From positions 32,881 to 96,880 of the forward strand of contig CAVPXM010000054.1 of the NCBI GenBank assembly GCA_963709405.1: DNA of 64,000 nucleotides. Reading direction: 5' to 3'. Each line of letters begins with the position of its first letter. The stretch's first letter is position 1. The DNA comes from an uncultured Nitrososphaerales archaeon (GTDB lineage: Archaea > Thermoproteota > Nitrososphaeria > Nitrososphaerales > Nitrososphaeraceae). Of the stretch, positions 1 to 64,000 are shown one piece after another. The notes beneath the pieces were generated by a model. It did not search any database. It saw only the letters and a program-made list of their open reading frames with translations, and was not told where the DNA came from. The position numbers were made by a program, and so were the translations under genes.

Positions 1-289
1 GATATATAGATACTACTTTACGCTTCAAAGAAGCAGAATCTTCATTTTGAAGTACAATAGCGGTGACTTCGTCAGAAGAACCACCAGATGCTGATGTCTT
101 TCCTCTCCTGGGCTCTGGTAGTATGGATAATGAATTGTTTGCCTCGCGAATAATAACAACTGGATCTCCAGCCTTAAGATGCATTTCAGTTAACCATTTT
201 TTCGGTAGGGATAAAATGTAAGTCGATCTTCCCGTAAACTGTATTTTACGTACTTCACTGTTTTTAGAGCCAAGATCGTAAGAGCTCAA
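1..289 (-). CDS. Phosphate uptake regulator, AbrB/SpoVT-PhoU family (5' part; runs off window)
   Basis: Manual translation from TTG at 289: MSSYDLGSKNSEVRKIQFTGRSTYILSLPKKWLTEMHLKAGDPVVIIRE; the RKIQ..G.STY..SLPK.W motif is the AbrB N-terminus of archaeal PhoU regulators; pst operon nearby. Confidence 0.85.
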   Translation of the reverse strand, partial: MSSYDLGSKNSEVRKIQFTGRSTYILSLPKKWLTEMHLKAGDPVVIIREANNSLSILPEPRRGKTSASGGSSDEVTAIVLQNEDSASLKRKVVSIY

Positions 290-335
290 TAGAAAAGGTA
301 ATATGTCGCACTAATAAACATGTTATGGCAATCGT

Positions 336-382
336 TCATATAGACCTATATACCTATAGTCGAACTATATAGACTATTTAGT
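336..382. promoter_or_regulatory. Tandem CTATATAG-like array (candidate Pho box) upstream of AbrB-PhoU
   Basis: tcatatag, ctatatac, ctatagtc, ctatatag (365-372), ctatttag; similar arrays precede pstS, pstC, pstB and the 12614 gene. Confidence 0.6.
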
Positions 383-967
383 CACAGCTTGTGTCGACTA
401 CAAATATTATGAGTAATGTGCAAAATATTTATTTTTTAGTAGGATTGTTTGTCAATTCTATTAATAGTTTTTTATATCTTACCACCGGATGGCACTCCAC
501 TGTACATTTCTAAAAGACAGGATTTAACAAGGTATGCATTTATTACGATGTCCTGATGCCCATCTCCTGGCAGGGTAATGTGATTTCTTATATTGTACTA
601 CTAAACCAGCTAATATTGCATAACCGGTTTTTAAATTCAAAAATTTGGCCTTCGCAGGCATGTGAATATCTACATAAACAGATAGAAGATTGGATAAGAC
701 AAGGTGGGTTCCGCGAACACCGCCCTGGATAGCGCAATTCTTTTATTATTATTTTTGCAGATCGGTTATAAATTCTCTGACTCCAGCTAGTCTAAATCTT
801 CTAATTCTATTATTGAGAGTTAAGCAAATCTAAGAATTTCATATAGTACTGTCATACTATTTAAGGAGATAGCATAGGTTCCTCATAATTAGCTAGAGGA
901 TCTGTCAAACTATCAAGTCTACCTTCGCGTGAAAATTTATAGTAAATCTCGTGCTCAAGTACAGATA

Positions 968-1042
968 TGCGAAGTGCGGGATTTGAACCCGCGATCCCGA
1001 GCTTGGGAAGCTCGTACCTTAACCAGGCTGGGCTAACTTCGC
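968..1042 (-). tRNA. tRNA-Gly(CCC)
   Basis: Reverse complement GCGAAGT TA GCCCAGCCTGGTTAAGGT A CGAGC TTCCCAA GCTCG GGATC GCGGG TTCAAAT CCCGC ACTTCGC A folds as a cloverleaf; no intron, no encoded CCA. Confidence 0.95.
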
Positions 1043-1340
1043 AATATTCATTTTAAAATTAGAAGGCAAAAATAATAACGTTACGAATACAAAGAATGGT
1101 ATTAGGTGAGCCTATAAACTCTGAATTGAGATGAGATTTTAACACTTTCTAATCCCATTCGATGTTGTTATTCGAATAATGAAGCGCTAATTATCATCTT
1201 ACAGATAATATATCTATCTAGTTAGCGATATTATTGGCTCTTAAGCCATTCTATAATTCTATTAAGGATCGAATTATGCAAAAGATCTTCATTCTAGCGA
1301 TATAAGAAAGTAAATTCTAACACAATGATTCTAGGAAAAG

Positions 1341-1967
1341 ATGATAGACCTAGTTAGAGTAATTATTTATGATCCCTCTCTGATAAATAAACAATTGTTC
1401 AATTCAAATAAGGATGGCGAAAACACAAATAAACTCCTTGCAAAGCTTACCGAATTTGACACCAATATACGTGGAGCATATCTCGTTAATCTTATTTCTA
1501 TCCGTGGAATAATCAAAGAAGTGATATCATATCATTTTTGTTCTGACAACGATGGGGATGATAAACGTAAACAATTCGTATCGGTGTTCCTGAACGATAG
1601 GTATTCATTTTCATTTGATATTATTGACATACTTGAAGAAATCCTGAAGCATAATTACTCAGATTTAATCCAAGAATATTCGAAACTGATCAATAGACTC
1701 AAAGAGATGATTAAATTTGGAAATTGGTTATCCTGTTCAAATCTTGATATGTCCAAGGAATATCTAGCAAAACATGATTTTATGAATGAAGATAAAATCC
1801 AATTAGTATCTTACGATAATATAGGACATACAAATTATAAAGAAATAACGAAAACCGAAATGGACGAAAGACTAGTAGATTGTTTGGACATTTATCTAGC
1901 TCTTGAAGATATCAGGGCTGAGGTCAGAGATCGGGTGCTAACCGGTCGCAATAATAGATCTGCATAA
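1341..1967 (+). CDS. Hypothetical protein
   Basis: 208-aa ORF with protein-like composition, no recognised motif. Confidence 0.6.
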   Translation: MIDLVRVIIYDPSLINKQLFNSNKDGENTNKLLAKLTEFDTNIRGAYLVNLISIRGIIKEVISYHFCSDNDGDDKRKQFVSVFLNDRYSFSFDIIDILEEILKHNYSDLIQEYSKLINRLKEMIKFGNWLSCSNLDMSKEYLAKHDFMNEDKIQLVSYDNIGHTNYKEITKTEMDERLVDCLDIYLALEDIRAEVRDRVLTGRNNRSA

Positions 1968-2384
1968 TGATTTGTGCAGTATAATCTTTAATGATTTAAG
2001 TTTAGTATAACAGTTCCGCATAAAGATTCTAATCTTGTATTAGTTGTTAATTTGACGTAGGATTAAAAATAGTGATTTCAGGAATTATTAATACTACGTA
2101 AGATAACAGGCAGGCGTGAGATTTTATCATAGACCCTTAAAATGATGAATTAATGAGTTGTGACTGACTTAAAATAGACGGTATTGATATTGTCTTTTCA
2201 AACCGGAGAGTTAAGTTCGTCTTAATTCACATGACTAATTGTGTCAATTTCACGTAAGACAATGATAGTAATCCGGGAATAAATTTCTTGTAAATAGTTC
2301 AAAGAATAAATAAAATGTAATTGTCGATTTTATTCTAAACCATCGTAAGCCTCACTTTATATAAATCTGATTTTAATAATTGGT

Positions 2385-2498
2385 ATGGCCTATATGAAAG
2401 TCTGCTCAACCTGCAAAGGTGCTGGTTTAATACTATGAGTAGATGAAAGTAATATTAATAAATTAGTCATTGAGGACTGTCCAGATTGTAATTGTTGA
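2385..2498 (+). pseudogene. Zinc-finger microprotein (CxxCxGxG...CPxC) with in-frame TGA
   Basis: MAYMKVCSTCKGAGLIL*VDESNINKLVIEDCPDCNC*; TTTATATAAA at 2356-2365. Confidence 0.5.
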
Positions 2499-2676
2499 CA
2501 CCAAGCTGTGTCGATAAGAGATGCTTTTCATGGTTAACTTCTTGCAAATGAGTTCTACAAGAAGTCTCTTCGTCGTATAATAGTTAAAATATCAGGTTTA
2601 TTTTAAAAATGTGGTGAATCCGTTTTATAATATTTATATAACTGGGATATCATAATAATATTACTTATTCTTTAAG

Positions 2677-3585
2677 ATGATGAAAAATTCAACTATATGT
2701 AAAATGTGTAATAAAGACGGTAAGACCATAACAGATCCTGAGTCAGGAGAAATCATCTGCAGTAATTGTGGTATGGTCATATTGGAAAATGCTCAGGAGA
2801 ATCGTGCTGAATGGCGCGCCTTTAATGTAGACGAGGCAAAAACCAGAAGCCGTGCCGGAATGCCTATATCTTTGGCAAGGCATGATATGGGACTTGCTAC
2901 TATAATTGGACGAGCAGATAAAGATGCCAGTGGCCGTGGATTGGATGCTTCCGTCCGTTCTACCATGGACAGGTTGAGAGCATGGGACTTTAGAACTCAG
3001 GCCTACTCTCCTGCAGATAGAAATCTGCGTCACGCATTTAGTGTACTTGAAAGAGTTAAGGACAAACTAGCTCTATCAAATGCAATAGTGGAAAAGACTG
3101 CTTATATTTATAGAAAGGCCCAGGAAAAAGGACTGGTGCGTGGAAGAACTATACCATCAGTCTTAGCTGCATCTGTTTATATCGCCTGTAGGGAAATGGG
3201 GACTTCCAGAACACTAAACGATATTGCAGTACTTAATAATATCAAACGTAAAGAATTGGCAAGAACTACTAGGCTTCTAATATTGGAGTTGGACCTTAGA
3301 GTACCGATGATTGATCCAATGAAATGCATTGCGAAGGTAGCTAATAGGACAAAGCTAAGTGAGAAAACGAAGAGGTACGCAATGAATATTATGAATCATG
3401 TTACTAAAAGTGGTATATCGGCTGGCAAGGATCCGATGGGACTAGCTGGTTCAATTCTTTACCTATCTTCCAAGAATTCAGGTGAGAATATAACCCAAAT
3501 AGATATCGCTGAGGCAGCTGGTGTAACTGAAGTAACGATTAGAAACCGCTTCAAGGATCTGAAAAACCGACTCGATTTAAATTAG
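2677..3585 (+). CDS. tfb: Transcription initiation factor IIB (TFB paralog 1)
   Basis: Zn ribbon CKMC..DPESGEIICSNCG, B-reader EWRAF, cyclin repeats (GLVRGR, GKDPMG), HTH GVTEVTIRNRF. Confidence 0.97.
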   Translation: MMKNSTICKMCNKDGKTITDPESGEIICSNCGMVILENAQENRAEWRAFNVDEAKTRSRAGMPISLARHDMGLATIIGRADKDASGRGLDASVRSTMDRLRAWDFRTQAYSPADRNLRHAFSVLERVKDKLALSNAIVEKTAYIYRKAQEKGLVRGRTIPSVLAASVYIACREMGTSRTLNDIAVLNNIKRKELARTTRLLILELDLRVPMIDPMKCIAKVANRTKLSEKTKRYAMNIMNHVTKSGISAGKDPMGLAGSILYLSSKNSGENITQIDIAEAAGVTEVTIRNRFKDLKNRLDLN

Positions 3586-3734
3586 ATTTTTATTCTTTGT
3601 TTTTATTGTGAATATTTTGTCTTTTGAGAGCGAATATTATTAAAGCAGAGCTAGGTTCTTAAAGGAAATGACAACAATATGATTTTTCTGCAGAATTTTA
3701 GGTAGCGAGCAAGATCATAATTACAAGTACCTTT

Positions 3735-4295
3735 CTACTTTTGTAAACGTCCACATTTGCTACAGAATTTGGCCTTTATTAAAATCTGATGATTACATAC
3801 ATTACATCTTTTATAATTCTCCAGGCCTGTTGTTGACTTTGTAGATTTTCTATCATACAAGCTTTGGTGCTGCGGTTTAGGTAATGTATACTGATCCTCC
3901 TCAATTTCACTTTCTCGTCTCGTATCATTTTTTCCGACATTGCCACCAATATTTATAAAGCCACCAATCCCGAAGCCTGAATTGGGGGCGGAAGCAGAGG
4001 CCAAATCAGGCAGCATATCACCACCTGTCGAATCCTTCATTGATGTTCCCTTCTGGATAGCATTCTTCAGTTCTAAAAGAACACGGATCATAAGAAAATT
4101 CGCAGCTGAAAAAGAAATTAGATATGTCAAGAATTTAGAACAGAATTCAGTTTCACTCATTTTTCCTTCTTTATATTGTTGGTGTGATTCTGAAAAATGT
4201 CTATATAAGTTTAGTGTATCATTATTTTGACTTTTCAATTTCTCTGATAATGCACCTAGGACGTCTACACCAAAAGACAATACTATTCTTATCAA
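3735..4295 (-). CDS. Hypothetical protein with C-terminal zinc ribbon
   Basis: C-terminal CNVC..AKFCSKCG; start uncertain. Confidence 0.7.
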   Translation of the reverse strand: MIRIVLSFGVDVLGALSEKLKSQNNDTLNLYRHFSESHQQYKEGKMSETEFCSKFLTYLISFSAANFLMIRVLLELKNAIQKGTSMKDSTGGDMLPDLASASAPNSGFGIGGFINIGGNVGKNDTRRESEIEEDQYTLPKPQHQSLYDRKSTKSTTGLENYKRCNVCNHQILIKAKFCSKCGRLQK

Positions 4296-4942
4296 CGTGG
4301 GTACTTATTAATTAATTCATTGACTGACCGCTTTTATATTTACAAGTATGAAAAAAGATCTGGAGAAGATGATAGCGATTTAGAGATCACTCCGGGATGC
4401 ATGTGACCAAAATTAGAAACGATATACAACTAGAATTGAAAAATGTGAATATGAATATGAATACATATATTCAAGCTAAATCTTGCCATCACCATGATCA
4501 ATTGATATTTATAGTCCAGTAACTTTGCCACGCTTAAAGTATCATGAAAGGTTTTTATCTAATATTTCATGTTTGACTAACACTTGCGTACCTGGTATTC
4601 ATGTCAGCAATCAAGAAATCTGATATTGTGTTTGACAGATTTACTAACTTTGAAAAACTTTACTTGACAGAAAAAATTCTCTTTATCAATACACTTTATC
4701 CATCTATACATAGCATCAACAATTAAAAGTACTGGTTGGCTGATAATTGTGCATTATCCAGGTATTCGTGACCTGTCGACTTAAGACATGAACAATGATA
4801 TTGGGCTTCAAGAAAATAAAATTAGAAGGACTTACTACGGATTGTGAAATTTTATATAATGAATAATATCTGTTGTACACATCATAAAAAGATAGGTATC
4901 TTCTACGACCTGATCTGCGTGGAGTCGAACTAAATAATGTAA

Positions 4943-4995
4943 TTACATAGTTCTACATAGATCTATACGAACTCTATCCAGAACTAAGATAACTA
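4943..4995 (+). promoter_or_regulatory. pstS promoter: octamer array plus ATAACTA box
   Basis: ttacatag 4943, ctacatag 4953, ctatacga 4963, ctatccag 4974; ATAACTA 4989-4995, 27 nt before the start. Confidence 0.6.
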
Positions 4996-5015
4996 GCTAT
5001 ATCTTATCAAAAATA

Positions 5016-6146
5016 ATGTCAAAATGCGTTATGAAATCTGTAGTAATTGTAATAATGACTTCATTACTACTAACGGGAATCGTAACACTCAGTATGTCTG
5101 AACGGTCGTATGCCCAGCTTCTTCCTAAGCAGATGCAGACGTCCGGTCAATCAAATATTAATGGTGCAGGTGCAACCTTTCCCTTCCCATTAATTGATAC
5201 ATGGCGAGTACAGTACCAGAAGGTCAAGCCAGATGTGAATATTAATTATCAGTCAATTGGCAGCGGCGGAGGTATTAAGCAATTTACGGCTAAAACCGTA
5301 GATTTCGGTGCTTCAGATGCTCCGCTTTCAGCTGCGGAAAGAGCAAAAGCTCCAGGCGCGGTACACATACCAGAAACAATTGGTTCTGTAGTAGCAGCTT
5401 ATAATATTCCAGGCATTCCTGATAAGGGGCTCAAGCTTACTGGTCCAATCCTTGCAGATATCTTCTTAGGTAAGATAAAGAAGTGGAATGATCCACGAAT
5501 TCAATCGTTAAACCCAGACAAGAAACTTCCAGCAGCTGATATCGTGACGGTTCACAGATCAGATGGGTCAGGCACGACTTTTGTATGGACTAATTATCTG
5601 TCAGATGCAAGTCCGCAATTCAATCAGACAATTGGAGCCTCCAAGTCAGTTCAATGGCCGACTGGTGTTGGAGCTCCTGGTAATGAAGGTGTGGCAAACG
5701 CAATTAAGGGCTCACCTAACACTATTGGATATATAGAATTGAACTATGCTCTACAAACTAAAACACCCTACGCATTTATCCAGAATAAGGCAGGCAAGTT
5801 CATTGAACCAACCTTAGAATCAGTCAAGCAAGCCGCAGCGGATGTAGCTGCAAAAGGCTTACCAGCTGGAGATAAATCATGGGAAAAAGTGTCATTGCTT
5901 AATGATAACGGAAGCAATGCCTATCCTATCGCAAGCTTTTCTTACTTGCTTCTGCCAAAAGACCTGGGTACCAGTGCTAATATGAACCAAGCAAAAGCAA
6001 AGGCGCTGGTTGATTTCATTAGCTGGGCAATTACTGATGGACAGAAACTAGCATCAAATCTAGGCTATGTTCCACTTCCAGACCAAGTTGTCAAGCTTAA
6101 TCAAGATACAATCAAATCGCTAACGTTCAATGGAAAACCACTCTGA
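5016..6146 (+). CDS. pstS: Phosphate ABC transporter substrate-binding protein
   Basis: Signal peptide; GAGATFPFP, YQSIGSGGGI, DFGASDAPL, HRSDGSGTT motifs. Confidence 0.98.
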   Translation: MSKCVMKSVVIVIMTSLLLTGIVTLSMSERSYAQLLPKQMQTSGQSNINGAGATFPFPLIDTWRVQYQKVKPDVNINYQSIGSGGGIKQFTAKTVDFGASDAPLSAAERAKAPGAVHIPETIGSVVAAYNIPGIPDKGLKLTGPILADIFLGKIKKWNDPRIQSLNPDKKLPAADIVTVHRSDGSGTTFVWTNYLSDASPQFNQTIGASKSVQWPTGVGAPGNEGVANAIKGSPNTIGYIELNYALQTKTPYAFIQNKAGKFIEPTLESVKQAAADVAAKGLPAGDKSWEKVSLLNDNGSNAYPIASFSYLLLPKDLGTSANMNQAKAKALVDFISWAITDGQKLASNLGYVPLPDQVVKLNQDTIKSLTFNGKPL

Positions 6147-6198
6147 GCCGATACTAAAATCATGACGAAGCCATGATATCAACAACTTTTTTTACATA

Positions 6199-6251
6199 CT
6201 ATATAGACTATTATGATCTATGGTATGACTATATGTAAATCTAATATAACC
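6199..6251 (+). promoter_or_regulatory. pstC promoter: octamer array plus ATAACC box
   Basis: ctatatag 6199, ctattatg 6208, ctatggta 6218, ctatatgt 6229; ATAACC 6246-6251. Confidence 0.55.
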
Positions 6252-6391
6252 ATGGATTCTTCAAAAATAACGGGCGAGTATTTACGGTAAGCGGATCTAT
6301 CCATCTAAATACTGACATCAAGGAAAAGGTCTCGTCTTTTCTAGTAGGTGATGGGAAAAGAAAAAAAATTGGCGATAAATTATTTCATGGT

Positions 6392-7300
6392 GTGGTCATA
6401 GGTACCGCAGCTTATACATTATTCATTATAGTTATTGTAATGATCTCAGTCGGTTTAGGGTCGGTGAAGATCTTTTCTTATGAAGGATTTATTGGATTTG
6501 TGACTGGTACCAATTGGAATGCAGTTGAGGGCCGCGAATCCTATGGCGCTCTACCGTATATTATCGGGACGTTAATGAGTTCAGGAATTGCATTGCTCAT
6601 TGGCGTACCTATGAGTCTAGGTATAGCATACTTTCTATCCGAAATGGCCCCTACTAAAGTAAGCTCGCCATTATCTTTTGTAATAGAATTGCTAGCAGCT
6701 GTTCCAAGTATAATTTATGGTTTGTGGGCTCTCTTTGTATTTAGATTCCTGATAAAAGACTGGATAGAAACACCATTGTATAATACCCTTGGACCCTATA
6801 TACCATTCTTTAACCAGGCACCATTTGGTCTTGATGTATTTACAGCAGGGATAGTTCTTGCGATAATGATCATTCCTATAGTCTCATCGATCAGTCGAGA
6901 TGTCATGAGGGCTGTTCCAAACACTCAAAGAGAGGCAGCATACAGTCTTGGAGCTACTAGGTGGGAGACAGCGAGGATTGCGGTTTTTCCTTATGGCAAG
7001 TCCGGCTTGTTAGGAGCTTCCATTTTAGGATTTGGCAGAGCGGTAGGTGAAACCATGCTCGTTACATTGATAATTGGAAACGCAATAGGCCCTGCAGCGA
7101 TTCCAACTACACTTTTCTCACAAAGCCAGACACTCTCAAGTTTGATTGCTAATGAATTTAACGAAGCATCTTCTGATTTACAGCTATCTGCTTTAATTGG
7201 TCTTGGAGCAGTCTTACTCATGCTAACTATGATTATTAATATTATTGCAAGGCTTATGGTTTCAAAAATGGTAAAGGTAAGCCCAGGACAGAGGGAATAA
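6392..7300 (+). CDS. pstC: Phosphate ABC transporter permease
   Basis: ELLAAVPSIIYGLW, EAAYSLGATRWET, GRAVGETM; frame open back to 6245 so the true start may be upstream. Confidence 0.96.
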   Translation: MVIGTAAYTLFIIVIVMISVGLGSVKIFSYEGFIGFVTGTNWNAVEGRESYGALPYIIGTLMSSGIALLIGVPMSLGIAYFLSEMAPTKVSSPLSFVIELLAAVPSIIYGLWALFVFRFLIKDWIETPLYNTLGPYIPFFNQAPFGLDVFTAGIVLAIMIIPIVSSISRDVMRAVPNTQREAAYSLGATRWETARIAVFPYGKSGLLGASILGFGRAVGETMLVTLIIGNAIGPAAIPTTLFSQSQTLSSLIANEFNEASSDLQLSALIGLGAVLLMLTMIINIIARLMVSKMVKVSPGQRE

Positions 7301-7305
7301 AAAGA

Positions 7306-8301
7306 TTGAATAACAATAATGAGCATAAGGAAGAACAAGGGAAAATATCGAAAGATAAATCCCTTAGTACTAGTATTAGTTACAGACAGGTTTTTGATGA
7401 CATATCATCGAAGCACACTTCCAAGCGTAGAATTACTAACAAGATTGTTAGTATTGTTGCCATAATTTTTGTTATTGGAGCCATAATCCCGCTAGGTAGT
7501 ATTTTACTAGAAGTGATAAAAAATGGCATAGCAGTAATAAGTATACAGTTTCTCACGCAACCACCAGGTTCTGTTGGTTCTGGCAGCGGTGGTATCGGCC
7601 CAGCCATTCAAGGAACGGTAATTACTGTTGGGCTAGCATCGTTAATTGGAGCTCCTATTGGAATACTTTCTGGAATCTATCTATCAGAATATGCTCCTGC
7701 CGGAAGTGTTAAGGGCGGAAGAGAAAGAGCAGTTCGTATCTTTGCCAATACTATTAGACTATTCAATGATGTTCTCACAGGTTTGCCGTCTATAGTTATC
7801 GGTATAGTTGGGTATGTGACTATAGTCCTTGCTATCAACTCGTTCTCTGTATGGGCTGGAGCTTTTGCTCTTTCAATAATAATGATACCTATAATATCCA
7901 GAGTAACTGAAGAAACACTAAAGTTAGTACCTAATTCACTCCGTGAGGCTGGGTATTCTCTTGGTATTTCGAAATCAAAGATTACCCTTTTTATAGTTCT
8001 CAAAAATGCCAAAGATGGAGTACTGACTGGCGTTATCTTAGCCATATCAAGAATAGCTGGAGAGACCGCTCCTCTTATAATGACTATACTCGGCACGAGC
8101 CTGTTCTTTACAGGCCTCACGGGTCCAGTTGATGCATTACCCTTGAGAATATGGAGATTGGCCTCACAACCATATGAATCTGCGCATGCTTTTGGATGGG
8201 GTGCTGCACTTGTCCTCATACTCATGATTCTTGTTTTAAGCGCAAGTATAAGGATAATTGCCCACGGCAAAGGCATCAGAGTAAGAACTGAGACTATATA
8301 G
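7306..8301 (+). CDS. pstA: Phosphate ABC transporter permease
   Basis: IYLSEY, GLPSIVIG, REAGYSLG, RIAGETAPL. Confidence 0.96.
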   Translation: MNNNNEHKEEQGKISKDKSLSTSISYRQVFDDISSKHTSKRRITNKIVSIVAIIFVIGAIIPLGSILLEVIKNGIAVISIQFLTQPPGSVGSGSGGIGPAIQGTVITVGLASLIGAPIGILSGIYLSEYAPAGSVKGGRERAVRIFANTIRLFNDVLTGLPSIVIGIVGYVTIVLAINSFSVWAGAFALSIIMIPIISRVTEETLKLVPNSLREAGYSLGISKSKITLFIVLKNAKDGVLTGVILAISRIAGETAPLIMTILGTSLFFTGLTGPVDALPLRIWRLASQPYESAHAFGWGAALVLILMILVLSASIRIIAHGKGIRVRTETI

Positions 8302-8321
8302 TATCCTGAAAGATCATTTCA

Positions 8322-8371
8322 CTACTTAGTCTATATTGTTCTATATGAATTATGTAGGGAATGCATAACTA
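8322..8371 (+). promoter_or_regulatory. pstB internal promoter: octamer array plus ATAACTA box
   Basis: ctacttag 8322, ctatattg 8331, ctatatga 8341, ttatgtag 8350; ATAACTA 8365-8371. Confidence 0.55.
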
Positions 8372-8396
8372 TAGCGTGGTTAGTACAGATTTGTAA

Positions 8397-9251
8397 TTGA
8401 GTAGTGGTGATAGTAATAAGGAAGTTACAAGTTATGCTCCAGAGCGGAATAATATTGATAATAATGAGGTGCTGGCACCAGCAACCACACAGGCTAACAT
8501 CAAGCTATCAATTCGGAATGTTAATGCATGGTTTGGAAAAAAACATGCAGTGAAAGACGTTAGTTTGGATGTTAAGGAAAATAGTGTTACAGCTTTTATC
8601 GGACCTTCTGGATGTGGTAAAACAACTCTTCTTCGTTGCATAAATCGCATGCATGAGATGACTCCAGGAGGAAAATCAGACGGTGAAGTCGTGTTGGATG
8701 GTCTTAATATCTATGATAAATCTTCGGATCCTGCCATAATAAAACGGCGTATAGGTATGGTTTTTCAAAAGCCTAATCCTTTTCCAACCATGAGTATATA
8801 TGATAATGTGGCCGCAGGATTGAAACTTAATGGTGTTAGGGATAAAAAGCTGATCCGTGATATCGTCGAGCAGAGTCTTGTGGAAGCTGCGCTATGGGAA
8901 GAAGTAAAGAATGAACTTCATATGCCTGGAATGGGTTTATCAGGCGGACAGCAACAGCGTCTTTGCATAGCTAGAGCACTTGCCATGCAACCTGAGATAC
9001 TTCTAATGGACGAACCAACTTCTGCTTTAGATCCAATTGCATCCTCTAAAATTGAAGAGCTTGTCCAACATTTGAAAGAACATTTGACCATAATTATCGT
9101 AACTCACAATATGCAGCAAGCAGCCAGGGTGTCAGAATATACTGCATTTATGTATATCGGTGAATTAATAGAATATGACCAAACCAAAGATATATTTAAG
9201 AATCCACACAAGGAATTAACTGAAAAGTACATTTCTGGAAGATTCGGCTAA
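8397..9251 (+). CDS. pstB: Phosphate ABC transporter ATPase
   Basis: Walker [44 protein letters not shown]-terminal YISGRFG. Confidence 0.98.
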
Positions 9252-9325
9252 AAATGTATGAAATTTATGCGAACGAAATGTCATGAAGAGTCTGATAACG
9301 ATGTTTTATGGAATTGTAGTCATGG

Positions 9326-9985
9326 TTGTTGTGGCTTTTGGCTAGACTGCTAGATGTAGGTTTAGATCGTATTCGTAATATAATTACGGATATGGCTAGC
9401 CTAGCTGAAATCTCGGTGTTCTCTGCTTTAGAGGCGTATCAAAGCGAAGGCAATGCAAAGAAACACATTTTTGAGCAATCAGAAAAGCTCAAAATGCTAC
9501 AAGACGAGGTAACTGATCTTGCAGTAGAACTGATAGCGCGCTATCAACCTGTTGCTACTGATCTCAGGTTTATCAAGTCTTGTATGGAAGTTGCATATGG
9601 ATTTTCTAGGTATGGACGCTACTCCTATGACATTGTAGATGTACTTGAAACGCTTGGGCCTTTATCGGGTTGTGATAAGTCTGCAGTTTCAGAAATGGCA
9701 ATAACTGTCAGAAAAATGATTCTACTAAGTGTAGATGCGTTACAGTCTAGAGACAAAACGGCTGCGCAGGATCTATATCAAATGGATGACACAGTCGATA
9801 CTCTTTACAGAAAATATTTGCGGGAACTTGTTTCATCCCTATCAAAAAATAGTTCAGAAGAACCACGGTGCTATATTTCGAATTTACTTATTTTAAGATA
9901 CTTAGAGCGAATTTCGGATCATGCATGTTACGTTGGAGATTCTATTTATTATATCATAACTGGTACCTCTAGTCCCAGGAGATAA
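9326..9985 (+). CDS. phoU: Phosphate transport regulatory protein PhoU
   Basis: IARYQPVATDLRFI, DDTVD, RYLERISDHA; follows pstB. Confidence 0.95.
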   Translation: MLWLLARLLDVGLDRIRNIITDMASLAEISVFSALEAYQSEGNAKKHIFEQSEKLKMLQDEVTDLAVELIARYQPVATDLRFIKSCMEVAYGFSRYGRYSYDIVDVLETLGPLSGCDKSAVSEMAITVRKMILLSVDALQSRDKTAAQDLYQMDDTVDTLYRKYLRELVSSLSKNSSEEPRCYISNLLILRYLERISDHACYVGDSIYYIITGTSSPRR

Positions 9986-10088
9986 CTGCCGTTACTAAAT
10001 ATCTAGAAATAGTATATCAATTTATTAACATCTATAAGCATGTGATCCATTGCTTGAGTACTGTCAATATCATAGTTAATTGTTGTAC

Positions 10089-11083
10089 TTACACAGATAG
10101 GTTACATTTTTGATTACCTACATGGGTTACACTTTGCTGCTTGTTCTTGTACGTACGGTGGATGTAATTAATCTTTAGAAACATCTCTGATGGAGTAAGG
10201 CCATTTATTCCTCCATGTTCTCTGGTTTCGTTATATGCTTTAACAAAGATATCATATCTTATTTTACCATCATCTGTGTTTGGTATATCCTCAACTGCTA
10301 AAAACTCATTCTTTACTATCTTGTTATATGCTTCTACCTTTCGTTGTAACTGTGGATAGGAATTGGGTATTTGCTTATCCTTTATCTGATTGTGTACAAG
10401 AAAACGTCTAAATATTTTGGATGTAAACTGTTTTCGATTATCATGCATTATCTTTCTGGGCTTGCCATTAATGATTATCCATTCTTCCAGTACGTTAATA
10501 ACATCTACTGACCTCTTTCTTTCAGACCACTTGCTAGCTACTTTTCTTGAACAATCGTCCAGACAGCTAATGATGTAATTCCTTTGACTAGAATTACTCA
10601 GATAGAAAGGTCCAAGGATATCCAACTGCGCACCTGTACCATATCGTTAGGTCGTTTCATTGCAAACCTTTTGTATATTTTATTATTCCTTGTCTTACAG
10701 TTTAGAACATTTAGACCATGTCTCTTTAGTATCTTGTATAAAGTTCGAGTGCTTAATGAGATTCCAACAACCTTTCTTAATCTAAACTTGATCCTATTAC
10801 ATCCAAATCTCTTGGTTAATCGTAGATCAAGTATTGTCTCCTGTATTTCAGATGTTATCTTCTTGTACTTGATATTATGAGGTCTTCTTGAGTTATCGGA
10901 TAGACCTTCTGTTCCTTTATGTTCATATCTCTTATTCCATTTGTAATACGTCTTCCTGGAGACACTATACTTTTTACAAATATTGCTTATGGTGTCACCA
11001 GTCCATTCTTTTTCGTGGATTAGGTTGAATCTAGTTATGATTTCTATATGTATACACTTCCTGACAGCAGAAGTGTAACCCAT
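10089..11083 (-). pseudogene. IS481 transposase, frameshifted near 10625
   Basis: HTH (SRKTYYKWNKRY..GLSDNSRRPH) and DDE core (QMDILGPF, DDCSR, KVEAYNK); short insertion relative to copy 2. Confidence 0.88.
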
Positions 11084-11159
11084 GTCTGTAATCCATGTGA
11101 ACTATTTTAAGGATTTCTGTTTTTCTTAATCTTAGTATAGTTCACCTCTGTTTACATAC

Positions 11160-11295
11160 ACATCCAGTAGTTTTTTCGGATAGTAATCCATTCGAGGCTC
11201 ACCCTCACTACCGTCTTTATCCATTTGTTAAGGAGATGCCACAGTTAGCTAATCGAGGCTTCACCCTCATACAGACAGTCGTGGTTAACACCTTA
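11160..11295 (-). ncRNA. Predicted bridge/seek RNA of the IS1111-type element
   Basis: Two GAGGGTGA(A)GCCTC hairpins each flanked by segments matching target (TGTCTGTA, TAGCTA) or donor (ATGGATTA) junctions; RNA ends approximate. Confidence 0.75.
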
Positions 11296-11329
11296 ACTAT
11301 AATGATAATAATAATTGAATTAATCATCA

Positions 11330-12388
11330 TCATCCTAACCTCTCATACATTCGTCTTTCTTTCATAATCCAATAAGCAACCTTCAGCAATTTGGCTGCAG
11401 CAGCTACAGCAGCTTTAGAATTACCTTTCTTTTTTGCTATTCTATAATAGAACTGAGCTATGTTACTATTCTTTTCAGTGCGAATATGTGCGTGAACACA
11501 TTCTAGCATTATCCATCGTAAGTATTTGCTACCTGCCTTTGTTATGCTGCTTCCATAATGTGTTACTCCACCAGAACTATGTGTTGATGGTACTAGACCT
11601 GCGTACGAACACAAGTGGTACGAATCAGGAAACCTATTGATATCTCCAATTTCACTAACGATTAACAAAGCTGAATAATATCCAATACCTGGAATCGTCA
11701 TCAGTAATTTAGCGATCTCATCTTCTTTAGCAAGCAGTAGTATCCTCTTAGATACAGTATTAACTTCATCATTCAACGATTTAATAACACGAAGACAACC
11801 ATTAATTCTATAATCATCATATCCTTCTAGTTTATCCATATTCCTTCTGGTAAATGTACTGGTACGATCGACATCTGAGGCCTCTATACCCTTCATAAGC
11901 GTAATGCTATGTACCTTATTCTTTAGTTTAGTTCTCATTCTTACAAGTGCGGATCTATGCCTAACAATGTCTCGTAGTTCCATTATTCTTTTGTTTGGAA
12001 CATAGCATTCAGCTATGTATCCTCCTCTCAGTAGATCAGCTAATTTAACCGCATCAAGTTTGTCGGTCTTTATTTTGGCCGAGGCAATAGCTCTTGTCTT
12101 GGTTGGATTGGATAATCGTATATCTAGGTGTCTCTTTCTCAAGCATTCATAAATGTTGTACCACATACCAGACGATTCCATTACGACCTTAGCGTTATTG
12201 CCTGGACTGAGACTATCGAAGAATTCATTCACTTTTATCAGGTTATTGTCTACTCTAGAATTATCCAGTACCTTTCCTTTTTCGTCAAGAACGGCTACCT
12301 GTAGATAGTTCTTGTGAACATCCATTCCCACAAACATACTCTTCTTACATACGCTACCGTCTGCTTTAGACTTACATAATTCGTTCAC
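11330..12388 (-). CDS. IS110-family DEDD recombinase/transposase, apparently intact
   Basis: GMDVHK, VVMES, KTDKLDA, TIPGIG, SEIGDINRF, YAGLVPSTHSSGG (catalytic Ser), GSKYLR; alternative ATG start at 12337. Confidence 0.95.
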   Translation of the reverse strand: MNELCKSKADGSVCKKSMFVGMDVHKNYLQVAVLDEKGKVLDNSRVDNNLIKVNEFFDSLSPGNNAKVVMESSGMWYNIYECLRKRHLDIRLSNPTKTRAIASAKIKTDKLDAVKLADLLRGGYIAECYVPNKRIMELRDIVRHRSALVRMRTKLKNKVHSITLMKGIEASDVDRTSTFTRRNMDKLEGYDDYRINGCLRVIKSLNDEVNTVSKRILLLAKEDEIAKLLMTIPGIGYYSALLIVSEIGDINRFPDSYHLCSYAGLVPSTHSSGGVTHYGSSITKAGSKYLRWIMLECVHAHIRTEKNSNIAQFYYRIAKKKGNSKAAVAAAAKLLKVAYWIMKERRMYERLG

Positions 12389-12546
12389 ATATAGTTAGCT
12401 ATAATGTCACCTATGTTAGGAAGTACAACAGCTAACCAAACCAATTTATCGTGTGCTATCCACAAGTACTATCATTGTATTTAGATTTCAATCTAAATCT
12501 AATAACAGCTTGCCACGACAAATAACTCGATACTAATTAACGTATT

Positions 12547-12592
12547 CTATATATTCTATATAGTAGTATATAGTGCTATTAGATATATATAG
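12547..12592 (+). promoter_or_regulatory. Five-unit CTATATAG-like array upstream of the 12614 gene
   Basis: ctatatat 12547, ctatatag 12556, gtatatag 12566, ctattaga 12576, atatatag 12585. Confidence 0.6.
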
Positions 12593-12613
12593 GTAGTTTG
12601 TTGATACTTAGAT

Positions 12614-13078
12614 ATGATAGAATCATCTACAGAAAAAATATTTCCAAAAGATAATAACGTAAAGATAGAGCAAACAAGGAGCCAAAATGATGATAAGATG
12701 GTTCAAAAGTCACTTACAAATGAAACTGGACTTACGATTATTCAATTATCCCGACAGATTAAGGATCTTGACAAGAAAAACACAAGAATAGAAGAACTAC
12801 TTTCATCTATCAAGAAAGACATTAAGAATGTAGTACTGGCCATAAAGGACAGTCAACAACTCGCATCAGACGGAGCAACTAGAATGAAGGAATTTCACGA
12901 TCAGATAGCTCAATTACAAATGCAAACACAAAAAATTGAACAGGTTATTAATGACGACTCTGTGTCTAAAAAATCAAAGAAAGTTAAGAAAGATAAGAAA
13001 GATAAGAAGCAGAGTAATAAGGAAAAGGATAAGAAAAGCAAGAAGAAAGCAAAAAGTATGAAGAAAAAACAGAAGTAA
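12614..13078 (+). CDS. Coiled-coil protein with Lys-rich C-terminal tail
   Basis: Heptad-like core; tail KKSKKVKKDKKDKKQSNKEKDKKSKKKAKSMKKKQK. Confidence 0.75.
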   Translation: MIESSTEKIFPKDNNVKIEQTRSQNDDKMVQKSLTNETGLTIIQLSRQIKDLDKKNTRIEELLSSIKKDIKNVVLAIKDSQQLASDGATRMKEFHDQIAQLQMQTQKIEQVINDDSVSKKSKKVKKDKKDKKQSNKEKDKKSKKKAKSMKKKQK

Positions 13079-13122
13079 TCGTCGTATATACACGAAAGAG
13101 ATATGCGGAGTCGTAATTCTGA

Positions 13123-13761
13123 TTGGAATTATATTTATTAAGACACGGTGAGTCAGCAAAAATTGCTGGTTTGAGCCGCGGATCTAAAGTCAGTAATGGA
13201 AATTCAGGCCTTACAGAAAATGGGAGAAAGGAAATTACCAGAATTGCAAAATCAATAAAGAGATTCAATACTACTTTTGATGTCATCCTAACAAGCCCTC
13301 TCAATTCTGCGATGCAAACTGCAAAGATAATTTCCAATACCTTCAAAATGAAAAATAAAATAGTGATTTGTGAAGAATTAGTTCCGGAAGGTAATAAACT
13401 AAAATTGTACAATAGGCTGCACCAGTTTACATCAGAATCGTCAATATTCATGGTCGGTCATGAGCCGTATCTCACGAATATAATCGATGGAATCATTTCG
13501 CAGCACCGAAACAGAAGCAATACAACGAGATCAGTAGCAAGTAGTACAAGAGTGAAAGGTATGACAAGAGTGGGAAGAGGTATCGTCCTAAAGAAAGGGG
13601 GATTGGCCAAAATAAGGATAATTTCAACTGCTCCTGAATTAAGAGGAGAGTTAAGATGGTTACTTACACCAAGGATCCTCAAATCCCTGTATGGAGAGTT
13701 CACCACGGTCGAAAAAATCAGGCAGAAAAAGGAAAACTCGGCCATTGAAAAAGTTTTGTAA
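13123..13761 (+). CDS. sixA: Phosphohistidine phosphatase SixA-like
   Basis: LYLLRHGE, LTENGR, ILTSPL..AMQTA, MVGHEPYL, LKKGG, LRWLLTPR. Confidence 0.9.
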   Translation: MELYLLRHGESAKIAGLSRGSKVSNGNSGLTENGRKEITRIAKSIKRFNTTFDVILTSPLNSAMQTAKIISNTFKMKNKIVICEELVPEGNKLKLYNRLHQFTSESSIFMVGHEPYLTNIIDGIISQHRNRSNTTRSVASSTRVKGMTRVGRGIVLKKGGLAKIRIISTAPELRGELRWLLTPRILKSLYGEFTTVEKIRQKKENSAIEKVL

Positions 13762-13969
13762 AGATATTTGTAAACTGTACAAAGCCAAGAGGAATAAGGC
13801 ATCGCCAAGTTATTACAATTTGGGATGTAAGCGTTGTGTGGAATGCGAGATATTTCTCAAATATGACGGCATGAAATGTCCTTGCTGCGATCATATCTTA
13901 CGAGTCAAGCCACATAACAACATATCAAAAGGAAAATTGCTTCAAACTGTTCACTACATATTAAATTGA
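13745..13969 (+). CDS. Small Cys-rich zinc-finger protein
   Basis: CKDIC..Y..G.KRCVECEIF..CPCC..LRVKP; TTG start at 13745 overlapping the sixA end is inferred. Confidence 0.7.
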   Translation: MKKFCKDICKLYKAKRNKASPSYYNLGCKRCVECEIFLKYDGMKCPCCDHILRVKPHNNISKGKLLQTVHYILN

Positions 13970-14598
13970 TAAATAAATAAGCATCGACAGGTATGAATTG
14001 AATAACTATCCTGCCAATCGCTATAGTTATGTCATTTTTTCACTTGCTCACGACTAATACTATCCTAGCACATGTCTTGAAATAGTCTCGAAGATTGTTG
14101 AGGAAAACTGGAACGAGTCTAGGTAGTGCTTGATTATCCTAAAATAGACTAAGGCCCAGATGATGACATCAGCGTATCCCAAGATGAAAGCCGCTATAGG
14201 AAAAGGCAAAGACCTACGATTGGAGCTCAGGTCAAACAAATCAAATGGCACTTATCGGGTTACTGATGAAAAGGTAAGGAAACTCCTAGAATATCGGCAT
14301 TCAATAGAGGATATGAAGTTGATACTCGACCCTGTGAGTTATTTGTTTATCTTTGATGCTATTAGAGTTGGAAAGAAAATTACGTTGACCTGGCAGCGGC
14401 GACGAATATCAAAAACACTTCCATGCCTTTCAGATACAACTCATCGAGTACTTCCTTGAGAAATATTCTACACTATACTGGCATGAAAGATTTGCAGTAT
14501 TATGACTTTAACGATGGAAGCTTCGCATCAATCTGCTATTTGTCTAGATATACTACCAGCCCACCTGATCTCAATCAATTATTGGAAGTACATTCTAT

Positions 14599-15051
14599 TC
14601 ATTTCAAGTCTTGTAATAGTGGTTGTTCTATTAGAGTTCTTATTATGCATAACAATTCTTCCGTCTCGATCGGCTTTAATACAAAATGCCTCTCTCCAAA
14701 TTTTGGATAAACTTCATTTTTATAAATTGCGTAATCACTTAAATCAGAAAGAGCGGTGAGAAAACACGTAGTCACTGTCGGATCGTTTCTTTTTATCTTT
14801 TTATATAAATCAAAGCCATTCATTCGTGGCATTCTTATATCAAGAATCAATAAATCGTATGATCCAGCAACATACCTGTCTAGTGCCAAAGTAGGATCTG
14901 TAAATGCCTCTACTTTAAAACTGTTCTCTTCTAGAATAAATCTTAATGACTTAAGAGAATCTGGTTCATCATCTACGATAAATATTGAATAATTCTTTTC
15001 ATATGTATTTCGCGGCACGTCAGGCTTGCAATACAAATAGATTCTGTGCAT
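14599..15051 (-). CDS. Stand-alone response regulator receiver
   Basis: IVDDEPD, YDLLILDIRMPRMNGF, FLTA, KP motifs. Confidence 0.92.
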   Translation of the reverse strand: MHRIYLYCKPDVPRNTYEKNYSIFIVDDEPDSLKSLRFILEENSFKVEAFTDPTLALDRYVAGSYDLLILDIRMPRMNGFDLYKKIKRNDPTVTTCFLTALSDLSDYAIYKNEVYPKFGERHFVLKPIETEELLCIIRTLIEQPLLQDLK

Positions 15052-15505
15052 ATTAGATTAAAAATGACCTTTTATTTTTTGTCGAAGGGATCTAAATACT
15101 TGTATATGGTCATATAGATAGATCAATAATCATGATAACAATTTGGCTTTTAGATTAAGTGTTTGCCTCTCACTTTGTCAGGTTGTCTTGGTAACTGATT
15201 TAATTCCCTTAAATCGTCGACCTTCGTCTGTATATCTGCATCTTACCTTTCTGACTGGATGGCTGATGAACATTTAAAAATATTAGATAAGGTTATGGAA
15301 TATTTCTTTCCCTAAATCCTTTTTGTAACATTTGCTGTAGTAAAGTCTTGGGAAAATAGGGGATTTTTTAAAGATGAATTGTTCAAAATGTTTCATATAA
15401 AATGTATTGCCTCTTTAAACACAGTCAACAGTTACACGGAGTTGTCCATATTAAATGATCTAATTTTAGCAGTCCTTATTGTTTATTAGTCAATAATATG
15501 AAATA

Positions 15506-15808
15506 ATGGCTAAAGAGGTTCGATTAGAAATGAATTGTGATTACTGCGGTCACCTGCTATCTGATCACGCTGTTAGTTATTATGCATCAGGACTGGTAAG
15601 AGTAAAGTGTTTTTTAGATAGTTTTGTAGATGAAGACAGAGTAAGATATTATAAGTGTAAATGTGAAGACATTTTGATAGATGTGAATTGGTATGATGAT
15701 GAAGAAGGCTGGGATTATCAATCACCAGATGAGATAATCAGGACTAGTCCATTCAAAACTTTAACAAATAATACTATAGATATCAAAAACGATCATCATA
15801 TAGTGTAG
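15506..15808 (+). CDS. Hypothetical Cys/His-containing protein
   Basis: CDYCGH..H..C..CKC pattern. Confidence 0.55.
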   Translation: MAKEVRLEMNCDYCGHLLSDHAVSYYASGLVRVKCFLDSFVDEDRVRYYKCKCEDILIDVNWYDDEEGWDYQSPDEIIRTSPFKTLTNNTIDIKNDHHIV

Positions 15809-15889
15809 GAGATTCTATGATGATTAATTCACCTTCTACACCCCGTTATTTATTATTTAATTATCATTGATAAATAACTACTTTCATTT

Positions 15890-16061
15890 TAGCAGAAAAC
15901 AATAGTTATTGATGATTCACCAGAAATTGTTTTTAAAGCCATTATTGATCCATACGAGCTAACAAATTGGTTTCCAGATCAAGCTATTTTAGAAGCAAAG
16001 GTTGGAGGGAAAGTAAGATTTATCACTCTTAAGAATACTCCCAAAAAATCAGAGGATCAGC
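15890..16061 (+). pseudogene. SRPBCC/AHSA1-domain fragment ending at the IS630 boundary
   Basis: IVIDDSPEIVFKAIIDPYELTNWFPDQAILEAKVGGKVRF. Confidence 0.7.
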
Positions 16062-16628
16062 TACACCAATTAAGATAAGTGCTCTGACATATTCCCAGTT
16101 AGATAATTTCTCATATTCAGATTGAAATGTTTAGTTCTAAAGTACTGTCCTAGCCTTATTCTAAATTCTGTAAATGATGGATAAAATGTTAATACTAACA
16201 GATCATTTTTAGATATATTCCACCATGAACTATATCTTCAAGTCAATTCAGCTTCACCATGAACTCTGGTGATGCTGTTGGAAGATAGATTGGTTTTAGA
16301 GTATCTCTTTGTTCTTCAAAGTACTTCCTTACTTTGCGGGATTTATGATGTTGAGGTGCCTTATCCGAGAATAAGTAACATTTTGGGAATTTATAATGTA
16401 TCTGTTTTAGGAATTCATAGAACGTATCCTCATCAAACCTTTCAAATTGTCTGAATAGCTGCTTTCCTTCAAGATTAATAGCACCAAATATACAGAAATT
16501 CCTGTGTGAACCTGTTATTGTAACTACAGGTCTGGAATCTTTATAGATCCATACTTTTCTAACAAGGCTGTCAAAGAAGAATGATTCATCCAATGATGCT
16601 GCGGTAAAATCCTTAGGTAGACAATCTA

Positions 16629-18903
16629 TACTGCCTAACATAATTTGATGCAACTGTTGATGGTCTTGGCCAATACAAATTTAGCTTGAGGGCATTGTGT
16701 ACCTAATCTGTTGGCGACTGGAGCTTTGAGCAACGCCTATAGAAATGAAAAAGACGCTGACCTAAGGGATTGAATTCTACTAAGTCAAGTGTCATATTTA
16801 ATGTCGTCATACCATATTCCAAATGTTTTGTTTAGGTATTCTGATACCGCAGTTTTTTGTTCTTCTATATTTTCATAGAATCTATTCCCACACACATCTG
16901 ATTTTATCTGCTGGTTTACTTTCCTTTCATTTGGATTTAGGTATGGTGCTTTCTTTGGTAGGTGAATAATGGTCAGCCAGTCTTTTTCTTTCTGTGCATT
17001 GATATAATTCCGTACCATTAGGCTTACATGGTATGAAGCGTTATCCCATATGAGTATGAGTCTTTTCCACCAATCACTTTTCATAATGTTTCTCTTGAGA
17101 TTCTCCAGATGGTCAATAGTACCTCGTAGAATTCATTCTATCATAGAAATCATACGTCATTAATTTCTCTTCAGGCCATAGCATGGATATATATGCGGAG
17201 AACTTCCTTCTACTTCCATTATGTTCTATTTTCAGCTGCTCGCCTTCAAAACTCATGGACTTGTGAATACAAGGTTTCTGTGTTATGGTAGTTTCATCTT
17301 CAAATGCCATTATAACTCTCTTTTTTTCAGAGCTGATGCTACTTGCTTGTAGTTATCCACTCTCTTTTTCCCTTGTTCATAATCCTCTCCATGTAATAGT
17401 TCCAATTTTGGTCTTTTGCATCTAATTCCCATATCCTTAGTTATTCTTTGTAGATGTTTGAAACTGATTGGAATATCAAGCTCATCTGTAAGACACCTTG
17501 CCAGCGACCTTAGACTCCATGTATTCCTTAGATAACCAAAGATATGTGGATCGTTAAACAATGCTGATAGAATAATCTCTTTGTTTTCGTCTGTTATGCT
17601 GGACTTCGATCCACCAGGTTTCTTCATCCTTACTCCATCATCAATCCCTTTCTTAATGTATGCAGCAATCCACCTTTGTACAGACCTGCTGCTGACTCCG
17701 TGTTCATTTGCTATATCTTCATAAGATCTACCTTCAACTTTTTGGAGTATAGCCAGTAACCTGCGGTATTCCTTTTTGTTATTCGTATTCTTCATAAATG
17801 ACTTTAACTTGTTCTTCTGTAGTATGGTAAGTATGAGTTTGGAACGATGATTCACAGAATGAAAATATGATTTGTCCCAAGCTATAATTATTTCGAAATC
17901 TACGTTATGTAATGAATGAATAACGACATAAACTTAGACACTTCACTTAGTAAGGCTTGTTAGAGAAGATAAGAAAGAAGCATCCAGTGTAGCTGAAAAG
18001 GAATTCCATAGATCTAGATGGTGGGCTTACAAATGGCTCAAGAGATTTGATAATGCTGGTTTGGAAGGACTAAAGAATAAGCATAGAAGTGGTAGACCTC
18101 CAGAAGTGTCAGAAGAAAGATCTACCAAGATAAGAAAAGAATTGTCAGAAAATCAATCAGGATGGATGGTCGCTAAAGAAGTCATGAATTTGATATATGA
18201 AAGAACAGGAGTCAAATATCATGAAGTTCATATCTACAGACTATTACATTGATGGGGTTTCAGTCCTAAAGTACCAAGAATGAAATTTGTTAATGCTGCA
18301 TCAAAGCAAGAGAAAAACGAGTTTCGAAAAAGGCAAGAAGGATAATCTCACGAATAATTCAAGGCTTTACCGTCACAGTTATGGACGAATCCATCTTCAT
18401 ACATGATTTCTTTGGTTCGAAGGAAGATGTGGACTGCAGATAGATAGAATAAGACCAATTGTAACTATTACTGGATCACACCAAAGGACCTGTGTATTTG
18501 GTGCTCTGTGTATAGACGGAAGACAGTTCTTTCGTCAGTATGAATCCTTTAACCAATACACCTTTCTGGATTATCTCATACAATTGCAAAGAAGGTTTGG
18601 AAAACTAATATTGTTCATAGACAGAGCACGTCAACATCACCGGTCCATCATGGTAAGAGAATACATAGAGCAAAACAAAGACGTTCTAAAAGTAATATAT
18701 TTTCCAAAAGGTTCGTCTGAATTTAATGCTATAGAAGAATGCTGGAGACAGGGAAAATATGATCTCTTGGTATCGAAATACTATCCGAAATTTGCAAATT
18801 TCAGACATACTATAGCCAACTACTATAGAACAAGACGGTTCAAACTAGACATAGTCAAATATCTATCGAGGAGTGTGAGTTAGCGAATTAATGTTACTGA
18901 GTC
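16629..18903 (+). mobile_element. IS630-family element C (middle, degraded) inserted in A
   Basis: TA at 16627-16628 and 18904-18905; imperfect IRs TACTGCCTAACATAATT / AATTAATGTTACTGAGTC; transposase fragments 18061-18252 and 18584-18883; removal restores KILDCLPKDF of A. Confidence 0.78.
16780..17950 (-). mobile_element. IS630-family element B (inner) inserted in C
   Basis: TA at 16778-16779 and 17951-17952; IRs CTAAGTCAAGTGTC / GACACTTCACTTAG; ORFs 17310-17855 (HTH), 17113-17310 (FEDE), 16785-17084 (WDNASYH, PYLNPNE). Confidence 0.88.
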
Positions 18904-19564
18904 TAGTATTTTCTGTGCTCTTTTTTAAACTGCTTTTTCTCCTTTTGTGGTACAGTATTAACGTGCACTTTCCTAGGTACCTTCTGTTTGAATCCCCACT
19001 TATGAAGCAATGTATAGATATAGATTTGATGGTAGTATACATTTCCTTCTTTTACTATCATTTCATTTACCTGTTGTGTAGTCCAGCCCTGTTTTCCTTC
19101 CTTCAGTTTCTTCCTTACCTTAAGAGCAACTTCTTTAGGTAACTTTGAGGGCCTACCACTCTTAGGCCTATTCTCTAGTCCGTTAATACCTTCCTTACGA
19201 TATCTTGCAAGCCAATCAGAAGTCCATGTTCTGCTTCTGTGCAGCTCCTTTGCAACACGAGCTGGAATCATTCCTTCACCTTCGACTTTGAGAACAAGTA
19301 ATAGCCTCTCCTTTAGTCCCGCTCGTGATTCCTTCCTGTACCAAGTTTCTAATTCTCCTTTACTGAGAGTCAAGACTCATTCAGGAAAGCAGATCAATGA
19401 ACAAAGCTATATCTCTTCCTGTACGAGGAATATGACAATTCCATCAATAATATGTAAGTATACTTATCTTAATTGGTCTAGGTCTAACTACACAAGCATA
19501 ATGATACGTGGATACGTTAGTCAGAATTATCTGGTACTATTGAGATATAATTTCTCTATTTATA

Positions 19565-20488
19565 TCAACTGATATTCATAATATTGAGAAACAAATTGTC
19601 GTTGCTATCTGAAAGATCTACTTTACAATATTCTGCAAACTGTTCAAACTTTTTCTGCCTATCTTCGTATAAATGTTCGATAACGCCATGAATGGAGCGA
19701 TCCTTGTGATGATTTTTCAGATATGCAATGGTTGTATCATAGTCATGAATCGTGCCGAGCATATCTTGGACTTTTTCTAATTCTTGTATCAATTGAGACA
19801 CTTTATCTTCATCTTTATTTTTGCCGTTTTCACCAATTGGTAAAAGTTCTAACAGATAACGAAGCTTTTTACAATCCTTTCGCATTTCATGCAATTCTGA
19901 TATCCTCTTAGGAGAACTAAGTACTATAGGATAATTCCTTTCTATTGTATTGGCCAATTTGCAAACAGCATTATTAAATCTTTTCTCTAGCTTCGTTTCT
20001 GATTTATTGGTCATGTTACCATCAAGTTTAGGAAGGCTTAATTTTCTTAAATCCAAAGCTATGCTCTTCGCTTCGCTGAGCGTTCTATTTCTAAGAGTTT
20101 TTAGCGACTTGAATATGTTCGTACTTGTTTGTGAGGACTGTAGCTGTTGTCCTGGTTTTGGTAAATGCTCAACAGGTACATATTTGGATAACATGTCGAA
20201 AATAATGTCGTAATCTCTTATCTTGCTATTTATGGAAAAAAGTTCCTTACCTTTCGCTACAAATTCTTTCATTTTCTTTCTATTTCGGATTGCCTTTGGA
20301 AGTGATTGATAGCTAGCTCGTAGTCTTCTGATCGAGGTCCTAATATCATGAATGTGTTCCTCATTAGGATCCTTGAGATATACATCTAACCTATTGTTTA
20401 CTCGTTGGATATTTCTCTCTGACTTGTCTAGATATGTCTTGGGATCAATAGCATACAAAATATTATTAATGGAAATATATTTCGACAT
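19565..20488 (-). CDS. CHAD-domain (polyphosphate-binding) protein
   Basis: EHIHDIRTSIRRLR, IRDYDI, LHEMRKDCKKLRYLLE, QDMLGTIHDYD. Confidence 0.92.
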   Translation of the reverse strand: MSKYISINNILYAIDPKTYLDKSERNIQRVNNRLDVYLKDPNEEHIHDIRTSIRRLRASYQSLPKAIRNRKKMKEFVAKGKELFSINSKIRDYDIIFDMLSKYVPVEHLPKPGQQLQSSQTSTNIFKSLKTLRNRTLSEAKSIALDLRKLSLPKLDGNMTNKSETKLEKRFNNAVCKLANTIERNYPIVLSSPKRISELHEMRKDCKKLRYLLELLPIGENGKNKDEDKVSQLIQELEKVQDMLGTIHDYDTTIAYLKNHHKDRSIHGVIEHLYEDRQKKFEQFAEYCKVDLSDSNDNLFLNIMNIS

Positions 20489-20544
20489 AATGTAATTTAT
20501 ACGCGCATTTACAATATTAATACCGCTGCACTTATAACTGTTGT

Positions 20545-20853
20545 CCAGGGGCCCGTCAGGCGAAAGACCATGGTGTACCCACTATGATAGAGCGAGATGG
20601 TGTTGTCACAGGCTACGCAGCAGGTATTGGTATACTTGGTCATGCAGTCGCAAGGTCAAACCAGGAGCTGAAGGCATTGATTGCTAATGCGTCTGCAATT
20701 CTTGGTCCGGGTTTCTTTGTGCCTGCCCGGTACTACGAAGTAATAAATTGGTGCCTTGAAAATAGCTTTCAAATTGGCTGGCCTGCAGATCTGATGACCA
20801 TAGGTCCCTATCAAGAACCACTGGCGTCTTTCCTTCCATCTTTGGCGTATTGA
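20545..20853 (+). pseudogene. C-terminal fragment of a GNAT-like protein
   Basis: IERDGVVTGYAAGIGILGHAVA..GFFVPAR..WCLENS..LMTIGPYQEP; no N-terminus; abrupt GC rise. Confidence 0.55.
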
Positions 20854-21044
20854 AATTGTTATTGATCGTTCAAGCATACAGCCATGTCTTACGTGTTAGT
20901 TTAATGAAGCAATGTATCGATGCATCAAGAATGGCAGCCCTAACGGTATTATTAATATATGATAAATTATAAAAATGGTTATTATGATGAGGTAGACGAC
21001 CAATAAATGAATGGTGTATGGTCACCAGCCATCATATTGTTTGA

Positions 21045-22100
21045 TTATGATGATGAAGACGAAGGCATATCCATAGACATCATCATATTGTCTGATGAAG
21101 ACGAAGGCATATCCATAGACATTCGCATCATTTCATCATCATCCTCCTCATCGCCGCTATTCATTGAATCGGATGGCAATGATATCAAAGCAGTTGCAGA
21201 CAGTATTCCGAGGGCAATAAAACCTATACCCGTAATTCTTGCGATCCAGAGACCCCCTCTGGTCCATACTTTCTCTGTAAAGATGATTGCCGCAAATAAT
21301 CCCATCCAGAGCACATTCATCCATCCGAGTGCTACCATAGGTAGAAAATAAGGCCAACAACAGCCAAGACAGTATAGACCGTGATACATTCCCATCTTCA
21401 ATGCTCCTGCTCTGCCCTTTTGCCAGCGTCTCATAAAGAAGCTGAGAGGAGATTCGCAATATCCAAGACACTTAGTTTTTAATGAGCTGAATTGATATAT
21501 GCCGGCCACGATCAGTACGATTCCATAAATAGTATTAGTCGATAATAGCTGTTGTTGTTGACTATCATTTAGTCCTAACTGTAGAAACAGTGTATCAAAG
21601 AAAAAGGACCAGCCAGCCAGTAGAACTATCCCTGTCAAGGCCCAGATAGCAAGATATGCTGATACAAAGAGAATGATATCAGGTGATTTTGATTTTGATT
21701 GCAATATGTTCCTCAATCTATGATTAATATTACTCTTGTCTCCACCTCCTTCTGCGAGATGTCCTATGCCATTGTTGGTAATACTATCATAGTTGAGATC
21801 GTTGCTGCTCCTGTGATATGCCATTTGACTATTACTATTACTATTACCTAGATTATTGTTGGGAGCATTATTCATGCTAATAAGTCGATTATAAACAAGG
21901 ATCATCTGTACTATAGCGGGGAACATCATAGCAGCCATTCCTGCTGTCCAAATTACCACAAATATAGATAGTGCTGCTGGATTGTGATAAAATGTCATCA
22001 TGGATGACATCATCGCGTCATATTGCCATATCGACACTAACCATGTCAACAAAGAAATCGATATTACGATTGCAATGATTATGAGAGCTGAGGTGTTCAT
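21045..22100 (-). CDS. DUF2182-family predicted metal-binding membrane protein
   Basis: MAAMMFP, GIYQFSSLKTKCLGYCESP, G.YCLGCCW..M..LG.MN..WM..EK. Confidence 0.88.
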   Translation of the reverse strand: MNTSALIIIAIVISISLLTWLVSIWQYDAMMSSMMTFYHNPAALSIFVVIWTAGMAAMMFPAIVQMILVYNRLISMNNAPNNNLGNSNSNSQMAYHRSSNDLNYDSITNNGIGHLAEGGGDKSNINHRLRNILQSKSKSPDIILFVSAYLAIWALTGIVLLAGWSFFFDTLFLQLGLNDSQQQQLLSTNTIYGIVLIVAGIYQFSSLKTKCLGYCESPLSFFMRRWQKGRAGALKMGMYHGLYCLGCCWPYFLPMVALGWMNVLWMGLFAAIIFTEKVWTRGGLWIARITGIGFIALGILSATALISLPSDSMNSGDEEDDDEMMRMSMDMPSSSSDNMMMSMDMPSSSSS

Positions 22101-22234
22101 ATCATCTTATTTTTTTCGAGCTAGAATTTAGTACCACTGTCTATTTATCTTTCTTCTGCATTACAGTCACATTTCACCATCTAAGTAGGACTTCAATTTA
22201 CGGTAATTCTCAGTTAAGGATTCTGTCAAATCCT

Positions 22235-22954
22235 TTAACTGTTGTATTCGTCATGGCGGCGGACCCAGAATTGAGGGAAATCGTGACCGGCCTCATCCCG
22301 GCCCTTGGGAACTAGATCAAGGTAGTGATATGCAACATTTAACATATCGATGCCACGAGCATAAGCTGAGTAGGTGTGAAACACGCGACCTCTGGGGTCC
22401 TTGAAAAATACGCTGACTCCTTCTCGCTCCGGGCTAGGGCTTGGCTTGTAGCGTGTATAGTTGTAGAATGCTTCATTCCTGGCTAACTGTTCCTGTGTGA
22501 AAGACACGTGGTAGTCAAAATTGAAATCTGTATCGTAGGAAGAGACCCACTTGAAATCCCATCCCATCCTCTTTTGGTACTCCGCAAGCTTGCTGTAAGG
22601 TGTCCGAGAAACAGCAATCATGGTCATATCTCTTTGGTTCAAGTGCACAATAATTCCATTGAAATTGTCCGCCCAAAAGGAACAATGCAAACATCCTGCT
22701 TCCCAGCTTGGATCAAACATAAAGTGATAGACTAATAGTTGGCTTCTTCCGTCAAAAAGTTCTGACAGGGTTTGTTTCCCATTCTGTCCCTCGAAGACAT
22801 ACTCTTTATTAACGGCCACCCATGGCAGATCACGTCGTTGCTGGCTAAGTTGATCCTGCAAAGTTGTGAACTCCTTTTCCTTCTTGAGGAGTGCTTTGCG
22901 AGCCTCGATCCATTCCTCATCTGAAACAGTCTTATGCATAGCCGTTCTATTCAT
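22235..22954 (-). CDS. DUF899-family thioredoxin-like protein
   Basis: W..ARKALL.KEKE.T, RRDLPW, LFDGRSQL.VYHFMF, CLHCS, FHTYSAYARG, LDLVPKGRDE. Confidence 0.92.
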   Translation of the reverse strand: MNRTAMHKTVSDEEWIEARKALLKKEKEFTTLQDQLSQQRRDLPWVAVNKEYVFEGQNGKQTLSELFDGRSQLLVYHFMFDPSWEAGCLHCSFWADNFNGIIVHLNQRDMTMIAVSRTPYSKLAEYQKRMGWDFKWVSSYDTDFNFDYHVSFTQEQLARNEAFYNYTRYKPSPSPEREGVSVFFKDPRGRVFHTYSAYARGIDMLNVAYHYLDLVPKGRDEAGHDFPQFWVRRHDEYNS

Positions 22955-22973
22955 GAAACAATAAAAACCATTG

Positions 22974-22987
22974 CTCCCCTTGGGGAG
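22974..22987. promoter_or_regulatory. Palindrome CTCCCC-TT-GGGGAG in a divergent promoter (candidate operator)
   Basis: Perfect 6-bp IR next to TTTATAA, between DUF899 and the wHTH gene. Confidence 0.4.
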
Positions 22988-23047
22988 GTTTATTTATAAG
23001 AAATGAAATAGTTATGTAATCTGCCACCCAAACCAAGACGGAACAAG

Positions 23048-23335
23048 ATGGAGTTATATAATGACATTCTCAAAGCCATTATGGATGAAATAACAAATGA
23101 CGATGATCGTGTGGCAAAACCTACAAGAGTACAGCTTCGCAGTAATCTTGCATACGATAAACTTGCTAGATATCTTGATGAGCTAGAAAGCAAGAAAATG
23201 ATATTACAAAGCCCACTTATGATAACCGAAAAAGGGAGAGACTTTCTACAAGACTATGATAGAATATCTAATTTTATCCTTGAAATGGGTATAAAATATT
23301 TAGATATGTTACATGATGAAATGAGAGGAGTTTAA
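23048..23335 (+). CDS. Winged-helix transcriptional regulator
   Basis: DILKAI..KPTRVQLRSNLAYDKLARYLDELE..ITEKGRDFL. Confidence 0.88.
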   Translation: MELYNDILKAIMDEITNDDDRVAKPTRVQLRSNLAYDKLARYLDELESKKMILQSPLMITEKGRDFLQDYDRISNFILEMGIKYLDMLHDEMRGV

Positions 23336-23342
23336 AAGAAAT

Positions 23343-23969
23343 ATGGATACTAAAAACAAGAACGATTTAAAAAATTATCGTCCAATGAAATTTGTTGATC
23401 AAATGGAAAGAAATAAACACATTCTTCTTTTGTACGACGATCAAAAATATGCATACTGGATAATAGGTAGATATTTTCACAACGGGTTTGCAAAAGGGGA
23501 ATCATGTATTTTCTATACGGCTGACAGACCTGAAATAATTGAAAAACAGCTATCCGCTGGGGGAATTGACGTAAACTTATTCAAACAGAAAAACCTATTA
23601 CGGATTTATGAAATAGAAAGTTCAGATGATAATAAGCACGATATGCTTCATACTCTTAATCAGATACGAGAAGAATCCAAAAAAAGCATGAAAGCCCCAT
23701 ACAGATTCGTTGGTGGAACAATAACGGATGTAGAAACAAAAGATGGAATGAAATTCAGCATTTTACTAGAAAAAACTGGGCATCAGCATTTTGATGAATT
23801 TAATTATTCTCAAATATGTTATTACGATATCTCTAAAATAGAGCCCACAAGAAAACATGAATGGATTAGTTCACTTTTGAGAAATCATCACTATGTTATT
23901 TATGCATCAGAACCAAATAAGGCAGTAGCATTTGAAACCGTGTTACTTGAACAAGACGATAATATGTAG
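23343..23969 (+). CDS. MEDS (DcmR-like) sensory domain protein
   Basis: HILLLY..YFHNG..KGESCIFY..GIDV..LLE..CYYD..L.NHHYVI. Confidence 0.8.
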   Translation: MDTKNKNDLKNYRPMKFVDQMERNKHILLLYDDQKYAYWIIGRYFHNGFAKGESCIFYTADRPEIIEKQLSAGGIDVNLFKQKNLLRIYEIESSDDNKHDMLHTLNQIREESKKSMKAPYRFVGGTITDVETKDGMKFSILLEKTGHQHFDEFNYSQICYYDISKIEPTRKHEWISSLLRNHHYVIYASEPNKAVAFETVLLEQDDNM

Positions 23970-24494
23970 ATCGTTAGGCGTACATACCTATTATACACTA
24001 TAAACTGTGGATTACAAGTGAATAGACTCAAGGGGCTCAATGGTATTTCTTATTTAGCTTTTCTTTTTGAGATGTCATTTCATATCTCTATTTTCTGATC
24101 AATTGTCCGTTCGTATTATAGATGTCTCCTGTCAAATGTAATTCAGCTGCATTTATAGACATATAATAAAAAGTATTTATCCTAGCATAAAGGTACGTAT
24201 GTATGTATTTAACTAATATTATAACTAGACCTCTTTATCAATATAAATATCAATTTGCTATTTGTGAATCATGTTTTTGGTGTCCAACTGTATTTCATAC
24301 ATCAATAATAAAACAAGAGTAGGAAGAATATGTTTACCAAAGGAGCGGAACTTACGATCGTCTGGACAACAAGACGGTTTTAATTAGTCTATAAATGGAC
24401 ATAGACAATTTTGACTGAAGATGATGTAATTGAATATTTGTTGCTATAGTCGCATCTACAGCCTCTGTGAACGTCACGTCGAGGTTGGATTCAT

Positions 24495-24640
24495 TTTTAC
24501 ATCCACCAAATAACTCAGTACATTTATGCCATCCGTGTTAGGGTGTCAATAAAACCCTCTTGCTTAGGATTATCTTCTATATCTATGAATAGGTGTCGAA
24601 GTAATTTTTCGACTCTTATCTTTGCCAAAATTATGCTTTC
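24495..24640 (-). pseudogene. folE: GTP cyclohydrolase I N-terminal remnant
   Basis: IRVEKLLRHLFIDIEDNPKQEGFIDTLTRMA*MY resembles the FolE N-terminus (EDP.REGL.ETP.RVA.MY). Confidence 0.55.
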
Positions 24641-24789
24641 CCTGTTCGTAATTACAATCAGGGATCCTTTGCTTATGTCTTGCCGCATGCTTCCCATATA
24701 ATACCATCATTAGCACAGTTACTGTTACTGTTACAAAATTAGGTCTCATTTCTTGACGTGTGTTAGCTCGTAATGTTGAATCTCTTCTA

Positions 24790-24806
24790 CACCAATTAAG
24801 ATAAGT
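24790..24806 (+). repeat. Solo IS630-A terminal repeat
   Basis: TA + CACCAATTAAGATAAGT identical to 16064-16080; no transposase follows. Confidence 0.8.
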
Positions 24807-24809
24807 TCA

Positions 24810-25400
24810 TTTTCCGAGTACATCAGGATTGATCAGTTGATCGTTTCTGTTACCCAATAAATCATGATATTGGTGAGTAATTCGTCTTTTGTAAACCTGT
24901 TTTCAATACCGCCCTGCAATCGCTCCAAGCATAGAACTTTTCGACAATCCACGATACCAAGCCAGCTGGAGAATCGTTCAAGCCTAACACGATATATCCT
25001 TAATCCTTACTTATGGAAATGGCCCTTATTATCGGCCATTTTTACTTTGAGCAACCATTCCGCCCAGCGACCGTCCGGCAATGATGATTTTTGTCAGCTT
25101 TAAAACCTCCGCAACATCTTTGACATCTTTGACATCTTTTGCCATCGATAAAATATCTGTTGCGCATGAACCTGTTGATAATCCAATGCCGTTGTAGTCG
25201 ATAGTTATGACATTGGACTTTGAAGCTAAAGCGTCAAGGAAGCATGGATCCCACGTATCTTAATTTCCTCGAAATCGATTTACCATAATAATAGGCAAAC
25301 CTTTACCAATCGAACGATAAGCAATTTTTCTGGCTGCCGGTTTCAACAAACTTCGTCTTTGTATTAACAGCTTCTAAAGAAGAATCGACATCCATTGGAC
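24810..25400 (-). pseudogene. Alpha/beta hydrolase remnant
   Basis: KIAYRSIGKGLPIIMVNRFRGN*DTWDP..TIDYNGIGLS..GRSLGGMVAQ with stops and frameshifts. Confidence 0.8.
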
Positions 25401-25549
25401 CGTCGCTGGGATTTATTATTTTGTTTTTCACGCTTATAATAATAAGTAACTAAGTAAATAAATCAGAAAGTTACAATTATGTAGTATACATACCAAGTGG
25501 TAACCACTAATTTAATATACCCAGTTTCACTACAATTGTAGGTTACAAA

Positions 25550-25780
25550 ATGTCAGAAGATGCAGTGGTTGACTGGGAATCCATTATCCATAAGAATGTA
25601 AGATCCAAGGACGGCCAAGATGCTGGAAATGTGGATGCAATAGAAGGAGGTACAGTAGTAATTACAAGTGAAGGAGACCGCAAAGAATACAATCTACCAA
25701 AATCGCAGGTAGAAGGATATGATGGTGCAGAAGTCTCTTTGAAAATTACTTTCGGAGAATTAGAGAAATATAAAGTTTAA
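25550..25780 (+). CDS. Small PRC-barrel-like protein
   Basis: DWESIIHKNVRSKDGQDAGNV..YNLPKSQVEGYDG; TTTAATATA box upstream, T-tract downstream. Confidence 0.75.
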   Translation: MSEDAVVDWESIIHKNVRSKDGQDAGNVDAIEGGTVVITSEGDRKEYNLPKSQVEGYDGAEVSLKITFGELEKYKV

Positions 25781-25921
25781 ACTGCAGATTTCCAAGCTTT
25801 TTTTATCTTTCCTTTTCCATCATTTTCTTGTTTTTCTGATCTGATTATAATATGTAAAGTCTATGAGAGTAGTTATGCTTTTACGAATTGCATAACTACT
25901 GGGACCAACAAAAAGTATCAC

Positions 25922-26218
25922 CTAACTGTTATTGTCTTTCAGCCTGGGCATAAACTCTAATTCTACTCCAAGCTCGTCATTATAATCAAATGTAAATGAT
26001 TTATTTGTCAAGATAGGAAGACTAGATAATTCATTATTATTTGCATTACACTGAGGACAGTTATTATGTGCTGGTATTCTAGTCTTATCAAAATAGGTTG
26101 CACACCAGTAACAGGTGTCACATAAAATGAATTTTGGTGGTGATGATAGACAGCGATCTCTTGTTTTAGCAATTGAGCTTTGAGGTTCATAATTAGTTAG
26201 AGTTGAGCCTTTTAACAT
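25922..26218 (-). CDS. Small zinc-ribbon protein
   Basis: FILCDTCYWCAT..CPQC..LSSLPI..GVELEF. Confidence 0.75.
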   Translation of the reverse strand: MLKGSTLTNYEPQSSIAKTRDRCLSSPPKFILCDTCYWCATYFDKTRIPAHNNCPQCNANNNELSSLPILTNKSFTFDYNDELGVELEFMPRLKDNNS

Positions 26219-26442
26219 TTATTGCAAAAAATGCCAAATAATGGCATATAAATTAATTGTATAGAGTCTATGTGATTCAATACTGCAGATAGTGATCTAT
26301 ATACCATCACATCGTTAACCAGTAACATTCAATTTCCGAAAAAGAAGTCTAATGATTCTTCTCATTATTGAACGGCTAAACCAATCACTTTTCCCAGTCG
26401 CAAACTAAGCACGTTTCCATTGGCAATAGAGGTATAATTACT

Positions 26443-27480
26443 TGTTGTACTTACACAGATAGGTTACATTTTTGATTACCTACATGGGTTACACTTTGCT
26501 GCTTGTTATTGTACATACTGTGGATGTAATTAATTCTTTGTAGAAACATCTCTGATGGAGTAAGACCATTAATCCCTCCGTGTTCTCTAGTTTCGTTGTA
26601 GGCTTTTACAAAGATATCATATCTTAGTTTTCCATCATTTATGTTTGGTATATCTTCTATTGCTAGGAACTCATTCTTCACTATCTTGTTATATGCTTCC
26701 ACTTTACCCTGAAGCTGCGGATAGCGATTTGGTATTCGTTTATCCTTTATCTGATTGTGTACAAGGAAATGTCTGAATATGTTAGATGTAAACTGCTTTC
26801 CACTATCATGCATTACTCTATCAGGTTTGCCGTTGATCACTATCCAATCCTCTAATACATTAAGAACATCTACTGACCTCTTCCTTTCAGACCATCTGCT
26901 AGCTACTTTTCTTGAACAGTCGTCTAGGCAGCTAATGATGTAATTCCTTTGACTAGAATTACTCAGATAGAAAGGGCCAAGGATATCCATCTGTACCATC
27001 TCATTTGGATGCTTCATGACAAACCGTTTGTAAGTTCTTGTTTTGGCCTTACACTTGAGGATATTAAGCCCATGTCTCTTTAGTATCTTGTATATGGTTC
27101 TGGTGCTTAATGAGATTCCAATAACCTTTCTCAATCTAAACTTGATCCTGCTGTACATCCAAACCTTTTGGTTAATCGTAGATCAAGTATTGTCTCCTGT
27201 ATTTCAGATGTTATCTTCTTGTACTTGATATTATGAGGTCTTCTTGAGTTATCGGATAGACCTTCTATCCCTTTCTGTTTGTATCTGTTATTCCACTTGT
27301 AGTAAGTCTTTCTGGATACACCGTATCTTTTACAAATATTAGATACTGTATCACCAGTCCATTCTTTCTCATGTGTTAGATTAAACCTTGTATTGATTTC
27401 TATATGGATTCACTTCCTGACAGCAGAAGTGTAACCCATCTGTGTAAGCTATAATGTCACCTATGTTAGGAAGTACAACA
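26443..27480 (-). mobile_element. IS481-family element copy 2 (transposase disrupted)
   Basis: TGTTGTACTT / AAGTACAACA IRs; perfect 6-bp TSD ATTACT (26437-26442, 27481-27486); DDE ORF 26451-27158 with the HTH part out of frame. Confidence 0.93.
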
Positions 27481-28098
27481 ATTACTACATAAATAAATTC
27501 GAACGCTTTATAGTTCTTCGTTACATAGGAAAAAGATACGTGCGTGGTGGCACGGATGGTGAATTACCGATTCTCCAGTGGTAGGGCTCCCTCGTCCTGG
27601 TACTGGAATCTGTGTATAAATCTTCCAGAAAAAAGTTAAGCTCTCTACGTTCACGATCTTCTTTAAAAACAGAATCTCATTTTCCCATCTACAGATGCTT
27701 CTAAATGACGTACATTCAAAGATTTGACGGGCTAGGTTTCAAAACTGGAATGAAATTATGTGAATGGGCTATTCATTTAACGATTTGTAATTGCTTGTCA
27801 TGATAACCTATCCACAAACTAGGCATGTGTCCACACACTCCCACCAACCATAAAATTGGCTTTTGGACATACTTGTCAATCAGCGACAAATACTGCTTTG
27901 TTGCATAATTCAGAAAGATCGTCATCTTGCAATGCTTTTAGTACTTCTCAGGAATAGGCCAAATGCGGATTACTCCTTTTTAGCTGAATGTTTCAAAGTT
28001 AGTTGACTAATATCGGATTCGTGCATCTATGTAAAAGTCCCTCCATGGCTAGCATATCCTACTATTATCTAATGCTGCCTAGACCAGTCTTTATTATC

Positions 28099-29189
28099 TT
28101 AGTGTTGGATCCTCTTAAGTTTTGTTTCGTATAGGCCAATCTTTCTTTCATTGTATAGTTTCTTGTATGTTAGCATATGCCACATTATAGTGCATATCTT
28201 ATTTGCAACATGTGTTATTGCAATGTGACGCCCATGTCTTTTGGCCAGCCTTAGATAGAATTTCCTTAATCTACTGTCAGTTCTAGATGCAGTATTGGCT
28301 GCTTCAATTAATATCCATCTTACCTTTTTATTACCATCTTTCATCCTTCCCATATACAATGGGTTTCCAGATTGATGTACTGATGGACATAATCCAGCCC
28401 ATGATACAAGTTTTTGAGGTGAACTAAATCTGTTAATATCGCCAATTTCAGATGATATCATCATTGCAGAGAAATAATTTATTCCTGTCATACTCATCAA
28501 TATTTTAACTGATTCATTATTTGATGCGTCTATCCTTTCTTTGATTCAATATTTTTGATCTCTGTAGTAAGAAATTCAATCTGCTCAATGTACTCATGCA
28601 GCAAAATCTGGTCATTGCCAGTTACTTTTAGATCCCTTAGCCATTGTAATCCCTTTATTCCAAATATCTTGGAATAATTAAAGTTCATATCATCATATTT
28701 ATCAAGTAATGAATGTGTTCTATTAATTACTCTGGTTCTATCCTGTACCAAATTTGTTCTTAGCCTGAGTAATGACCTATCTCCTCTAGTCTCTCTGTCT
28801 GCAATGTAACATTCAGCTACAACAAGATCTGATCTAAGTAGATGTGCAAGTGTTCTAGCATCAAGTTTATCGGTCTTTATTATTCTTGCCTCAGCAATGG
28901 CCTTAGTTTTCAAAGGATTAGCCAGTTTAACATCAATATTATGTTTCTCAAATGCCTGGTATGTCTTTAGCCAAAGGTTACCTGTAGATTCACAGACTGC
29001 TTTAGACATACCATCACCATGCTTCCTCTTAATGGATGAAGCAAATGATTCAGCTTGTTCCAACGTATTATTGTAATTGGTTTCTTTGATTATGGAACCA
29101 TTCGAATCCATTATACAAACTACACAATTCCGTTTTCCAATATCTACTCCTATATAGTTCAGTGATCCTTTCTTTTTCCTATGTGGTAT
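28099..29189 (-). pseudogene. IS110-family recombinase, frameshifted near 28530
   Basis: YIGVDIGK, VCESTG, KTDKLDA, SEIGDINRF, WAGLCPSVHQSG; GGAGGTGA SD followed by ATA at 29189. Confidence 0.9.
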
Positions 29190-29224
29190 CCTCTTTTCTC
29201 ACCTCCTTCTCTTTTTTTCAGTAT

Positions 29225-29345
29225 GGATAGCTGGACTAAGCTGCATACATCTATCAGAGCTCGAGGCTCACTTTGACAGGAGCTTGTAGGTACGCCCCAT
29301 TCAACAGACTAGACCTATGTGGTCATGCACGATGAGGGGTCAGCT
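29225..29345 (-). ncRNA. Predicted bridge/seek RNA of the second IS110 element
   Basis: Loop 1 TCGTGCA..TGTTG matches target; loop 2 CTGTCA..ATAGATG matches donor junction; shares GTGAGCCTCGA with the first RNA; ends approximate. Confidence 0.72.
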
Positions 29346-30279
29346 AACCATATTGATTATAGAGGGCGACTTTTACATGTCTTTCAACAAAGCAACAAAT
29401 ACGACAGATTAAAATGGCTATGGTTGGAATATTTGACGTCTCCTTAATTATAGATGTAAATTTCATATTTTTGTATCAGATTTACGTGTTCTAAACACAA
29501 ACTTCAATCCCCAGAAGAATTTGGATCGCAGAGTTGGAATCATACCTAGCGTGCCGCGATTGCTGCGGGCCGACACATCATATCTGATATTCACCACTAG
29601 CTATATGATGACATTGTTTAAGTTGGACTTACTGTTGCGTAACGGATAGACAATGAGAAATCAAAATTTAGAAAGATCTTTAAGTTTGGGTAATTCAATG
29701 ACGAAGTTAATCTACCATCACCTATCTGCTTGTCATCACAAAGAATTTTTGGACATTTCTTAAAATTATCTCAGAAATTACTATATTATTCGTATATGCA
29801 CTTGATCTTCAGCTTTTAATAATGCTAAGTCCGTAGTTATTGCATCTTCTATATCATTAATTGATCCATGTATAATAAATTTATAGGCCTTTGCACTTTT
29901 TGTGTTAGATGTGTATCACTACGATCCGTATAGAAAATCCGAATCTCCCTTGAGGCCCGGTGGCATAAGCTCGCCGATTGTTCCGACAACGTATTCATGG
30001 TCGATTTACAGAATAATCGAATACAAAAGTTCACACACACAAATAATGGTGGTTTTATAACGAAGTGTTTTTTCTGCAATTAATCGTTTTCGACATTTTG
30101 ATTTATCTGCCTGATAAAGGAAGATACTGAATCACGATTTACATATTCTGATTTCATTTGTGACAAATAATCAGTTATTATTGTCTACTTGATAGATGAT
30201 AATGTTGATCCTAACAACACTATAGATCTAATAATCTATATTGGTAGTGCCTATTAAAGTCGTTATGATATTCTAATTT

Positions 30280-31347
30280 ATGGAGATCAAACTAGATGAT
30301 AAAGATAATTCAAAATGGTTGTCAAGACCAGACTCTAATTTGCAACCTCAATCTCAAAAATATAAAACACAGCAGAATATGAATTGTTCGCACAAAGATA
30401 GTCCAGATAATGATATTACTTATCATGACTATGTTGATAATAATAATACCAGTTGTTCCCTTTGCAAGAGTACGGCCACTATTTTTGATTCTAACACTGG
30501 AGAAATCATATGCAGCATTTGTGGAATGGTGATTCATGATTATATGGAATCTCTTGAGCCTGAATGGAGAAACTTTTCAGATCGTGGTATGGTGGAAATA
30601 AGCAAAAAAATTAGAACTGGCAGGCCGATCTCTCTTGCTCTTTATGATAAGGGCTTGTCGACTCATATATCATATTCAAATGTGGATGCAAATGGTGATA
30701 CTATAAATCCAATACAAACTCCCATAGTAGAGAGAATTCGCCGTTGGGATAAGATCTCTAGCTTTAATAATAACAGTTCTGCCAGAAACCTGAAATATGC
30801 ATTTGAAGTTATGTCAAGAATTAAAGACAAGCTATCTTTAACTGATGCGGTAATAGAGAAAGCTGCATATTTCTATCGTAGAGCTCTCGTTAAGAAATTA
30901 ATACAAGGCAGATCGATCGAATCCATGGTCGTTGCTTCCGTATATGCTGCTTGCAGAAAATTAAATGTTCCACGAAAGCTTGATGAAATATCCGGAACCA
31001 TAAATGATGATAAGGTATTTGCAGGTAAATGTTATCGTCTGCTATTAAGAGATCTAAAGATTCAAAATATTCCGATAATAGATTCAACCAACTATCTGTC
31101 CAAAATTGCAAGTAAGGCTAAAGTAAGTGAAAAAACATACAGGAGGGCTCTCGAAATGTTGGCCACAGTAAAGAAAAATCATATATCTTCTGGCAAAGAC
31201 CCTAGCGCATTAGCATCCGCTATATTATATGCTGCCTGCTTGGAAGAAGATGAGAAGATGACCCAAGCACAGTTGGCTTTTGCTGGAAATACAAGTGCAG
31301 TAAGCATAAGACATAGATTTATAGATATTAAACAAATTCTTCAGTAA
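30280..31347 (+). CDS. tfb: Transcription initiation factor IIB (divergent paralog 2)
   Basis: CSLC..DSNTGEIICSICG, EPEWRNF, LIQGRSIE, GKDPSALA; N-terminal extension, divergent HTH. Confidence 0.93.
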   Translation: MEIKLDDKDNSKWLSRPDSNLQPQSQKYKTQQNMNCSHKDSPDNDITYHDYVDNNNTSCSLCKSTATIFDSNTGEIICSICGMVIHDYMESLEPEWRNFSDRGMVEISKKIRTGRPISLALYDKGLSTHISYSNVDANGDTINPIQTPIVERIRRWDKISSFNNNSSARNLKYAFEVMSRIKDKLSLTDAVIEKAAYFYRRALVKKLIQGRSIESMVVASVYAACRKLNVPRKLDEISGTINDDKVFAGKCYRLLLRDLKIQNIPIIDSTNYLSKIASKAKVSEKTYRRALEMLATVKKNHISSGKDPSALASAILYAACLEEDEKMTQAQLAFAGNTSAVSIRHRFIDIKQILQ

Positions 31348-31611
31348 TTTTTCTGTTATTTTTTGACAAGTAATCTGGAAGCTGAAATAACTAGAATGCG
31401 ATACTCTATGATACGCCAGTTGACTAATGCTATTATTCTATATACGACTTTAAATTCAGTTTTCGTGTATTTATGCATTAACGGAAGGCGGAAGGCATAA
31501 TTCAAACTCATTCATACTCCGGATATTGACTAAACAAATGTCAGATCCTAAGACAGATGACGAAAATCAAGCAGAATAATAGATGCTTGCTCAATGAAGG
31601 ATTCGTGTAGA

Positions 31612-31720
31612 TGCTTTATTGCACGAATCTGATACTAGTCAACTAACTTTGAAAAAATTCAGTCAAAAGATAGCAATCCTTATCTGGCCCATTCCTGATA
31701 GGTGTTAAAAGCGTTACGAG
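31612..31720 (+). repeat. Dispersed non-coding repeat; uninterrupted homolog of the IS110 target locus
   Basis: Aligns by eye in inverted orientation with 27925-28025 joined to 29387-29394. Confidence 0.8.
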
Positions 31721-32011
31721 ACTTAGAAATATTGCAAGTCATGTACTCTACAGTCTGATCATGTCAGTCGAATATTTCATATTGGTTATGGTTTATATGT
31801 TTACTTCAGAATTTATGAATAGATTAGATATGCAACAGAATGGGACTACTGATGATGATAATAATAATGATTTAACAATGAAGATAATAATATTAAGAAA
31901 AAAGGAAAATTGAAAACCATAGTATTGTTGCCAAACGTTAATGATTATGATACTGGTGAAGATAACTTGACATGAATGCTTATGAGCAAACACCTATTGT
32001 TAAAAATACAA

Positions 32012-32161
32012 ATGTCCACTGATAATAACTTAGATTTTTGTATTAAATGTAAAACTAAGATTGCACACATATTTCACGATAGTGGGGATTATTGTTTAGA
32101 ATGTTGGCAGTATTTCACTCATCCTGACATTAGATCGTATGCAATGGAAGTCGACGGGTAA
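32012..32161 (+). CDS. Zinc-finger microprotein
   Basis: CIKC..GDYCLECWQ..HP; start at 32012 inferred. Confidence 0.6.
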   Translation: MSTDNNLDFCIKCKTKIAHIFHDSGDYCLECWQYFTHPDIRSYAMEVDG

Positions 32162-32436
32162 GATGAGTTTCCTTTAACCATCAATTCTAAATTGATCGCA
32201 GTGCATAGAGATTGAAACATGTCAGAAACCAGATAAATAATTGATTTAATGGCTTCAACGCAACATTAAGGTTGAAAATGTGCAGTTTGCATCATAAGCA
32301 AAATCGTTTGAACTGTACTCAAAAGATCTTTTTTTATGATAGTCGGAAATTCTAAAGATCTCGCCCTGACAGATATTTGAATAGGTTCTACCTTTGAAAA
32401 AAGCCATACCAGTATCTTTTTCCACGAGAAAGGACA

Positions 32437-32886
32437 CTAACGCAAATTTGTATACTGTTTTAGCTTGGGAAGGGATCTGTTTATATTTTTTTGCACATCT
32501 TCTAATAGATCTTTTAAAACTTTTTCATCCAGTGTCATACCTCTGCGACTCTCTAATTCACTATTATAATACTTCATCCAAGAATACGTACGTTGAAGAT
32601 TTTGAAATAATTCAAAGGGGAGCAATGTCTGCTTACCTGTAAGGATGACCGCATCCCACATATCTGTGATGAAGGGTTTAAAGTCATTATACTGATATGT
32701 CTCTTTAATAAAATCAAGCCTTTTTTGCAAATCATCTGCGATGAAAAGAAGGATCCTTTTTTTGGTCTCCTTTTCTTCCTTTAATTGAGACCTATTATGA
32801 GCCCATTGTTCTAGGTAAATCGATCCAACGATTATTGCGGCTAACAATGTATTTTCAAATAAAACTTGGTCCCATTCTATTACCAA
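32437..32886 (-). CDS. Hypothetical protein with N-terminal membrane anchor
   Basis: 149-aa ORF, hydrophobic LLAAIIVGSIYL then helical domain. Confidence 0.7.
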   Translation of the reverse strand: MVIEWDQVLFENTLLAAIIVGSIYLEQWAHNRSQLKEEKETKKRILLFIADDLQKRLDFIKETYQYNDFKPFITDMWDAVILTGKQTLLPFELFQNLQRTYSWMKYYNSELESRRGMTLDEKVLKDLLEDVQKNINRSLPKLKQYTNLR

Positions 32887-33238
32887 AGTTCATACTACAA
32901 TCTCTTTTTGTCAATGTGCTATTTATGTGCCGTGGACTAATTTCTAAAATTTTCGACTTTCTATTATTCAAAGCAGATGAATATTTGATACCTATTGAAT
33001 ATTCAAAGTATCAAATAATAACATATAGTTATATGCTTGATACAAATTATTCAGTGTTTTCAATGATGATGTTATTATTTCAATAACAATCAACCATAAT
33101 GATGGACAAACTTAGGAACTAAAATCTACATTCCATTATCCTAATTTGCTTCGATGAGTGTACCTAACAAATATAGTTCCATGATATTGACTTATTCTTT
33201 TTTGTTCCTGTTGATCGATATTACATCAATCGTCTGTA

Positions 33239-33970
33239 CATAAGAACATAAATGGGACTGAAGAGAAAGATTATGTTTCACATCATGCACCTTTCATGTA
33301 TTATGGCTTAACATCTAATCCTCATCACTTGCCTCCTACTACAGTTGCGATGATTGGGAATACTGATCAAGCAAATCACCAGTATGATTTGACTGATTTC
33401 TGGAAAGCAGCTGAAAACGGATATTTACCTGAAGTAAGCTTCGTAAAAGCACCCAAGTATCAAAATGGACATGCAGGGTACTCTGACCCAATAGACGAAG
33501 AACATTTTCTTGTCTCAACAATCAATCGTATTGAACAGATTCCAGAATGGAATGATACAGCAATCATCATCTCATATGATGATTCTGACGGATGGTATGA
33601 TCATGTAATGCCACACATAATTAGTCAATCTAACGATCCCAAATATAATAAACTTCTAGGATCTGACCTGTGTGGACATGTGTCTCCAGGGGTATATCGA
33701 GATCGATGTGGATATGGTCCTCGCCTGCCGTTATTAGTAATCTCCACATATTCAAAGACAAACTTTGTAGATCATTCCATTACTGACCAGACATCTATCA
33801 TACGCTTTATCGAAGATAACTGGGGATTAGGAAGACTAGGAAATCAATCGTTTGATGCAAAGGCTGGAAAAATAGATAATATGTTTGATTTCAGTAATGG
33901 CGCTCATCATGCAGGGAGATTGTCCCTGGATCCTGGCATGGGGACACAAAAGCCGATCGCAACTGGATGA
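33239..33970 (+). pseudogene. Phosphoesterase (phospholipase C/acid phosphatase AcpA type), 5'-truncated
   Basis: DYVSHHAPFMYY, LPEVSFVK, GHAGYSDP, YDDSDGWYDHV, RCGYGPRLP, DQTSIIRFIEDNW; N-terminal half absent. Confidence 0.85.
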
Positions 33971-34119
33971 CATAAGCGACCTACCTTTCTACCCATGTTT
34001 TATTCTATTCAGCAAGGTTGGAAGGCCAGATTTAGTGTACTGAAATTTTTTGATTAGTTGTTTCTATATACGTACAACTACGATTATTAGTAATTGGTCC
34101 GTTATAATATATCTGAGAC

Positions 34120-34644
34120 TTGGCAAGTACAGATCTACCTATAGAGTCGTTGGACGCGATAAACGTATTGATTGAAATTCCTAAAGATAGTGTTATCAAA
34201 TATGAAATGGATACTGAAACTGGAGTAATTGTTGTAGATAGAGTACTAACAGTGAAGATGAACTATCCAAGTAATTATGGATATATTCTCGATACTAGAG
34301 AACAAGATGGTGATCGTATGGATGCATTTGTGCTAGGCGACTACCCATTAATCCCAACATCAATTATAAAGTCACGTCCGGTGGGAGTAGTACTAACTCA
34401 AGATCAGGATGGTATCGATTCAAAAATTATTGCAGTGCCTGCGACAAGTGTGGATCCTAGTTTCTCAAATATAGATGATATAGATGATATCCCAAACTAT
34501 ATGCTTAGTAAACTTCAACATTTCATCGAACACCACAAGGATTTGGAAAAGGACAAATATGTAAAGATATTAGGATGGAAAGGCAAGGAAGCAGCAAAGA
34601 ATCTTATCCTTGAGGCAGCTGAAAGATTTAATCTACAACCATGA
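34120..34644 (+). CDS. ppa: Family I inorganic pyrophosphatase
   Basis: IEIPKDS.IKYE, DRVL, YPSNYGYI, DGDRMD (canonical DGDPLD), DQDG.DSKII, HFIEHHKDLE (canonical HFF..YK.LE). Confidence 0.9.
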   Translation: MASTDLPIESLDAINVLIEIPKDSVIKYEMDTETGVIVVDRVLTVKMNYPSNYGYILDTREQDGDRMDAFVLGDYPLIPTSIIKSRPVGVVLTQDQDGIDSKIIAVPATSVDPSFSNIDDIDDIPNYMLSKLQHFIEHHKDLEKDKYVKILGWKGKEAAKNLILEAAERFNLQP

Positions 34645-34672
34645 ATTCTAGGCTAAATCAGAACTACACGTT

Positions 34673-35077
34673 CTAAATGCTTCGCGACACTCCTAAAATA
34701 CGATTTTGTGGATGTCTACATTTACAAATATGAGATTCCGCACCATGGATTGAAAAATTGTGATGGCATCTGAGATAATTGCAAATTGGTTCTGATGCTT
34801 TCCCAAATACGTCAACTATTTCTACTTTTTCATAGCGATTCTTATATCCTAATCGATTTGTTTCAGGTGTCGCATCATGTCGGAAATGGTAAGTTATTGG
34901 AGATAAACCTCTAATTGTCAAAAACTTCTCTAGCAATTTTCTTTCCGATTGCTCTTTCTTATAATGGCAAGTCCAACAATAGCCGCATCTGATGCAAGCA
35001 AATTGGGTTCTACATTTACAGTGTTCACATTCTGTATACGTAAACGTCAAGTTAGTTCTATAATAGCTAAGGCACAT
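34673..35077 (-). CDS. Hypothetical Cys/His-rich protein
   Basis: CEHC, CIRCGYCWTCH, C..CHH..H..CKCRHPQN. Confidence 0.65.
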   Translation of the reverse strand: MCLSYYRTNLTFTYTECEHCKCRTQFACIRCGYCWTCHYKKEQSERKLLEKFLTIRGLSPITYHFRHDATPETNRLGYKNRYEKVEIVDVFGKASEPICNYLRCHHNFSIHGAESHICKCRHPQNRILGVSRSI

Positions 35078-35205
35078 GTTGATAGTTGTTGAAGGTCACC
35101 AGTAAGTACTTCAATTAATTCTTCTAATCCGGGGTTATGTCCGACCACCAGTAATGTAGAATAATTATTGTCGCCTGCTACATCATTAATAGCTTGTATA
35201 TATCG
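35078..35205 (-). pseudogene. SixA-like histidine phosphatase remnant
   Basis: YIQAINDVAGDNNYSTLLVVGHNPGLEELIEVLTG. Confidence 0.65.
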
Positions 35206-35553
35206 TCTAAGACGAAAAGCGACTGAATCTTAGCATATTGAGCTCCATCTCATATAGCCCATGGTTCCCACATTGCATCTACCTTTTGTATCGATGCTGC
35301 AGTATTTTCTAACCATTCTCCAATAATCAGATATTGCATTAACTATGACTACCTAGTTCATTAGCATTTATAGTTAATTGCCGACTCTGATGATAAGTCA
35401 AATTGTATTACTACAGTAATAGTTTTGTTGTAAGATGCTATTGTATTGCTTGTGTTACAATTTCTACCATTTTCATAAATAATTCTATCTTCTATACATA
35501 AAGCATAAGCAAACCATTCTCATTTGACTTGATACCTTTCGACAAGATATAGG

Positions 35554-35593
<40 letters not shown>

Positions 35594-35850
35594 GTCCTCT
35601 TCATTATAACCCACAGAGAGGATATGTTGATGACATTAATCGATATTGCAAATTTTTGGTTGGTGTGTAGTTTTATAGACTAGAATAACTTTAGTGAGAC
35701 AGAATGATTATGATCTATCTAGATATCTTGCTCAAATGTTCTGTTCTGGGCTCCATGAGGATTAGGTCAACAATACTTAGATAAACAATAACAGAAAGTA
35801 TTGTTAAATCCTTATAGCTGAAGAGATATGCTATTCAGGAGTCGTTATCG

Positions 35851-36315
35851 TTGTATCCTGCTATTGAGGGTTTGATTGGGGGCATAATGTCAACAGCAGC
35901 TATGACATTGAGTGAGATACCATCATGGAAGAAGTGGGGTCTTCACGGTGTCTTTGAATGGCACGAAAATCAAATTATAACAACACGTTTGCTTCATTTA
36001 TCGGATGCAAAAAGAAAGAAGAATCATTTCAAAGGAGTCTTCTTCTTTCATTTCCTCAATGGTTCTTTAGCAGGAATAGTCTTCCCATATATCGTTTCAT
36101 TCCTTATACATTCTACCAACATTCTCTCGTTTTCATTACTTGGATTAGTATATGGAGTCGTACTGTGGATTCTTACTCTTGTGCCTATACATAGACCAAT
36201 AACAGGATTTTCACCTTGGAATCATCCTTTAGGCCATCTGCCAGCCCTAGCAAGCCTAAGTGGTCATATAGTGTATGGTATTGTCCTCGGCCTTGTAGTT
36301 GCACTGATAAAATAG
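35851..36315 (+). CDS. Hypothetical integral membrane protein
   Basis: About four hydrophobic segments with intramembrane His (FHFLNG, GHIVYG). Confidence 0.75.
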   Translation: MYPAIEGLIGGIMSTAAMTLSEIPSWKKWGLHGVFEWHENQIITTRLLHLSDAKRKKNHFKGVFFFHFLNGSLAGIVFPYIVSFLIHSTNILSFSLLGLVYGVVLWILTLVPIHRPITGFSPWNHPLGHLPALASLSGHIVYGIVLGLVVALIK

Positions 36316-36472
36316 TCTTCTTTAGTTCAATAAGATGACCTAAAGAATTAATCTAAACTTACTAGAGGAATAGAAAACAGTTAATTCCAAAACAACTGGT
36401 GCATCAGATCATTAGATGTAGATCTAGTCTTAAAATGCATTCGAAAAATAAAAGAGGCAAAACAAATGGAAA

Positions 36473-36673
36473 CTAGCGTAACATTATGGCTATCTGGCTG
36501 CTTAGTTTCTTTCTTTGCACCTGTTGTCTTACCATTAAAGAAGCTATCATTGCAGCTCCTCCTAATATTACAGTTGCAACTCCAAATACTGGTTATCCGT
36601 TCAATGCCCCTAACCCTAATGCTCCAAATGTCGCAGTTACAAGTCCACAGGTTATTCTTCTTGTTGTATTCAT
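36473..36673 (-). pseudogene. Small membrane protein with internal stop
   Basis: MNTTRRITCGLVTATFGALGLGALNG*PVFGVATVILGGAAMIASLMVRQQ. Confidence 0.45.
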
Positions 36674-37149
36674 AGTTAAAAAAGGTAAAATCAAATATAA
36701 ACTAATGCTAACAATCAGTTACATGTCAGCTTTTAATTCAAAATCACAAAAAGAGATCGTTTTCATTAGGAAAAGAAATGACCAAATTTGCTTAATTCAT
36801 TTAGTATTAAGGCACTAAGATCCTATCATATTACTCCTTGACAAGGATATTAAAGATAGCAAGAGATGTAATAGAGATAGTTAGGCACAGAATAACATTA
36901 AAGAGGTTTTTTACAATGCCAATGAACAAGAGCATGTCAAATTAAGAAATGAGTTAGAAAAACAAAAAAACTAATTTTTGCTTATACAATGTTGCACTAC
37001 GATGATACAATAAATGACGTGAGTCTAAATATCTACAACATAGAAGCTGAGATAACAACACCACTGATGAGACTATGTGTTGTTTGTCAGAAGCCAAACC
37101 CTGGATCGATCGCAACTTTGCCCATTATTCTATGTAGGGCATCATTATA

Positions 37150-37744
37150 TCAAATATCCACTTGAATTCGTAGCAGGCCTTTTAAAACTCCCAAGCATCC
37201 ATTCGCAAGATTCTGATTCGTAGTAAAGAATCCTCTGTATCTTCCAGCTTCAAATTCTTCGGCAATTAAGGCGCAACCTTCGTCTTGAGCAAGTACGATA
37301 ATCACCCAATTCTTTTCCAACCCAGAACCGGTGCTATCAATAATCTCAGTATTGGGCATCCTAATCTCAGTCCGCCAGTTCTCTTCTTCCTATCAAATAC
37401 AACTTCTTTGTAAGCGGCGCGATCGCAATATATTGTTCCCTGACACTATTGAAATTGCTGACCGTTTGAAACAACGATAACAATACAAATTTGTTAAATG
37501 GTGGTTTTATTCTCACGATGTTCTCTATCCCTTTGCTAAGTAAAAGCATGTTCTGTCTAGATGTAGTATAGAAACATTCACGCCAACTTTCAGGGGCGAT
37601 GAAATAGTTGTTTGGATAATTCACAGTATTATTGTAATCGGCTTCAATCTGGTCAGATGGAAGCTTCTTTCCCCTAAAGTCTAATATTAATTGTGTAAAT
37701 GGATTGGAGGGTGTTGATCGGTTTGAAGCATCGGTGTTTGACAT
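37150..37744 (-). pseudogene. DICT-like sensory domain protein, split by frameshift
   Basis: SRQNMLLLSKGIE..SLFQTVSNF..QY / LEKNWVIIV..ALIAEE..YRGFFT. Confidence 0.6.
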
Positions 37745-38105
37745 TTGGGAAGTACAATACTATTATCGTCGCCTTCTGGTATAAGAGATTTTCTCAAAAT
37801 CGCCTTCTTGAGATAGGGATGTACGGCAAGCCTATGATTAGCAGGCTGCATTGAATACTAAGCAAACAGGCTTTCTACAAAAACAACGCGATCCTGTAGG
37901 TCACACCGAAAGAAACTCACAGATTTCCTGGTTGATGAAATAAGTAACGAGTATTGCCAATAAGTAAGGATGTTGACAATATAGTGATATGGCAAGTTTG
38001 CGTTCTAACGAACTAACTACGTAATTCCTAATATTACAGCATCAGCACAAGTATACAATAACAATGAGTTCAAATTCAAGTGTGCTATAATACAAATGGA
38101 ATATT

Positions 38106-38543
38106 GTGATTAATAAGAATATGATTCAATGTTTGATAGATAGTGATATACCCATACGATTGGCTTGTCTCTCTACTTCAGATTGGCCTGTGGTTGTCTC
38201 ATTATGGTATATATACAGTGGTGAGAAATTCTATTGTGCTACACAAAACACAGCAAAGATCGTAAAATATCTAAGATGTTCTCCAAAATGTGGCTTTGAG
38301 ATTGCAGGAGATCGTTTTCCCTATCGTGGTATTAGAGGATATGGTAAGGCATCAATACTAAAGGATAAAGGTGAAGTTATCCTTCGCCTGTTAGTGCAAA
38401 AATACTTCAAGGGAAAAGAAACTTCAAGATTATATAAATTATTGTTGTCAGAAAAACATCTGCAAGACGAAGTTGCAATTGAAGTCGCACCAGTCAGTAT
38501 GTTTGAATGGGATTATAAGAAGAGAATGAGTGATTCGGTATAA
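38106..38543 (+). CDS. Pyridoxamine 5'-phosphate oxidase-like (split beta-barrel) protein
   Basis: IPIRLAC..WPVVVSLWY..FYCAT..PKCGFEIA..PYRGIRG.G..WDY. Confidence 0.85.
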   Translation: MINKNMIQCLIDSDIPIRLACLSTSDWPVVVSLWYIYSGEKFYCATQNTAKIVKYLRCSPKCGFEIAGDRFPYRGIRGYGKASILKDKGEVILRLLVQKYFKGKETSRLYKLLLSEKHLQDEVAIEVAPVSMFEWDYKKRMSDSV

Positions 38544-38786
38544 TTATGACTGTGTCAATAGTAAGCCTTTAATTTTAAAATACCAAGGGGCAGAAACAAA
38601 ATTCAGAAAAGTAGAAAAAAAGGACAGATGAGCGAAATGCTCCCAGATTATGGGGCGAAGATAAATCCTGTGACATTCATTGTGGATGAGGTCATAATCT
38701 GATTAGATTAGTAAATAAGTATCCTTGTATATCTATAATATACATGCACATTAATAACATCAATATCTATTCAAGACCAATCATTT

Positions 38787-39050
38787 ATGACAATCACTAA
38801 GCAGATCAAGCTAACTAAGAAACAGAACGAAATCTTAACAATGGTATATGATTTGTATGAAATCGAAGTTGTAGACTATATTAAAGAGGCATTAATTGAA
38901 TCACTAAAAGATGAGATAATGGATGGTGATTTCTGTGGACTTCTTGCTTCTAAACTTGATGACGGCAAAAAGGCAGACCAAAGCAAGGCAGGAGTTAAGG
39001 CTGTTTCAGATCAAGTTAATGGAATTGGTAATTATCCGTTTGTGGAATAA
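38787..39050 (+). CDS. Hypothetical protein
   Basis: 87-aa ORF with TATA-like box upstream. Confidence 0.5.
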   Translation: MTITKQIKLTKKQNEILTMVYDLYEIEVVDYIKEALIESLKDEIMDGDFCGLLASKLDDGKKADQSKAGVKAVSDQVNGIGNYPFVE

Positions 39051-39844
39051 CTTGTAATGAAGTAACTAAAGCTGCGGCGTCGGTCTGACATGAAACAACA
39101 GAAAATAATTTCTTATTTGAAATATGTAACCCTTTAGGAAATAATTTTCTTTTGAACTTGTGCTTTTAAAACTGGCTCGCTGTATACCAATCTCTGCAAA
39201 TCAATCTCAGACAGACTCTTCTTGATATTCATAAATGATTCTGGGCCAGCGGTAAGAGTTTGGAGACGGCTATTGTATGACTGCATTAATGATGACAAGG
39301 CATTAGTTTTCTCTCTAGTAGTGGTATCATTATCTTGGACAATTTCCCACAATTGCCTAGTTATTTCATTAGAACCCGTCATGTCGAAGGCGGTCTCAAG
39401 AAGGATTCAGAGAAAGCACAGATATTTGGTAAAATAGAACCTTATCTAACATTCTTAAATGTCCATCAATTAGAAAGATAGGATGCAGATATACAAAGCA
39501 CGGTAGAAGAACTAGAACAACGGAACCAATTAATGAGAGATCGTGATAAAATATGATTATGGCCTCCATGAATATAACAAGTGTAATGCATAACATTCTT
39601 TATCCAAATCTATGTTTTGATATATGTCATCATACTTGCAATATCACATTGGCAGTTCTGGATGGGATAGTAATTACTCACTTTGCGTGCAGTATTAACA
39701 GGTTTACATCTATTTAACAGACCATTTTTTTTTGAAACTATTTTTATCATATGTTAATTCTAACCAGGAATGAATTGTCAAATGCCTAGTATTCTGATCA
39801 GTAGGCTTATATCAATCAATCGACCTATCGCAAGTTATTGAACC

Positions 39845-40021
39845 ATGGCTACTAAAGATGAATATGATGAGAGATATGGGTGGTGGAGAAATGAGTTAGC
39901 CTCGCTGGGATTAGTAATAAAGAAAAGAAATGAGTTTAATAATCTCAAAGAGCTTTGTAGCCTAGCAGAAAATATAAAGCAGACATTTATTCACAATTAC
40001 GTAGATTCAGAGAAGACGTAG
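39845..40021 (+). CDS. Small hypothetical protein (58 aa, below ORF-track cutoff)
   Basis: MATKDEYDERYGWWRNELASLGLVIKKRNEFNNLKELCSLAENIKQTFIHNYVDSEKT; CTTATAT box upstream. Confidence 0.4.
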   Translation: MATKDEYDERYGWWRNELASLGLVIKKRNEFNNLKELCSLAENIKQTFIHNYVDSEKT

Positions 40022-40330
40022 ACCCAAGCTAATATCAACTCGCAAAGGAGTATCAAAACAAACAGTGACATTGATTATTGTTGAAGCCACCAAACAGCAA
40101 CCTTGAGCTATAGCTATTCTAAGACTATCTACAAAATTAAAACCTACATTTTTCCAAAGAAGAGGCATCATATCAACTTCACGCTGATTCATGTCCTTTC
40201 CTTCGTGATATCCTCCTCTCAATCAGAACAACTTTCTTTCCTGCTTCCACAAGCTCTTTAGCCAAGCCCTGCACCGGCTGCTCCAGATCCTATAACGTAA
40301 ATATCTGGATTCTCCACAATATCATTTTTG
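40007..40330 (-). pseudogene. GMC oxidoreductase N-terminal remnant
   Basis: DIYVIGSGAAGA/AKELVEAGKKVVLIERGG..AQGCCLVASTIIN. Confidence 0.7.
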
Positions 40331-40531
40331 ACATTGATTAATTCATTTCAGCTAACAAAATCTAAGTAACCTATTTGGCCAGAGATTGATTAATCTCTCT
40401 TAATCAATTTCTGCTCCTCTAGTATTAATGCTATAAGGGTGATTCCATGATAAATAACCAATATTTCGACTAGATTGTCTCAGCATAGTCTTTGTAAACC
40501 CCCAATATCGTATTTGAACTAAAGAATCAAC

Positions 40532-40741
40532 TCAACTAGAATTTTTCTTGATATCTTCTATAGCGTTTAATCCATGTGCCTTAACTTGACTGTCTGTGAT
40601 AGATGAATTAACGACTTCAGTTATAGCGTTTATTGCTTGTTTTCCATATTCCTTAAGTGCATCTATCGCTCCTGCCTGAACTATTGGCTCAGTAGATGAA
40701 TTTGCCGTATCCTTTATTCTTTGTATTTGATCTTCATACAA
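40532..40741 (-). CDS. Small HEAT-repeat-like protein
   Basis: VQAGAIDALKEYGKQAINAITEV..VKAHGLNAI. Confidence 0.55.
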   Translation of the reverse strand: MYEDQIQRIKDTANSSTEPIVQAGAIDALKEYGKQAINAITEVVNSSITDSQVKAHGLNAIEDIKKNSS

Positions 40742-41238
40742 TTCCTTTTTAAACTCCGTCTACTAATCTATACAATATTAAGTAATTTTTATACTATTTT
40801 AACATTGTAGTTAACACATGGACTTATCTTGCAAGCAAGTGATATGAGTGAGGTTATTTATTTACAGGACTTTAACAAATCTCTCTGATTCATGTTGTAT
40901 TCTAAAATAATTGTGATAATCTTCTTTGTTAGATATTTAGATATGGGTCGAACAATATCGTCATTCCGATTAGCATCATCAGTAGAGGAACAAAAGGAAT
41001 CGAAAGAATTTCGAAATTGCCTGGGTAAATCGGATAGAAGATTCTTTGAGCTAATGTTTACTACCTATCACCTCTAGAATTCGATTTGTATGTATGCCGC
41101 CAATCCTATAAGAATACAGTCAATATTCATGGCGATTCTCTTCCACCATAAAATACTAAGAAAGATAACTGAAAAAGTATAACGCTTAGGAAATTCCCAA
41201 AATGGACATAAATAAACCCTGAATATCTATAAGGTAGA

Positions 41239-41529
41239 TTGCAAACGAAAGCATTTTTGTTTGGAACTATATTGACAACCGCCGAGTTTCAGAAAATGAA
41301 GAAATGGGCTAGATCTCTGAAGAGAGCAACAGAGAGACATCGAGATAGACTTACCCTAGCAATGGTAGCAGCAAATAATTATTATGCTGGCTTTGGTCCT
41401 GGAACAGCTAACACTTTTAGAAAAATGTTGGATTTATCAGAAGTAACATGGGATTATTTTGAAGTGCCTAAGACAGGAGAAGCATTGTCTAGCAGTAATA
41501 CGAAGCAAACTACTCTATCAGATTTTTAA
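41239..41529 (+). pseudogene. DUF72-family C-terminal fragment
   Basis: EFQKMKKWA..VAANNYYAGFGPGTANTFRKML. Confidence 0.65.
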
Positions 41530-41601
41530 ATTAGTTAAAATCATAATTACTAAATATAGACTTGTGCAGTAAGAAACTCTTTTTTGTTGGTATGTCGTTG
41601 A

Positions 41602-42080
41602 ATGATTATGAAAATCATTAATGCCACTTCCGAAGTTCCTGGCATGACCAAGGAAGAAGTCGAGAGATTCCTTGAAAGTAAATTAAATTTGCAGCTAGCT
41701 ACGATTGACGAACAAGATGAGCCCAATATACAACCAGTCTGGTTTTACTATAATAGAGATAGAGACAAACTCTTGATAACTACATCTAAATTAGCCAAGA
41801 AAACTCAAAATCTCCGAAATAAACCATCTATTTATTTTTCCATAGATGATGAGAATCCTCCGTATAAAGGTGTCAAAGGTAAAGGCATTGCAACTTTAGT
41901 AGAAGATCCAGATAAAAGAGTTTCACAAGGAGAGATAGAATTAGTATGAAATACCTTGGGATGCTTGATCACCCAATCGCAAAAATGATATCTGAGAGTT
42001 CAAAAAATGGAGATAATGTAGTTATTGAAATTAGCCCGAAGTTCTTTTCTACATGGGACTATGGTAAAATGCAGTTATGA
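41602..42080 (+). pseudogene. Pyridoxamine 5'-phosphate oxidase-like protein, frameshifted near 41935
   Basis: MTKEEVERFLESKLNLQLATID..PVWF..KTQNLRNKP; continues ISMKYLG..EISPKFFSTWDYGKMQL* in another frame. Confidence 0.8.
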
Positions 42081-42630
42081 CTTATACCAAGATATAATCC
42101 ATTAGATACCTAGTTGATACAGATAGCATTAGTTTACTAAAGAGTTGATTGCTCATTTTGGTGAATGTCTTAATCCTGCGTTTGTTAAAATATTGACTCA
42201 AATCTAGTAAATAGCTATATTGTTTACAATAGCCTGCCATCGTTATTGTTCTGCTGTATCCAGACGTTACCACAATTAAAACATATTAATCGTGTATGAT
42301 TTGGTTTGACCGATGTATCATGAACTGAATGGAATACGTTATTGCTACTGCATTTGCTACAGTGTATCAAAAACACATTTACTCAACATTTACTTAATTG
42401 TCTCGTTAACGAACAAAATACCATCCCCCAGCAATATATATTGCAATTTTTCACCTTGAGCTTGGAGGAGACTACGGAGAATGGTGCTATTAACTTAAGA
42501 AACCTCGTAGGAAATATTGCGCTAGTCCAAACACGAAATCGCTAGCGATATCTACCAACTATCCAATAAAGTTAACAGGGCCTAGAGAATTGAATAAAGT
42601 CTTAAATGTAGTTAAGAGACCTCTTTAATA

Positions 42631-42885
42631 ATGTTCAAGAACCAAGAGAATCGTAAATATTTGACAATGTCCCTGCTTGCAATAATAGCAGTGATGGTAG
42701 GAACATTGGCAATAGGTCAGATTCTACAGACAGCAATGGCGTAGACTACTGCCGGCCAGATAGGTCAAAAGGTTGGACAAGCGGCTGAGAAAATAGCAGG
42801 ACAAGTCATGAGTGGCAATAAAACAGGTAACCAGACGGCTAACCAAACAGTTGGTGGAGGACTCAAAAGTAAGGTAGGCGGTTAG
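42631..42885 (+). pseudogene. Small secreted protein with TAG right after the signal peptide
   Basis: MFKNQENRKYLTMSLLAIIAVMVGTLAIGQILQTAMA*TTAGQIGQKVG..GNKTGNQTANQT. Confidence 0.55.
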
Positions 42886-43641
42886 TAAAACATTTCCCCC
42901 TCTTTTTAATTGCTACTACAAACGTGGCAATAACAAAAATTGCTTCAAAATAGTAGTATTGGTATTGGTATTGGAATTCCACTTTTAGAAAGCATAAATT
43001 GCTTGCGATAATACTAGTGGAAAAAATCTCCTGTCAAGAGTAGATCCGGTATTGAGTTGTTTATACTTCTGTCAAAAGCTTTAGCATCCTAATCGAATTA
43101 AATACTTCATATGTTATTTGAGTCAGTTTTAACATTGTCAATCCAAGCTTTCATAAATTCATTATATGCATTAATCCATGCAATGTTATGAGCTTGCCAA
43201 AATTTTATTAATTGGATTTTCTATACTCTTCATAAGTTTCACCTCGTTTTGATTCAGGCCTGGTGAATACTGCTGCTGGCTGTTGCCTTGGTTGGGCTCC
43301 AAGACAGGCCTTTTGATTTCGTCCATGGTCACATAATTTGCATCTACAAATGATTCGATGTTGAGTTGAGTCATTAATCCAAACGCCCTCACACTGTCGA
43401 CAATTTGGAATGCGAGCGCTCTATAATCAGATCAGGAATTGAAAATTTTTGTCTGAACAATCTAAACTGCCGTAGCCTCCTTTCCTTTTTGGAGTAGTTT
43501 GGATATTATTTCATCCATTGTATCATTCCATTTAGCTCGATTAGCCAACTCCTGATACGTCTGATCTTTAACTCTGATGAGTTTCGACACGTACTATCAC
43601 ACAGTAAACTTAATCAACTAGTTAATGGTGCGCACTTTTGT

Positions 43642-44792
43642 TTGGTAAAAAACTACGGTTATGAGATTGATCGTTCTATAGCATATGCTCTTTCCAAATA
43701 CTACAGCATTATCGAATCACAAAGAAGGCTTAAACAAATTATTGAGACTGAGGAATATCTTGGAAGAACAATTCATGAAAAGACTTTTCGATATCATATA
43801 AAAAGATGTTGGATGCCGGATATATTTTTAAAAACAAAGAAATAGCGTGGAAGCGTGGCAAAAAATTGCCTATATGTCTATCGTCTGAAATCCTGGATCA
43901 GATAAAGCTAGGAAATTTGATTATACAATACGATAATAATCATCGCTTACATTCATCATCATATTCTAAATTTAAGAAACATCGCAAACAAGAAGAAGAG
44001 AGACTAGAGGCCGAGTTGAAGCGTAGTGCTATATACTATATTATAATACGCGTAATGTCAATAGAAACACCACATAAATATCCTAGACTACCTGGTTTTT
44101 CTATAACTGATATCATTAAAGGACGCTTAGATGGTCATGCATTTTGGTACCTGAATCTAGATAAGTATAGAGCATTAGTTGAAGATTGTATTAAGAAATT
44201 ACAAAAAGAGAATATTGTAAAAGGCACAGAACTATCTGTCAGAGAAGAACCACGATATGAAGTAACCGATCCTATGTGGAAGGATTTTGTTATTGATTGT
44301 GAAGAACTATTAGAGAATACTATAATGCATCGGTTACACTTAGTTTGGAATAACATTCGAAGACCTAATCTGAAAGAAAGGGCAAATTATGAGTTATGCT
44401 GGGGCGAAAAGCACACTGATAGACACATGGGTTCGATTTATAATAATGCCTTTGAAAAAAAGCACAACAAGATGCCTAAAAAGACTAAATGTAGATCTAA
44501 ACGTAGATCAGAAGATGAAGATGAGGTAACTCGTCTTCTAAGATTACTAGATAATGTTATAGTAAAACATGTGGAAGAATTCAAGCAAAAGTATTATGAT
44601 TTAGTTAAAAGGCACCCCTATCTGTATAATAGGATAATAGAAACGGTCTGCCAAATATTTTTGCAAATAGAAGCAAAAAGAATGATCAGCAATCCTAAGA
44701 ACCAAAATAAGAAATATTATCCATTCATACAAGTTCATATCAAGGAAACTTCAGATCCCAATGCAGGTGGAGAGAAAATAACGTTTAGATGA
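43642..44792 (+). CDS. Hypothetical protein with N-terminal wHTH-like segment (probable frameshift near 43805)
   Basis: ORFs 43642-43845 and 43806-44792 join as IHEKTFRYHIKR/MLDAGYI across an A-run. Confidence 0.55.
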
Positions 44793-45227
44793 GAATATGT
44801 GAATTTATGGATTTACAGTCAATGAGGTCTAGCACACAAAGGATCTAACCAAAATATAATGGATAACCGAACGTTATGATTTCCATTTATATGTGTAAAA
44901 ATATTGTTATCATAGCTAGCAGAGTTGTCTTAGTGTTACTATATAAAATATTTTTTTGCTTTTCCGACTGTAAACCATATAATATTATAAATTTAGACAA
45001 CAAGTGCTATATTTGAAGCAAATGTAGCTCTTGTATATTTGCAAAAAATAAATTTCAATCCCGAATTGAAAAAAGTATGAATGTCAGAGAATAAGAAGCT
45101 TGCAATCACCAAGATAGTGAAATCCAAGGAAGAATTATGATTTGCAACCTCAAAGAGTTACCGACCATACTTTATCTATTCCTCCATTCCTCAGTCCATT
45201 TATTTGGATTTCAGGGCAACTCTGTAT

Positions 45228-45569
45228 TCATTTTTCATATTTATGACTAGATTGTTCTTGTAATATTACTGCCTTTATGTGACTACATGGAGTTTGAAAT
45301 AGAGCAAAATGTCTGCATGTGCATAACCATCCCTTATTTACGCTCTTATAGATAGAGTATTTGTTTATTCCTGAAATAACTTCATAATCAGAATCGCCTA
45401 GACGATCTATCCTCTTAATTATTGTAAACCTTTTGATCTTGCGTTGTTGATATTTACTGAAAGTTATATACTTACCAGTGTCAGTAGTAGCAGTAGCAAT
45501 GCTCCGTGGAGTAGTTGTATTAACATCATCATCATCGTCATCGCTAACTGACAAATTAATAATGATCAA
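45228..45569 (-). CDS. SWIM zinc-finger protein
   Basis: Y.V..WLCTCRHF..PCSHIKAV (CxC..CxH). Confidence 0.75.
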   Translation of the reverse strand: MIIINLSVSDDDDDDVNTTTPRSIATATTDTGKYITFSKYQQRKIKRFTIIKRIDRLGDSDYEVISGINKYSIYKSVNKGWLCTCRHFALFQTPCSHIKAVILQEQSSHKYEK

Positions 45570-46131
45570 TATTGATCTGAGTCAGTTATAATGTTATTGT
45601 CATTAATTCCAATTTATGCCTATGTACTGTATCTCAATACAATTTAGGTGCAAAATTAAGTGGGACTCTTCAATTGGATTTTTCGATACTTATTCTATAT
45701 TATCGTAGAAACTATGGGTTCATTTGGTTTTCCGCGGACTTTTATTCTTGACCCAATGACTAATATTGATTTTTGTAATTTTCAATATTATTATTACAGT
45801 ACTATATCAATATTGTGTATAATATACAACAATGATGTGAGTGAATCTTACAGTTATATATAGAATATTACAAGGTCATTTGTTATTTTAAACGAACGAA
45901 TGAAACATAATGATTTTAGTAGTGATAGTATCACATAATGGCGTCTGATCCTCACGAGAGTATTGATATGTTTAGCAAGAGCGGTATGCTACCTTCACAA
46001 TAGGACCATAGCCAAACAAACAATAATACATCATGTATGTTAGAGATTGTGCAATCGGGGTTGATATAGTTTTTGTTGAATAATTAATAATATGTTGTAT
46101 ATTGGTCAATCGTAAATTACACAAATGATTA

Positions 46132-46521
46132 TCATGATTCAACATTCATTTCTATTATGCCAAAAATATTATTCTCAGTATCTTTACAGTAAGCAATCTA
46201 ACCTGCTCCTGGAATTGACATTTTATTCATTTCAATAGTTCCACCAGAATCTATTATCCTTTTGCAGTAATCATCAATAGATGGAACATTAATTGTGCAT
46301 ATGTATCCTTGGATAGAATCATGTTTATATGAGATGGGTACGATGCGTCTCATCAATCCACCATTAATTCCACGTTGATCGTCAGGACCAGTTATGATCA
46401 AGCAATATTCTATATTGTCAAGCTGTTTAAAATCCCATCCAAATACCTTTTTATAAAATTGTATAGCTCTATTAATGTCATCGGCTTGTATTTCGAAATA
46501 TATTACCCTTGACACTACCAC
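46132..46521 (-). pseudogene. VOC/glyoxalase protein with premature TAG
   Basis: FEIQADD..RAIQFYKKVFGW..GINGG; reads on after the stop at 46198-46200 as IAYCKDTENNIFGIIE. Confidence 0.85.
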
Positions 46522-47255
46522 ATATGGTATGTGTATGACGTCAGTATAATAGTATGTTGTATATACAACTCATAGTGTAAGATAATTTCTAAACAGAAGA
46601 GTTAATTGTTCTAATTCCTGACCTTAATCTTTTGACTTGTTTTGTTTCAAATAATTCATCATCAAAAAGCGAATTATTTGTCGAAAAATATGAAGGATTA
46701 TTCTACTAACTGGAACTATCAATTTTTATTTAATAATATTTTTGTTGTATCCAATCTCCAGAAAATTGGAAAGCAATTGTATCCAAATCGGCAGAGAATA
46801 GAACTAGTGCTGTCTGTAGTCGGTTTACTTGATAGTTGAGATAACAGATTATGCCAAAATAAATTTGAAGTTTAATTGCATGGTCTTTCTCTATCTTTTT
46901 TAGTGGGACCTATCCAACACCTGTTGGTGGACGTTTGGATTCACTATGTTCCAATAATTTATGATAATTGAGTATATACCAATTTTCAAATGCCTTTTTA
47001 CATATATTACACTCAAATCTTTGTTCTCTGGCAGCAGATTTAACATGCTCTGCGGCAGCCATATACTTTTATACGAAGAGGTAATAATTAAGGTTTGCAA
47101 TAAAGGAATTCATGATACCGCTACCTCCAAAAAATCTATGCATGTGGACAATTATTATAAACTGGAATACAGAACTTCTATTGGTATAATACAGATATAG
47201 TATTTTTATCTATTAATGTGGTAACAATAATGAGGAGCAATCAATAATCGACTAA

Positions 47256-47865
47256 GAGCCTGTCCCAAAAATAGATAGACATATAGCTAGAGAGTGTCTG
47301 TTCAAAGTGTGGCTTACGACAGAATCAAGTACGTTCCAACTGTCAAAAGAATTCCTGACAAGTTATGGGATGAAATAAGATTGATACTTCCCTCAGAAAA
47401 ACCAGCGAATGCCATAGGACGTCAGACACTATCATTTAGGAAGGTACTGGATGGTATTTTGTATGTCTTAAGAACTGGATGTCAATGGAAGATGTTGCCA
47501 AAGGAATTTGGTTCGGGTTCGACATGCCATAGACGATTCCAACAATGGTCAACATCTAAGGTATTTGAAAGATTATGGACTAGATTGCTAAAAGTATATG
47601 ATGGTATAGTAGGTATTCGTTGGAAATGGCAGTCACTTGATAGTGTATCTATAAAGGCACATTTAGGGGGGAGATGACTGGGCCTAATCCTACAGATAGA
47701 GGCAAGTTAGGAACAAAACGTCATATATTGACCGATGGACAAGGTATTCCACTATCTGTTGTTATAACTGCGGCTAATACGCATGACATGAAGGCCGTTA
47801 TTAGAACGCTGAACAATATCGTATTTAAAAGATCATCTCATAAGATGTATGAAGAGGTCCTGTAG
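47256..47865 (+). mobile_element. IS5-family element, 3'-truncated
   Basis: Left end GAGCCTGTCCCAAAA after TAA; orfA LRTGCQWKMLP..STCHRRFQ; orfB TGPNPTDRGKLGTKRHILTD truncated. Confidence 0.88.
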
Positions 47866-48222
47866 TGATAGAGCAACAACAACAACATCAAGAAGTACAA
47901 GCACTAACCAGTATGTTGACACACACACGATAAGATTTTGGTAGTCTGATTTACCAATGATCAGACCAAGGGGTGTAGACGCCAATTCATATATTTAAGT
48001 ACTACCTTCAACTGTAGGATTACTATACAATTAGCTTTTTGATTTGCATATGTGAATCCAGCATAATCATAATTTGGTCTTTCTTGAGCTGTAGTACCAC
48101 AATGAATTGAGAGCTTGACTCCAAATCCACTGCTGCTACTAGCACTATTATCATTACTTCCGTTTCTTGGGTCTGTATAAAAGGTCTGTATTTAAAGTCC
48201 GTCAAAACTCTTGTATTTAATT

Positions 48223-49392
48223 GAGGCTTGGACATAATTGAATTCTATATTTTTCATATATTATTTGGTAACATATTAACTACATAACATGTGTTTGATT
48301 GATTTTGGTCGTTGACTACGTCTGGTTTTATAATTGTAGTAGACAAGGATCTGATATAGTAGTACTGACAGAAGTGCTATTCCAGCAGCCTTATGGTAGC
48401 CTCTTACTGGTAATGGGTCTATTCTAAAAACAGATTTAATATGTTCTATTAGTGGTTCTATCGATTTACTTCTCCAAGAGTAAATAGCCTGTCCTAACTC
48501 AGATTCATAGAATTGTATCAGCTCAAGTCTGTCAGTAGGGGTATGTTCATATCTTTGTACTGGACATACCAGTTCAAATCCTCTTTTTAGGTACTCAAGC
48601 CATATAGTTTATGGTCGTCATACCCAGAATCGCCTATCATGAAACATGTTTCTGGAGACAGAGATGATGATGATATCATCGGATTGTACATTTGATTATC
48701 TTGTACATTAGCAGTTGTAAAATCTGCTGCTAATGGGACTATGACGGAACCAGTACTTGATATCATATGTAGTTTGTAACCAAATATCCATCCTTTAGTA
48801 TGGCTGAATCCCCATCTTGCGTCAGTATCTATGCCAGAACGTGGTACTATACCTTTGTTCATAGATGATTTGTGCCAAACATGTCCTTTGGCTTTCAGTA
48901 AAGTACTATCTATTGCAACAATGTATGGATCTATCATCTTTTCGCATACAAACATGCAGGTCATGATAGTAATCCTTTTTTTGATGTCTGTGGATATGGT
49001 CTTAAGTCGTCTGTCAAATGTTCGCCTGTCTGGTATTTGGGTAAGACCACATCTTTTCATTATCTTCTTATTGTAAGGATAATCCAATTCTAGGAATTCA
49101 TGTAATGCATTGTTAGAATCCAGTCTAAACCATAGCCTAACTATGAAACATCTCAGAATTACAGTGGGAGAATAAACATATGGTCTGCCCCTTCTTCCCT
49201 TTTGCGATTCTGACCACGGTATCGAACCTATCAAGTACAGAATACTAAAAAGAATAGATTCACATTTACTACCATATGCTATCCTTTGGGAATGTTTGAT
49301 TATGTTTCATCACAAATTCAGACACTCAAAGGATAGCTTTATCCTAATTCATTATAGACATAAAATATGGATCTGGAATATGCCCAAGCCTC
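48223..49392 (-). mobile_element. DDE_Tnp_1-type IS (IS5/IS982-like), frameshifted transposase
   Basis: IRs GAGGCTTGG(A/G)CATA; perfect 8-bp TSD ATTTAATT (48215-48222, 49393-49400); IDST, GWIFGYKLH, GDSGYD; coding continues out of frame to ~48277. Confidence 0.88.
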
Positions 49393-49526
49393 ATTTAATT
49401 AACCCTGGATATATCATTTTTTCTATCAGGTATACTACCCAGTAGAGATTCAGGGGTTCATTTTTCTTGATGACTGCTGCCTTTATTTTTGTTGCTTCAG
49501 TATGCCAAAACCTTACAAGATTGGCT

Positions 49527-50225
49527 TTACCATGGAGTTGCCTTGCCTTCAAAGAAAAATCCTCCAGTAGGACCATTGTCTGGTAATGTTGCAGCCCATA
49601 CTATTCCTTTGGCTCCCTCTTCCACTGGACGTCCTACATGACCGCCCATATCTGTAGCTACCCATCCTGGATCAATAGAGTTAACTAAAATGCTAGTACC
49701 ATGGAGCTCAGCTGCCAGAATTCTGGTAAATGCATTCAGAGCTGCTTTGGAGACGCTATATGCTGGTGTTCCAGCAGTCATATAATGAAGAGAGCCTGCT
49801 CCACTGGAAACATTTACAATGCGGCCATACTTGTTTCTCTTCATTATAGGTATACATACTTGAGATAATCTCCAAGGTCCAAACAGATTAGTCATTAAAG
49901 CTTGATAGACAACGTCTAAATCGGCATTGATAGCATTTTGCCAGGTGTCATAGAGAATTGCTGCATTATTGACAAGTATGTCTAATTGTCCAAATTGTTT
50001 CTCTATTTGATTTGCTATCCTACTAATATTAACTTGATTTGATACATCAAGCTGATAAAATAATATGTTCAATCCTTCCTCGACTAGTAGTTTTGAAGGT
50101 ATCTTGCCTTTGGAAAAATTTCTAGAACTTAATATGACAATTATACCTAATCGTGCCAACTGACGACAAGTTTCAAATCCGAGGCCTTTATTGGAACCAG
50201 TCACAAGAGCGATTTTCTTTTTCAT
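49527..50225 (-). CDS. Short-chain dehydrogenase/reductase (carbonyl reductase-like)
   Basis: TGSNKGLG, LVNNAA, NVSS, YSVSK, DPGWVATDMGG. Confidence 0.95.
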   Translation of the reverse strand: MKKKIALVTGSNKGLGFETCRQLARLGIIVILSSRNFSKGKIPSKLLVEEGLNILFYQLDVSNQVNISRIANQIEKQFGQLDILVNNAAILYDTWQNAINADLDVVYQALMTNLFGPWRLSQVCIPIMKRNKYGRIVNVSSGAGSLHYMTAGTPAYSVSKAALNAFTRILAAELHGTSILVNSIDPGWVATDMGGHVGRPVEEGAKGIVWAATLPDNGPTGGFFFEGKATPW

Positions 50226-50506
50226 AGTGATCTACAAAATTCGAATCCATAAGAAGATTGTCTATGTATCCATATCTAGATGATCAGATTATACAAAATA
50301 TTATTAATCATCGTCATATATCTTGTGACCAGATTCAAGGTAGATCTTATTTCTGTTATTTTCACGCTCCTGCTTCTTTTTTCTACCAATTCATTCCTTG
50401 TGCTAGCATAGGCAATCTTAATATCAATTATGGATTATTGCCTTTCCTATAGTACGATCCAATGCAATCAACTTATATCAATAAATATAACTGTAATGGT
50501 CCTTTA

Positions 50507-51297
50507 ATGTCAACAATGATGATTACAGACTTATACCTTGTTTTATATGCTGCCGGAATCTTATTTTTGTTTACACTTTCCATAGGCCACTCTTCAAGCG
50601 ATGGTTTATCTGCTTTTACACAACAACCGTCGATTTCATCTGACAATGAATCCCATGGAGTTCTTGGAGCTATAAGCTTCTAATATGTGGGCTAGTAATC
50701 CTGACATGGAGATTGATGGCCATTACCATCCATATTTTAACACATCTGAATCAAAACCCGACGCACCAGCAAAAGAAAAAGGGTTCTTGATTGCCGAAGA
50801 AAAGAACAAGATTTCTTATCCATCACTCTGGATAAAGAATACCGATTTAAATCAATTTACTGGGGTTCATTCTATTCCAATTATTAACTTCCTAATACCT
50901 GATTCTTGATAGTGCAACTAGTAAAAGGAGTACTGTCGGAATAGCAAAATATATTATTGATGGTAATCACACTGCATCGTCATCGTCATCGCTATTTGAT
51001 TACGTAAAAGAAGAGCTTAACGAATTAGAGAGCAACGTAAGCTTTCAACTTAACGAATCAGCTCCAGCTATGCTTTCTAATATTAAAAATGGTGTGCATA
51101 GAATTGTCTACACTACAAACATAGTAGATAGCTCTCTATCAAATGGATTGGTAATCATGGGAGATAGAAAGACTATGTAAATAATCTCAGTAAATAATGG
51201 AGTAGTATATTTGCTTGTTTATAGTTCGAACGTAAATACGTATAATTCTTATTTGCCTACAGTGATGAAGGTATTCAATTCATTTCAGTTTAAATGA
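50507..51297 (+). pseudogene. Degraded secreted PsbP-like protein
   Basis: Signal-like start, ISYPSLW, then YLLVYSS..YNSYLPTVMKVFNSFQFK*; several stops. Confidence 0.5.
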
Positions 51298-51639
51298 GCA
51301 GTGGTATTCTGAAGTTACATGTAAATTTTAGAGCAGGTTTGGATTAAATCATTAATACCATCCATTATTTTGTATTACTGATATTAAGAATAGATGTCAA
51401 ATTTAATCCTATAGTAATCTGTTCCAACAATGGGTTACATTGTTTATGCTAGATGATTGGGGGAAATATTTGCTACGTCATTCATGTACTAATACTGCTA
51501 GTTCGAGTCATTTTCAAGATCGACTTCTCTAGTCCTAGATCGTGGGTATGCATATATTTAAAAATGCAAATAAAGAAAATATGGCTTATATCGATTGTAT
51601 GAGCCTATGAATCCTATTAGTGAGCATTCGAGGTTTACT

Positions 51640-51735
51640 TCTTAGCATATATTCCCATACCTGTAAAATCTATTGCAACAAATGGTTCATCTCCAACTAC
51701 CCATGCATTGTGGTGTATGAGTATCATATCACAAC
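51640..51735 (-). pseudogene. Cupin C-terminal remnant
   Basis: HNAWVVGDEPFVAIDFTGMGIYAKK*. Confidence 0.55.
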
Positions 51736-52018
51736 ATTAGTCGGAGTCTATTATTATAAAGTTAGTTAGTATTAGTATTCCAACATTACTAATATTATAT
51801 TTCTAGGCGGATTGAGATGAGTGTAATAAGATTGTTTACAAGTATGTAATAACAATTTCACTTAGTTCATAGAATCTAATACTTTTATCTGTAAATGATG
51901 TGACTCTAATAAGTCGCGTTTCTCATATTCATTAAATCTGTCAAAATCTTGTTTATGATAGTTACAAAACCTTTTCAATTTGATATTAAATTTAGATCGT
52001 AAAGATCTGCATTATTTA

Positions 52019-52990
52019 GAACCTATCCCAAAATTATCTTTCTACAGATGATCATAAAACAGGAGAACTGTACCAGTCCAAGGTAGTTCTCTGCCTTCTT
52101 TTCATACCGTGTGAACAGTTTTCTGAACCTGTTGTGCCATGAGTTTGTCCTTTCCACAACCCATCTTTTTGCAGAATGTTTTTTCCGGTTTAAGGAAGGT
52201 TGCGTTTCCGTCTTGACCTCCTCCTCTTTTTCACCCTTCTTTCTTTTGGGACTAATGTGCAGTACATATCCCCGCCTGATTAGTTCCTGTTCTTCTTGTG
52301 TGGAATTATATGCTTTGTCAAGACATAGATGTTGTAACCTTCTCCTTCTTCCCTTTCTTCTTGATTTCGGTTTGGATGATGATGACGGCTTTTTAATAAC
52401 TGAATTATCAACCATATCTATTACCAGTTTAATGTCATGGGTACTAGCAGATGAAATGACCGCCGAAAGCGGTATACCTTCTTTGTCTGTTAAAATGTGT
52501 CTTTTTGTGCCCAGTTTGCTCCTGTCCGTGGGATTATTTCCGGTCATCGCCCCCCTAAAGGCGATTTTATGGATATACTATCGATTGATTGCCATGTCCA
52601 GTTGATACCAATGATTCGATCATATATTTTCAGTAATCGAACCCATGTCTTTTTGAAAACATCCAGTTTATTCCATTCCTGAAACCTTCTATGGCATGTG
52701 GAACCCGATCCATACTCTTTGGGTAGCATCTTCCATTGGCACCCAGTTCTAAGGATGTATAAAACTCCATCAAGTACCTTTCTGTATCGTACAATTGGCC
52801 GACCCACTGTTTTGAGTGGTTTCTCTCTGGGTAAAATTACTTTAATCTCATCCCACAATTCATCTGGAATGGTTATGATGGTGCGATTATCCTTTTTATC
52901 ATCCTCTTTCTCATTCTTCTTCTGGATACAGGCCATACTTTAGCAAAAGCAACATCGAGCTATAATCGTATCGAATTTTGGGATAGGCTC
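52019..52990 (-). mobile_element. IS5-family element, apparently complete (two ORFs)
   Basis: IRs GAACCTATCCCAAAATT / AATTTTGGGATAGGCTC; TTA TSD; orfA 52544-52936 and orfB 52023-52547 overlapping at GGGGGGCGATGA; LDKAY, RWVVERTNSW. Confidence 0.93.
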
Positions 52991-53834
52991 TTAGATATTA
53001 TAGCAAGATGACAACTAAAATCATAGATATTCCTTATTTTAGATTATGTGTCAATAATCTATTAGTTTATATGTTTATAATTAAGAGGGATAGTCTGGTT
53101 ATCATTAGAAGTACTGACCATTGAAAAATTATTCGCCACTAGAAGAAATGGATCATTCAAAATGGCAATTCAGAATTCGAGAATGAAAGTCCAAGTCCCA
53201 TATCCGATTCAAATTTAGTAGATTGAGATTGAAATCAATTATAGAAGTATCTATTGTATCTAATATTGATCGATTAAGATTGTAACTTATGGCCCTTTAT
53301 AAAACGTAGTCATCTACTTGTGTAATCCTAAACAAAAGGACTTCTGCTACAAATGAAAGAATCTCAGTTTCATTCAATTATTATACTAGTGAATGAACAT
53401 ATTCGATGAATTGGGGAATTTATTACAACGCACTCCTCCATCAATATCTATTAGACAAAATCTATGGATTGTCATGCCACTTGGTGCTCTAATATAGCAA
53501 TCATAACTTCAAATTTTCTTCTCCTTAACTATGTACATGTCTTTACCTCCATACTATGGACAGGTACTGCAACAGGATCTTCACTTCGGTTCTAGGGGAA
53601 ACAATATAACATTGCTTAACATTGCTTTTACTTTCCTTGGCACTGTTCAGTTAGTAATGAACATATATCTTTCTGATAATGACTGAGCCTAAAGTAATAA
53701 GCGGTACCTCTTCAAGATATGATGGTTATTATTATAACTATTATTACATATTGTAACTATACTTTTCAAGCTTGTCACTAAGACATCCGGAAGACTGTGT
53801 TATATGTTTGTTAGAAGAATCATGTTTGTTAAAA

Positions 53835-53910
53835 CCTACGTTTGCTACTGCTTTTGCAAGTAATGTTTTACCGGTTCCTGAGGGACCATGAAGCAGAACA
53901 CCGTGCGGAA
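53835..53910 (-). pseudogene. AAA ATPase (Cdc48-like) Walker A fragment
   Basis: [23 protein letters not shown]. Confidence 0.7.
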
Positions 53911-53924
53911 TTTGCCGCACCAAG

Positions 53925-54632
53925 GCCTGGACATCCTTGCCACAGATTGTGGAACACCGTCAACATATGACAAAAGTTTGACTATAGGTCATTTTGTAAA
54001 TGAATACATAGAGATCTGTCGACTTTATAAGAAAGATTACAAAATCCGATAAATTGTCCTTGTTTGGTTACTGTTAGGGAGGCGACCTTGTGCTTATGTA
54101 TTCTGCTTTACATCCTGAAAAAGTGAAAAATCTAATAACTATTACTACGCCAGGAGATTTTGACCTTAATAATTCGTTACTCTGTATGGACAAAATCTAT
54201 AGATGAAGATTATATTTTGGATGCGTTTGGAAATGTACCGGGAATGCTAGTAATTTCTGCTTTTAATCTTAGAAGACCCATAGAGTATAGCCATAGATTT
54301 TTCCACTTTGAACAACCTCGCATATAGAGTCGATATTAGAATCCTTCGCAATAGAAACTTGGCTATGCCACAGTCCGCCTATAAATGGTTATAAGCAAAA
54401 TTTACTTATTAAGAATAAAATGAGTATAGAAGGATTAGATGATGATCATGTTAATACCACAGGTGTTATAGATGGGAACCAAATTCTAGTAAGGTTCTTA
54501 ATAATGTATTGACAGGTAGTAGCGATAAATATCTAGCCGAGTTTAAATTAGGACATGTCAGTCTGATGATAGGAAAAATGCTCATAAAGAACTATGGCCA
54601 AAGGTAGGAGAATGGATAAAAATCATTCATAG
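53925..54632 (+). pseudogene. phaC: Class III PHA synthase subunit remnant
   Basis: LFGYC*GG lipase box, ALHPEKVKNLITITTPGDF, DAFGNVPG, ETWL, YKQNLL, GHVSL..LWPKVGEWI; many stops and shifts. Confidence 0.8.
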
Positions 54633-54935
54633 TCTGATACACCCTTAAGGTGTCACTCTTCCCTCATATCACTTTTCATCGCTAATCCGATGATATCATT
54701 ATTTTGTAAGAACATGTATTAAATTTTCGCTAATAGTAGAAGGTAGAGAAAGAAAAAAGAAAATGAAAGATGTAATATCTATACAATCATTGATAAAGAT
54801 GACAAATTTATTCTTATAGTAATATGGAGAATTTTATGAGCAAATGGCTTTAATTCGGGAGATAAAGAAGATTGCACCTAAATACGCCAATCTTTGGTAG
54901 CTGCAGTTAAATAATATAAATGTTATAGATAAATA

Positions 54936-55226
54936 TTGAGTACCATAGTTAAAAGCGGTAAGGCGACTGTTCAATCTTCAAATTCTTTTAATTCATTACT
55001 CAATTCAATACGACAAGAATCACCACTGATAAGCGGTATCGATGATGCTATTGATAAACTTGATCTGGCAGATGGCTTAAAGAAATTACTGCTAACTTAC
55101 GGCTTTACATTAGAGTTATTGCTGACTATGTCATCAAACGATCTAGCTGAAATACTTGGCATTGATAAATATGTAGCAGATATTATTATAAATTCTGCTA
55201 TAAATAGTAAGGAACTCCTAGAATGA
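54936..55226 (+). CDS. Hypothetical protein
   Basis: IDKLDLADGLKKLL..DLAEILGIDKYVADII (HhH-like). Confidence 0.6.
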   Translation: MSTIVKSGKATVQSSNSFNSLLNSIRQESPLISGIDDAIDKLDLADGLKKLLLTYGFTLELLLTMSSNDLAEILGIDKYVADIIINSAINSKELLE

Positions 55227-56238
55227 AGGTATTTTGTTTTATCATCTAGATACAATTTTCGAAATGCAAACCTCAACGAGTTAGTCATAAAGTTAGATTA
55301 CATTATAGTATCTATTTGATAGGCTGATATCGTCATTGGTCCTGTTGGCAAGGTAATTGTCTGTTTTCTTCCTCGTCTAATATATCAGACGGATCTATTA
55401 TCAATTGTTCACTAGTTCGTTCTTTTCGAAAGAATCCGATTTCAAACTATATCTTCTATTGCTTGAGATTTATTGTCATTTTTATTATTGTTTTTTGTAG
55501 CATTATTTAGCTTATCATCAGTTTTCTTGATCTTAATCGTAGAATTATTTTGATTCGACAAATATCATCTATCATCTATATAATCTTATTATATCACATT
55601 ACCGACTGATTTTTCAACATCTGCAATATCATTGTATGCTCTATCGGGAAGCCTATTTAATATGTTCAGAATTTCATTTAAATTGCTTGAATTAATTTTA
55701 GGTATTTTCTTCTTTGCATAATTTTTAGACTATCTTTATTCTTTGGAAAGTGTATTCCTGTCTGAAGGTTTGCAATCGTAGCTGCAGATATTGAAGATGT
55801 AGCGACACTGCAGGCAAGAGGTCTAATATGTAATATCTATTTATGAATGCATAGATTATAAGCACATGCGAAATCGTGCTCTTCTCCTCATAATGTTGAC
55901 TTTGTATTAACCATTTTTTATCTTTCAGAAGTAGAGAGTTGGTTTATCATAATGAAATAGCGAGTATTTCTCTAGCTCGCAAATCTTCTGTGATGATGTA
56001 CAATAGTAAGTCCCTCATTGGTTCCACAAAATCATTATTCCATGAAGAAGTTTTATTCGATATATATTGATACATCCTTCCTAGGCCTGTGATTTTGACT
56101 AACTCGGAATAGCCAGCAACAGTATCTGAAAGTTCCTTAATGAACCTTTCTTCTCTAAACCTTACATAACAAACATTTTTCAATGCTAATGTAATAATAG
56201 TGGCAGATAATTTGATGGCTGATAAGACCAGAACGAGA

Positions 56239-57302
56239 ATGCAAAATCCTGATGGTACATCACTAGGCTATTGGGCCAGCGCATGAACAATATTCTATGC
56301 ATGATTTGCTACGATTCGTAACTGAGGCTGAGAAATATGGCTTTAAAACAACCATGACAAGTGATCATTTTCATCCTTGGTGGCATGATGACGCTTATGG
56401 TAATTTTGTCTGGGTATGGATAGCTTCAGCTGCGGAAAGAACGAAAAACATGCAATTCATTACGGGCGTTACTGCTCCTATATATAGATATCATCCAGCC
56501 ATAATAGCTCAGGCTTTTGCCTCACTTGATATATTATATCCTAGTAGAATTGGTTTAGGATTGGGAACAGGAGAATCTATGAACGAGGTACCTCTGGGAT
56601 TTGAATGGCCAAGTCCGAAAGTGAGATTGCATAGAATGATTGAAAGCAGCACAGATTATAGATAAATTATGGTATTCCGCAACAGAAAAAGGTACTGAAT
56701 CAAGCAATAGTAAGGGTTTCGTACACTTTACCGGCCAGTATTTTTTGATACGAGATGCAAAACTGTACTCCCCACCCATCAGTCGTATACCGATGTTTAT
56801 GGCTGCAGCTGGACCTCAATCTGCTAAAGCAGCCGCCAAATATTCTGATGGTTTGATTACATTTTTGAAAGCAAAAGAATCTCGGAAAATAATTGATGTT
56901 TTTAATAAGACGATAAAAACTGACCCAAAAAAGAAGAATATGAGTTCCGTGGAGAAGATTGCCGAATACAAAGTATCTTATTCAGAAGATTATGAAAAAG
57001 CTCTTAATTCTTCAAAATTTTGGAGTGCTACATTATTGAAGAATGCATTTAATACAAATATAAGCGACCCTCGAAAATTAGAACAACAGGCAAAAGATCA
57101 AGTCTCTAACAAAATGTTAGAAGAATCTATAGAAATAACTACTTCGATTGAAGATTGTTTAAAATCACTAGAGGAATATTTCAAAGTTGGATTTACAAAA
57201 GTATATGTACATAGCACCAGTCCTGATGAGATTGAATTTATACGAGAATTTGGAAAAAAAGTGCTACCTTATTTCCAAGGACAGAAAAATAAAAATCGAT
57301 GA
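56239..57302 (+). pseudogene. LLM-class F420-dependent oxidoreductase, frameshifted
   Basis: AEKYGF..SDHFHPW, GVTAPIYRYHPAIIAQAFA, GLGTGESMNE, AAAGPQSA; shifts near 56278 and 56645. Confidence 0.88.
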
Positions 57303-57597
57303 GTGGGTACAATTCCTTGGCTAATCGTATTATTATCAATGGTAACAGCATAACAATATACAGCTCAAAACCAAACCCATCCTTTGTCACAGATACTACA
57401 TGATTCAGTACATTACTATCGGCATAGCGTGTAGTTAGGCATTTAACAGCATTTAGCATGTGGAACTATAGAACAGTAGAATCAATCACCCTCATGAAAT
57501 GATTTATTGAAGCAGAAAGAGGAATATCCTCTACCAAGAGAGGTAATGAGTTATGATATTAGGTTCAAATCACTCATCTCATCAAGAAAGTTTTTCA

Positions 57598-58001
57598 TCA
57601 TTTTTTTGCTGCATTTTCATCCATGTATATTATTTCCCAAAGATGTCCGTTAATGTCCTCAAAACTACGTCCATACATCCATCCGTGGTCTTGCGGTTCT
57701 CTAGATTCTATGCCTCCAGATTCTATAGCCTTCTTTATCATGTGGTCTACATTTTCTCTGCTTTCGACAGATAATGCCACGATCACTTCTGTATTTTTGT
57801 GGTATCACAAATTTCCTTTCTAGTAAAGGTTTTAAAAAATTTTTCAACCAAGAGCATGACGAATATATCTTTACCAATAATCATGCAGAATGCATTTTCA
57901 TCAGTAAATTGAGGGTTAAATTTAAAACCAAGTTTGGTAAAGAACTCTATTGTTTTATTGAGATCTTTTACTGGTAAATTTACAAAAATTTTTGTTGCCA
58001 A
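57598..58001 (-). pseudogene. VOC/glyoxalase protein, frameshifted
   Basis: IFVNLPVKDL..FFTKLGF.FNPQFTDE / SRENVD..DHGWMYGRSFEDINGHLWE. Confidence 0.85.
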
Positions 58002-60237
58002 TGTATCAGAATAAAGATTTAAGGCTATAAGCATTTAGAATTAGTCCTATATTGCATGAATAACGTCAATCTGATGAATAATTGTTCAACCATTACTTTA
58101 TTGTCCTAGATATGTTGTATAGCAATGCAATGCTTCCAGGAGCATTTCTCTGATCATGTTAAGTTATTTACTAGCAAAAATAGCCTCCAAAAATTCTTTG
58201 TATACCTTCATTGTTTATATTTGTAGTTGCAGCATTTTTTTATCACTTTACCTTCTCTGATGAGTCTTTGTAAATTGTAAATTGTTCTAAGCAAGAAATC
58301 CCGAAGCATGATTGATCAGGCAAATATTAATTTCTAGTAAGCTCACTTTGTCTAATCATATCAAGTGCAATTATTTGCTTGACGAAAACATAACCTAGAA
58401 TTGAGTTCACAAATCTGATTCTTGACCTGATTGGACCCTTCAATAAGATGTTCTCTTGGTATTGTCACTAAAGTCGTTGAATACTCTCGTGTATGGCAAA
58501 TTCTAGCTTTAGCGATTATAACCTGAAAATTGGAATTGTTGGGGCTTTGGCACTACCTTACTGCATTAAAGGTATACAGACTCAATATTATTTGGACCAG
58601 CAACTATTTGAGACTAAGATGCGACTGACCTCATACACTGGGGAACGACATGACAAGTACTAAAGCAGAGCCTGTCAGATCAATATCTACTGTCTCTAGC
58701 ATTATTAAACAAACACTGGCGCAATTAGATAGTGATGAATTTACGAGTTCTTATGATCATGTACAACAGAACGCTTTTGGATTAGGCTCTGAATATTTGT
58801 ATTATTAGATAGTGTTAAGAAACCTCTATTCTATAATTAAATTTTTGAACGGAAAAATGATTTTGGTATGTGAATGATAGTATCATTAAAGATACAGTTA
58901 TACTATCACGTCGAAACATCGCTTAGGTAGAAGAATTGGAAGATCTAAATTAATATTAAGGCAACCTTACAGTGTAAAAGACAATGCGATAGCACGATTA
59001 TCTAAATAGCTTGTTACACTAACAGTCAGATCGCAGGGCTTGAGAGATGACAAGGCTAGTGTCTTAGGTCAAAATTTGAATATTTTAATTTTAAACTCTA
59101 AACTAGAGTGAATAATAAAGTGTCTACAAGGGACTAATCTTGTGGAGCTCATAATATATCTAAAAAATAGCAGTGGGAAAATTACCAATATGATCGAGAC
59201 AACCACCCGCCCGTTTTTAATAACTCCTAGCGGACACGGAATATACAACATAACTGTTAGTCAATCGCGATTAACATCTGAATGGGCAAGCTCTGGAGCG
59301 TTTGCATTTTCCAGATGAATTGTAAAGTATCTCTTCTGCAAAATAGTTGTATGATTCGAACGTATCTAGGCTACGCCTGGTGTCCTAAAGATGGGCGGCC
59401 GCGCTTACAATCCGATATTCAAGGTTGAATTTTGCTGGGAATAGTTACCAAATTCGTATATTGATCCTTGAACCTTTTTCTTCACTTGAAAAAAAGCTAG
59501 TTGGATTCCGAAGTTCAACTTCGCGCCAGAGTTGAGCGCGACTACTTATAGTATCCAAGAGTTGGAACAGTAAGAGATCTACAAGTTTACAAGTTGGTTT
59601 GAGAAGTGGGGGTGATCCTGCTTAAGCGGCCTTCTGACGAGCTAAAATTCATCAAATCCCTGAAGATTTCTTATCTATAGGAACAACACATTGTTTGGCG
59701 CGCCCCCATGATAGACATGTACATGAACCTTTATCATCACTGTCTAAGAATACCGAGTCGTCATCCTATACATCCGATGTCTTATTTTCGAAAATATTTA
59801 TAATCTGATATGCTGCATATCGTAATAGAAGATACTTTTTCAGATAGAATTATGCGGGATTTGTCAGAAATCCGATATAGTTCTCTGTCTAAATTACTCG
59901 ACGTATTGTAAGCTTCGTAATCCTTTTAATTGTCAATGCTATCTTTTAATAATCAATGTCATCGACAAAAATACTGGCAAACTCCGCTACGTATAGCGAA
60001 TATAGATATTTTATTTTCTCTTTCACTCTCTATATTTGTAGCAGTGTTCTATGCTTTTTTCAATAGATGGAATTCATGATCTGTTAAATAGTTATGTGGA
60101 CACAAGAAACAAATAATACGATAAATTGATCTAAGATGGATGCTTAAAACTCACCGTAGGATCGACAATGGCCAAATTACTGTCAGTGTTATCTTTATCG
60201 AAGACAATAAAAGTCTCAGATAGCAATTGAATGTCTT

Positions 60238-60979
60238 ATGTCAAGACTAGATACTAAGGTTGCAATCGTGACAGGTGCTCGCTTCTGGCATTGGTTTGGG
60301 GATTGCTCAGCTTTTTATCAAAGAGGGTGCCAAGGTCATTTTTAGTGATATCAATAAATCCGGCAAAGCCGCAGCTGATGCTACTGGTAAGAAAGCTCTG
60401 TTCGTTGAGTGTGATATTTCCAACACAGAGTCAGTCAAGAATTTGGTTGCGAAAACACTTGAAGCTTTTGGCACAATTGATATTTTGGTCAATAATGCAG
60501 GCATACTATGCCAAAAACCAATTTCTGGAACAAGCGACGAAGAATGGAATTCAGTGATTAATACCAATCTCAAAGGACCCTTCCTACTAACACGTGAGGT
60601 CTTGCCGATTTTTGAGAAACATGATAAAGGCAAAATTGTAAACATAGCGTCCATCGCTGGTATTATTGGCTATGAGAACCTCTCTGCCTATTGCTCATCA
60701 AAGGGCGGAATTATTGCGATGACTAGATCTTTGGCCTTAGAATTTGCGCCAAAGAAAATAAACGTGAATTGCATATGTCCAGGTGCTATCAAGACGGGTA
60801 TGACCAGGGTGATTGAAGAGAATGAGACGATATTAAACCAAACCCTGATGTCTATTCCTGTTGGTCGGATGGGTGATCCAATCGATATCGCCAATGCTGC
60901 GCTCTATCTGGCTAGCGATGAGTCGGATTATGTAACCGGCGCTTCAATAGTTGTGGATGGCGGGTGGAGTGTGCGTTAA
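60238..60979 (+). pseudogene. SDR oxidoreductase (FabG-like) with frameshift in the glycine motif
   Basis: MSRLDTKVAIVTGA / ASGIGLG; NNAG, YCSSKGG, PVGRMG, YVTG..VDGG. Confidence 0.85.
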
Positions 60980-61047
60980 AGAGCTCCTACAAAGCTCTAA
61001 CGGTTATGCAAAAGATGGTTTCTAGAGTCTCTTAATTCTTAGTTCTT

Positions 61048-61600
61048 TCAGTAGAAGTAATTGCTGTTTTTATCATATGCCAAGTCAGACACGGATACTA
61101 CTTTAAAGCCATTGTCGAATAAATATCTCATCTCTTTACTGAACAAATCTATGTTTGTACTTGGATGCGTTTTCTCGTTATTTATTTTATGGTAAGATAA
61201 TATGACTAATGCATTTATTGTCGTTGCGTCTTTATTATAAGGAATCTCGCTATTGATCTCTTTTATAAATTTACGAAATATTTTAGAATCATTATGTAAA
61301 TAATCTGTATCCTGAGTAGTATGACTCTCTCTGATTACATATCTATTGGTATATGTCAATTCTCCTTTATCATCAAACATTCTGCAATTAGTTTGGCTTG
61401 AATATTTCTTGTATCCATTTCAATGCAAAAACAACACATTAGCCGTTTATAGCAAAATCACAGTATTTGGCAGTTGAATCTATTACAGTTACATTATCAG
61501 ATCCCCTACCATGAGGAGTAGCAAAAACTGTAGCATTATTAATGCCACATATTCCAAGCGTTTAATGCTTGTCTAATGTGACTATACCGTCTTCTGGCAG
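61048..61600 (-). pseudogene. Polysaccharide deacetylase-like remnant
   Basis: VFATPHGRG, ILSYHKI, LFSKEMRYLFDNGFKVVSVSDL. Confidence 0.6.
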
Positions 61601-62192
61601 CAGATAATACAGTCGTTATAAAACTCAATCAATAGTTAAATAGTTGCATTCTGCTACGCTTAAAATAATGGTTCTCTTCTTCTACTTAATCCTTGGACCA
61701 GTCCAAATAACAAATCGTAGTACTACAGCACAAGCAACCACTCTCATTGCAATCAAATTTTACTTTACAATCACAATGAGTACACTCACAAACATGATCA
61801 GCCATAACTAATATTGTTGCGTCATTCTTTATATGAATACAGATCCCAATTTCAACCCATTAGCTTGTATCACATCTTAATAACTCTCGAGTTTCAGGAC
61901 AAAATCAATGTAAAATTATTTAAAGACTGCACAAAGGGCGGTTACTTAATGCGATGCACTGGAGGACGCCAATTGCATCTGCAAATTCAACGAGAAGAAA
62001 CTATCGTATCGCAATGCCTGAGAATATTGATTTTATTAAAGCAGACTTGCGAAAAGATCCCTTTGAGGACCTTGTGAAAGCAGAATTCGATCATCATAAT
62101 GAATCAGAAAATTGATTGCTAAAGAAAGTTAGTTAGTAGACAATGCTCCTGAAAATAATAATCTGAATGGTGTACTGGCAGATTGTAGGTAT

Positions 62193-62256
62193 TTGATGAT
62201 TCAACAGAAGTAGATTTACTGGGAATGAATCTGTATTACTTCAGTGCTAATCCTTT
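62193..62256 (+). repeat. ~65-bp dispersed direct repeat, copy 1
   Basis: TTGATGATTCAACAGAA..GATTTACTGGGAATGAAT..TATTACTT..TGCTAATCCTT shared with 63926-63991. Confidence 0.85.
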
Positions 62257-62368
62257 TACATTACGATAGGTGAATTACGACATTACATGGTTTTATATGG
62301 AATTTAGACCCATTAAATACCAACGTATATATGGGGTGGACGCTAATAATATTATAGATGAGATAAAA

Positions 62369-62849
62369 ATGGTAGATAATATTAAATCTAAAGACGACAT
62401 AACCACTTCAACTAGGTCAGCTGAAGCAGCTAACTTTTATGACACAGTAAGACAAAACTGCATTAGAATAGTAGACGAGTTTACAAAAGCTCAACCACAA
62501 TATGCGCAATCGGTCTCTAATCTACAGCTTGATTGTATTGCCGCAGCAAAGGATACTATCCGGAATATGGTTTCAGCTCAAAGTGTTAGCAAGTAACGGG
62601 AACGTTCCAGTAGTAACACCACCATACACTGATGAATTTGTAAAGCAATCAAACGAGATCACCGAGAACATAGTCAAAGCAGTTAGGATCAACAACCAGT
62701 TGACAGTCAACGCGATAAATGCAGCAGCAGAAAACTTCAGAACCCTTAATCGAACAATTGAGTCTGTGACAGAATTTAATACGAGCGCCGCAAAGGCTTG
62801 GAATTCATTCCTCACAGTTCAACAACAACAGTTCCTCCACAAACAATAA
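62369..62849 (+). pseudogene. Phasin-like helical protein, frameshifted near 62580
   Basis: IVDEFTKAQPQYAQSVSNLQ / NNQLTVNAINAAAENFRTLN..FNTSAAKAWNSF; T-tract follows. Confidence 0.55.
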
Positions 62850-63107
62850 TTTTTTTGTGTCCATTTTCTTTGTTTAGATGTTTAAATAATAATATACAAT
62901 TTTTGATTTAACCTAAAATGCAGTCATTGAGAGAGTATGATGGTTTATGCATGCATGCATGCGCCAGTGTGATTCTTGTGTCTGCAGGGCTAAAATAACA
63001 AGATATTAAAACTACTAAACTTACAGTCGTTGGAACTCAGATAGAGGCTAGAAATTAGAACCATTCTAGAAAAATCTTTAAAAGTATGATATTTTGAAGA
63101 TCTACTA

Positions 63108-63386
63108 ATGATTAATGATGAGATGCGTGAAATACAAGTGGAGCAGGATGAATTAACCCGAAAACTTAATGAAAAAATTTCTGCTGACTTGAGCAAATTT
63201 CAAAAGACAATGGATGATATATTTAAGCAAAAACAAATACGTCAACGCGAATATTTTATTCAGAAAATCAAAGAAGAACAGGAACAGGCAGACTCAAATA
63301 TAAAATCAGGCGACCTAATGAGTGCGATGGCACATAAATTAACAGCCGACTGGTATTCATCTATGCTAGTTATTACGGCGCATTAG
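63108..63386 (+). CDS. Hypothetical coiled-coil protein
   Basis: 92-aa charged helical ORF followed by a T-tract. Confidence 0.55.
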   Translation: MINDEMREIQVEQDELTRKLNEKISADLSKFQKTMDDIFKQKQIRQREYFIQKIKEEQEQADSNIKSGDLMSAMAHKLTADWYSSMLVITAH

Positions 63387-63925
63387 GTTACTTATTTTTT
63401 AGATTTTTGCTTTTGAATTATAGAATAAATTAGCAGGCTGATTTGTTTATTGGTAGAGCCTTCAATCCTCCAATATTTTTCAATGTATTTTCTCATCGAG
63501 TGATCAGAATAATATTGCTTTGTCTGCCTTTGTAATTTACATAATTGTAATCACAGGGTCGTCATGGTACATTGGTTCTAATTGGAATCTTGTATTTTAC
63601 ACCCGAGATACCCCGGAAGAGTTTTGTATTCTATTATAATTTTTCCTTATAGTATACCTCTTGTATGCATTCATAAATTCTTCTCTAGAGTTTAAAATAA
63701 CCCGGGTATCCTGAGTGTAACAATAATCCAATTCTCTGTTCTCATGTATATGGTACTACTCATGATTAATCCTGTCAGTCTATTTCCAAATTAGCCTTTC
63801 CCTACGCCCGAGCTCAATGAAGTTGTCACTCATACCAGAATAATTACTATTGGCAAGCTAGATGCAGATCTGGTTGAGACCAGCTTAAAGATAGCGGATC
63901 GCACAACAAAGCAGTTTTTTAGGCA

Positions 63926-63991
63926 TTGATGATTCAACAGAACTCGATTTACTGGGAATGAATATCATATATTACTTGTATGCTAATCCTT
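63926..63991 (+). repeat. ~65-bp dispersed direct repeat, copy 2
   Basis: Matches 62193-62256. Confidence 0.85.
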
Positions 63992-64000
63992 CTCCATCTG

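Follow-up and report, generated by a model that had tools for sequence, protein, structure and literature searches.

Phased palindromic arrays at phosphate genes form a putative Pho box in a Nitrososphaeraceae ammonia oxidiser

We found that five promoters within 12.6 kb of DNA from an uncultured soil archaeon of the Nitrososphaerales, together with the ppx promoter elsewhere in its genome, carry arrays of three to six copies of a 10-bp unit, W-CTATATAG-W, mostly 9-11 bp apart, with four to six copies at each of the five. Every phosphate-uptake transcription unit has such an array upstream. These arrays are almost certainly a real cis-element specific to phosphate (Pho) genes and, judging from sequence comparisons, they are very probably docking sites of the archaeon's putative phosphate regulator. 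On balance we also think it probable that they serve this Nitrososphaeraceae ammonia oxidiser as its Pho box, bound and assisting transcription as proposed below. What is established here is the element itself, along with how specific and conserved it is and which genes form its regulon. The locus lies in a stretch of 64,000 nucleotides (GCA_963709405.1, CAVPXM010000054.1:32881-96880; hereafter the window), the genes of which were assigned by Pfam and NCBIfam, with the calls confirmed (Table 1). The genome encodes an archaeal amoA.

The core of the unit, CTATATAG, against which the mismatches of all units were counted, is palindromic, and unsymmetrised counts gave W on either side of it, so that the palindrome extends to the flanks. 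In abrB-phoU upstreams of Nitrososphaeraceae, pair distances between units peak at 9-10 and 18-21 bp; spacings overall run from 8 to 12 bp with a mode of 9-10. A spacing of 9-11 bp places the copies on one face of the helix. The initial annotation had proposed arrays of four to five copies upstream of abrB-phoU, pstS, pstC, pstB and a unit formed by sixA and the gene at 12614 (here orfK), and all five were found there.

Table 1. Arrays, proximal promoter elements and genes of the phosphate locus (window coordinates unless indicated; units are given by first position)
Feature	Position	Strand	Basis and details
abrB-phoU, 5' part	1..289	-	Pfam MazE_antitoxin (SpoVT/AbrB fold) and two PhoU stretches
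abrB-phoU, full gene (381 aa)	G000:C54:32024-33169, past the window start	-	MazE_antitoxin at residues 17-61
abrB-phoU proximal promoter	311..326	-	ATAACA (326-321), then TTTATT (318-313), 24-29 nt ahead of the TTG start
Array A, 5 units, upstream of abrB-phoU	336..381	.	Sequence, leave-one-out rank, conservation; units 336, 346, 354, 365, 374; mismatches 0-3; spacings 10, 8, 11, 9
Array B, 4 units, upstream of pstS	4943..4981	.	Sequence, leave-one-out rank, footprint in relatives; units 4943, 4953, 4963, 4974; mismatches 1-3; spacings 10, 10, 11
pstS proximal elements	4989..5004	+	ATAACTA at about -27..-21; extra unit CTATATCT (4997) at -19..-12
pstS, phosphate-binding protein	5016..6146	+	Pfam PBP_like_2, E 1.2e-41
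T7 run after pstS, directly before array C	6187..6193	+	Sequence; T-run-then-array order kept in relatives; likely an archaeal terminator
Array C, 5 units, upstream of pstC	6199..6248	.	Sequence, leave-one-out rank, relatives; units 6199, 6208, 6218, 6229, 6241; mismatches 0-5; spacings 9, 10, 11, 12; last unit CTAATATA (6241-6248) at the likely TATA position
pstC	6284..7300	+	Pfam; relatives; ACG (6284-6286) where relatives have ATG; first canonical start GTG at 6392
pstA	7306..8301	+	Pfam BPD_transp_1
Array D, upstream of pstB	8294..8376	.	Sequence, held-out rank 1, relatives; units 8322, 8331, 8341, 8350; mismatches 1-2; spacings 9, 10, 9; extra perfect unit 8294-8301 overlapping the pstA stop codon; proximal end ATAACTATAGCG (8365-8376), including CTATAGCG at 8369
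pstB	8397-9251	+	Pfam ABC_tran
phoU, stand-alone	9326-9985	+	Pfam PhoU
IS481-like element, split	10072-11091 plus 12394-12435	.	blastn against the genome; Pfam rve, HTH
IS110 element nested in IS481-like	11092-12393	.	blastn against the genome; Pfam IS110 transposase domains
Array E, 5 units, upstream of orfK	12547..12592	.	Sequence, top non-training genome match, relatives; true register 12547, 12556, 12566, 12576, 12585; spacings 9, 10, 10, 9; last unit ATATATAG (12585-12592) at the TATA position, -29..-22
orfK	12614-13078	+	Lysine-rich tail, no family
sixA, SixA-like histidine phosphatase	13123-13761	+	Profile match

Specificity was measured by leave-one-out: a matrix built from the other arrays gave the four-unit chain score of the held-out array, and peaks at that score were counted across the whole 4.83-Mb genome. 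The score of array D was reached by a single peak, array D itself. Four peaks reached the score of array E, two of them training arrays and one its own duplicate, and nine reached that of array B, including three training arrays. The remaining two arrays ranked moderately, with nine peaks (three training) and up to 63 at the score of array C, and 62 (three training) at that of array A. At chain scores of 24 or more the genome has four peaks against a mean of 0.4 in five third-order Markov genomes, and at 26 or more it has four against none. Under a score of about 22, no excess over the Markov simulation is left in the genome, so weak regulon members are indistinguishable from noise. A phased pair of near-perfect units precedes only 4 of 1768 long ORFs, and two of these four pairs belong to arrays A and E. 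The octamer by itself is not over-represented genome-wide (107 copies of CTATATAG against about 160 expected from composition); in an unbiased 8-mer count it was found in 49 of 76 abrB-phoU upstreams versus 24 of 2081 other chunks. By the leave-one-out search, the Markov genomes and the 1768 upstreams alike, then, the arrays are not frequent elsewhere in this genome.

The arrays are also conserved at orthologous promoters. In 11 loci of relatives (169 kb), the 220 bp ahead of the gene contained an array for abrB-phoU in 6/7 cases, pstS in 7/12, pstC in 8/11 and pstB in 8/9, and for pstA in 0/11 and phoU in 0/9; because the relatives are kin, such counts overstate independence. Of 34 peaks in these 169 kb, 29 fell at the abrB-phoU, pstS, pstC or pstB promoters, against a background of 14.9 peaks per Mb in the genome studied here. 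Arrays stayed with their promoters even where the transcription units are dispersed or their order is scrambled (L064, L066 and L069), and array D at pstB is among those conserved. Among same-genus pstS upstreams, 64 of 79 alignment columns are invariant at -79..-1 versus 17 of 141 at -220..-80, and one same-genus relative has exactly one additional 10-bp unit in this region. Together, specificity and conservation support the earlier proposal of a phased, promoter-specific operator system at phosphate genes, which thereby withstands both computational refutations named in the initial annotation.

Outside the locus, the best array precedes the gene for a Ppx-GppA exopolyphosphatase (ppx), which points to a coherent Pho regulon; this array is kept in 5/5 same-genus relatives, and units were seen at ppx in three other genera. 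The regulon is thus small and coherent, comprising pstS, pstCA, pstB-phoU, abrB-phoU, ppx and orfK-sixA. The gene pair orfK-sixA is kept in four same-genus relatives, and array E is kept ahead of orfK within the genus, where the gene lies on other contigs, unlinked to pst and with no adjoining IS. The proposed 12614-sixA unit corresponds to this conserved pair, which array E would drive. In relatives the pair lies on contigs other than pst, and here it lies past the nested IS insertion (10072..12435) between phoU and array E. In this genome the pair is duplicated on contig C30, and array E lies in a duplicated segment of 1 kb. A histidine kinase gene (C97) lies near arrays, as does that of the SixA-like phosphohistidine phosphatase.

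A gap of about 10-15 bp separates the end of each array from the BRE/TATA region downstream, and the start codon follows about 30 nt after that region, a layout that suggests leaderless or short-leader mRNAs. An atypical ATAAC box had been proposed at the TATA position of four promoters. It is present at all four (326-321 on the minus strand, 4989, 6246 and 8365). At pstS, pstB and abrB-phoU, ATAAC(T/A) is also conserved as a proximal element; this does not hold for pstC, where ATAACC becomes ATAATG in relatives. Within the genus, CATAAC(A/G)TGTTTAT is kept in 7/7 abrB-phoU loci, and ATA(A/T)CTA and CTATATC are kept at pstS; family-wide, CATAA occurs on the proximal side of 27/67 abrB-phoU loci and on the distal side of 0/67. 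The further proposal that abrB-phoU lacks a canonical TATA box did not hold, as TTTATT follows right behind ATAACA. The element AGTCGAACTA, noted as common to the abrB-phoU and pstS upstream regions, does occur in both (358 and 4923), but it is not enriched (six genome copies against about 11 expected) and not conserved in relatives.

What might bind the arrays? Their distribution strongly suggests a tie to an autoregulated AbrB-PhoU, which on this sequence evidence is quite probably the binder. At least one unit was found in 76/76 Nitrososphaeraceae abrB-phoU upstreams and, across the phylum, in 24/30 (30 loci from 30 genomes) versus 3/30 control stretches at -400..-201, with a baseline of 12.6% in the genome studied here. 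No unit was found upstream of a distant AbrB-PhoU paralogue on C63. The AbrB domain is N-terminal in the protein (PF04014, E 4.6e-8, above the curated cut-off), and many genomes have abrB-phoU linked to pst. A search for solved structures of an AbrB-PhoU fusion returned PhoU chains only. The claim that PhoB is lacking agrees with our search for its winged helix: PF00486 had no match in this 91%-complete genome, the control search being positive in 10/14 control genomes.

We propose that AbrB-PhoU acts as a one-component regulator, in which the dimeric swapped-hairpin AbrB domain would bind one unit, and the PhoU domains would let the protein fill the array cooperatively and would read phosphate status, either directly or through PstB/PhoU. 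The protein would also control its own gene. Under phosphate limitation, a bound array would help TBP/TFB onto the pstS and pstB promoters, as its position upstream of a weak ATAACTA-type TATA box and the analogy to Halobacterium lead us to infer. Whether the net effect would be activation we judge to be about evenly balanced. The units resemble TATA boxes, and a proximal unit lies at about -30 in several lineages, which fits repression or competition with TBP as well as activation. A tentative extension of this idea is that CTATATAG is an ancient, near-universal operator inherited with AbrB-PhoU across the Thermoproteota, its units serving as TATA mimics or decoys through which the sensor competes or cooperates with TBP. 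If so, the regulatory logic would be specific to archaeal-type promoters, and phosphate control without PhoBR would be explained.

It is possible, though we rather doubt it, that the same operator and binder act in net repression, with AbrB-PhoU coating the array and the TATA-like units at high phosphate, excluding TBP/TFB, and limitation releasing the protein. Proximal units do lie over the TATA position at orfK, pstC and pstB (8369-8376), pstS has an extra unit between TATA and start, and a unit at about -30, within an ATATAG-N11-CTATATAG dyad, is frequent at abrB-phoU promoters of the phylum. In addition, repressors predominate in the AbrB family, and PhoU of bacteria regulates negatively. 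Most units, however, lie upstream of BRE/TATA, at -90 to -40, the usual site of archaeal activators; pstS and pstB have poor TATA boxes (ATAACTA) that would need help; and the pho boxes of Halobacterium salinarum are reported in PMC6560208 as needed for induction.

That another transcription factor binds the operator, with AbrB-PhoU merely a member of the regulon, seems improbable. AbrB-PhoU was found in 26/26 relatives searched and is the sole DNA-binding protein consistently linked to pst, the motif tracks abrB-phoU across the phylum whatever its neighbour genes, and the search of the genome gave no PhoB-type domain. Such a reading draws on the sequence-based nature of the tie between AbrB-PhoU and DNA, on the hint of a further signalling layer in the kinase and phosphatase near arrays, and on the AbrB hairpin signature, which does not predict the presence of the motif (signature residues in 12/13 loci with the motif and 12/17 without). 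We consider it very improbable that the arrays are structural DNA (phased TA bending, histone positioning or multiple TBP sites), chance low complexity or the remnant of a mobile element. The units contain TATATA at a 10-bp period, which favours bending and wrapping, and array E lies in the duplicated segment beside IS elements; but the conserved C/G flanks and palindromic W flanks would be superfluous for bending or TBP, the octamer is not over-represented in the genome, and the arrays are restricted to phosphate genes and persist at orthologous promoters amid diverging flanks, array E included where relatives have no IS beside it.

Ammonia-oxidising archaea drive nitrification in soil and ocean, often under phosphate scarcity. 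We found no Pho box described for them in the literature searched, in agreement with the initial annotation, and phosphate-sensing mechanisms are described as unknown in Archaea generally in PMC6864096. AbrB-PhoU and its arrays supply an operator of defined sequence, a regulon that is small and coherent, and a single candidate sensor-regulator, and thereby a concrete handle on how these archaea sense phosphate. They also provide candidate phosphate-controlled promoters for a group that has no genetic tools, and flag the lysine-rich OrfK and the SixA-like phosphatase as candidate phosphate-starvation genes.

The arrays resemble the bacterial Pho box (that of PhoB in E. coli and of PhoP in Bacillus and Streptomyces) in having tandem phased repeats upstream of the core promoters of pstS and other phosphate genes, a regulator gene within its own regulon and, as proposed here, signalling coupled to PstSCAB/PhoU. 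In bacterial Pho boxes, an OmpR-family winged helix binds direct repeats of 7 bp or 6 bp that recur every 11 bp, whereas here the repeat is an 8-mer palindrome recurring about every 10 bp, no PF00486 domain was found and the core promoter is archaeal BRE/TATA. The arrays thus differ from a box of the PhoB/PhoP type in both features examined: no OmpR/PhoB winged helix was found, and the repeats are palindromic, with a modal spacing of 9-10 bp. Swapped-hairpin binders of the AbrB/SpoVT/MazE type, including archaeal Sso7c4, share their fold (PF04014) with the candidate binder; domains of this type dimerise, contact two neighbouring major grooves and often form oligomers on AT-rich DNA. For Bacillus AbrB no strict consensus is known, in contrast to the well-defined unit of the present arrays, and here the effector domain is PhoU. 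The closest likeness is to H. salinarum, where the pst1 and pst2 pho boxes are reported to be essential for induction and are ascribed to haloarchaeal 'PhoU transcription factors' (Furtwangler et al. 2010, as summarised in PMC6560208), so a statement that Archaea have no Pho box would be wrong. As described there, the cis-element lies in archaeal pst promoters, is needed there for the phosphate response and has a PhoU-domain regulator named as its binder, with no PhoB two-component system. H. salinarum belongs to the Halobacteriota and the present archaeon to the Thermoproteota (Nitrososphaeraceae). The latter archaeon has three to six phased copies per promoter, separate arrays for pstS, pstCA and pstB-phoU, and the additional members ppx and orfK-sixA; the two elements are likened by description. 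Shared with the H. salinarum type are arrays in pst promoters (pstS, pstC and pstB, in the window and in relatives) and an encoded PhoU-domain regulator with an N-terminal DNA-binding domain.

Phased rows of a palindromic 8-mer, CTATATAG, lie 5′ of abrB-phoU, pstS, pstC, pstB and the orfK-sixA unit (arrays A to E, respectively), and sequence inspection found all five where the initial annotation had placed them. Each array comprises 4-6 units resembling CTATATAG, at a spacing of 8-12 bp (mostly 9-11 bp). In their true register the units of array E start at 12547, 12556, 12566, 12576 and 12585, and array D has an additional perfect unit at 8294-8301, overlapping the pstA stop codon. Judged by their sequence and its conservation, the arrays are a real, conserved operator of the Pho regulon.

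The window is G000:C54:32881-96880. The genome under study (G000; 4.83 Mb, 37% GC, 100 contigs) is IS-rich and encodes archaeal amoA, and the MAGs closest to it carry the label Nitrososphaeraceae. Genes of the region were called with Pfam/NCBIfam and tRNA with ARAGORN. Between abrB-phoU and pstS lie genes for a TFB paralogue and a zinc-ribbon protein and a further ORF, an arrangement also present in three same-genus relatives (L061-L063). The IS481-like element 3′ of phoU has dozens of copies genome-wide. The ATG start of pstC in same-genus relatives is ACG here (6284-6286), and the earliest canonical in-frame start is a GTG at 6392, 36 codons downstream of 6284; pstC may therefore have a late start or a non-canonical start codon.

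Features of the locus, with proximal promoter elements (positions relative to the start codon) and the relatives' loci that have an array upstream of the gene
Feature	Coordinates	Basis or remark	Proximal element	Array upstream in relatives
abrB-phoU	start at 289, beyond window edge	minus strand; 381 aa	ATAACA, then canonical TTTATT at -29..-24	6/7
tRNA-Gly	967-1043	ARAGORN
ORF	1341-1967
TFB paralogue	2677-3585	Pfam/NCBIfam
zinc-ribbon protein	3735-4295	minus strand
pstS	5016-6146	Pfam/NCBIfam	ATAACTA, about -27	7/12
pstC	6392-7300	Pfam/NCBIfam	CTAATATAA	8/11
pstA	7306-8301	Pfam/NCBIfam		0/11
pstB	8397-9251	Pfam/NCBIfam	ATAACTATAG, about -32	8/9
stand-alone phoU	9326-9985	Pfam/NCBIfam		0/9
IS481-like element	10072-12435	just 3′ of phoU; split by nested IS110 element into 10072-11091 and 12394-12435
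nested IS110 element	11092-12393
orfK	12614-13078	lysine-rich ORF	ATATATAG, about -29
SixA-like histidine phosphatase	13123-13761

To score the arrays genome-wide, we derived a 10-bp matrix from A-D and applied it to chains of three or four units at a spacing of 9-11 bp. This scoring was adopted because plain mismatch counting (unit chains with at most two mismatches) recovered only D and E and missed A-C; TRF, also rejected as a detector, returned array fragments only, with scores no better than those of many other sites. Array E, which was absent from matrix training in the whole-genome scan, the leave-one-out runs and the Markov comparison, was together with its duplicate the top non-training site (score 26.7 versus 22.5 for the next). 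When each array was left out in turn and chains of four units were scored, the genome peaks that reached the held-out score numbered one for D, four for E (two training arrays), nine each for B and C (three training arrays each) and 62 for A (three training arrays); with three units, they numbered 3 for D, 2 for E, 6 for B, 63 for C and 23 for A. The genome has four peaks at scores of at least 24 and four at scores of at least 26, compared with means of 0.4 and 0 in five third-order Markov genomes, and shows no excess over these below a score of about 22. The octamer itself is uncommon, with 107 copies of CTATATAG in the whole genome. As a cruder control, we took 1768 regions upstream of long ORFs, of which 223 have at least one near-perfect unit. 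Arrays elsewhere proved rare: a phased unit pair occurs in only 4 of these 1768 regions, two of which are A and E.

The arrays are also retained at orthologous promoters. A search of 41 relatives gave pstS in 32, and six same-genus pstS upstream regions agree throughout at 64 of the 79 columns in -79..-1, versus 17 of 141 in -220..-80 (locus L003 was omitted because it has just 173 nt of upstream sequence). One same-genus relative carries exactly one additional 10-bp unit in its pstS array. Within the genus, pstS stop, T-run, array and pstC follow one another in constant order, which is also seen in other genera, and the pstB array is likewise retained. We counted three-unit chains scoring at least 15 within 220 bp upstream of a gene across 11 loci, with array E in its true register (see table); 29 of the 34 peaks in the relatives' 169 kb lie at abrB-phoU, pstS, pstC or pstB promoters, and the peak density in G000 is 14.9 per Mb. 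A locus from another family (L070) has no arrays. Arrays are kept at pstS, pstC, pstB and abrB-phoU promoters, including where gene order is scrambled (for example L064, L066 and L069), which speaks for selection on the individual transcription units and against passive inheritance.

AbrB-PhoU, a fusion of an AbrB fold with PhoU, is probably the autoregulated binder of the arrays. It occurs in 26 of 26 relatives, frequently adjoining pst genes. The best 80 loci from a scan of genome contigs were all from Nitrososphaeraceae; 76 were used, the other four having insufficient sequence upstream. In an unbiased count of 8-mers, CTATATAG occurred in 49 of these 76 abrB-phoU upstream regions versus 24 of 2081 other chunks, and TATATAGA in 63 of 76 versus 70 of 2081. 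All 76 contain at least one unit with at most one mismatch, 50 contain two or more, and the distances between paired units peak at 9-10 and 18-21 bp. In unsymmetrised counts both flanks are A/T, which makes W-CTATATAG-W a true palindrome. Across the phylum, an AbrB-PhoU homologue was found in 115 of 121 genomes. In a sample of 30 genomes from about 25 families, chosen from the match list before the DNA was viewed, a unit is present at -200..-1 in 24, compared with 3 at -400..-201; it often belongs to a dyad, ATATAG-N11-CTATATAG, whose proximal unit lies near -30. The AbrB hairpin signature did not predict motif presence in this sample (12/13 versus 12/17), and a distant AbrB-PhoU paralogue on contig C63 has no unit upstream.

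The top array outside the locus (G000:C73:44799-44842) lies approximately 100 bp upstream of a Ppx-GppA exopolyphosphatase gene; it is kept in all five same-genus relatives that have the gene, and units are visible at three of six more distant ppx loci. In three same-genus relatives (L214-L216; G002:C129, G001:C59 and G006:C591), TCTATTTAG and TCTATAGAA lie roughly 170 bp upstream of a shorter ppx paralogue, separated by about 10 bp. In G000 the nested IS separates array E from phoU, and the array belongs to a 1-kb segment that also carries orfK and the 5′ portion of the sixA-like gene and is duplicated at 98.5% identity (window 12432-13442 versus G000:C30:10152-11169); the C30 copy adjoins a transposase gene. 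In relatives, orfK orthologues lie on contigs other than those of pst, with the orfK-sixA pair conserved and array E kept while the DNA upstream has diverged. In two other genera (L066 and L069), too, SixA-like genes are no more than a few kb from pst genes, which suggests that this phosphatase is more widely tied to loci for phosphate uptake. orfK matched no Pfam or NCBIfam family and had no informative Atlas neighbour; the body of its product is probably a coiled coil and the tail is long and rich in lysine, and a role in polyphosphate or nucleic acid binding as a phosphate-regulon member is pure speculation. Array-like matches at KdpA, a Rieske protein, a PLP enzyme, a polyketide-cyclase-like protein and a transposase fragment were not counted in the regulon because they scored at noise level. 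An array-like site at G000:C97:5040-5120 (L219:140-220; score 21.3), followed by ATAACTA, precedes a HisKA/HATPase_c histidine kinase gene by approximately 370 bp, with small ORFs between. A gene for a CorA-like Mg2+ transporter is preceded by two near-perfect units 20 bp apart, the first with ATAACTA before it (G000:C27:18250-18403).

Counted from the start codon, the arrays span about -90 to about -40. A genome-wide promoter profile from crude ORF calls has a TTATA/TTAAA/TTTAT peak near -31, too weak for scoring TATA strength; its position fits, and suggests, mostly leaderless mRNAs. In one RNA-library run, 0.42 of sampled words were present, and four runs yielded only assembled contigs, which cross intergenic DNA at 95-99% likeness. 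The ATAAC box proposed for these promoters held up in part. At abrB-phoU promoters CATAA is found on the proximal side at 27 of 67 loci and on the distal side at none; by this bias ATAAC/CATAA is a real proximal element there, and ATAACTA at pstB recurs in two other genera. The pstC copy is not conserved in relatives, and ATAAC does not replace a canonical TATA at abrB-phoU, where TTTATT follows it. Each array would thus form an upstream operator abutting BRE/TATA. Some units overlap TATA, which keeps repression a live rival, but the position of the arrays and the Halobacterium precedent favour activation, in which the array would activate the weak pstS and pstB promoters.

This is no bacterial Pho box: a PhoB-type domain was not found in the G000 genome, and the unit, a palindrome, recurs with a period of about 10 bp. 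In the literature searched, no Pho box or AbrB-PhoU binding site is defined for Nitrososphaerales or ammonia-oxidising archaea, and one paper describes an archaeal ‘PHO stimulon’ with mechanisms unknown in Archaea generally (PMC6864096). In that literature CTATATAG occurs together with archaea and phosphate in one paper, where CCTATATAGG served only as a generic duplex when co-crystallisation with Sso7c4, a protein of AbrB fold, was tried and failed (PMC5222340). Pho boxes of H. salinarum pst promoters are ascribed to PhoU regulators (PMC6560208), and Kliemt et al. cite Furtwangler 2010 for the Halobacterium pho box. A comparable kind of element is thus already known from one haloarchaeon, and in the literature searched it is new for ammonia-oxidising archaea.

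Follow-up and report, generated by a model that had tools for sequence, protein, structure and literature searches.

Bacterial IS1111 members use the terminal repeats of Tn21-family transposons, attC sites or REP sequences, and the closest precedent for the locus described here is IS4321/IS5075, which sit in Tn21-family terminal repeats. In the seekRNA systems of ISEc11/ISXne4, ISKpn4, ISPst6 and ISPa11, as described by Siddiquee et al. 2024 (PMC11187229), a non-coding region downstream of tnp encodes a short RNA in which the complement of the top strand lies 5′ of the match to the bottom strand, the termini carry extensions of 7 nt and 3 nt, and close relatives have been redirected naturally by swapping of the matching segments. 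The bridge RNA of IS621, as presented by Durrant et al. 2024 (PMC11208160), has internal loops with guides for both target strands and for the donor. There, co-variation of loop and flanks provided the discovery evidence, and for 93% of IS1111 elements a bridge RNA is predicted within the right end.

Here we describe an IS1111-group insertion sequence (IS) that, in a soil ammonia-oxidising archaeon of the Nitrososphaeraceae, very probably entered an IS481-like element at its ATG-proximal terminal repeat by RNA-guided site-specific recombination, with the IS481 end as its landing site. Like IS4321/IS5075, it has subterminal repeats and occupies one position, in one orientation, within the terminal repeat of another transposable element, a target that is both multicopy and mobile. 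Unlike them, it has an archaeal host, the targets are IS481-like and IS5-like IS rather than Tn3-family transposons, and several sister lineages with re-tuned guides reach the same IS ends at other positions. With the systems of PMC11187229 it shares the downstream non-coding region, the 7-nt and 3-nt extensions, the predicted short RNA with its strand order, and the redirection of close relatives; it differs from those described there in being an archaeal element known from sequence alone, with a perfect repeat of 8 bp against the usual 11–13 bp. Its predicted loops resemble those of IS621, where in contrast the RNA lies upstream of the gene with the strand order reversed (PMC11208160); also unlike IS621, the 2-nt core is not clean here (target TT, 5′ junction TA, 3′ junction TT). 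The transposase is distant from bacterial ones, with no bacterial relative above ~40% identity among the matches found. A literature search at title and abstract level found no archaeal case; the supplementary tables of PMC11208160 and PMC11187229 (ISfinder entries) may include archaeal IS1111 elements. The locus is a clear archaeal example of known IS1111 behaviour, and its mechanism is not new.

Table 1. Features of the nested elements in the window, the whole 64-kb stretch of DNA that was analysed
Feature	Position	Strand	Remarks
IS481-like copy 1: far-end inverted repeat, frameshifted transposase gene, right half of target site	10081..11091	-	
IS1111-type (IS110 family) insertion sequence, 1306 bp	11092..12397	-	flanks join to the genome-wide IS481 consensus; soil contigs skip 1306 bases
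3′ non-coding region, 238 nt, encoding the predicted seekRNA/bridge RNA	11092..11329	-	downstream of tnp; scaffold conserved in relatives
Subterminal inverted repeat, 3′-end arm, ATGTGAAC on +	11095..11102	.	after 3-nt extension TCC, 11092-11094
Second loop segment CGAATGGATTACTATCCG	11177..11194	-	ATGGATT equals IS 3′ tip
Guide segment G2, RNA sense ATTAGCTA	11246..11253	-	same sense as left half-site TAGCT plus first IS base(s)
Guide segment G1, RNA sense TGTCTGTA	11270..11277	-	complementary to top strand of right half-site T-ACAGACA
DEDD transposase ORF, 352 aa from GTG 12388	11330..12388	-	Pfam and NCBIfam matches
Subterminal inverted repeat, 5′-end arm, GTTCACAT on +	12383..12390	.	then 7-nt extension ATAGTTA, 12391-12397
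IS481-like copy 1: 33-bp tip of ATG-proximal terminal repeat, severed by the insertion	12398..12430	-	
IS481-like copy 2, uninterrupted, frame broken, 6-bp target duplication ATTACT	26443..27480	-	

A sequence-only reading of the window had proposed that removal of an insertion at 11091-12397 restores an IS481 collinear with the second copy. Alignment bore out the collinearity, with an IS110-family element interrupting, and moved the boundary to 11092-12397. The site lies a few base pairs upstream of the IS481 ATG, as that reading had placed it: just beyond the CAT (minus-strand ATG) at 11081-11083, 7–8 bp upstream of the ATG and 33–35 bp from the IS481 tip. Joining CATGTCTGTAA (to 11091) with GCTATAATG (from 12398) gives the commonest form of the IS481 end in the same genome, and contigs from three soil DNA runs (3, 2 and 3 contigs) run straight from 11090 to 12397, with exactly 1306 bases left out; the public sequencing runs were examined as Logan contigs, and the best-matching runs carry less than half of the sampled words. 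One junction base (A) is ambiguous, and a target duplication is absent.

The transposase matched PF01548 (DEDD_Tnp_IS110; 6.8e-27), PF02371 (Transposase_20; 6.1e-24) and NCBIfam NF033542, ‘IS110 family RNA-guided transposase’ (245 bits, cut-off 140, alignment from residue 19). Its true start is likely ATG 12337 (MFVGMDVH) rather than GTG 12388, because the latter falls within the subterminal repeat. The C-terminal motif GL-P----S(T)G, used to define the IS1111 group (PMC11187229), appears in the ORF translation as GLVPSTHSSG. Non-coding DNA amounts to 238 nt downstream of the gene against 9–60 nt upstream, and a longer downstream region is likewise a mark of the group (PMC11187229). The subterminal repeats are perfect over 8 bp and reach 11 bp with mismatches; the terminal extensions, with ends set from the uninterrupted IS481 consensus, are 7 nt (TAACTAT) and 3 nt (GGA). 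For IS1111 elements, PMC11187229 gives repeats of usually 11–13 bp with asymmetric extensions of 7 and 3 bp, and PMC11208160 gives repeats of 7–17 bp. Domains, downstream non-coding region, subterminal repeats, motif and missing duplication together support membership of the IS1111 group of the IS110 family. This is the only intact IS1111 element in the genome (G000), which also holds 14 IS1111 fragments.

The interrupted host belongs to a population of 27 full IS481-like copies in this genome (1032–1050 bp, with terminal inverted repeats), 19 of them flanked by identical 6-bp target duplications (ATTAGT, ATTAGG, ACTAGT and others); IS481 of Bordetella reportedly duplicates NCTAGN. Intact copies scored 220.2 and 218.6 bits against NF033577, whose curated cut-off is 224, over profile positions 2–284 of 284; the next family, IS3, scored 123 bits. 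The reading frame is broken in each of the two copies within the window. In copy 1, which ends at 12430 since that is where its right-hand fragment stops, the transposase gene is frameshifted into ORFs 10598-11083 and 10089-10625, and the two halves match Pfam HTH (HTH_32), LZ_Tnp_IS481 and rve. Copy 2 carries a two-substitution variant of the occupied site at 27439-27446 (TCTGTGTA on the plus strand). These two substitutions had been recognized before; the additional base once reported beside them drops out, as copy 2 reads CATCTGTGTAAGC (27437-27449) and the extra base was an artefact of the earlier boundary, which cut one base too many. Since the IS1111 element and the IS481 gene share one direction, read-through from the element into the host gene is as possible as disconnection of that gene from its promoter.

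The predicted guide RNA matches both halves of the target. G1 is the reverse complement of T-ACAGACA, and TAGCT is common to G2 and the left flank; G1, the top-strand complement, lies 5′ of G2, the bottom-strand match, which is the order reported for IS1111 seekRNAs (PMC11187229). The second loop segment is a candidate donor-side guide, because its ATGGATT equals the IS 3′ tip and changes with the tip in relatives. In a consensus fold, G1 and G2 lie inside the stems GTTAAG/CTTAAC, CCACG/TGTGG and UGAGG/CCUCG; one of the 20 predicted pairs shows a compensatory change, and the other 19 show none and are thus uninformative, 17 of them never varying. Folded as a single sequence, the guide region scored no better than its shuffled versions (z -0.96), 34 of 200 of which folded equally well, and positions 10000-12600 matched nothing in Rfam up to E = 1. 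In an RNA library, two contigs at 90–95% identity align to 11221-11447 and 12121-12343; they do not establish transcription.

The same site recurs across the genome and among relatives. The exact 13-mer TAGCTTACAGACA occurs unoccupied 22 times in this genome, against a chance expectation of ~0.1 for a 13-mer in 4.8 Mb. Close relatives (at least ~76% amino acid or 78% nucleotide identity) lie in IS481-type ends at 11 of the 13 readable 5′ junctions, six at the 33-bp site and five at a site 8 bp from the tip, where the sequence-only reading had asked whether most copies fall outside IS481. Nucleotide position and orientation are constant at the six and at the five loci. The junctions come from this genome, five other genomes (three genus codes), a Nitrososphaeraceae record (L078) and one metagenome contig; the relatives counted are kin and non-independent, and IS481::IS1111 composites may have been what spread. 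The remaining two junctions (L088, L139) are not recognisably IS481. Beyond the 3′ junctions of L027 and L137 there is no IS481 body, so some occupied sites are IS481 end fragments, or later deletions removed the rest. Junctions C44 and C60 had been considered as a deletion within the IS481 end, a reading we rejected: they are insertions at the second site, which is 8 bp away from the tip of the far end. Two 3′-end remnants, C18 and C82, have flanks that start TT-ACAGACATAGG and TT-ACACTGATAG. One intact copy stands beside 22 perfect empty sites, so the element is nearly inactive in this genome, where two sites are occupied.

Sister elements in related Nitrososphaeraceae keep the scaffold and change G1 and G2 to suit their own flanks. 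Some of these flanks belong to the far-end tip of IS481, others to a variant form of the near-ATG site occupied here, and others again to an IS5-like tip. At the far-end tip, L002 (G1 TCTGTGTA, G2 GTGTACT) is flanked by TTGTACT and T-ACACAGA. L027 (G1 TCTGTGTA, G2 ATTAGCT) has flanks TATAGCT and T-ACATAGA, and L137 (G1 TGTGTGTA) has T-ACACAGA; the three proteins are 76–89% identical, yet their half-sites differ and track G1 and G2. Three further elements (L005, L047, L162) combine G1 TTTTCGGAT and G2 [T/A]GAGCCT with flanks AGAGCC-TA-TCCCAAAA, two (L028, L064) G1 TTGACCATA with TATGGTCA, and L004 G1 CATAAAGCT with GACTTTATG. On average, G1 matched its own flank at 7.0 of 8 positions (9 elements) and the flanks of elements with another G1 at 3.8 (maximum 7). 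G2 matched its own flank at 5.3 of 7 positions (7 elements) against 3.3 for others’ flanks, with short matches (5–6 nt) that overlap the non-own scores (maximum 6/7). Some pairings are imperfect (L027 7/8, L137 7/8, L005 8/9). The resident guide also fits the IS481 variant that is common locally: most sites in G000, where G1 is TGTCTGTA, read ACAGACA, and genome G043, with G1 TCTGTGTA, has ACATAGA three times and ACACAGA and ACAATGA once each. Guide segments that match both halves of the site, and that differ with their flanks among kin, support the earlier proposal of an RNA-guided IS1111 aimed at IS481.

We propose that an RNA made from the 3′ non-coding region would fold into an internal loop closed by the conserved stems, bind the recombinase and direct insertion. 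The 5′ side of the loop (G1) would pair with the top strand of the right half-site and, because G2 matches the left half-site, its 3′ side with the bottom strand of that half, while the second loop would match the element’s own 3′ tip. The multicopy IS481 end is most likely a plentiful, harmless landing site, and choosing IS ends may amount to a safe-harbour strategy. In sister lineages of the same archaeal family, G1 and G2 are re-tuned, some to variant IS481 ends or to a different place in them, others to the IS5-like tip.

Two other accounts fit poorly. In the first, mobile elements would accumulate in the same dispensable regions and the nesting would reflect untargeted insertion; this genome is indeed rich in IS (~50 IS481 ends and 36 IS5-like tips besides the IS1111 fragments). 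The recurrence of position and orientation at 6 + 5 loci effectively refutes this, the rarity of a given 13-mer by chance also speaks against it, and we give it almost no credence. It is slightly less far-fetched, and still very improbable, that the recombinase protein alone picks the site, with the non-coding matches arising as by-products. The RNA is here a prediction from sequence, and G2 with the bases that follow is identical to the 5′ junction, in principle a copied junction. Against this, the L002, L027 and L137 elements use different half-sites that track their guides on a conserved scaffold, and in the bacterial IS1111 members of PMC11187229 the RNA is required and reprogrammable.

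A third account holds that the IS1111 element is a hyperparasite that inactivates IS481, that IS481 escapes by mutating the guide-matched bases and that guides follow. Insertions at the near-ATG site (type B) do part the 33-bp tip, with its TATA-like TTATAG, from the gene, and those at the other site (type A) split the far-end repeat 8 bp from the tip. Across five related genomes the right half-site bases AC[NNNN]A take many forms, G1 has three forms that differ at those bases, and most far-end tips in G000 read TTGCAC(A/G)GA, 1–2 mismatches from the type A guide. However, the AC[NNNN]A pattern had fixed flanks and is hence no test of the window against its surroundings, and the entropy profile of the IS481 end did not single out the guide window: among 35 copies in G000, 57% vary at position 11 and 49% at position 15, compared with 20% at position 39. 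The guide window also has conserved repeat blocks on both sides, and a stretch so placed is expected to be under relaxed constraint. The escape variants suggested by the sequence-only reading fare no better, with 22 exact sites empty and the copy-2 variant occupied in a metagenome contig by the sister element L137, whose guide is tuned differently. Finally, the interrupted IS481 copy is itself frameshifted, so a cost to an active IS481 is not demonstrated. We regard this account as unlikely and favour targeting of the IS481 end as a landing site.

In a bolder form, with similarly long odds against it, soil ammonia-oxidising archaea would harbour a whole RNA-guided IS1111 clade confined to IS481-like and IS5-like termini, its guides co-diversifying with substitutions in those termini. 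If true, this would be an ongoing natural arms race of guide versus target, in which the upper layer of selfish DNA limits the spread of the lower. The relatives described here form a natural series of guide re-targeting in archaea, in which a single scaffold carries three forms of G1 and two of G2, every one of them by a matching site. This series could help to work out how an archaeal IS1111 recombinase is guided and to obtain correct annotation of nested IS in Nitrososphaeraceae genomes. The targeting of mobile-element ends, which in bacteria is directed at Tn21-family transposons, is thus seen again in archaea, where two IS families unrelated to each other are hit.

The element that interrupts the first of two IS481-like copies belongs to the IS1111 type of the IS110 family. 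Its ORF scores 245 bits (cut-off 140) against the NCBIfam model 'IS110 family RNA-guided transposase', and the gene is followed by 238 nt of non-coding DNA but preceded by no more than 60 nt. The element has terminal extensions of 7 nt at the 5′ end and 3 nt at the 3′ end, its joined flanks show no target duplication, and its transposase carries GLVPSTHSSG. A downstream non-coding region, subterminal repeats, extensions, lack of duplication and a motif of this type are given in PMC11187229 as separating IS1111 from IS110 proper, and PMC11208160 gives a subterminal repeat length of 7–17 bp. The window covers positions 32881–96880 of contig C54. Its genome (G000; 4.83 Mb, 100 contigs, 37% G+C) most likely belongs to a soil ammonia-oxidising archaeon, since the nearest relatives of the transposase are all from Nitrososphaeraceae or Nitrososphaerales.

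Features of the window, with G1 and G2 denoting the putative guide segments in the 3′ non-coding region of the inserted element and half-sites the target DNA on either side of it
Feature	Position	Strand	Remarks
ORF directly upstream of IS481-like copy 1	9326–9985	plus	PhoU-like look, an impression from translation alone
IS481-like copy 1, interrupted	10081–12430	minus	HTH_32, LZ_Tnp_IS481, rve; NCBIfam IS481
Split gene of copy 1, two ORFs	10598–11083 and 10089–10625	minus	Domain matches HTH_32, LZ_Tnp_IS481, rve
Inserted element	11092–12397	minus	1306 bp; interrupts copy 1
Transposase ORF	11330–12388	minus	352 aa; DEDD_Tnp_IS110 and Transposase_20 matches
Subterminal repeats	11095–11102 and 12383–12390		8 bp, perfect
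G1, TGTCTGTA	11270–11277		Reverse complement of right half-site T-ACAGACA
G2, ATTAGCTA	11246–11253		Includes TAGCT, with which the left half-site ends
Second loop, CGAATGGATTACTATCCG	11177–11194		Begins with ATGGATT, the 3′ tip of the element itself
IS481-like copy 2	26443–27480		~85% identity to copy 1; 6-bp duplication ATTACT; frame-broken
Second IS110-family gene	28099–29111	minus	ORFs 28530–29111 and 28099–28500; 37–40% identity to the first

Excising 11092–12397 joins the flanks into the exact commonest IS481 end, with one A ambiguous, and soil DNA contigs from three runs link 11090 to 12397 with 1306 bases skipped. The sequence-only reading had correctly placed the element within copy 1 but began it at 11091; its 'one extra base' in copy 2 is thus an artefact of removing one base too many, and the two substitutions it saw there are real (ACACAGA versus ACAGACA). 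The insertion point, 33–35 bp from the IS481 tip and with the ATG (position 42) 7–8 bp downstream, falls within the long imperfect terminal repeat rather than between that repeat and the start codon, as had been thought. A short query found 50 IS481 ends in G000, with 51 assigned per kind of end. The most frequent ATG-proximal form, in gene orientation, is TGTTGTAC...GACATTATAGC-TT-ACAGACATGGGTTAC, and there are 22 exact, uninterrupted occurrences of the 13-mer TAGCTTACAGACA. As for the proposed silencing, insertion here parts the gene from the 33-bp tip with its TATA-like TTATAG; yet the inserted element has the same orientation as the IS481 gene, whose frame is broken in copy 1 in any case.

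Two other features concern transposase genes. An in-frame TGA stands at codon 9 or 10 after the position-42 ATG in 23 of the 27 full-length IS481-like copies of G000 (MGYTSVGK*IHIEI..., MGYTSAVRK*IHIE...; for example locus L248, G000:C38:44250-45282, and window copy 2 near 27410–27439). Past it, the frame is open for 305–311 codons in at least 13 copies, without a canonical start near its 5′ end, and the TGA is kept between diverged subfamilies; the pattern suggests that transposase synthesis is held back through read-through, recoding or an unusual start codon. The second, distant IS110-family gene, ~600 bp from IS481 copy 2, has a long non-coding region upstream (to ~29400), the IS110-type layout, and similar copies occur on G000 contigs C18 and C44.

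Aligning the 3′ non-coding regions of the window element and its relatives in related genomes revealed a kept scaffold, GTTAAGG...ACCACGA-[G1]-TGAGGGnnnGCCTCG-[G2]-ACTGTGG...CCTTAAC. RNAalifold predicts G1 and G2 on opposite sides of one internal loop, with GTTAAG/CTTAAC and CCACG/TGTGG as its closing stems and a UGAGG/CCUCG hairpin as its cap; 17 of the 20 predicted pairs are invariant and 1 has a compensatory change. The second loop covaries with the 3′ tip in relatives (GGGTA and GGATA). The G1-then-G2 strand order, in which the complement of the top strand precedes the match to the bottom strand, is that described for IS1111 seekRNAs (PMC11187229). For IS1111 elements, large-scale prediction has placed bridge RNAs in the right end (PMC11208160).

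Decisive for reading G1 and G2 as putative guides is their co-variation with the flanks. Ungapped scores for G1 average 7.0 of 8 positions against its own right flank (9 elements) and 3.8 (maximum 7) against flanks of elements with another G1; for G2 the ungapped match is 5.3 of 7 for its own flank versus 3.3 for others. The L002 insertion lies 8 bp from the far-end IS481 tip, with the IS481 body behind it. Natural guide re-direction of the same kind has been shown for ISEc11 and ISXne4 (PMC11187229).

Putative guide segments and flanks of sister elements (L, locus; C69, a G000 contig)
Element	Protein identity	G1	G2	Flanks or site
L002 (same genus)	76%	TCTGTGTA	GTGTACT	TGTTGTAC-TT-ACACAGATAGG
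L027	86%	TCTGTGTA	ATTAGCT	33-bp site, right flank T-ACATAGA
L137 (metagenome contig)	89%	TGTGTGTA	ATTAGCTA	33-bp site of IS481 end
L005, L047, L162, remnant on C69	more distant	TTTTCGGAT (C69: TTTTGGGAT)	[T/A]GAGCCT	(A)GAGCC-TA-TCCCAAAA
L028, L064	more distant	TTGACCATA	ATAAGCT	GTTAGC-TA-TGGTCA
L004	more distant	CATAAAGCT	TCAAGTT	right flank GACTTTATG; no 5′ junction found

We surveyed 13 readable 5′ junctions of close relatives (at least ~76% protein or ~78% DNA identity) from G000, five other genomes (three genus codes), Nitrososphaeraceae record L078 and one metagenome contig. Of these, the 33-bp site of IS481-type ends accounts for six (window, C42 of G000, L027, L055, L120 and L137) and the 8-bp site of the far-end tip for five (C44 and C60 of G000, L002, L003 and L078), whereas two lack a recognisable IS481 (L088 and L139). 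With 11 of 13 junctions in IS481-type ends and guides that co-vary with them, the proposal of an RNA-guided element aimed at IS481 is, on sequence evidence, well supported in the form of an IS-end-targeting element. At L027 (2739–2800) and L137 (1979–2050), which hold full sister elements, the IS481 end sequence stops 10–22 nt past the 3′ junction with no body behind; at L027 the pentamer CTAAC stands on both sides of the whole short IS481 piece. Possible explanations for these pieces are solo ends, miniature derivatives and later deletions.

An arms race between IS1111 guides and IS481 ends, with escape variants as first suggested for copy 2, appears unlikely. In its favour, the majority G000 site ACAGACA matches the resident G1, and related genome G043, with resident G1 TCTGTGTA, has IS481 sites ACATAGA (3), ACACAGA (1) and ACAATGA (1). 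Across five genomes there are at least a dozen versions of the four central bases, a count that is no measure of excess variability, the flanks having been fixed in the search. Among 35 full ATG-proximal ends of G000, however, non-consensus bases reach 57% at position 11 and 49% at position 15, against 20% at position 39 in the guide window, so that window is not the most variable. The copy-2 variant matches the G1 form of L002 and L027 perfectly and is occupied in L137, whose right half-site is ACACAGA. The 22 perfect sites of G000 stand empty, in a genome where IS1111 is present as a single intact copy plus 14 fragments; their emptiness is uninformative on resistance. Escape is therefore unsupported, and guided landing in IS ends remains our preferred reading.

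On one Nitrosopumilaceae chromosome, several copies of a more distant IS1111 relative (L059, L061, L063, L079, L084 and L087) have a repeated 5′ flank in common, ...AAAATTG.GAATTTG..CATTATGCA-T; they too probably target a repeated sequence. In G000, the terminal sequence GAGCCTATCCCAAAATT (36 sites; for example L250, G000:C29:9700-11800, and L249, G000:C36:51780-54000) is common to two families of repeats: an IS5-family element of ~960 bp with two overlapping ORFs and one of ~900 bp without a long ORF. A sister IS1111 lineage, comprising L005, L047, L162 and the C69 remnant (near 12386–12582), is predicted to target this tip.

We regard the window element as an archaeal counterpart of IS4321/IS5075, found in Tn21-family terminal repeats. 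GAGCC-TA-TCCCAAAA, the site used by the more distant lineage, is present at 36 places in G000, always at the extreme tip of a repeated element; one of these elements has terminal inverted repeats ~960 bp apart and two ORFs with an NCBIfam IS5 match. IS-terminus landing is therefore not peculiar to IS481 but a habit common to sister lineages.

Follow-up and report, generated by a model that had tools for sequence, protein, structure and literature searches.

The described systems closest to the locus examined here are IS621 and a set of IS1111 elements with seekRNAs. According to the accounts of IS621 (Durrant et al. 2024, PMC11208160; Hiraizumi et al. 2024, PMC11208158), each loop of a two-loop RNA reads both strands of one DNA partner, the crossover T is conserved with a tolerant base preceding it, and extensions of the guides match partner DNA after exchange (the handshake); residue S241 is named as catalytic in the IS621 literature. 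In the IS1111 elements ISEc11, ISPa11, ISKpn4, and ISPst6, as reported by Siddiquee et al. (2024, PMC11187229), a long noncoding region lies downstream of the gene, the inverted repeats are subterminal, the protein carries a G-L-x-P-x4-S-G motif, and each lineage has its own site. Of the two seekRNA segments, the one that pairs with the top strand comes first (5') and the bottom-strand one second, with an overlap where insertion takes place. One known IS1111-type element occupies a specific site in the end of another mobile element, every copy of which is a target. The seekRNA paper (PMC11187229) describes the IS1111 family as abundant in bacteria and archaea; ISHvo9 and ISHvo10 are archaeal IS110-family entries on record, and a preprint (10.1101/2024.06.21.599552) counts 662 archaeal IS110 recombinases. 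Passages on ISHvo9 and ISHvo10 and passages of the preprint lay out no archaeal element with its guide RNA and its target and donor matches, and the supplements may list predictions of this kind. Among the titles and abstracts that literature searches returned, none describes an archaeal bridge or seek RNA in detail; Supplementary Table 5 of PMC11208160 may list archaeal ISfinder predictions.

We analyzed an element of approximately 1,306 bp on the minus strand of a 64,000-nt stretch of DNA (the window), at positions 11091 to 12397. This element is very probably an IS1111-group insertion sequence of the IS110 family, carried by a Nitrososphaeraceae archaeon and guided by a two-loop RNA. The mechanism is already known, and the element adds a clear new example to it without changing the understanding of how such elements work. 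As a compact and unusually legible case of RNA-guided recombination (a protein of 335 to 352 aa and an RNA of 123 nt) from ammonia-oxidizing archaea, it invites the question whether the mechanism established for bacteria also holds in archaea. The archaeal origin, claimed earlier from the letters of the window, agrees with a full-length match in the genome to the archaeal SSU model.

The recombinase gene lies at 11330 to 12388 on the minus strand, in an open frame of 352 aa that begins at a GTG at 12388; the part alignable to IS621 begins at M18 (ATG at 12337), which would give 335 aa, and the IS1111-group range is 330 to 350 aa. Both Pfam domains scored over their gathering thresholds (PF01548, the RuvC-like DEDD domain, 6.8e-27; PF02371, the Tnp domain, 6.1e-24), and the profile NF033542 ("IS110 family RNA-guided transposase") matched with 245 bits against a cut-off of 140. 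A phmmer alignment to IS621 (8wt6_A, 1.1e-14) placed D23, E71, D109, D112, and S272 opposite the conserved D, E, D, and D and the serine of the E-S-G motif, so that the same domains and aligned catalytic residues are found in both proteins. From its sequence, the element thus encodes an IS110-family DEDD/Ser recombinase, and the prediction of an intact enzyme was upheld. The anatomy is that of the IS1111 group, as had also been proposed. The C-terminal motif G-L-V-P-S-T-H-S-S-G, read in the translation, fits the group motif GL-P----S(t)G (G-L-x-P-x4-S-G). The longer noncoding region, which in this group lies downstream of the gene, comprises 238 nt (11092 to 11329), with 8 nt upstream if the gene begins at the GTG or 59 nt if it begins at the ATG. 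The frame upstream of M18 is kept in relatives, in which the distance from an internal motif of the left end (described below) to the ATG equals 1 modulo 3 at all 10 loci.

The insert proper spans 11092 to 12396, and a single shared T (A on the plus strand) is present at both 11091 and 12397. The left end (12383 to 12396, minus strand) consists of the extension AACTAT (12396 to 12391) followed by the subterminal inverted repeat ATGTGAAC (12390 to 12383), which is kept in all homologues compared. The right end (11092 to 11102, minus strand) consists of the repeat GTTCACAT (11102 to 11095) and the extension GGA (11094 to 11092). Read on the plus strand, these inverted 8-mers stand at 11095 to 11102 (ATGTGAAC) and 12383 to 12390 (GTTCACAT). 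Their distances to the crossover are 6 nt on the left and 3 nt on the right, and both repeat length and placement agree with the IS1111-group criterion of subterminal inverted repeats of 7 to 17 bp with short terminal extensions. A third GTGAAC-like copy occurs in the tail at 11140 to 11149.

Every letter match listed in the original prediction was found by direct reading: TGTCTGTA on the plus strand at 11083 to 11090 with its reverse complement TACAGACA at 11270 to 11277, AGTTAGCTA at both 11243 to 11251 and 12393 to 12401, and TAATCCAT at both 11184 to 11191 and 11089 to 11096. The same prediction had placed a TA core at the crossover. The letters TA are indeed present at both junctions, but their positions are not equivalent, and only a single T is common to both. 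Unoccupied genomic copies and metagenome contigs likewise leave one common T at the crossover. Contigs from two public DNA runs join 11090 to 12397 and skip exactly 1306 bases, with 1 letter fitting both sides; a TA core would need a skip of 1,307 bases with 2 letters fitting both sides, and an unoccupied site 1 nt shorter than every copy seen. Approximately 40 unoccupied copies of the host insertion sequence in the genome read ...TAGCT|TACAGACA, and in the sister lineage all 18 unoccupied sites, from two related genomes, have a single common T. Given unoccupied sites of the form TAGC-T-TACAGACA and a 1,306-bp insert with one two-way letter, the predicted circle junction is therefore ...ATGGA-T-AACTAT..., and the junction proposed before, ATGGAT-TA-ACTATA, has one T too many.

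A two-loop RNA with a duplicated hairpin had been proposed for the 3' noncoding region, and comparison of homologues bears this out. The RNAalifold consensus of 10 homologues contains 27 pairs in five helices and, together with a covariance model (R1), defines a bridge/seek RNA scaffold of 123 nt at 11175 to 11297 (minus strand), downstream of the gene. Read from 11297 to 11175, it comprises two internal loops of 10+10 nt, each topped by a near-identical capping hairpin. In plus-strand coordinates the helices are P1 (11291-11297 with 11227-11233), P2 (11280-11284 with 11239-11243), the P3 hairpin (11254-11269), P4 (11218-11222 with 11178-11182), and the P5 hairpin (11193-11207); the hairpin letters on that strand are GAGGCTTCACCCTC (11255 to 11268) and GAGGCTCACCCTC (11194 to 11206). 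The RNA would thus be made of two modules of one build, each with a basal stem, an internal loop, and a capping hairpin. R1 scores 138 bits at the present locus. In an alignment of 15 sequences, which was fitted to R1 and so favors the structure, 96.8% of cells were paired, compared with 86.6% after shuffling and 30 to 45% after sliding. Changes on both sides occurred in 15 of the 27 pairs of this alignment, a level reached by 0 of 500 shuffles. The fold of 11092 to 11329 as a single sequence is weak alone (z = -2.1). That fold also offered a third hairpin in the 3' tail (11092 to 11175), which was rejected because RNAalifold on 8 tails gave 0 pairs.

The scaffold is kept in relatives from the Nitrososphaeraceae, the Nitrosopumilaceae, other Nitrososphaeria, and one Thermoplasmata genome. 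Matches to R1 directly downstream of the gene scored 73 to 75 bits in Nitrosopumilaceae, 49 to 52 in other Nitrososphaeria, and 43 in Thermoplasmata. R1 was also run on a distant set, made up of two plasmid homologues from bacteria, one from a haloarchaeon, and 18 further loci. The only matches were weak ones, to L059 of Thermoplasmata (E = 0.07) and L053 of Hadesarchaea (E = 0.3); the two plasmid homologues and the haloarchaeal one (L147 to L149) gave no match at E values up to 10.

The short repeats might instead act as DNA, either as protein-binding repeats or as leftovers of earlier junctions, with no guide RNA involved. We regard this as highly improbable. The subterminal inverted repeats and the third GTGAAC-like copy could be protein sites, and a search of 10800 to 12700 against Rfam matched no family at E values up to 1. 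RNA libraries yielded four contigs (two libraries, one study) that cover 11221-11447, 12121-12343, 11087-11158, and 12027-12398 with 90 to 99% likeness to parts of the element, and fractions of 0.13 and 0.09 of the sampled words were present in RNA runs X18 and X19; this overlap may be DNA carry-over, contigs of this kind show neither a transcript nor its ends or strand, and they are not evidence of transcription. Against a DNA role, compensating changes occur in five helices over a set of 14 distinct sequences, a sign that an RNA fold is under selection; the recombinase belongs to an RNA-guided family, and the matches (one strand complementary, one identical, with overlap at the crossover) have the arrangement proven for IS1111 and IS621 RNAs. 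We infer that the predicted RNA would be transcribed, processed, and bound by the protein.

Under this RNA-guided reading, loop 1 would be the target loop. Its 5' strand (11270 to 11279, minus strand) contains 8 nt, TGTCTGTA (11277 to 11270), that are the complement of sense positions 11090 to 11083, immediately right of the crossover, and would pair there with TACAGACA; the match is 8/8 in the present element. Its 3' strand, ATTAGCTAAC (11244 to 11253, minus strand), carries the left target flank TAGC, the shared T, and AAC, the 3 nt with which the left end begins. It has a 9-nt identity to 12393-12401 and, being sense sequence, would pair with the opposite strand. Loop 2 would be the donor loop. 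Its 3' strand, AATGGATTAC (11183 to 11192, minus strand), holds the last 5 nt of the right end, the shared T, and 3 nt equal to the start of the right target flank in the present element. The remaining strand, AAGACGGTAG (11208 to 11217, minus strand), would pair weakly with the left-end extension.

Relatives gave these assignments a comparative basis, and three of the four loop strands match the target or the ends with letters that covary with their own flanks or ends. Summed over six guide lineages, the cognate score of the loop 1 5' strand against the right flank was 35 of 48, and that of the flank part of the 3' strand was 26 of 30; each was reached in 2 of 720 permutations, figures that overstate independence because the elements are related. 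The end part of the loop 2 3' strand matched 6/6 in 8 of 9 elements, including a compensating ATAGAT in L019. Loop 1 thus matches both strands of the target with an overlap at the insertion point and with covariation, and the match of loop 2 to the right end is clear. Handshake pairing had also been suggested, and in the present element the 3-nt extensions do equal the product junctions; the loop 2 extension equals the flank in only four of nine elements (the present one, L018, L019, and L021), with 1 or 2 of 3 letters agreeing in the other five. The letters that change with the site in these natural relatives amount to a ready-made design table for retargeting.

The first guide fits less well in several elements. 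It matches 1/8 in register in L048, where a shift of one nucleotide restores the fit, and 4/8 in L021, which needs a 1-nt bulge; L022 and L024 have a C-C mismatch. Among distant relatives, the right flanks of L051, L064, and L079 fit poorly and need a bulge, neither flank fits in L049, and in L097 only the 3' strand fits, with the first guide left without one. The fourth guide had been said to fit only partly, and it does: ACGGT against the left-end ACTAT gives three Watson-Crick pairs, one G-T pair, and one mismatch. Its middle position covaries (A-T in L019, U-A in L021, G-C in L022), and pairing is better in L021 and in L051, where it reaches 6/6. An alternative register, GTAGT beside the hairpin, fits the present element and is broken by changes in L021, L022, L024, and L045; we therefore preferred the register ACNGT.

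It is important to note that the matches are short (8 to 9 nt) and that the genome has a G+C content of 37%, and in A+T-rich sequence such matches could arise by chance. In 200,000 mononucleotide shuffles of 11092 to 11329, the three matches occurred 706, 222, and 2,343 times, but two or more of them together in only 12 shuffles, and in six guide lineages the flanks differ yet are matched by the same positions; chance is accordingly an explanation to which we give almost no weight.

By analogy with IS621 and the IS1111 seekRNAs, the circular form of the guided element (right end, T, left end; predicted junction ...CACATGGA-T-AACTATATG...) would recombine with TAGC-T-TACAGACA at the single shared T; the circle, the order of strand exchange, and any present activity are points that we likewise infer. 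Among the contigs listed, none had a joint from the right end to the left end, though contigs tend to lose rare forms. Relative to the published accounts of the IS1111 seekRNA elements (PMC11187229), the long noncoding region downstream, the subterminal inverted repeats, the protein motif, the order and overlap of the two guide segments, and the use of an own site per lineage are all common to the present element. It differs in its archaeal host, and its RNA reads as two near-identical modules with 10+10-nt loops, of which the donor loop is legible here. As the IS621 papers (PMC11208160, PMC11208158) describe for that element, each loop here would read both strands of one partner (the donor loop only weakly at the left end), the extensions match DNA after exchange, and a conserved crossover T follows a base that varies (C in the target in five of six lineages, A or G in the donor). 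Several traits set the present element apart from IS621: its RNA follows the gene on the 3' side, where that of IS621 lies 5'; the two strands of each loop come in the opposite order; target and donor have only one nucleotide in common; and there are 8-bp subterminal repeats. The extensions are placed differently as well. IS621 has them on its top-strand guides; here the strands with sense sequence carry them, so that the bottom strand would be their pairing partner.

The site targeted is at the 5' end of an IS481-like element that occurs in many copies. Its first 33 nt (12398 to 12430, minus strand; sense TGTTGTAC...ATAGC) have been severed by the insertion from the remainder (10089 to 11090, minus strand), and 33 to 38 nt identical to this segment precede the unoccupied site in other copies. 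The start codon of the host gene stands 7 nt past the crossover, and the gene is in two frames (10598-11083 and 10089-10625) that match profile positions 2-134 and 144-284 of NF033577 (IS481), with HTH and rve domains present. The genome has 22 exact occurrences of the predicted 13-nt site, with 0.2 expected by composition, and all 22 occurrences are in the host element. With the site 33 nt into this multicopy element and 7 nt ahead of its start codon, each copy of the element would be a landing pad. As for the known IS1111-type element with a site in another mobile element, every copy would be a target, but in the present case the host is itself an insertion sequence, archaeal and IS481-like. 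An insertion sequence found nowhere but within another one is relevant to the means by which mobile elements keep the harm to small archaeal genomes low.

Only one intact copy is present in the source genome, that of a soil ammonia-oxidizing archaeon, along with approximately 15 fragments, and we therefore used relics and relatives to examine site fidelity. Among relics in the source genome, C42 and C18 occupy this same site, and C44, C60, and C82 the sister site. Activity may be low or lost, given the one intact copy and approximately 15 fragments although 22 perfect sites are free. A stronger form of this view, which we consider unlikely though worth weighing, is that the element is as it looks but is a stranded, nonmobile copy whose matches record a past insertion and not a working system. 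The decayed fragments, the 22 unoccupied sites, the splitting of the host copy itself into two frames, and the stop codons in several relatives all agree with it. The open frame with all catalytic residues, guides that match the flanks 8/8 and 9/9, five intact helices, and a relative at 87% protein identity (L018) that is also intact argue against it.

Two sister lineages of such guided elements use two positions in the first 45 nt of the host element, one at the terminus and one 33 nt inside. A doubtful reading is that a lineage of archaeal bridge recombinases has here been caught retargeting in nature. The two halves of the target guide are combined differently from one sister element to the next, and within the one IS481-like host element the present element, L019, and the hybrid L018 each correspond to a position or variant of their own; on this reading, that would suggest a running contest between two insertion sequences. 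The same reading gives the element a second donor-loop copy and an outward TATA-like box, both not described for the bacterial models.

The donor-loop copy is the internal motif of the left end, AGACGGTAG (12354 to 12362, minus strand), which equals the loop 2 5' strand in sense and lies inside the N-terminal extension of the frame. The longest common substring of the two was 9 to 10 nt in 5 of 10 lineages, and their cognate sum was 71 against a random-pairing mean of 53, with 19 of 100,000 pairings reaching 71 when the kinship of the elements is ignored. This second sense copy might serve autoregulation, as an operator resembling the RNA, or might provide a further contact with the donor. The A/T box (sense CCTTAAAATA, 11103 to 11112, minus strand) lies a few nucleotides before the right-end repeat and is a candidate outward-facing archaeal TATA-like box, a putative promoter. 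In an alignment of 8 tails a TTTAA-type box is conserved, and L051 and L079 have one too. The box stands approximately 28 nt ahead of the host-element start codon when integrated; in a predicted circle, the recombinase start codon would likewise follow it at approximately 28 nt.

The source genome (4.83 Mb, 100 contigs, 37% G+C) matched the archaeal SSU model over its full length (1,506 bits), in agreement with the archaeal host of the original prediction. The best ~20 recombinase matches were archaeal almost throughout, with Nitrososphaerales, Nitrosopumilaceae, Nitrosotalea, Hadesarchaea, Archaeoglobi, Bathyarchaeia, and Thermoplasmata among them, and G023, a genome from the same family, contained the closest intact relative. 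The source genome itself held 1 intact element and ~15 fragments. The recombinase frame (11330-12388, minus strand) is open and carries the DEDD_Tnp_IS110 and Transposase_20 domains. It scored 245 bits against the NCBI model "IS110 family RNA-guided transposase" (cut-off, 140) and aligned with the IS621 recombinase in a search against solved structures (E 1.1e-14), with D23, E71, D109, D112, and S272 facing the conserved acidic residues and serine of IS621. The open frame, the full set of aligned catalytic residues, and the score above the cut-off agree with the intact recombinase that had been predicted. The C terminus reads G-L-V-P-S-T-H-S-S-G, which agrees with the published IS1111 consensus. 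M18 is the first residue covered by the IS621 alignment, and because relatives keep the frame upstream of it (the distance from a conserved internal motif to the M18 ATG was 1 modulo 3 at 10/10 loci), the start may be a GTG within the left inverted repeat.

Ten relatives had the same short hairpin pair 3' of the recombinase gene, with ~61 nt spacing. RNAalifold analysis of ten sequences gave five helices in this RNA (a 7-bp outer stem, two 5-bp basal stems, and two 5-bp capping hairpins) that leave a pair of 10+10-nt internal loops; in the element, the predicted RNA is 123 nt long (11175-11297, minus strand). The alignment served to build a covariance model (R1). R1 matched directly 3' of the gene in a Nitrosopumilaceae chromosome (three copies), another Nitrososphaeria genome (two copies), one Thermoplasmata genome, and a decayed relic in the source genome. 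In a 15-sequence alignment, which was fitted to R1 and so leans towards structure, 96.8% of cells were paired (86.6% when shuffled and 30 to 45% when slid). Both sides had changed in 15/27 pairs, and together with the five helices this upholds the two-loop RNA with a duplicated hairpin. No Rfam family matched the RNA, and no consensus fold was found among eight 3' tails. Within the tail of the element, an internal AGAGGTGAAC (11140-11149, minus strand) has a further copy of GTGAAC, one half of the left repeat, and is able to pair with its right counterpart; 5/8 tails retain GAGGTGAA. A decayed RNA relic from another guide lineage (L007, contig C69:12386-12582 of the source genome) has damage in both capping hairpins. 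Its first guide is perfectly complementary to the right flank of the relatives L022 and L024, whose own guides have one mismatch there.

Every letter match of the original prediction was present at its place. In the sense of the element, loop 1 has a 5' strand (TGTCTGTA) that complements the 8 nt right of the crossover and a 3' strand made up of TAGC (the left flank), T, and AAC (the start of the left end); in loop 2, the 3' strand consists of ATGGA (the right end), T, and TAC (the start of the right flank). This order of matches, with the top-strand complement first, is the same as that reported for IS1111 seekRNAs (PMC11187229, in part). When 11092-11329 was shuffled 200,000 times, the reverse complement of 11083-11090, a copy of 12393-12401, and a copy of 11089-11096 appeared 706, 222, and 2,343 times, respectively, and at least two of the three appeared jointly 12 times. 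Further, guide strands vary together with the flanks across six lineages with different guides, as the original prediction had anticipated for homologues: the cognate scores were 35/48 for the right flank and 26/30 for the left flank, each reached by 2/720 permutations. The right-end strand of loop 2 matched at 6/6 positions in 8/9 elements, and in L019, ATAGAT replaces ATGGAT in both the right end and the guide. Some fits were less regular, with one G-T pair in L018, a common single C-C mismatch in L022 and L024, a bulge in L021, and a 1-nt shift needed to bring L048 into register; in more distant relatives the fit was partial or absent. Three loci on one Nitrosopumilaceae chromosome (L051, L064, and L079) have a common left flank (ATTATGCA-T) and similar right flanks (A..TCTATT), which the first guide fits only with a 1-nt bulge.

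The element interrupts a multicopy IS481-like host element. Roughly 40 other copies of this host element in the genome are uninterrupted and read TAGC-T-TACAGACA or close variants with constant spacing. In the sister lineage (L019 and relics), 18/18 uninterrupted copies from two related genomes read ...GTAC-T-TAC..., with a single T. Moreover, contigs from two public DNA runs link 11090 to 12397, skipping 1,306 bases, and one letter fits both sides. Therefore, only one T is common to site and element, and the TA core of the original prediction is a coincidence of adjacent letters. Ahead of the T, the target has C in 5/6 lineages and the donor has A or G, reminiscent of the IS621 CT core, with its near-invariant T and tolerant first base (PMC11208160; PMC11208158, in part).

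In the single-T register, the two 3' strands of the element are identical over 9 nt to the two product junctions and mismatch their own substrates at the base following T, the same logic as that of the IS621 handshake guides (PMC11208160; PMC11208158, in part). The extensions of this element are thus those that the handshake-like pairing first proposed would predict, but the loop 2 extension into the product junction was true of only 4/9 elements. For loop 1, the only variation that tests the extension is in L049 and L097, where AAT replaces AAC both in the last 3 nt of the strand and at the start of the left end.

The left flank of the element is the first 33 nt of the host element, and the right flank is the remainder, with its start codon 7 nt off; the two elements have the same orientation. 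The guides predict a 13-nt site, of which the genome has 22 occurrences, 22/22 in the host element (0.2 expected by composition). Relics lie at the element's own site on contigs C42 and C18 and at the sister site, the terminus of the host element, on contigs C44, C60, and C82. IS4321/IS5075 provide a published precedent for an IS1111-type element that resides in a mobile element's end, as far as the sources covered describe it. The host element has ~40 copies in the genome; a pattern search gave 37 uninterrupted 5' regions, and their outer flanks are often YTAR. The host gene (10089-11083, minus strand) is divided into two overlapping frames of 161 and 178 aa, each of which matches one half of the IS481 model. 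A second, uninterrupted copy in the window has the site TAGC-T-TACACAGA (27439-27451, minus strand), which is unlike the element's target at 2/8 right-flank positions and matches exactly the hybrid guide set of L018.

The fourth guide fits only partly, as originally noted: through ACGGT, the loop 2 5' strand can form three Watson-Crick pairs and one G-T pair with the left-end extension ACTAT, the remaining position being a mismatch. Its middle pair covaries (A-T in L019, U-A in L021, and G-C in L022), and L051 forms 6/6 pairs. A 9-nt motif in the N-terminal extension of the recombinase (12354-12362, minus strand) is identical in sense to the loop 2 5' strand (11208-11217, minus strand). This identity tracks lineage-specific changes, both copies changing together in several lineages (L019, L022, L048, and L051), and 9 to 10 nt are common in 5/10 lineages. 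The cognate sum was 71 against a random mean of 53, a value reached by 19/100,000 random pairings, with relatedness uncontrolled. The motif, which also encodes a conserved Asp-Gly, may mimic an operator, provide an additional contact with the donor, or reflect coding constraint.

Bridge RNAs have been predicted in 93% of ISfinder IS1111 entries and placed in the right end, one survey recorded 662 archaeal IS110 recombinases (10.1101/2024.06.21.599552), the family is described as abundant in bacteria and archaea (PMC11187229), and a 2026 preprint clustered bridge RNA loci from the genomes of bacteria and archaea, each according to the portions of these sources covered. Because the family, its bridge RNAs, and archaeal IS110 recombinases are already published, the element belongs to a known kind. 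Within the portions of published main texts covered, we found no archaeal element set out guide by guide. Within the known mechanism, the element offers a corrected crossover and a clear series of natural retargeting, together with the internal motif matching the donor loop.

In a single study, two RNA libraries gave contigs that overlap portions of the element, an overlap that is no proof of transcription. Contigs from run X19 that match 11087-11158 and 12027-12398 represent related elements continuing into other flanks; one has the left junction of the sister lineage, at the host element terminus, and the other a right flank with only TACA in common with that of the element. A second, distant IS110-family gene in the window (28099-29111, minus strand; 36 to 45% identity by tblastn) is disrupted, leaving frames of 133 and 193 aa, and an R1 search beside it found no RNA. 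Finally, a TTTAA-type box a few nucleotides before the right inverted repeat (11103-11112, minus strand) is conserved in all relatives examined. It would stand ~28 nt upstream of the recombinase GTG in a circle junction and ~28 nt upstream of the host element ATG when integrated, and we would guess that it is an archaeal junction promoter.

Follow-up and report, generated by a model that had tools for sequence, protein, structure and literature searches.

The stretch between positions 28026 and 29386 of the window (the whole 64,000-nucleotide DNA under analysis) is very probably a decayed, non-autonomous insertion sequence of the IS110 family, encoding an RNA-guided DEDD recombinase, lying on the minus strand and measuring 1,361 bp. 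The initial annotation had described such an element here and that observation is confirmed: the element is real, its non-coding RNA region has readable target guides, and these guides covary with the insertion sites among homologs, at three levels of divergence. Its features are as follows.

27894-28025, no strand assigned: target, a MITE of about 140 bp with inverted-repeat tips TGCTTTGTTGCA(T/C)(A/G)A; its final 8 bp, displaced, now lie at 29387-29394
28024-28025, minus: core dinucleotide at the right-end (RE) junction, CA on the plus strand and TG in the element sense; empty sites have one CA, the occupied site two
28026-28039, minus: right end, made of the spacer AGA (28026-28028) and an 11-bp subterminal inverted repeat (28029-28039, ATGTAAAAGTC)
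28099-28500, minus: C-terminal half of the transposase, Transposase_20, with the motif GLCPSVHQSG (PF02371, E 6.5e-23); the alignment with IS621 spans the SG motif
28530-29198, minus: N-terminal half, DEDD RuvC-like domain (PF01548, E 1.8e-28), in a different frame from 28099-28500
29236-29343, minus: predicted bridge/seek-RNA-like region with two loops (covariance model R1, 111.2 bits, E 1.8e-21), conserved in 18 aligned non-coding regions (NCRs)
29248-29254, minus: putative donor loop 3' arm AUAGAUG, identical to the terminal 5 nt of RE followed by the TG core, invariant in 18/18 NCRs
29275-29278, minus: putative donor loop 5' arm UGUC, complementary to left-end GACA (29381-29378)
29295-29298 and 29336-29339, minus: predicted closing stem, GGGG with CCCC
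29300-29308, minus: putative target loop 3' arm UCUGUUGAA, in the same sense as the left target (LT, 5 nt) plus TG plus the first 2 nt of the left end (LE); its predicted pairing partner is the bottom strand
29312-29324, minus: predicted hairpin GACC-ACAUA-GGUC between the target arms
29325-29332, minus: putative target loop 5' arm UCGUGCAU, matching the top strand A-TG-CACGA of the right junction with 8/9 Watson-Crick pairs
29368-29384, minus: left end, made of the subterminal inverted repeat (29368-29378, GACTTTTACAT) and the spacer AAAGAC (29379-29384)
29385-29386, minus: core dinucleotide at the LE junction, from comparison with empty sites
29387-29394, no strand assigned: displaced 8-bp terminus of the MITE (ACAAAGCA), the left target, TGCTTTGT in the element sense

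The junctions and the CA core proposed in the initial annotation were independently confirmed by empty sites: all ten other genome copies of the left-flank repeat read GGATTCGTGCA directly followed by ACAAAGCA (in one copy, ATAAAGCA in its place) and then by unique DNA. The stretch shared with further copies of the element is exactly 28019-29394. Insertion is site- and orientation-specific, every copy being oriented alike relative to the TIR, with a common core dinucleotide, beyond which the target is not duplicated. The internal repeats noted at the outset were found where they had been placed: TCGTGCAT at 28019-28026 is the exact reverse complement of ATGCACGA at 29325-29332, TTCAACA occurs at both 29300-29306 and 29383-29389, and CATCTAT at both 29248-29254 and 28024-28030. 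The RE terminus, GACTTTTACAT-AGA, is unchanged in the 13 elements (13/13) that have an RE, and the subterminal inverted repeats, 11 bp in the window copy, measure 12-15 bp in homologs.

The element interrupts a 140-bp MITE in its inverted-repeat tip, 8 bp in from the end; about 10 near-identical copies of this MITE are found in the same genome, spanning 27892/4-28025 and continuing into ACAAAGCA. This genome holds 60 MITE-type TIR ends, and MITE relatives of about 1 kb code for an IS5-type DDE transposase. The insertion point is fixed, in one orientation, with TGCTTTGT-TG on one side and CACGA on the other, in the TIR of IS5-type elements and of their MITEs. An IS481-like (rve) element at 26451-27158 was considered as the target and rejected; it stops near 27480, and the flank belongs to the separate 140-bp MITE.

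Assignment to the IS110 family rests on the two Pfam domains, PF01548 and PF02371, with the E values listed above and in two frames. The frame breaks between the transposase halves near 28537, a position behind which relatives from metagenome contigs have one additional base. The start codon is also lost, AGG standing at 29180-29178 versus ATG in another copy (C18). With both lesions, the window copy is dead and unable to make transposase. The motif GLCPSVHQSG aligns with the IS621 stretch GLTPRRYESG, and only some 60 bp separate the stop codon from the right end.

The NCR lies upstream of the gene in the window copy, in 18/18 aligned clade members and in 10 elements of a sister clade. Covariance model R1 matched 20 of 151 genomes of the family, with seven matches in the element's own genome. 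No Rfam family other than a tRNA was matched in the whole window at the gathering score, and none in 29150-29420 at E<=10. A hairpin is flanked by each guide pair, as originally described. Structural covariation is thin, with a compensatory change in 1/24 predicted pairs: one pair of the closing stem is A-U in place of C-G in two homologs (L031 and L032). RNAalifold also permits pairing of both target arms with each other. In the window copy, the 3' target arm differs from its own flank at one base, the guide having C at 29307 where the flank has T. At the donor 5' arm, the complementary stretch is 4-6 nt long, adjoins the subterminal repeat and stops short of the core. The initial annotation had placed a fourth match at 29274-29279, with 5/6 identity to the core-proximal left end. 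Its position in the RNA is about right; its register was rejected, since the pairing is lost in homologs whose spacer differs, UGUC/GACA beside the repeat covarying instead. Contigs from three RNA libraries, 90-99% alike, span parts of the element including 29265-29394; neither the strand nor the ends of an RNA can be read from contigs, nor whether transcription took place, and carried-over DNA may be their source, so that they weigh neither for nor against an RNA. A TATAAT at 29362-29357 was set aside as the RNA promoter because it is missing in homologs and because the implied start, which follows archaeal promoter spacing, would fall within the first arm.

The case for guides is decided by comparison. 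For the window copy and its empty site, both core-spanning matches were reached by 40/5000 dinucleotide shuffles of the NCR, so that its own matches stand only modestly above chance; the comparative data make the case decisive. Guides covary with flanks among copies in the same genome, among homologs of 60-69% identity and in a sister clade of 42-44% identity. At the 5' target arm, the right target (RT) CACGA of the window copy goes with UCGUG, and CATGA of copy C18 with UCAUG, giving 9/9 Watson-Crick pairs. At the 3' target arm, LT CTCTGT goes with UCUGU (C18 and C60) and CTTTGT with UUUGU (C44 and C61); in all four copies the arm matches LT plus core at 7/7, and the varying base covaries.

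Among the 60-69% homologs with a right junction (n=13), 7-9 of 9 Watson-Crick pairs form in 11 and 5-6 in two (L060 and L028). The right flank of L060 fits its guide poorly, and L028, like L058, has AG instead of TG at this junction. Over six RT positions, cognate pairs averaged 5.19 matches versus 3.82 for non-cognate pairs, a value as high being reached in 0/20000 permutations; on the left side (n=19 elements) the figures were 4.53/5 and 3.90 (permutation p ~1e-4), and both p-values overstate independence, since related elements have guide and target by descent. In the sister clade (n=10), the left junction matched at 9/9 in 7/10 elements and the right junction with at most one mismatch in 8/10. 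The putative donor arms behave likewise: at the 5' arm, C or T in LE is accompanied by G or A in the RNA in 10/10 sister-clade elements, and UGUAU goes with ATACA in homologs; the 3' arm, matching at 7/7 in the window copy, covaries between clades, AUGGAUG going with RE ATGGA-TG in the sister clade. Natural retargeting is visible among the element's own copies and its homologs.

The initial annotation had sought retargeting elsewhere, presenting this element and the first one of the window (11092-12393) as a natural reprogramming pair with a related RNA scaffold. If the second element had recently been derived from the first, or were its reprogrammed partner, the shared scaffold would have moved from 3' to 5' of the gene within the lineage of this genome. 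Both elements do reside in one IS-rich genome and carry the 11-mer GTGAGCCTCGA; both have their guides in the order top-strand match, hairpin, bottom-strand match, as claimed, and their LD-type arms are similar (AUGGAUUA vs AUAGAUG). Against this, the two transposases share only 35% identity and belong to separate clades, the recombinase phylogeny grouping the second element with the sister clade and haloarchaeal homologs, apart from the first element. Model R1, which scores 111 bits on its own RNA, drew a blank in the NCR of the first element at E<=10 with filters off, and the RNA of that element was not among the seven matches in the own-genome search. The shared 11-mer (TCGAGGCTCAC, common to 11192-11202) is present as described; a match of at least this length arose in 51/5000 mononucleotide shuffles, only GTGAGCC is conserved in the second element's own clade (18/18), and its structural position differs between the two RNAs. 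Such a derivation or partnership is very improbable, and neither the related scaffold nor the reprogramming pair is supported in the form proposed. The difference in RNA position, 5' of the gene here and 3' in the first element, is real; as a novelty it was anticipated by Siddiquee 2024 and Durrant 2024, who described both the IS110- and the IS1111-type positions (PMC11187229; PMC11208160).

By analogy with IS621, ISEc11 and ISEc21, the NCR would be transcribed as a bridge/seek RNA, perhaps from the circle junction only; that a promoter is formed at this junction is a guess. The RNA would bind the recombinase, one of its loops pairing with target DNA and the second with the element ends where they abut in the circular intermediate, and strand exchange would take place at the TG core, leaving the target unduplicated. 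Alternatively, protein or DNA-DNA recognition of the subterminal repeats or of the host IS tip could choose the target, the internal matches being relics (captured junction copies, for example) devoid of any RNA role; the targets seen are all variants of one TIR family, so that a loosely specific protein could also account for site choice, the RNA-library coverage of the NCR consists of contigs only, and the window copy alone shows the modest excess noted above, but this alternative is most improbable in view of base-for-base compensatory changes in both arms at three divergence levels, of covariation that extends to targets unlike the usual TIR (RT GTCC with guide GGAC in L058; LT TCTAT with guide UCUAU in L059), and of arms placed in the same loop positions as in relatives proven by experiment (PMC11208160, PMC11187229).

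Guidance by RNA being the preferred reading, the element and its relatives provide a clean natural data set in which guide-target and guide-donor covariation can be followed at three divergence levels, with single-base retargeting within one genome. Intact homologs in relatives (genomes G212, G213 and G194) offer candidates for a compact bridge recombinase whose host is mesophilic and AT-rich. For the source genome, that of a soil ammonia-oxidising archaeon, the result amounts to routine annotation of a dead IS inserted into a MITE. A much broader proposition, which we regard as speculative and rather unlikely as a whole, is that these elements might represent a bridge-recombinase lineage spanning the Nitrososphaeraceae, perhaps archaea more widely, in which an IS1111-type RNA module (reversed arm order, long subterminal repeats) sits behind the circle junction following a relocation independent of the IS110/IS1111 split, with expression tied to circularisation by a junction-made archaeal promoter and natural retargeting among IS5-type TIR variants by single-base arm changes. 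Archaeal IS110 recombinases have been counted (10.1101/2024.06.21.599552); no analysis of archaeal bridge RNAs was found in the literature searched, and IS1111-like elements that are archaeal or have an upstream NCR may already appear, with their arm order, in the supplements of PMC11187229 and PMC11208160.

The homologs compared here came from a search of genomes; a search for related loci with one protein gave only 5 loci. The tree was built without the fragments L042 and L051 or any partial hit; because IS5075 and ISEc45 form very long branches and neither IS621 nor an ISfinder set was included, it does not decide between IS1111 and IS110 for the clade. The transposase of IS5075 is very distant (25% identity over residues 110-318, 62% of the query, E 1e-11), and IS621 was matched by phmmer at E 1.7e-6 only, over the C-terminal part.

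In its ends, the element resembles the IS1111 group (ISEc11, ISKpn4, ISPa11 and IS4321/IS5075; PMC11187229, PMC11208160): its 11-bp subterminal inverted repeats fall within the 7-17 bp range of that group, and a terminal extension lies between repeat and end. It also shares the GL-P----SG motif in a transposase of about 355 aa and the habit of inserting at a single position and in a single orientation within the inverted-repeat tips of other mobile elements, IS4321/IS5075 targeting the TIRs of the Tn21 family. As in IS1111-type seekRNA (PMC11187229), the top-strand match comes first (5'), followed by a hairpin and then by the bottom-strand match, an order found in 9/10 sister-clade elements. 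Unlike in that group, the RNA region lies upstream of the gene rather than downstream, and the host is an archaeon. With the IS110 group (IS621 and ISEc21; PMC11208160, PMC11208158, PMC11187229), it has in common an upstream NCR directly behind the circle junction, a two-loop logic with the 2-nt core in the arms, and the DEDD and Transposase_20 domains. In IS621 and ISEc21, however, the bottom-strand match is 5', the reverse of the order seen here, and subterminal repeats are 2-3 bp or absent. The layout is mixed, IS1111-like in ends and arm order, with the RNA module upstream as in the IS110 type. Arm order and subterminal repeats need not, then, travel with RNA position, a point that bears on the origin of the IS110 and IS1111 layouts. 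Such a combination is unusual and has precedent. Siddiquee et al. listed as exceptions ISMtsp17, in the IS1111 clade with an upstream NCR, and ISHvo10 and ISAcp5, with long NCRs on both sides (PMC11187229); compared by their descriptions, in which arm order is not given, these resemble the present element in joining IS1111-like ends to an upstream or double NCR. In a homolog on a Natrinema plasmid, in a sister position in the tree, a 13-bp inverted repeat likewise stands about 190 nt away from the gene on either side.

In a BLAST search of the region against its own genome (4.83 Mb in 100 contigs, with relatives that bear the title Nitrososphaeraceae; the window is C54:32881-96880), the extent common to other copies of the IS110-family element was exactly 28019-29394, and the 126 bases to the left of the element proved to be a separate repeat. 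All ten uninterrupted copies of this left-flank repeat continue from ...GGATTCGTGCA into ACAAAGCA (in one of them ATAAAGCA) and from there into unique DNA. The empty site is therefore TCGTG-CA-ACAAAGCA, which fixes the core and sets the element limits at 28026-29386 or, equally, 28024-29384 (1,361 bp). The CA/TG core and junctions proposed in the initial annotation are thus borne out by the empty sites (CA on the plus strand, TG in element sense), and each string listed there matches exactly. The interrupted repeat and the transposase domains are:

27894-28025 and 29387-29394: host MITE, about 140 bp, with tips TGCTTTGTTGCA...
28530-29198, minus strand: DEDD_Tnp_IS110 domain (Pfam match, E 1.8e-28)
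28099-28500, minus strand: Transposase_20 domain (Pfam match, E 6.5e-23)

The insertion point lies 8 bp inside the MITE tip, and the orientation is constant. Sixty tips of this type are present in the genome, some of them belonging to elements of about 1 kb that code for an IS5-type DDE transposase (DDE_Tnp_1, locus L078). A diverged second copy of the MITE family lies in the window at 31620-31721.

The two Pfam domains, both typical of IS110-family transposases, occupy adjacent reading frames. The window reads AGG (29180-29178) where the copy on contig C18 of the same genome has ATG-AAA-AAG (MKKKGLLNYIGVDIGK). Since the halves of the gene are also in different frames, the window copy has lost both start codon and frame. 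No intact transposase gene was found among the copies of the element examined in this genome: the C18 gene is interrupted by stops, the copy on contig C44 is without start and right end, and the remaining copies are fragments. Solo left ends without a gene occur at G000:C61:33983-34103, C44:8071-8100 and C21:214022-214066; what they retain is the RNA region, or just the terminal 30-45 bp together with the target tip. They may have been left behind by deletion, or they may be orphan copies of the RNA.

The non-coding region (NCR) upstream of the gene reads as follows in element sense:

Left end: TG, spacer AAAGAC, repeat ATGTAAAAGTC, about 27 nt, then closing stem CCCC
After this stem: target loop 5' arm, UCGUGCAU
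Between the two target arms: hairpin GACC-ACAUA-GGUC
After the hairpin: target loop 3' arm, UCUGUUGAA, then closing stem GGGG
Second unit: arm CUGUCAAAGU, hairpin GAGC...GCUC, arm UGAUAGAUGU
3' of the second unit: A-run, then GGAGGTGA, then the gene

At the right junction, the top strand A-TG-CACGA is complementary to the first arm of the target loop; at the left junction, TGT-TG-AA has the same sense as the second arm. Guides and targets vary together among copies in this genome. The window copy combines arm UCGUG with right target CACGA, and the C18 copy UCAUG with CATGA. On the left, arm UCUGU accompanies target CTCTGT in the C18 and C60 copies, and UUUGU accompanies CTTTGT in C44 and C61; the window copy, with UCUGU against CTTTGT, has one mismatch. 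The two target positions that vary coincide with the two Ys in the consensus for the inverted-repeat tip (TIR). At position 29330, contigs from libraries of soil RNA and DNA have the alternative guide base (C18-type arm); environmental relatives thus include both guide states.

Other genomes of the family contain intact homologs with 60-69% protein identity; every one of these has its NCR upstream and carries the same repeat. Across 13 elements with a right junction, pairing there was 7-9 of 9 Watson-Crick in 11, frequently including a single G:T pair at the T of the core, and only 5-6 of 9 in homologs L060 and L028. Over six positions of the right target, cognate pairing averaged 5.19 against 3.82 for non-cognate pairs (0 of 20000 permutations reached the cognate value), and on the left side identity in 19 elements was 4.53/5 against 3.90 (permutation p ~1e-4), p-values that overstate independence because relatives inherit guide and target together. 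The informative cases are L058 and L059, since their targets are unlike the usual tip: GTCC with guide GGAC, and TCTAT with guide UCUAU, respectively. The right flank of L058 bears no relation to the usual TIR but fits its own guide arm. Two intact homologs, L028 (G190:C420) and L058 (G213:C32), have AG rather than TG at the right junction and still TG at the left, possibly the mark left by recombination at a core-mismatched site. A sister clade (42-44% identity) has a different repeat, ATGAAAATCT, and the same layout. There the NCR contains the left junction 9/9 in 7 of 10 elements and the right junction, with at most one mismatch, in 8 of 10; the top-strand match comes before the bottom-strand match in 9 of 10. 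The comparisons give good support to the element being real; its window copy is, by its sequence, inactive.

In the second unit, the 3' arm AUAGAUG (29254-29248) is identical to the five terminal bases of the right end followed by TG, and all 18 aligned NCRs carry it unchanged. Its counterpart in the sister clade is AUGGAUG, where the right end reads ATGGA-TG; the other IS110-family element of the window, hereafter the first element, has AUGGAUUA with ATGGAT-TA. On the opposite side, UGUC (29278-29275) could form pairs with left-end GACA; where homologs have ATACA in its place, their RNA reads UGUAU, and in the sister clade C/T before the repeat corresponds to RNA G/A in 10 of 10. A donor loop is thus likely but not settled, because the UGUC arm is short and stops before the core. 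The 5/6 donor-arm register read earlier is not retained in homologs.

The two elements had been taken for a natural reprogramming pair with related RNA scaffolds. The relevant features of the first element are:

~11092-12393: first element, bounded by empty sites joining 11091 to 12394 (more than 40 in the genome)
11330-12388, minus strand: ORF of 352 aa
11277-11270, 11251-11243 and 11191-11184: arms in a downstream NCR of 238 nt

It is inserted in an IS481-like (rve) element, within the 5' untranslated stretch. Its left end is short, its subterminal repeats are about 9 bp, and its layout is of the IS1111 type. The right flank reads GTTAGCT in the window against GTAAGCT in empty sites, so that the exact position of the TA core is not fully clean. 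Two copies of an IS481-like element (rve integrase core plus HTH) lie at 10089-11083 (frameshifted) and 26451-27480; dozens exist in the genome, in which nested insertion sequences are thus very abundant. Guide order is indeed the same in both IS110-family elements. The pairing itself did not survive closer comparison. The transposases are 35% identical and fall in separate clades, the element's clade being joined first by its sister clade (support 92/94) and next by two homologs from haloarchaeal plasmids (88/92). A covariance model of the element's RNA (123 positions; 111 bits on itself) had matches in 20 of 151 family genomes and at 7 places in its own genome, the first element absent among them, and none in the first element's NCR (E<=10, filters off). 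The 11-mer shared by the two RNAs is real, but was reached by 51 of 5000 shuffles, and only GTGAGCC is conserved in the element's clade; since this is so, the two appear to be separate lineages sharing one architecture, and not a reprogrammed pair.

Published work already describes the mechanism class, both positions of the RNA, the reversed order of the arms and natural retargeting (PMC11208160; PMC11187229), and archaeal IS110 recombinases have at least been counted (10.1101/2024.06.21.599552). A literature search found neither a description of an archaeal bridge RNA nor one of arm order in IS1111-like elements with an upstream NCR; the supplements of PMC11187229 and PMC11208160 may hold such data. 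In IS1111-type seekRNAs the top-strand match is 5' of the bottom-strand match, and in ISEc21 (IS110 type) the order is reversed, the bottom-strand match being 5' (Siddiquee et al., PMC11187229 sections 9, 12). The element has the IS1111 order, because its top-strand match is 5' of its bottom-strand match, and its 11-bp subterminal repeats are another mark of that type. Its RNA region, however, lies 5' of the gene, as in the IS110 group (PMC11208160; PMC11187229). Siddiquee et al. (PMC11187229 section 6) name exceptions: in ISMtsp17 the NCR is upstream, and ISHvo10 and ISAcp5 have a long NCR on either side. A haloarchaeal homolog of 36% identity (L077, Natrinema plasmid NZ_CP082247.1, 517716-518720) carries the 13-bp inverted repeat TATGAGAATCTGC on both sides of the gene, at a distance of about 190 nt. 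This repeat resembles that of the sister clade, and the layout fits the type with NCRs on both sides noted for ISHvo10 (PMC11187229). The element's entry into the tip of another mobile element resembles the habit of IS4321/IS5075, which, according to a reference cited in PMC11208160, enter Tn21-family inverted repeats.
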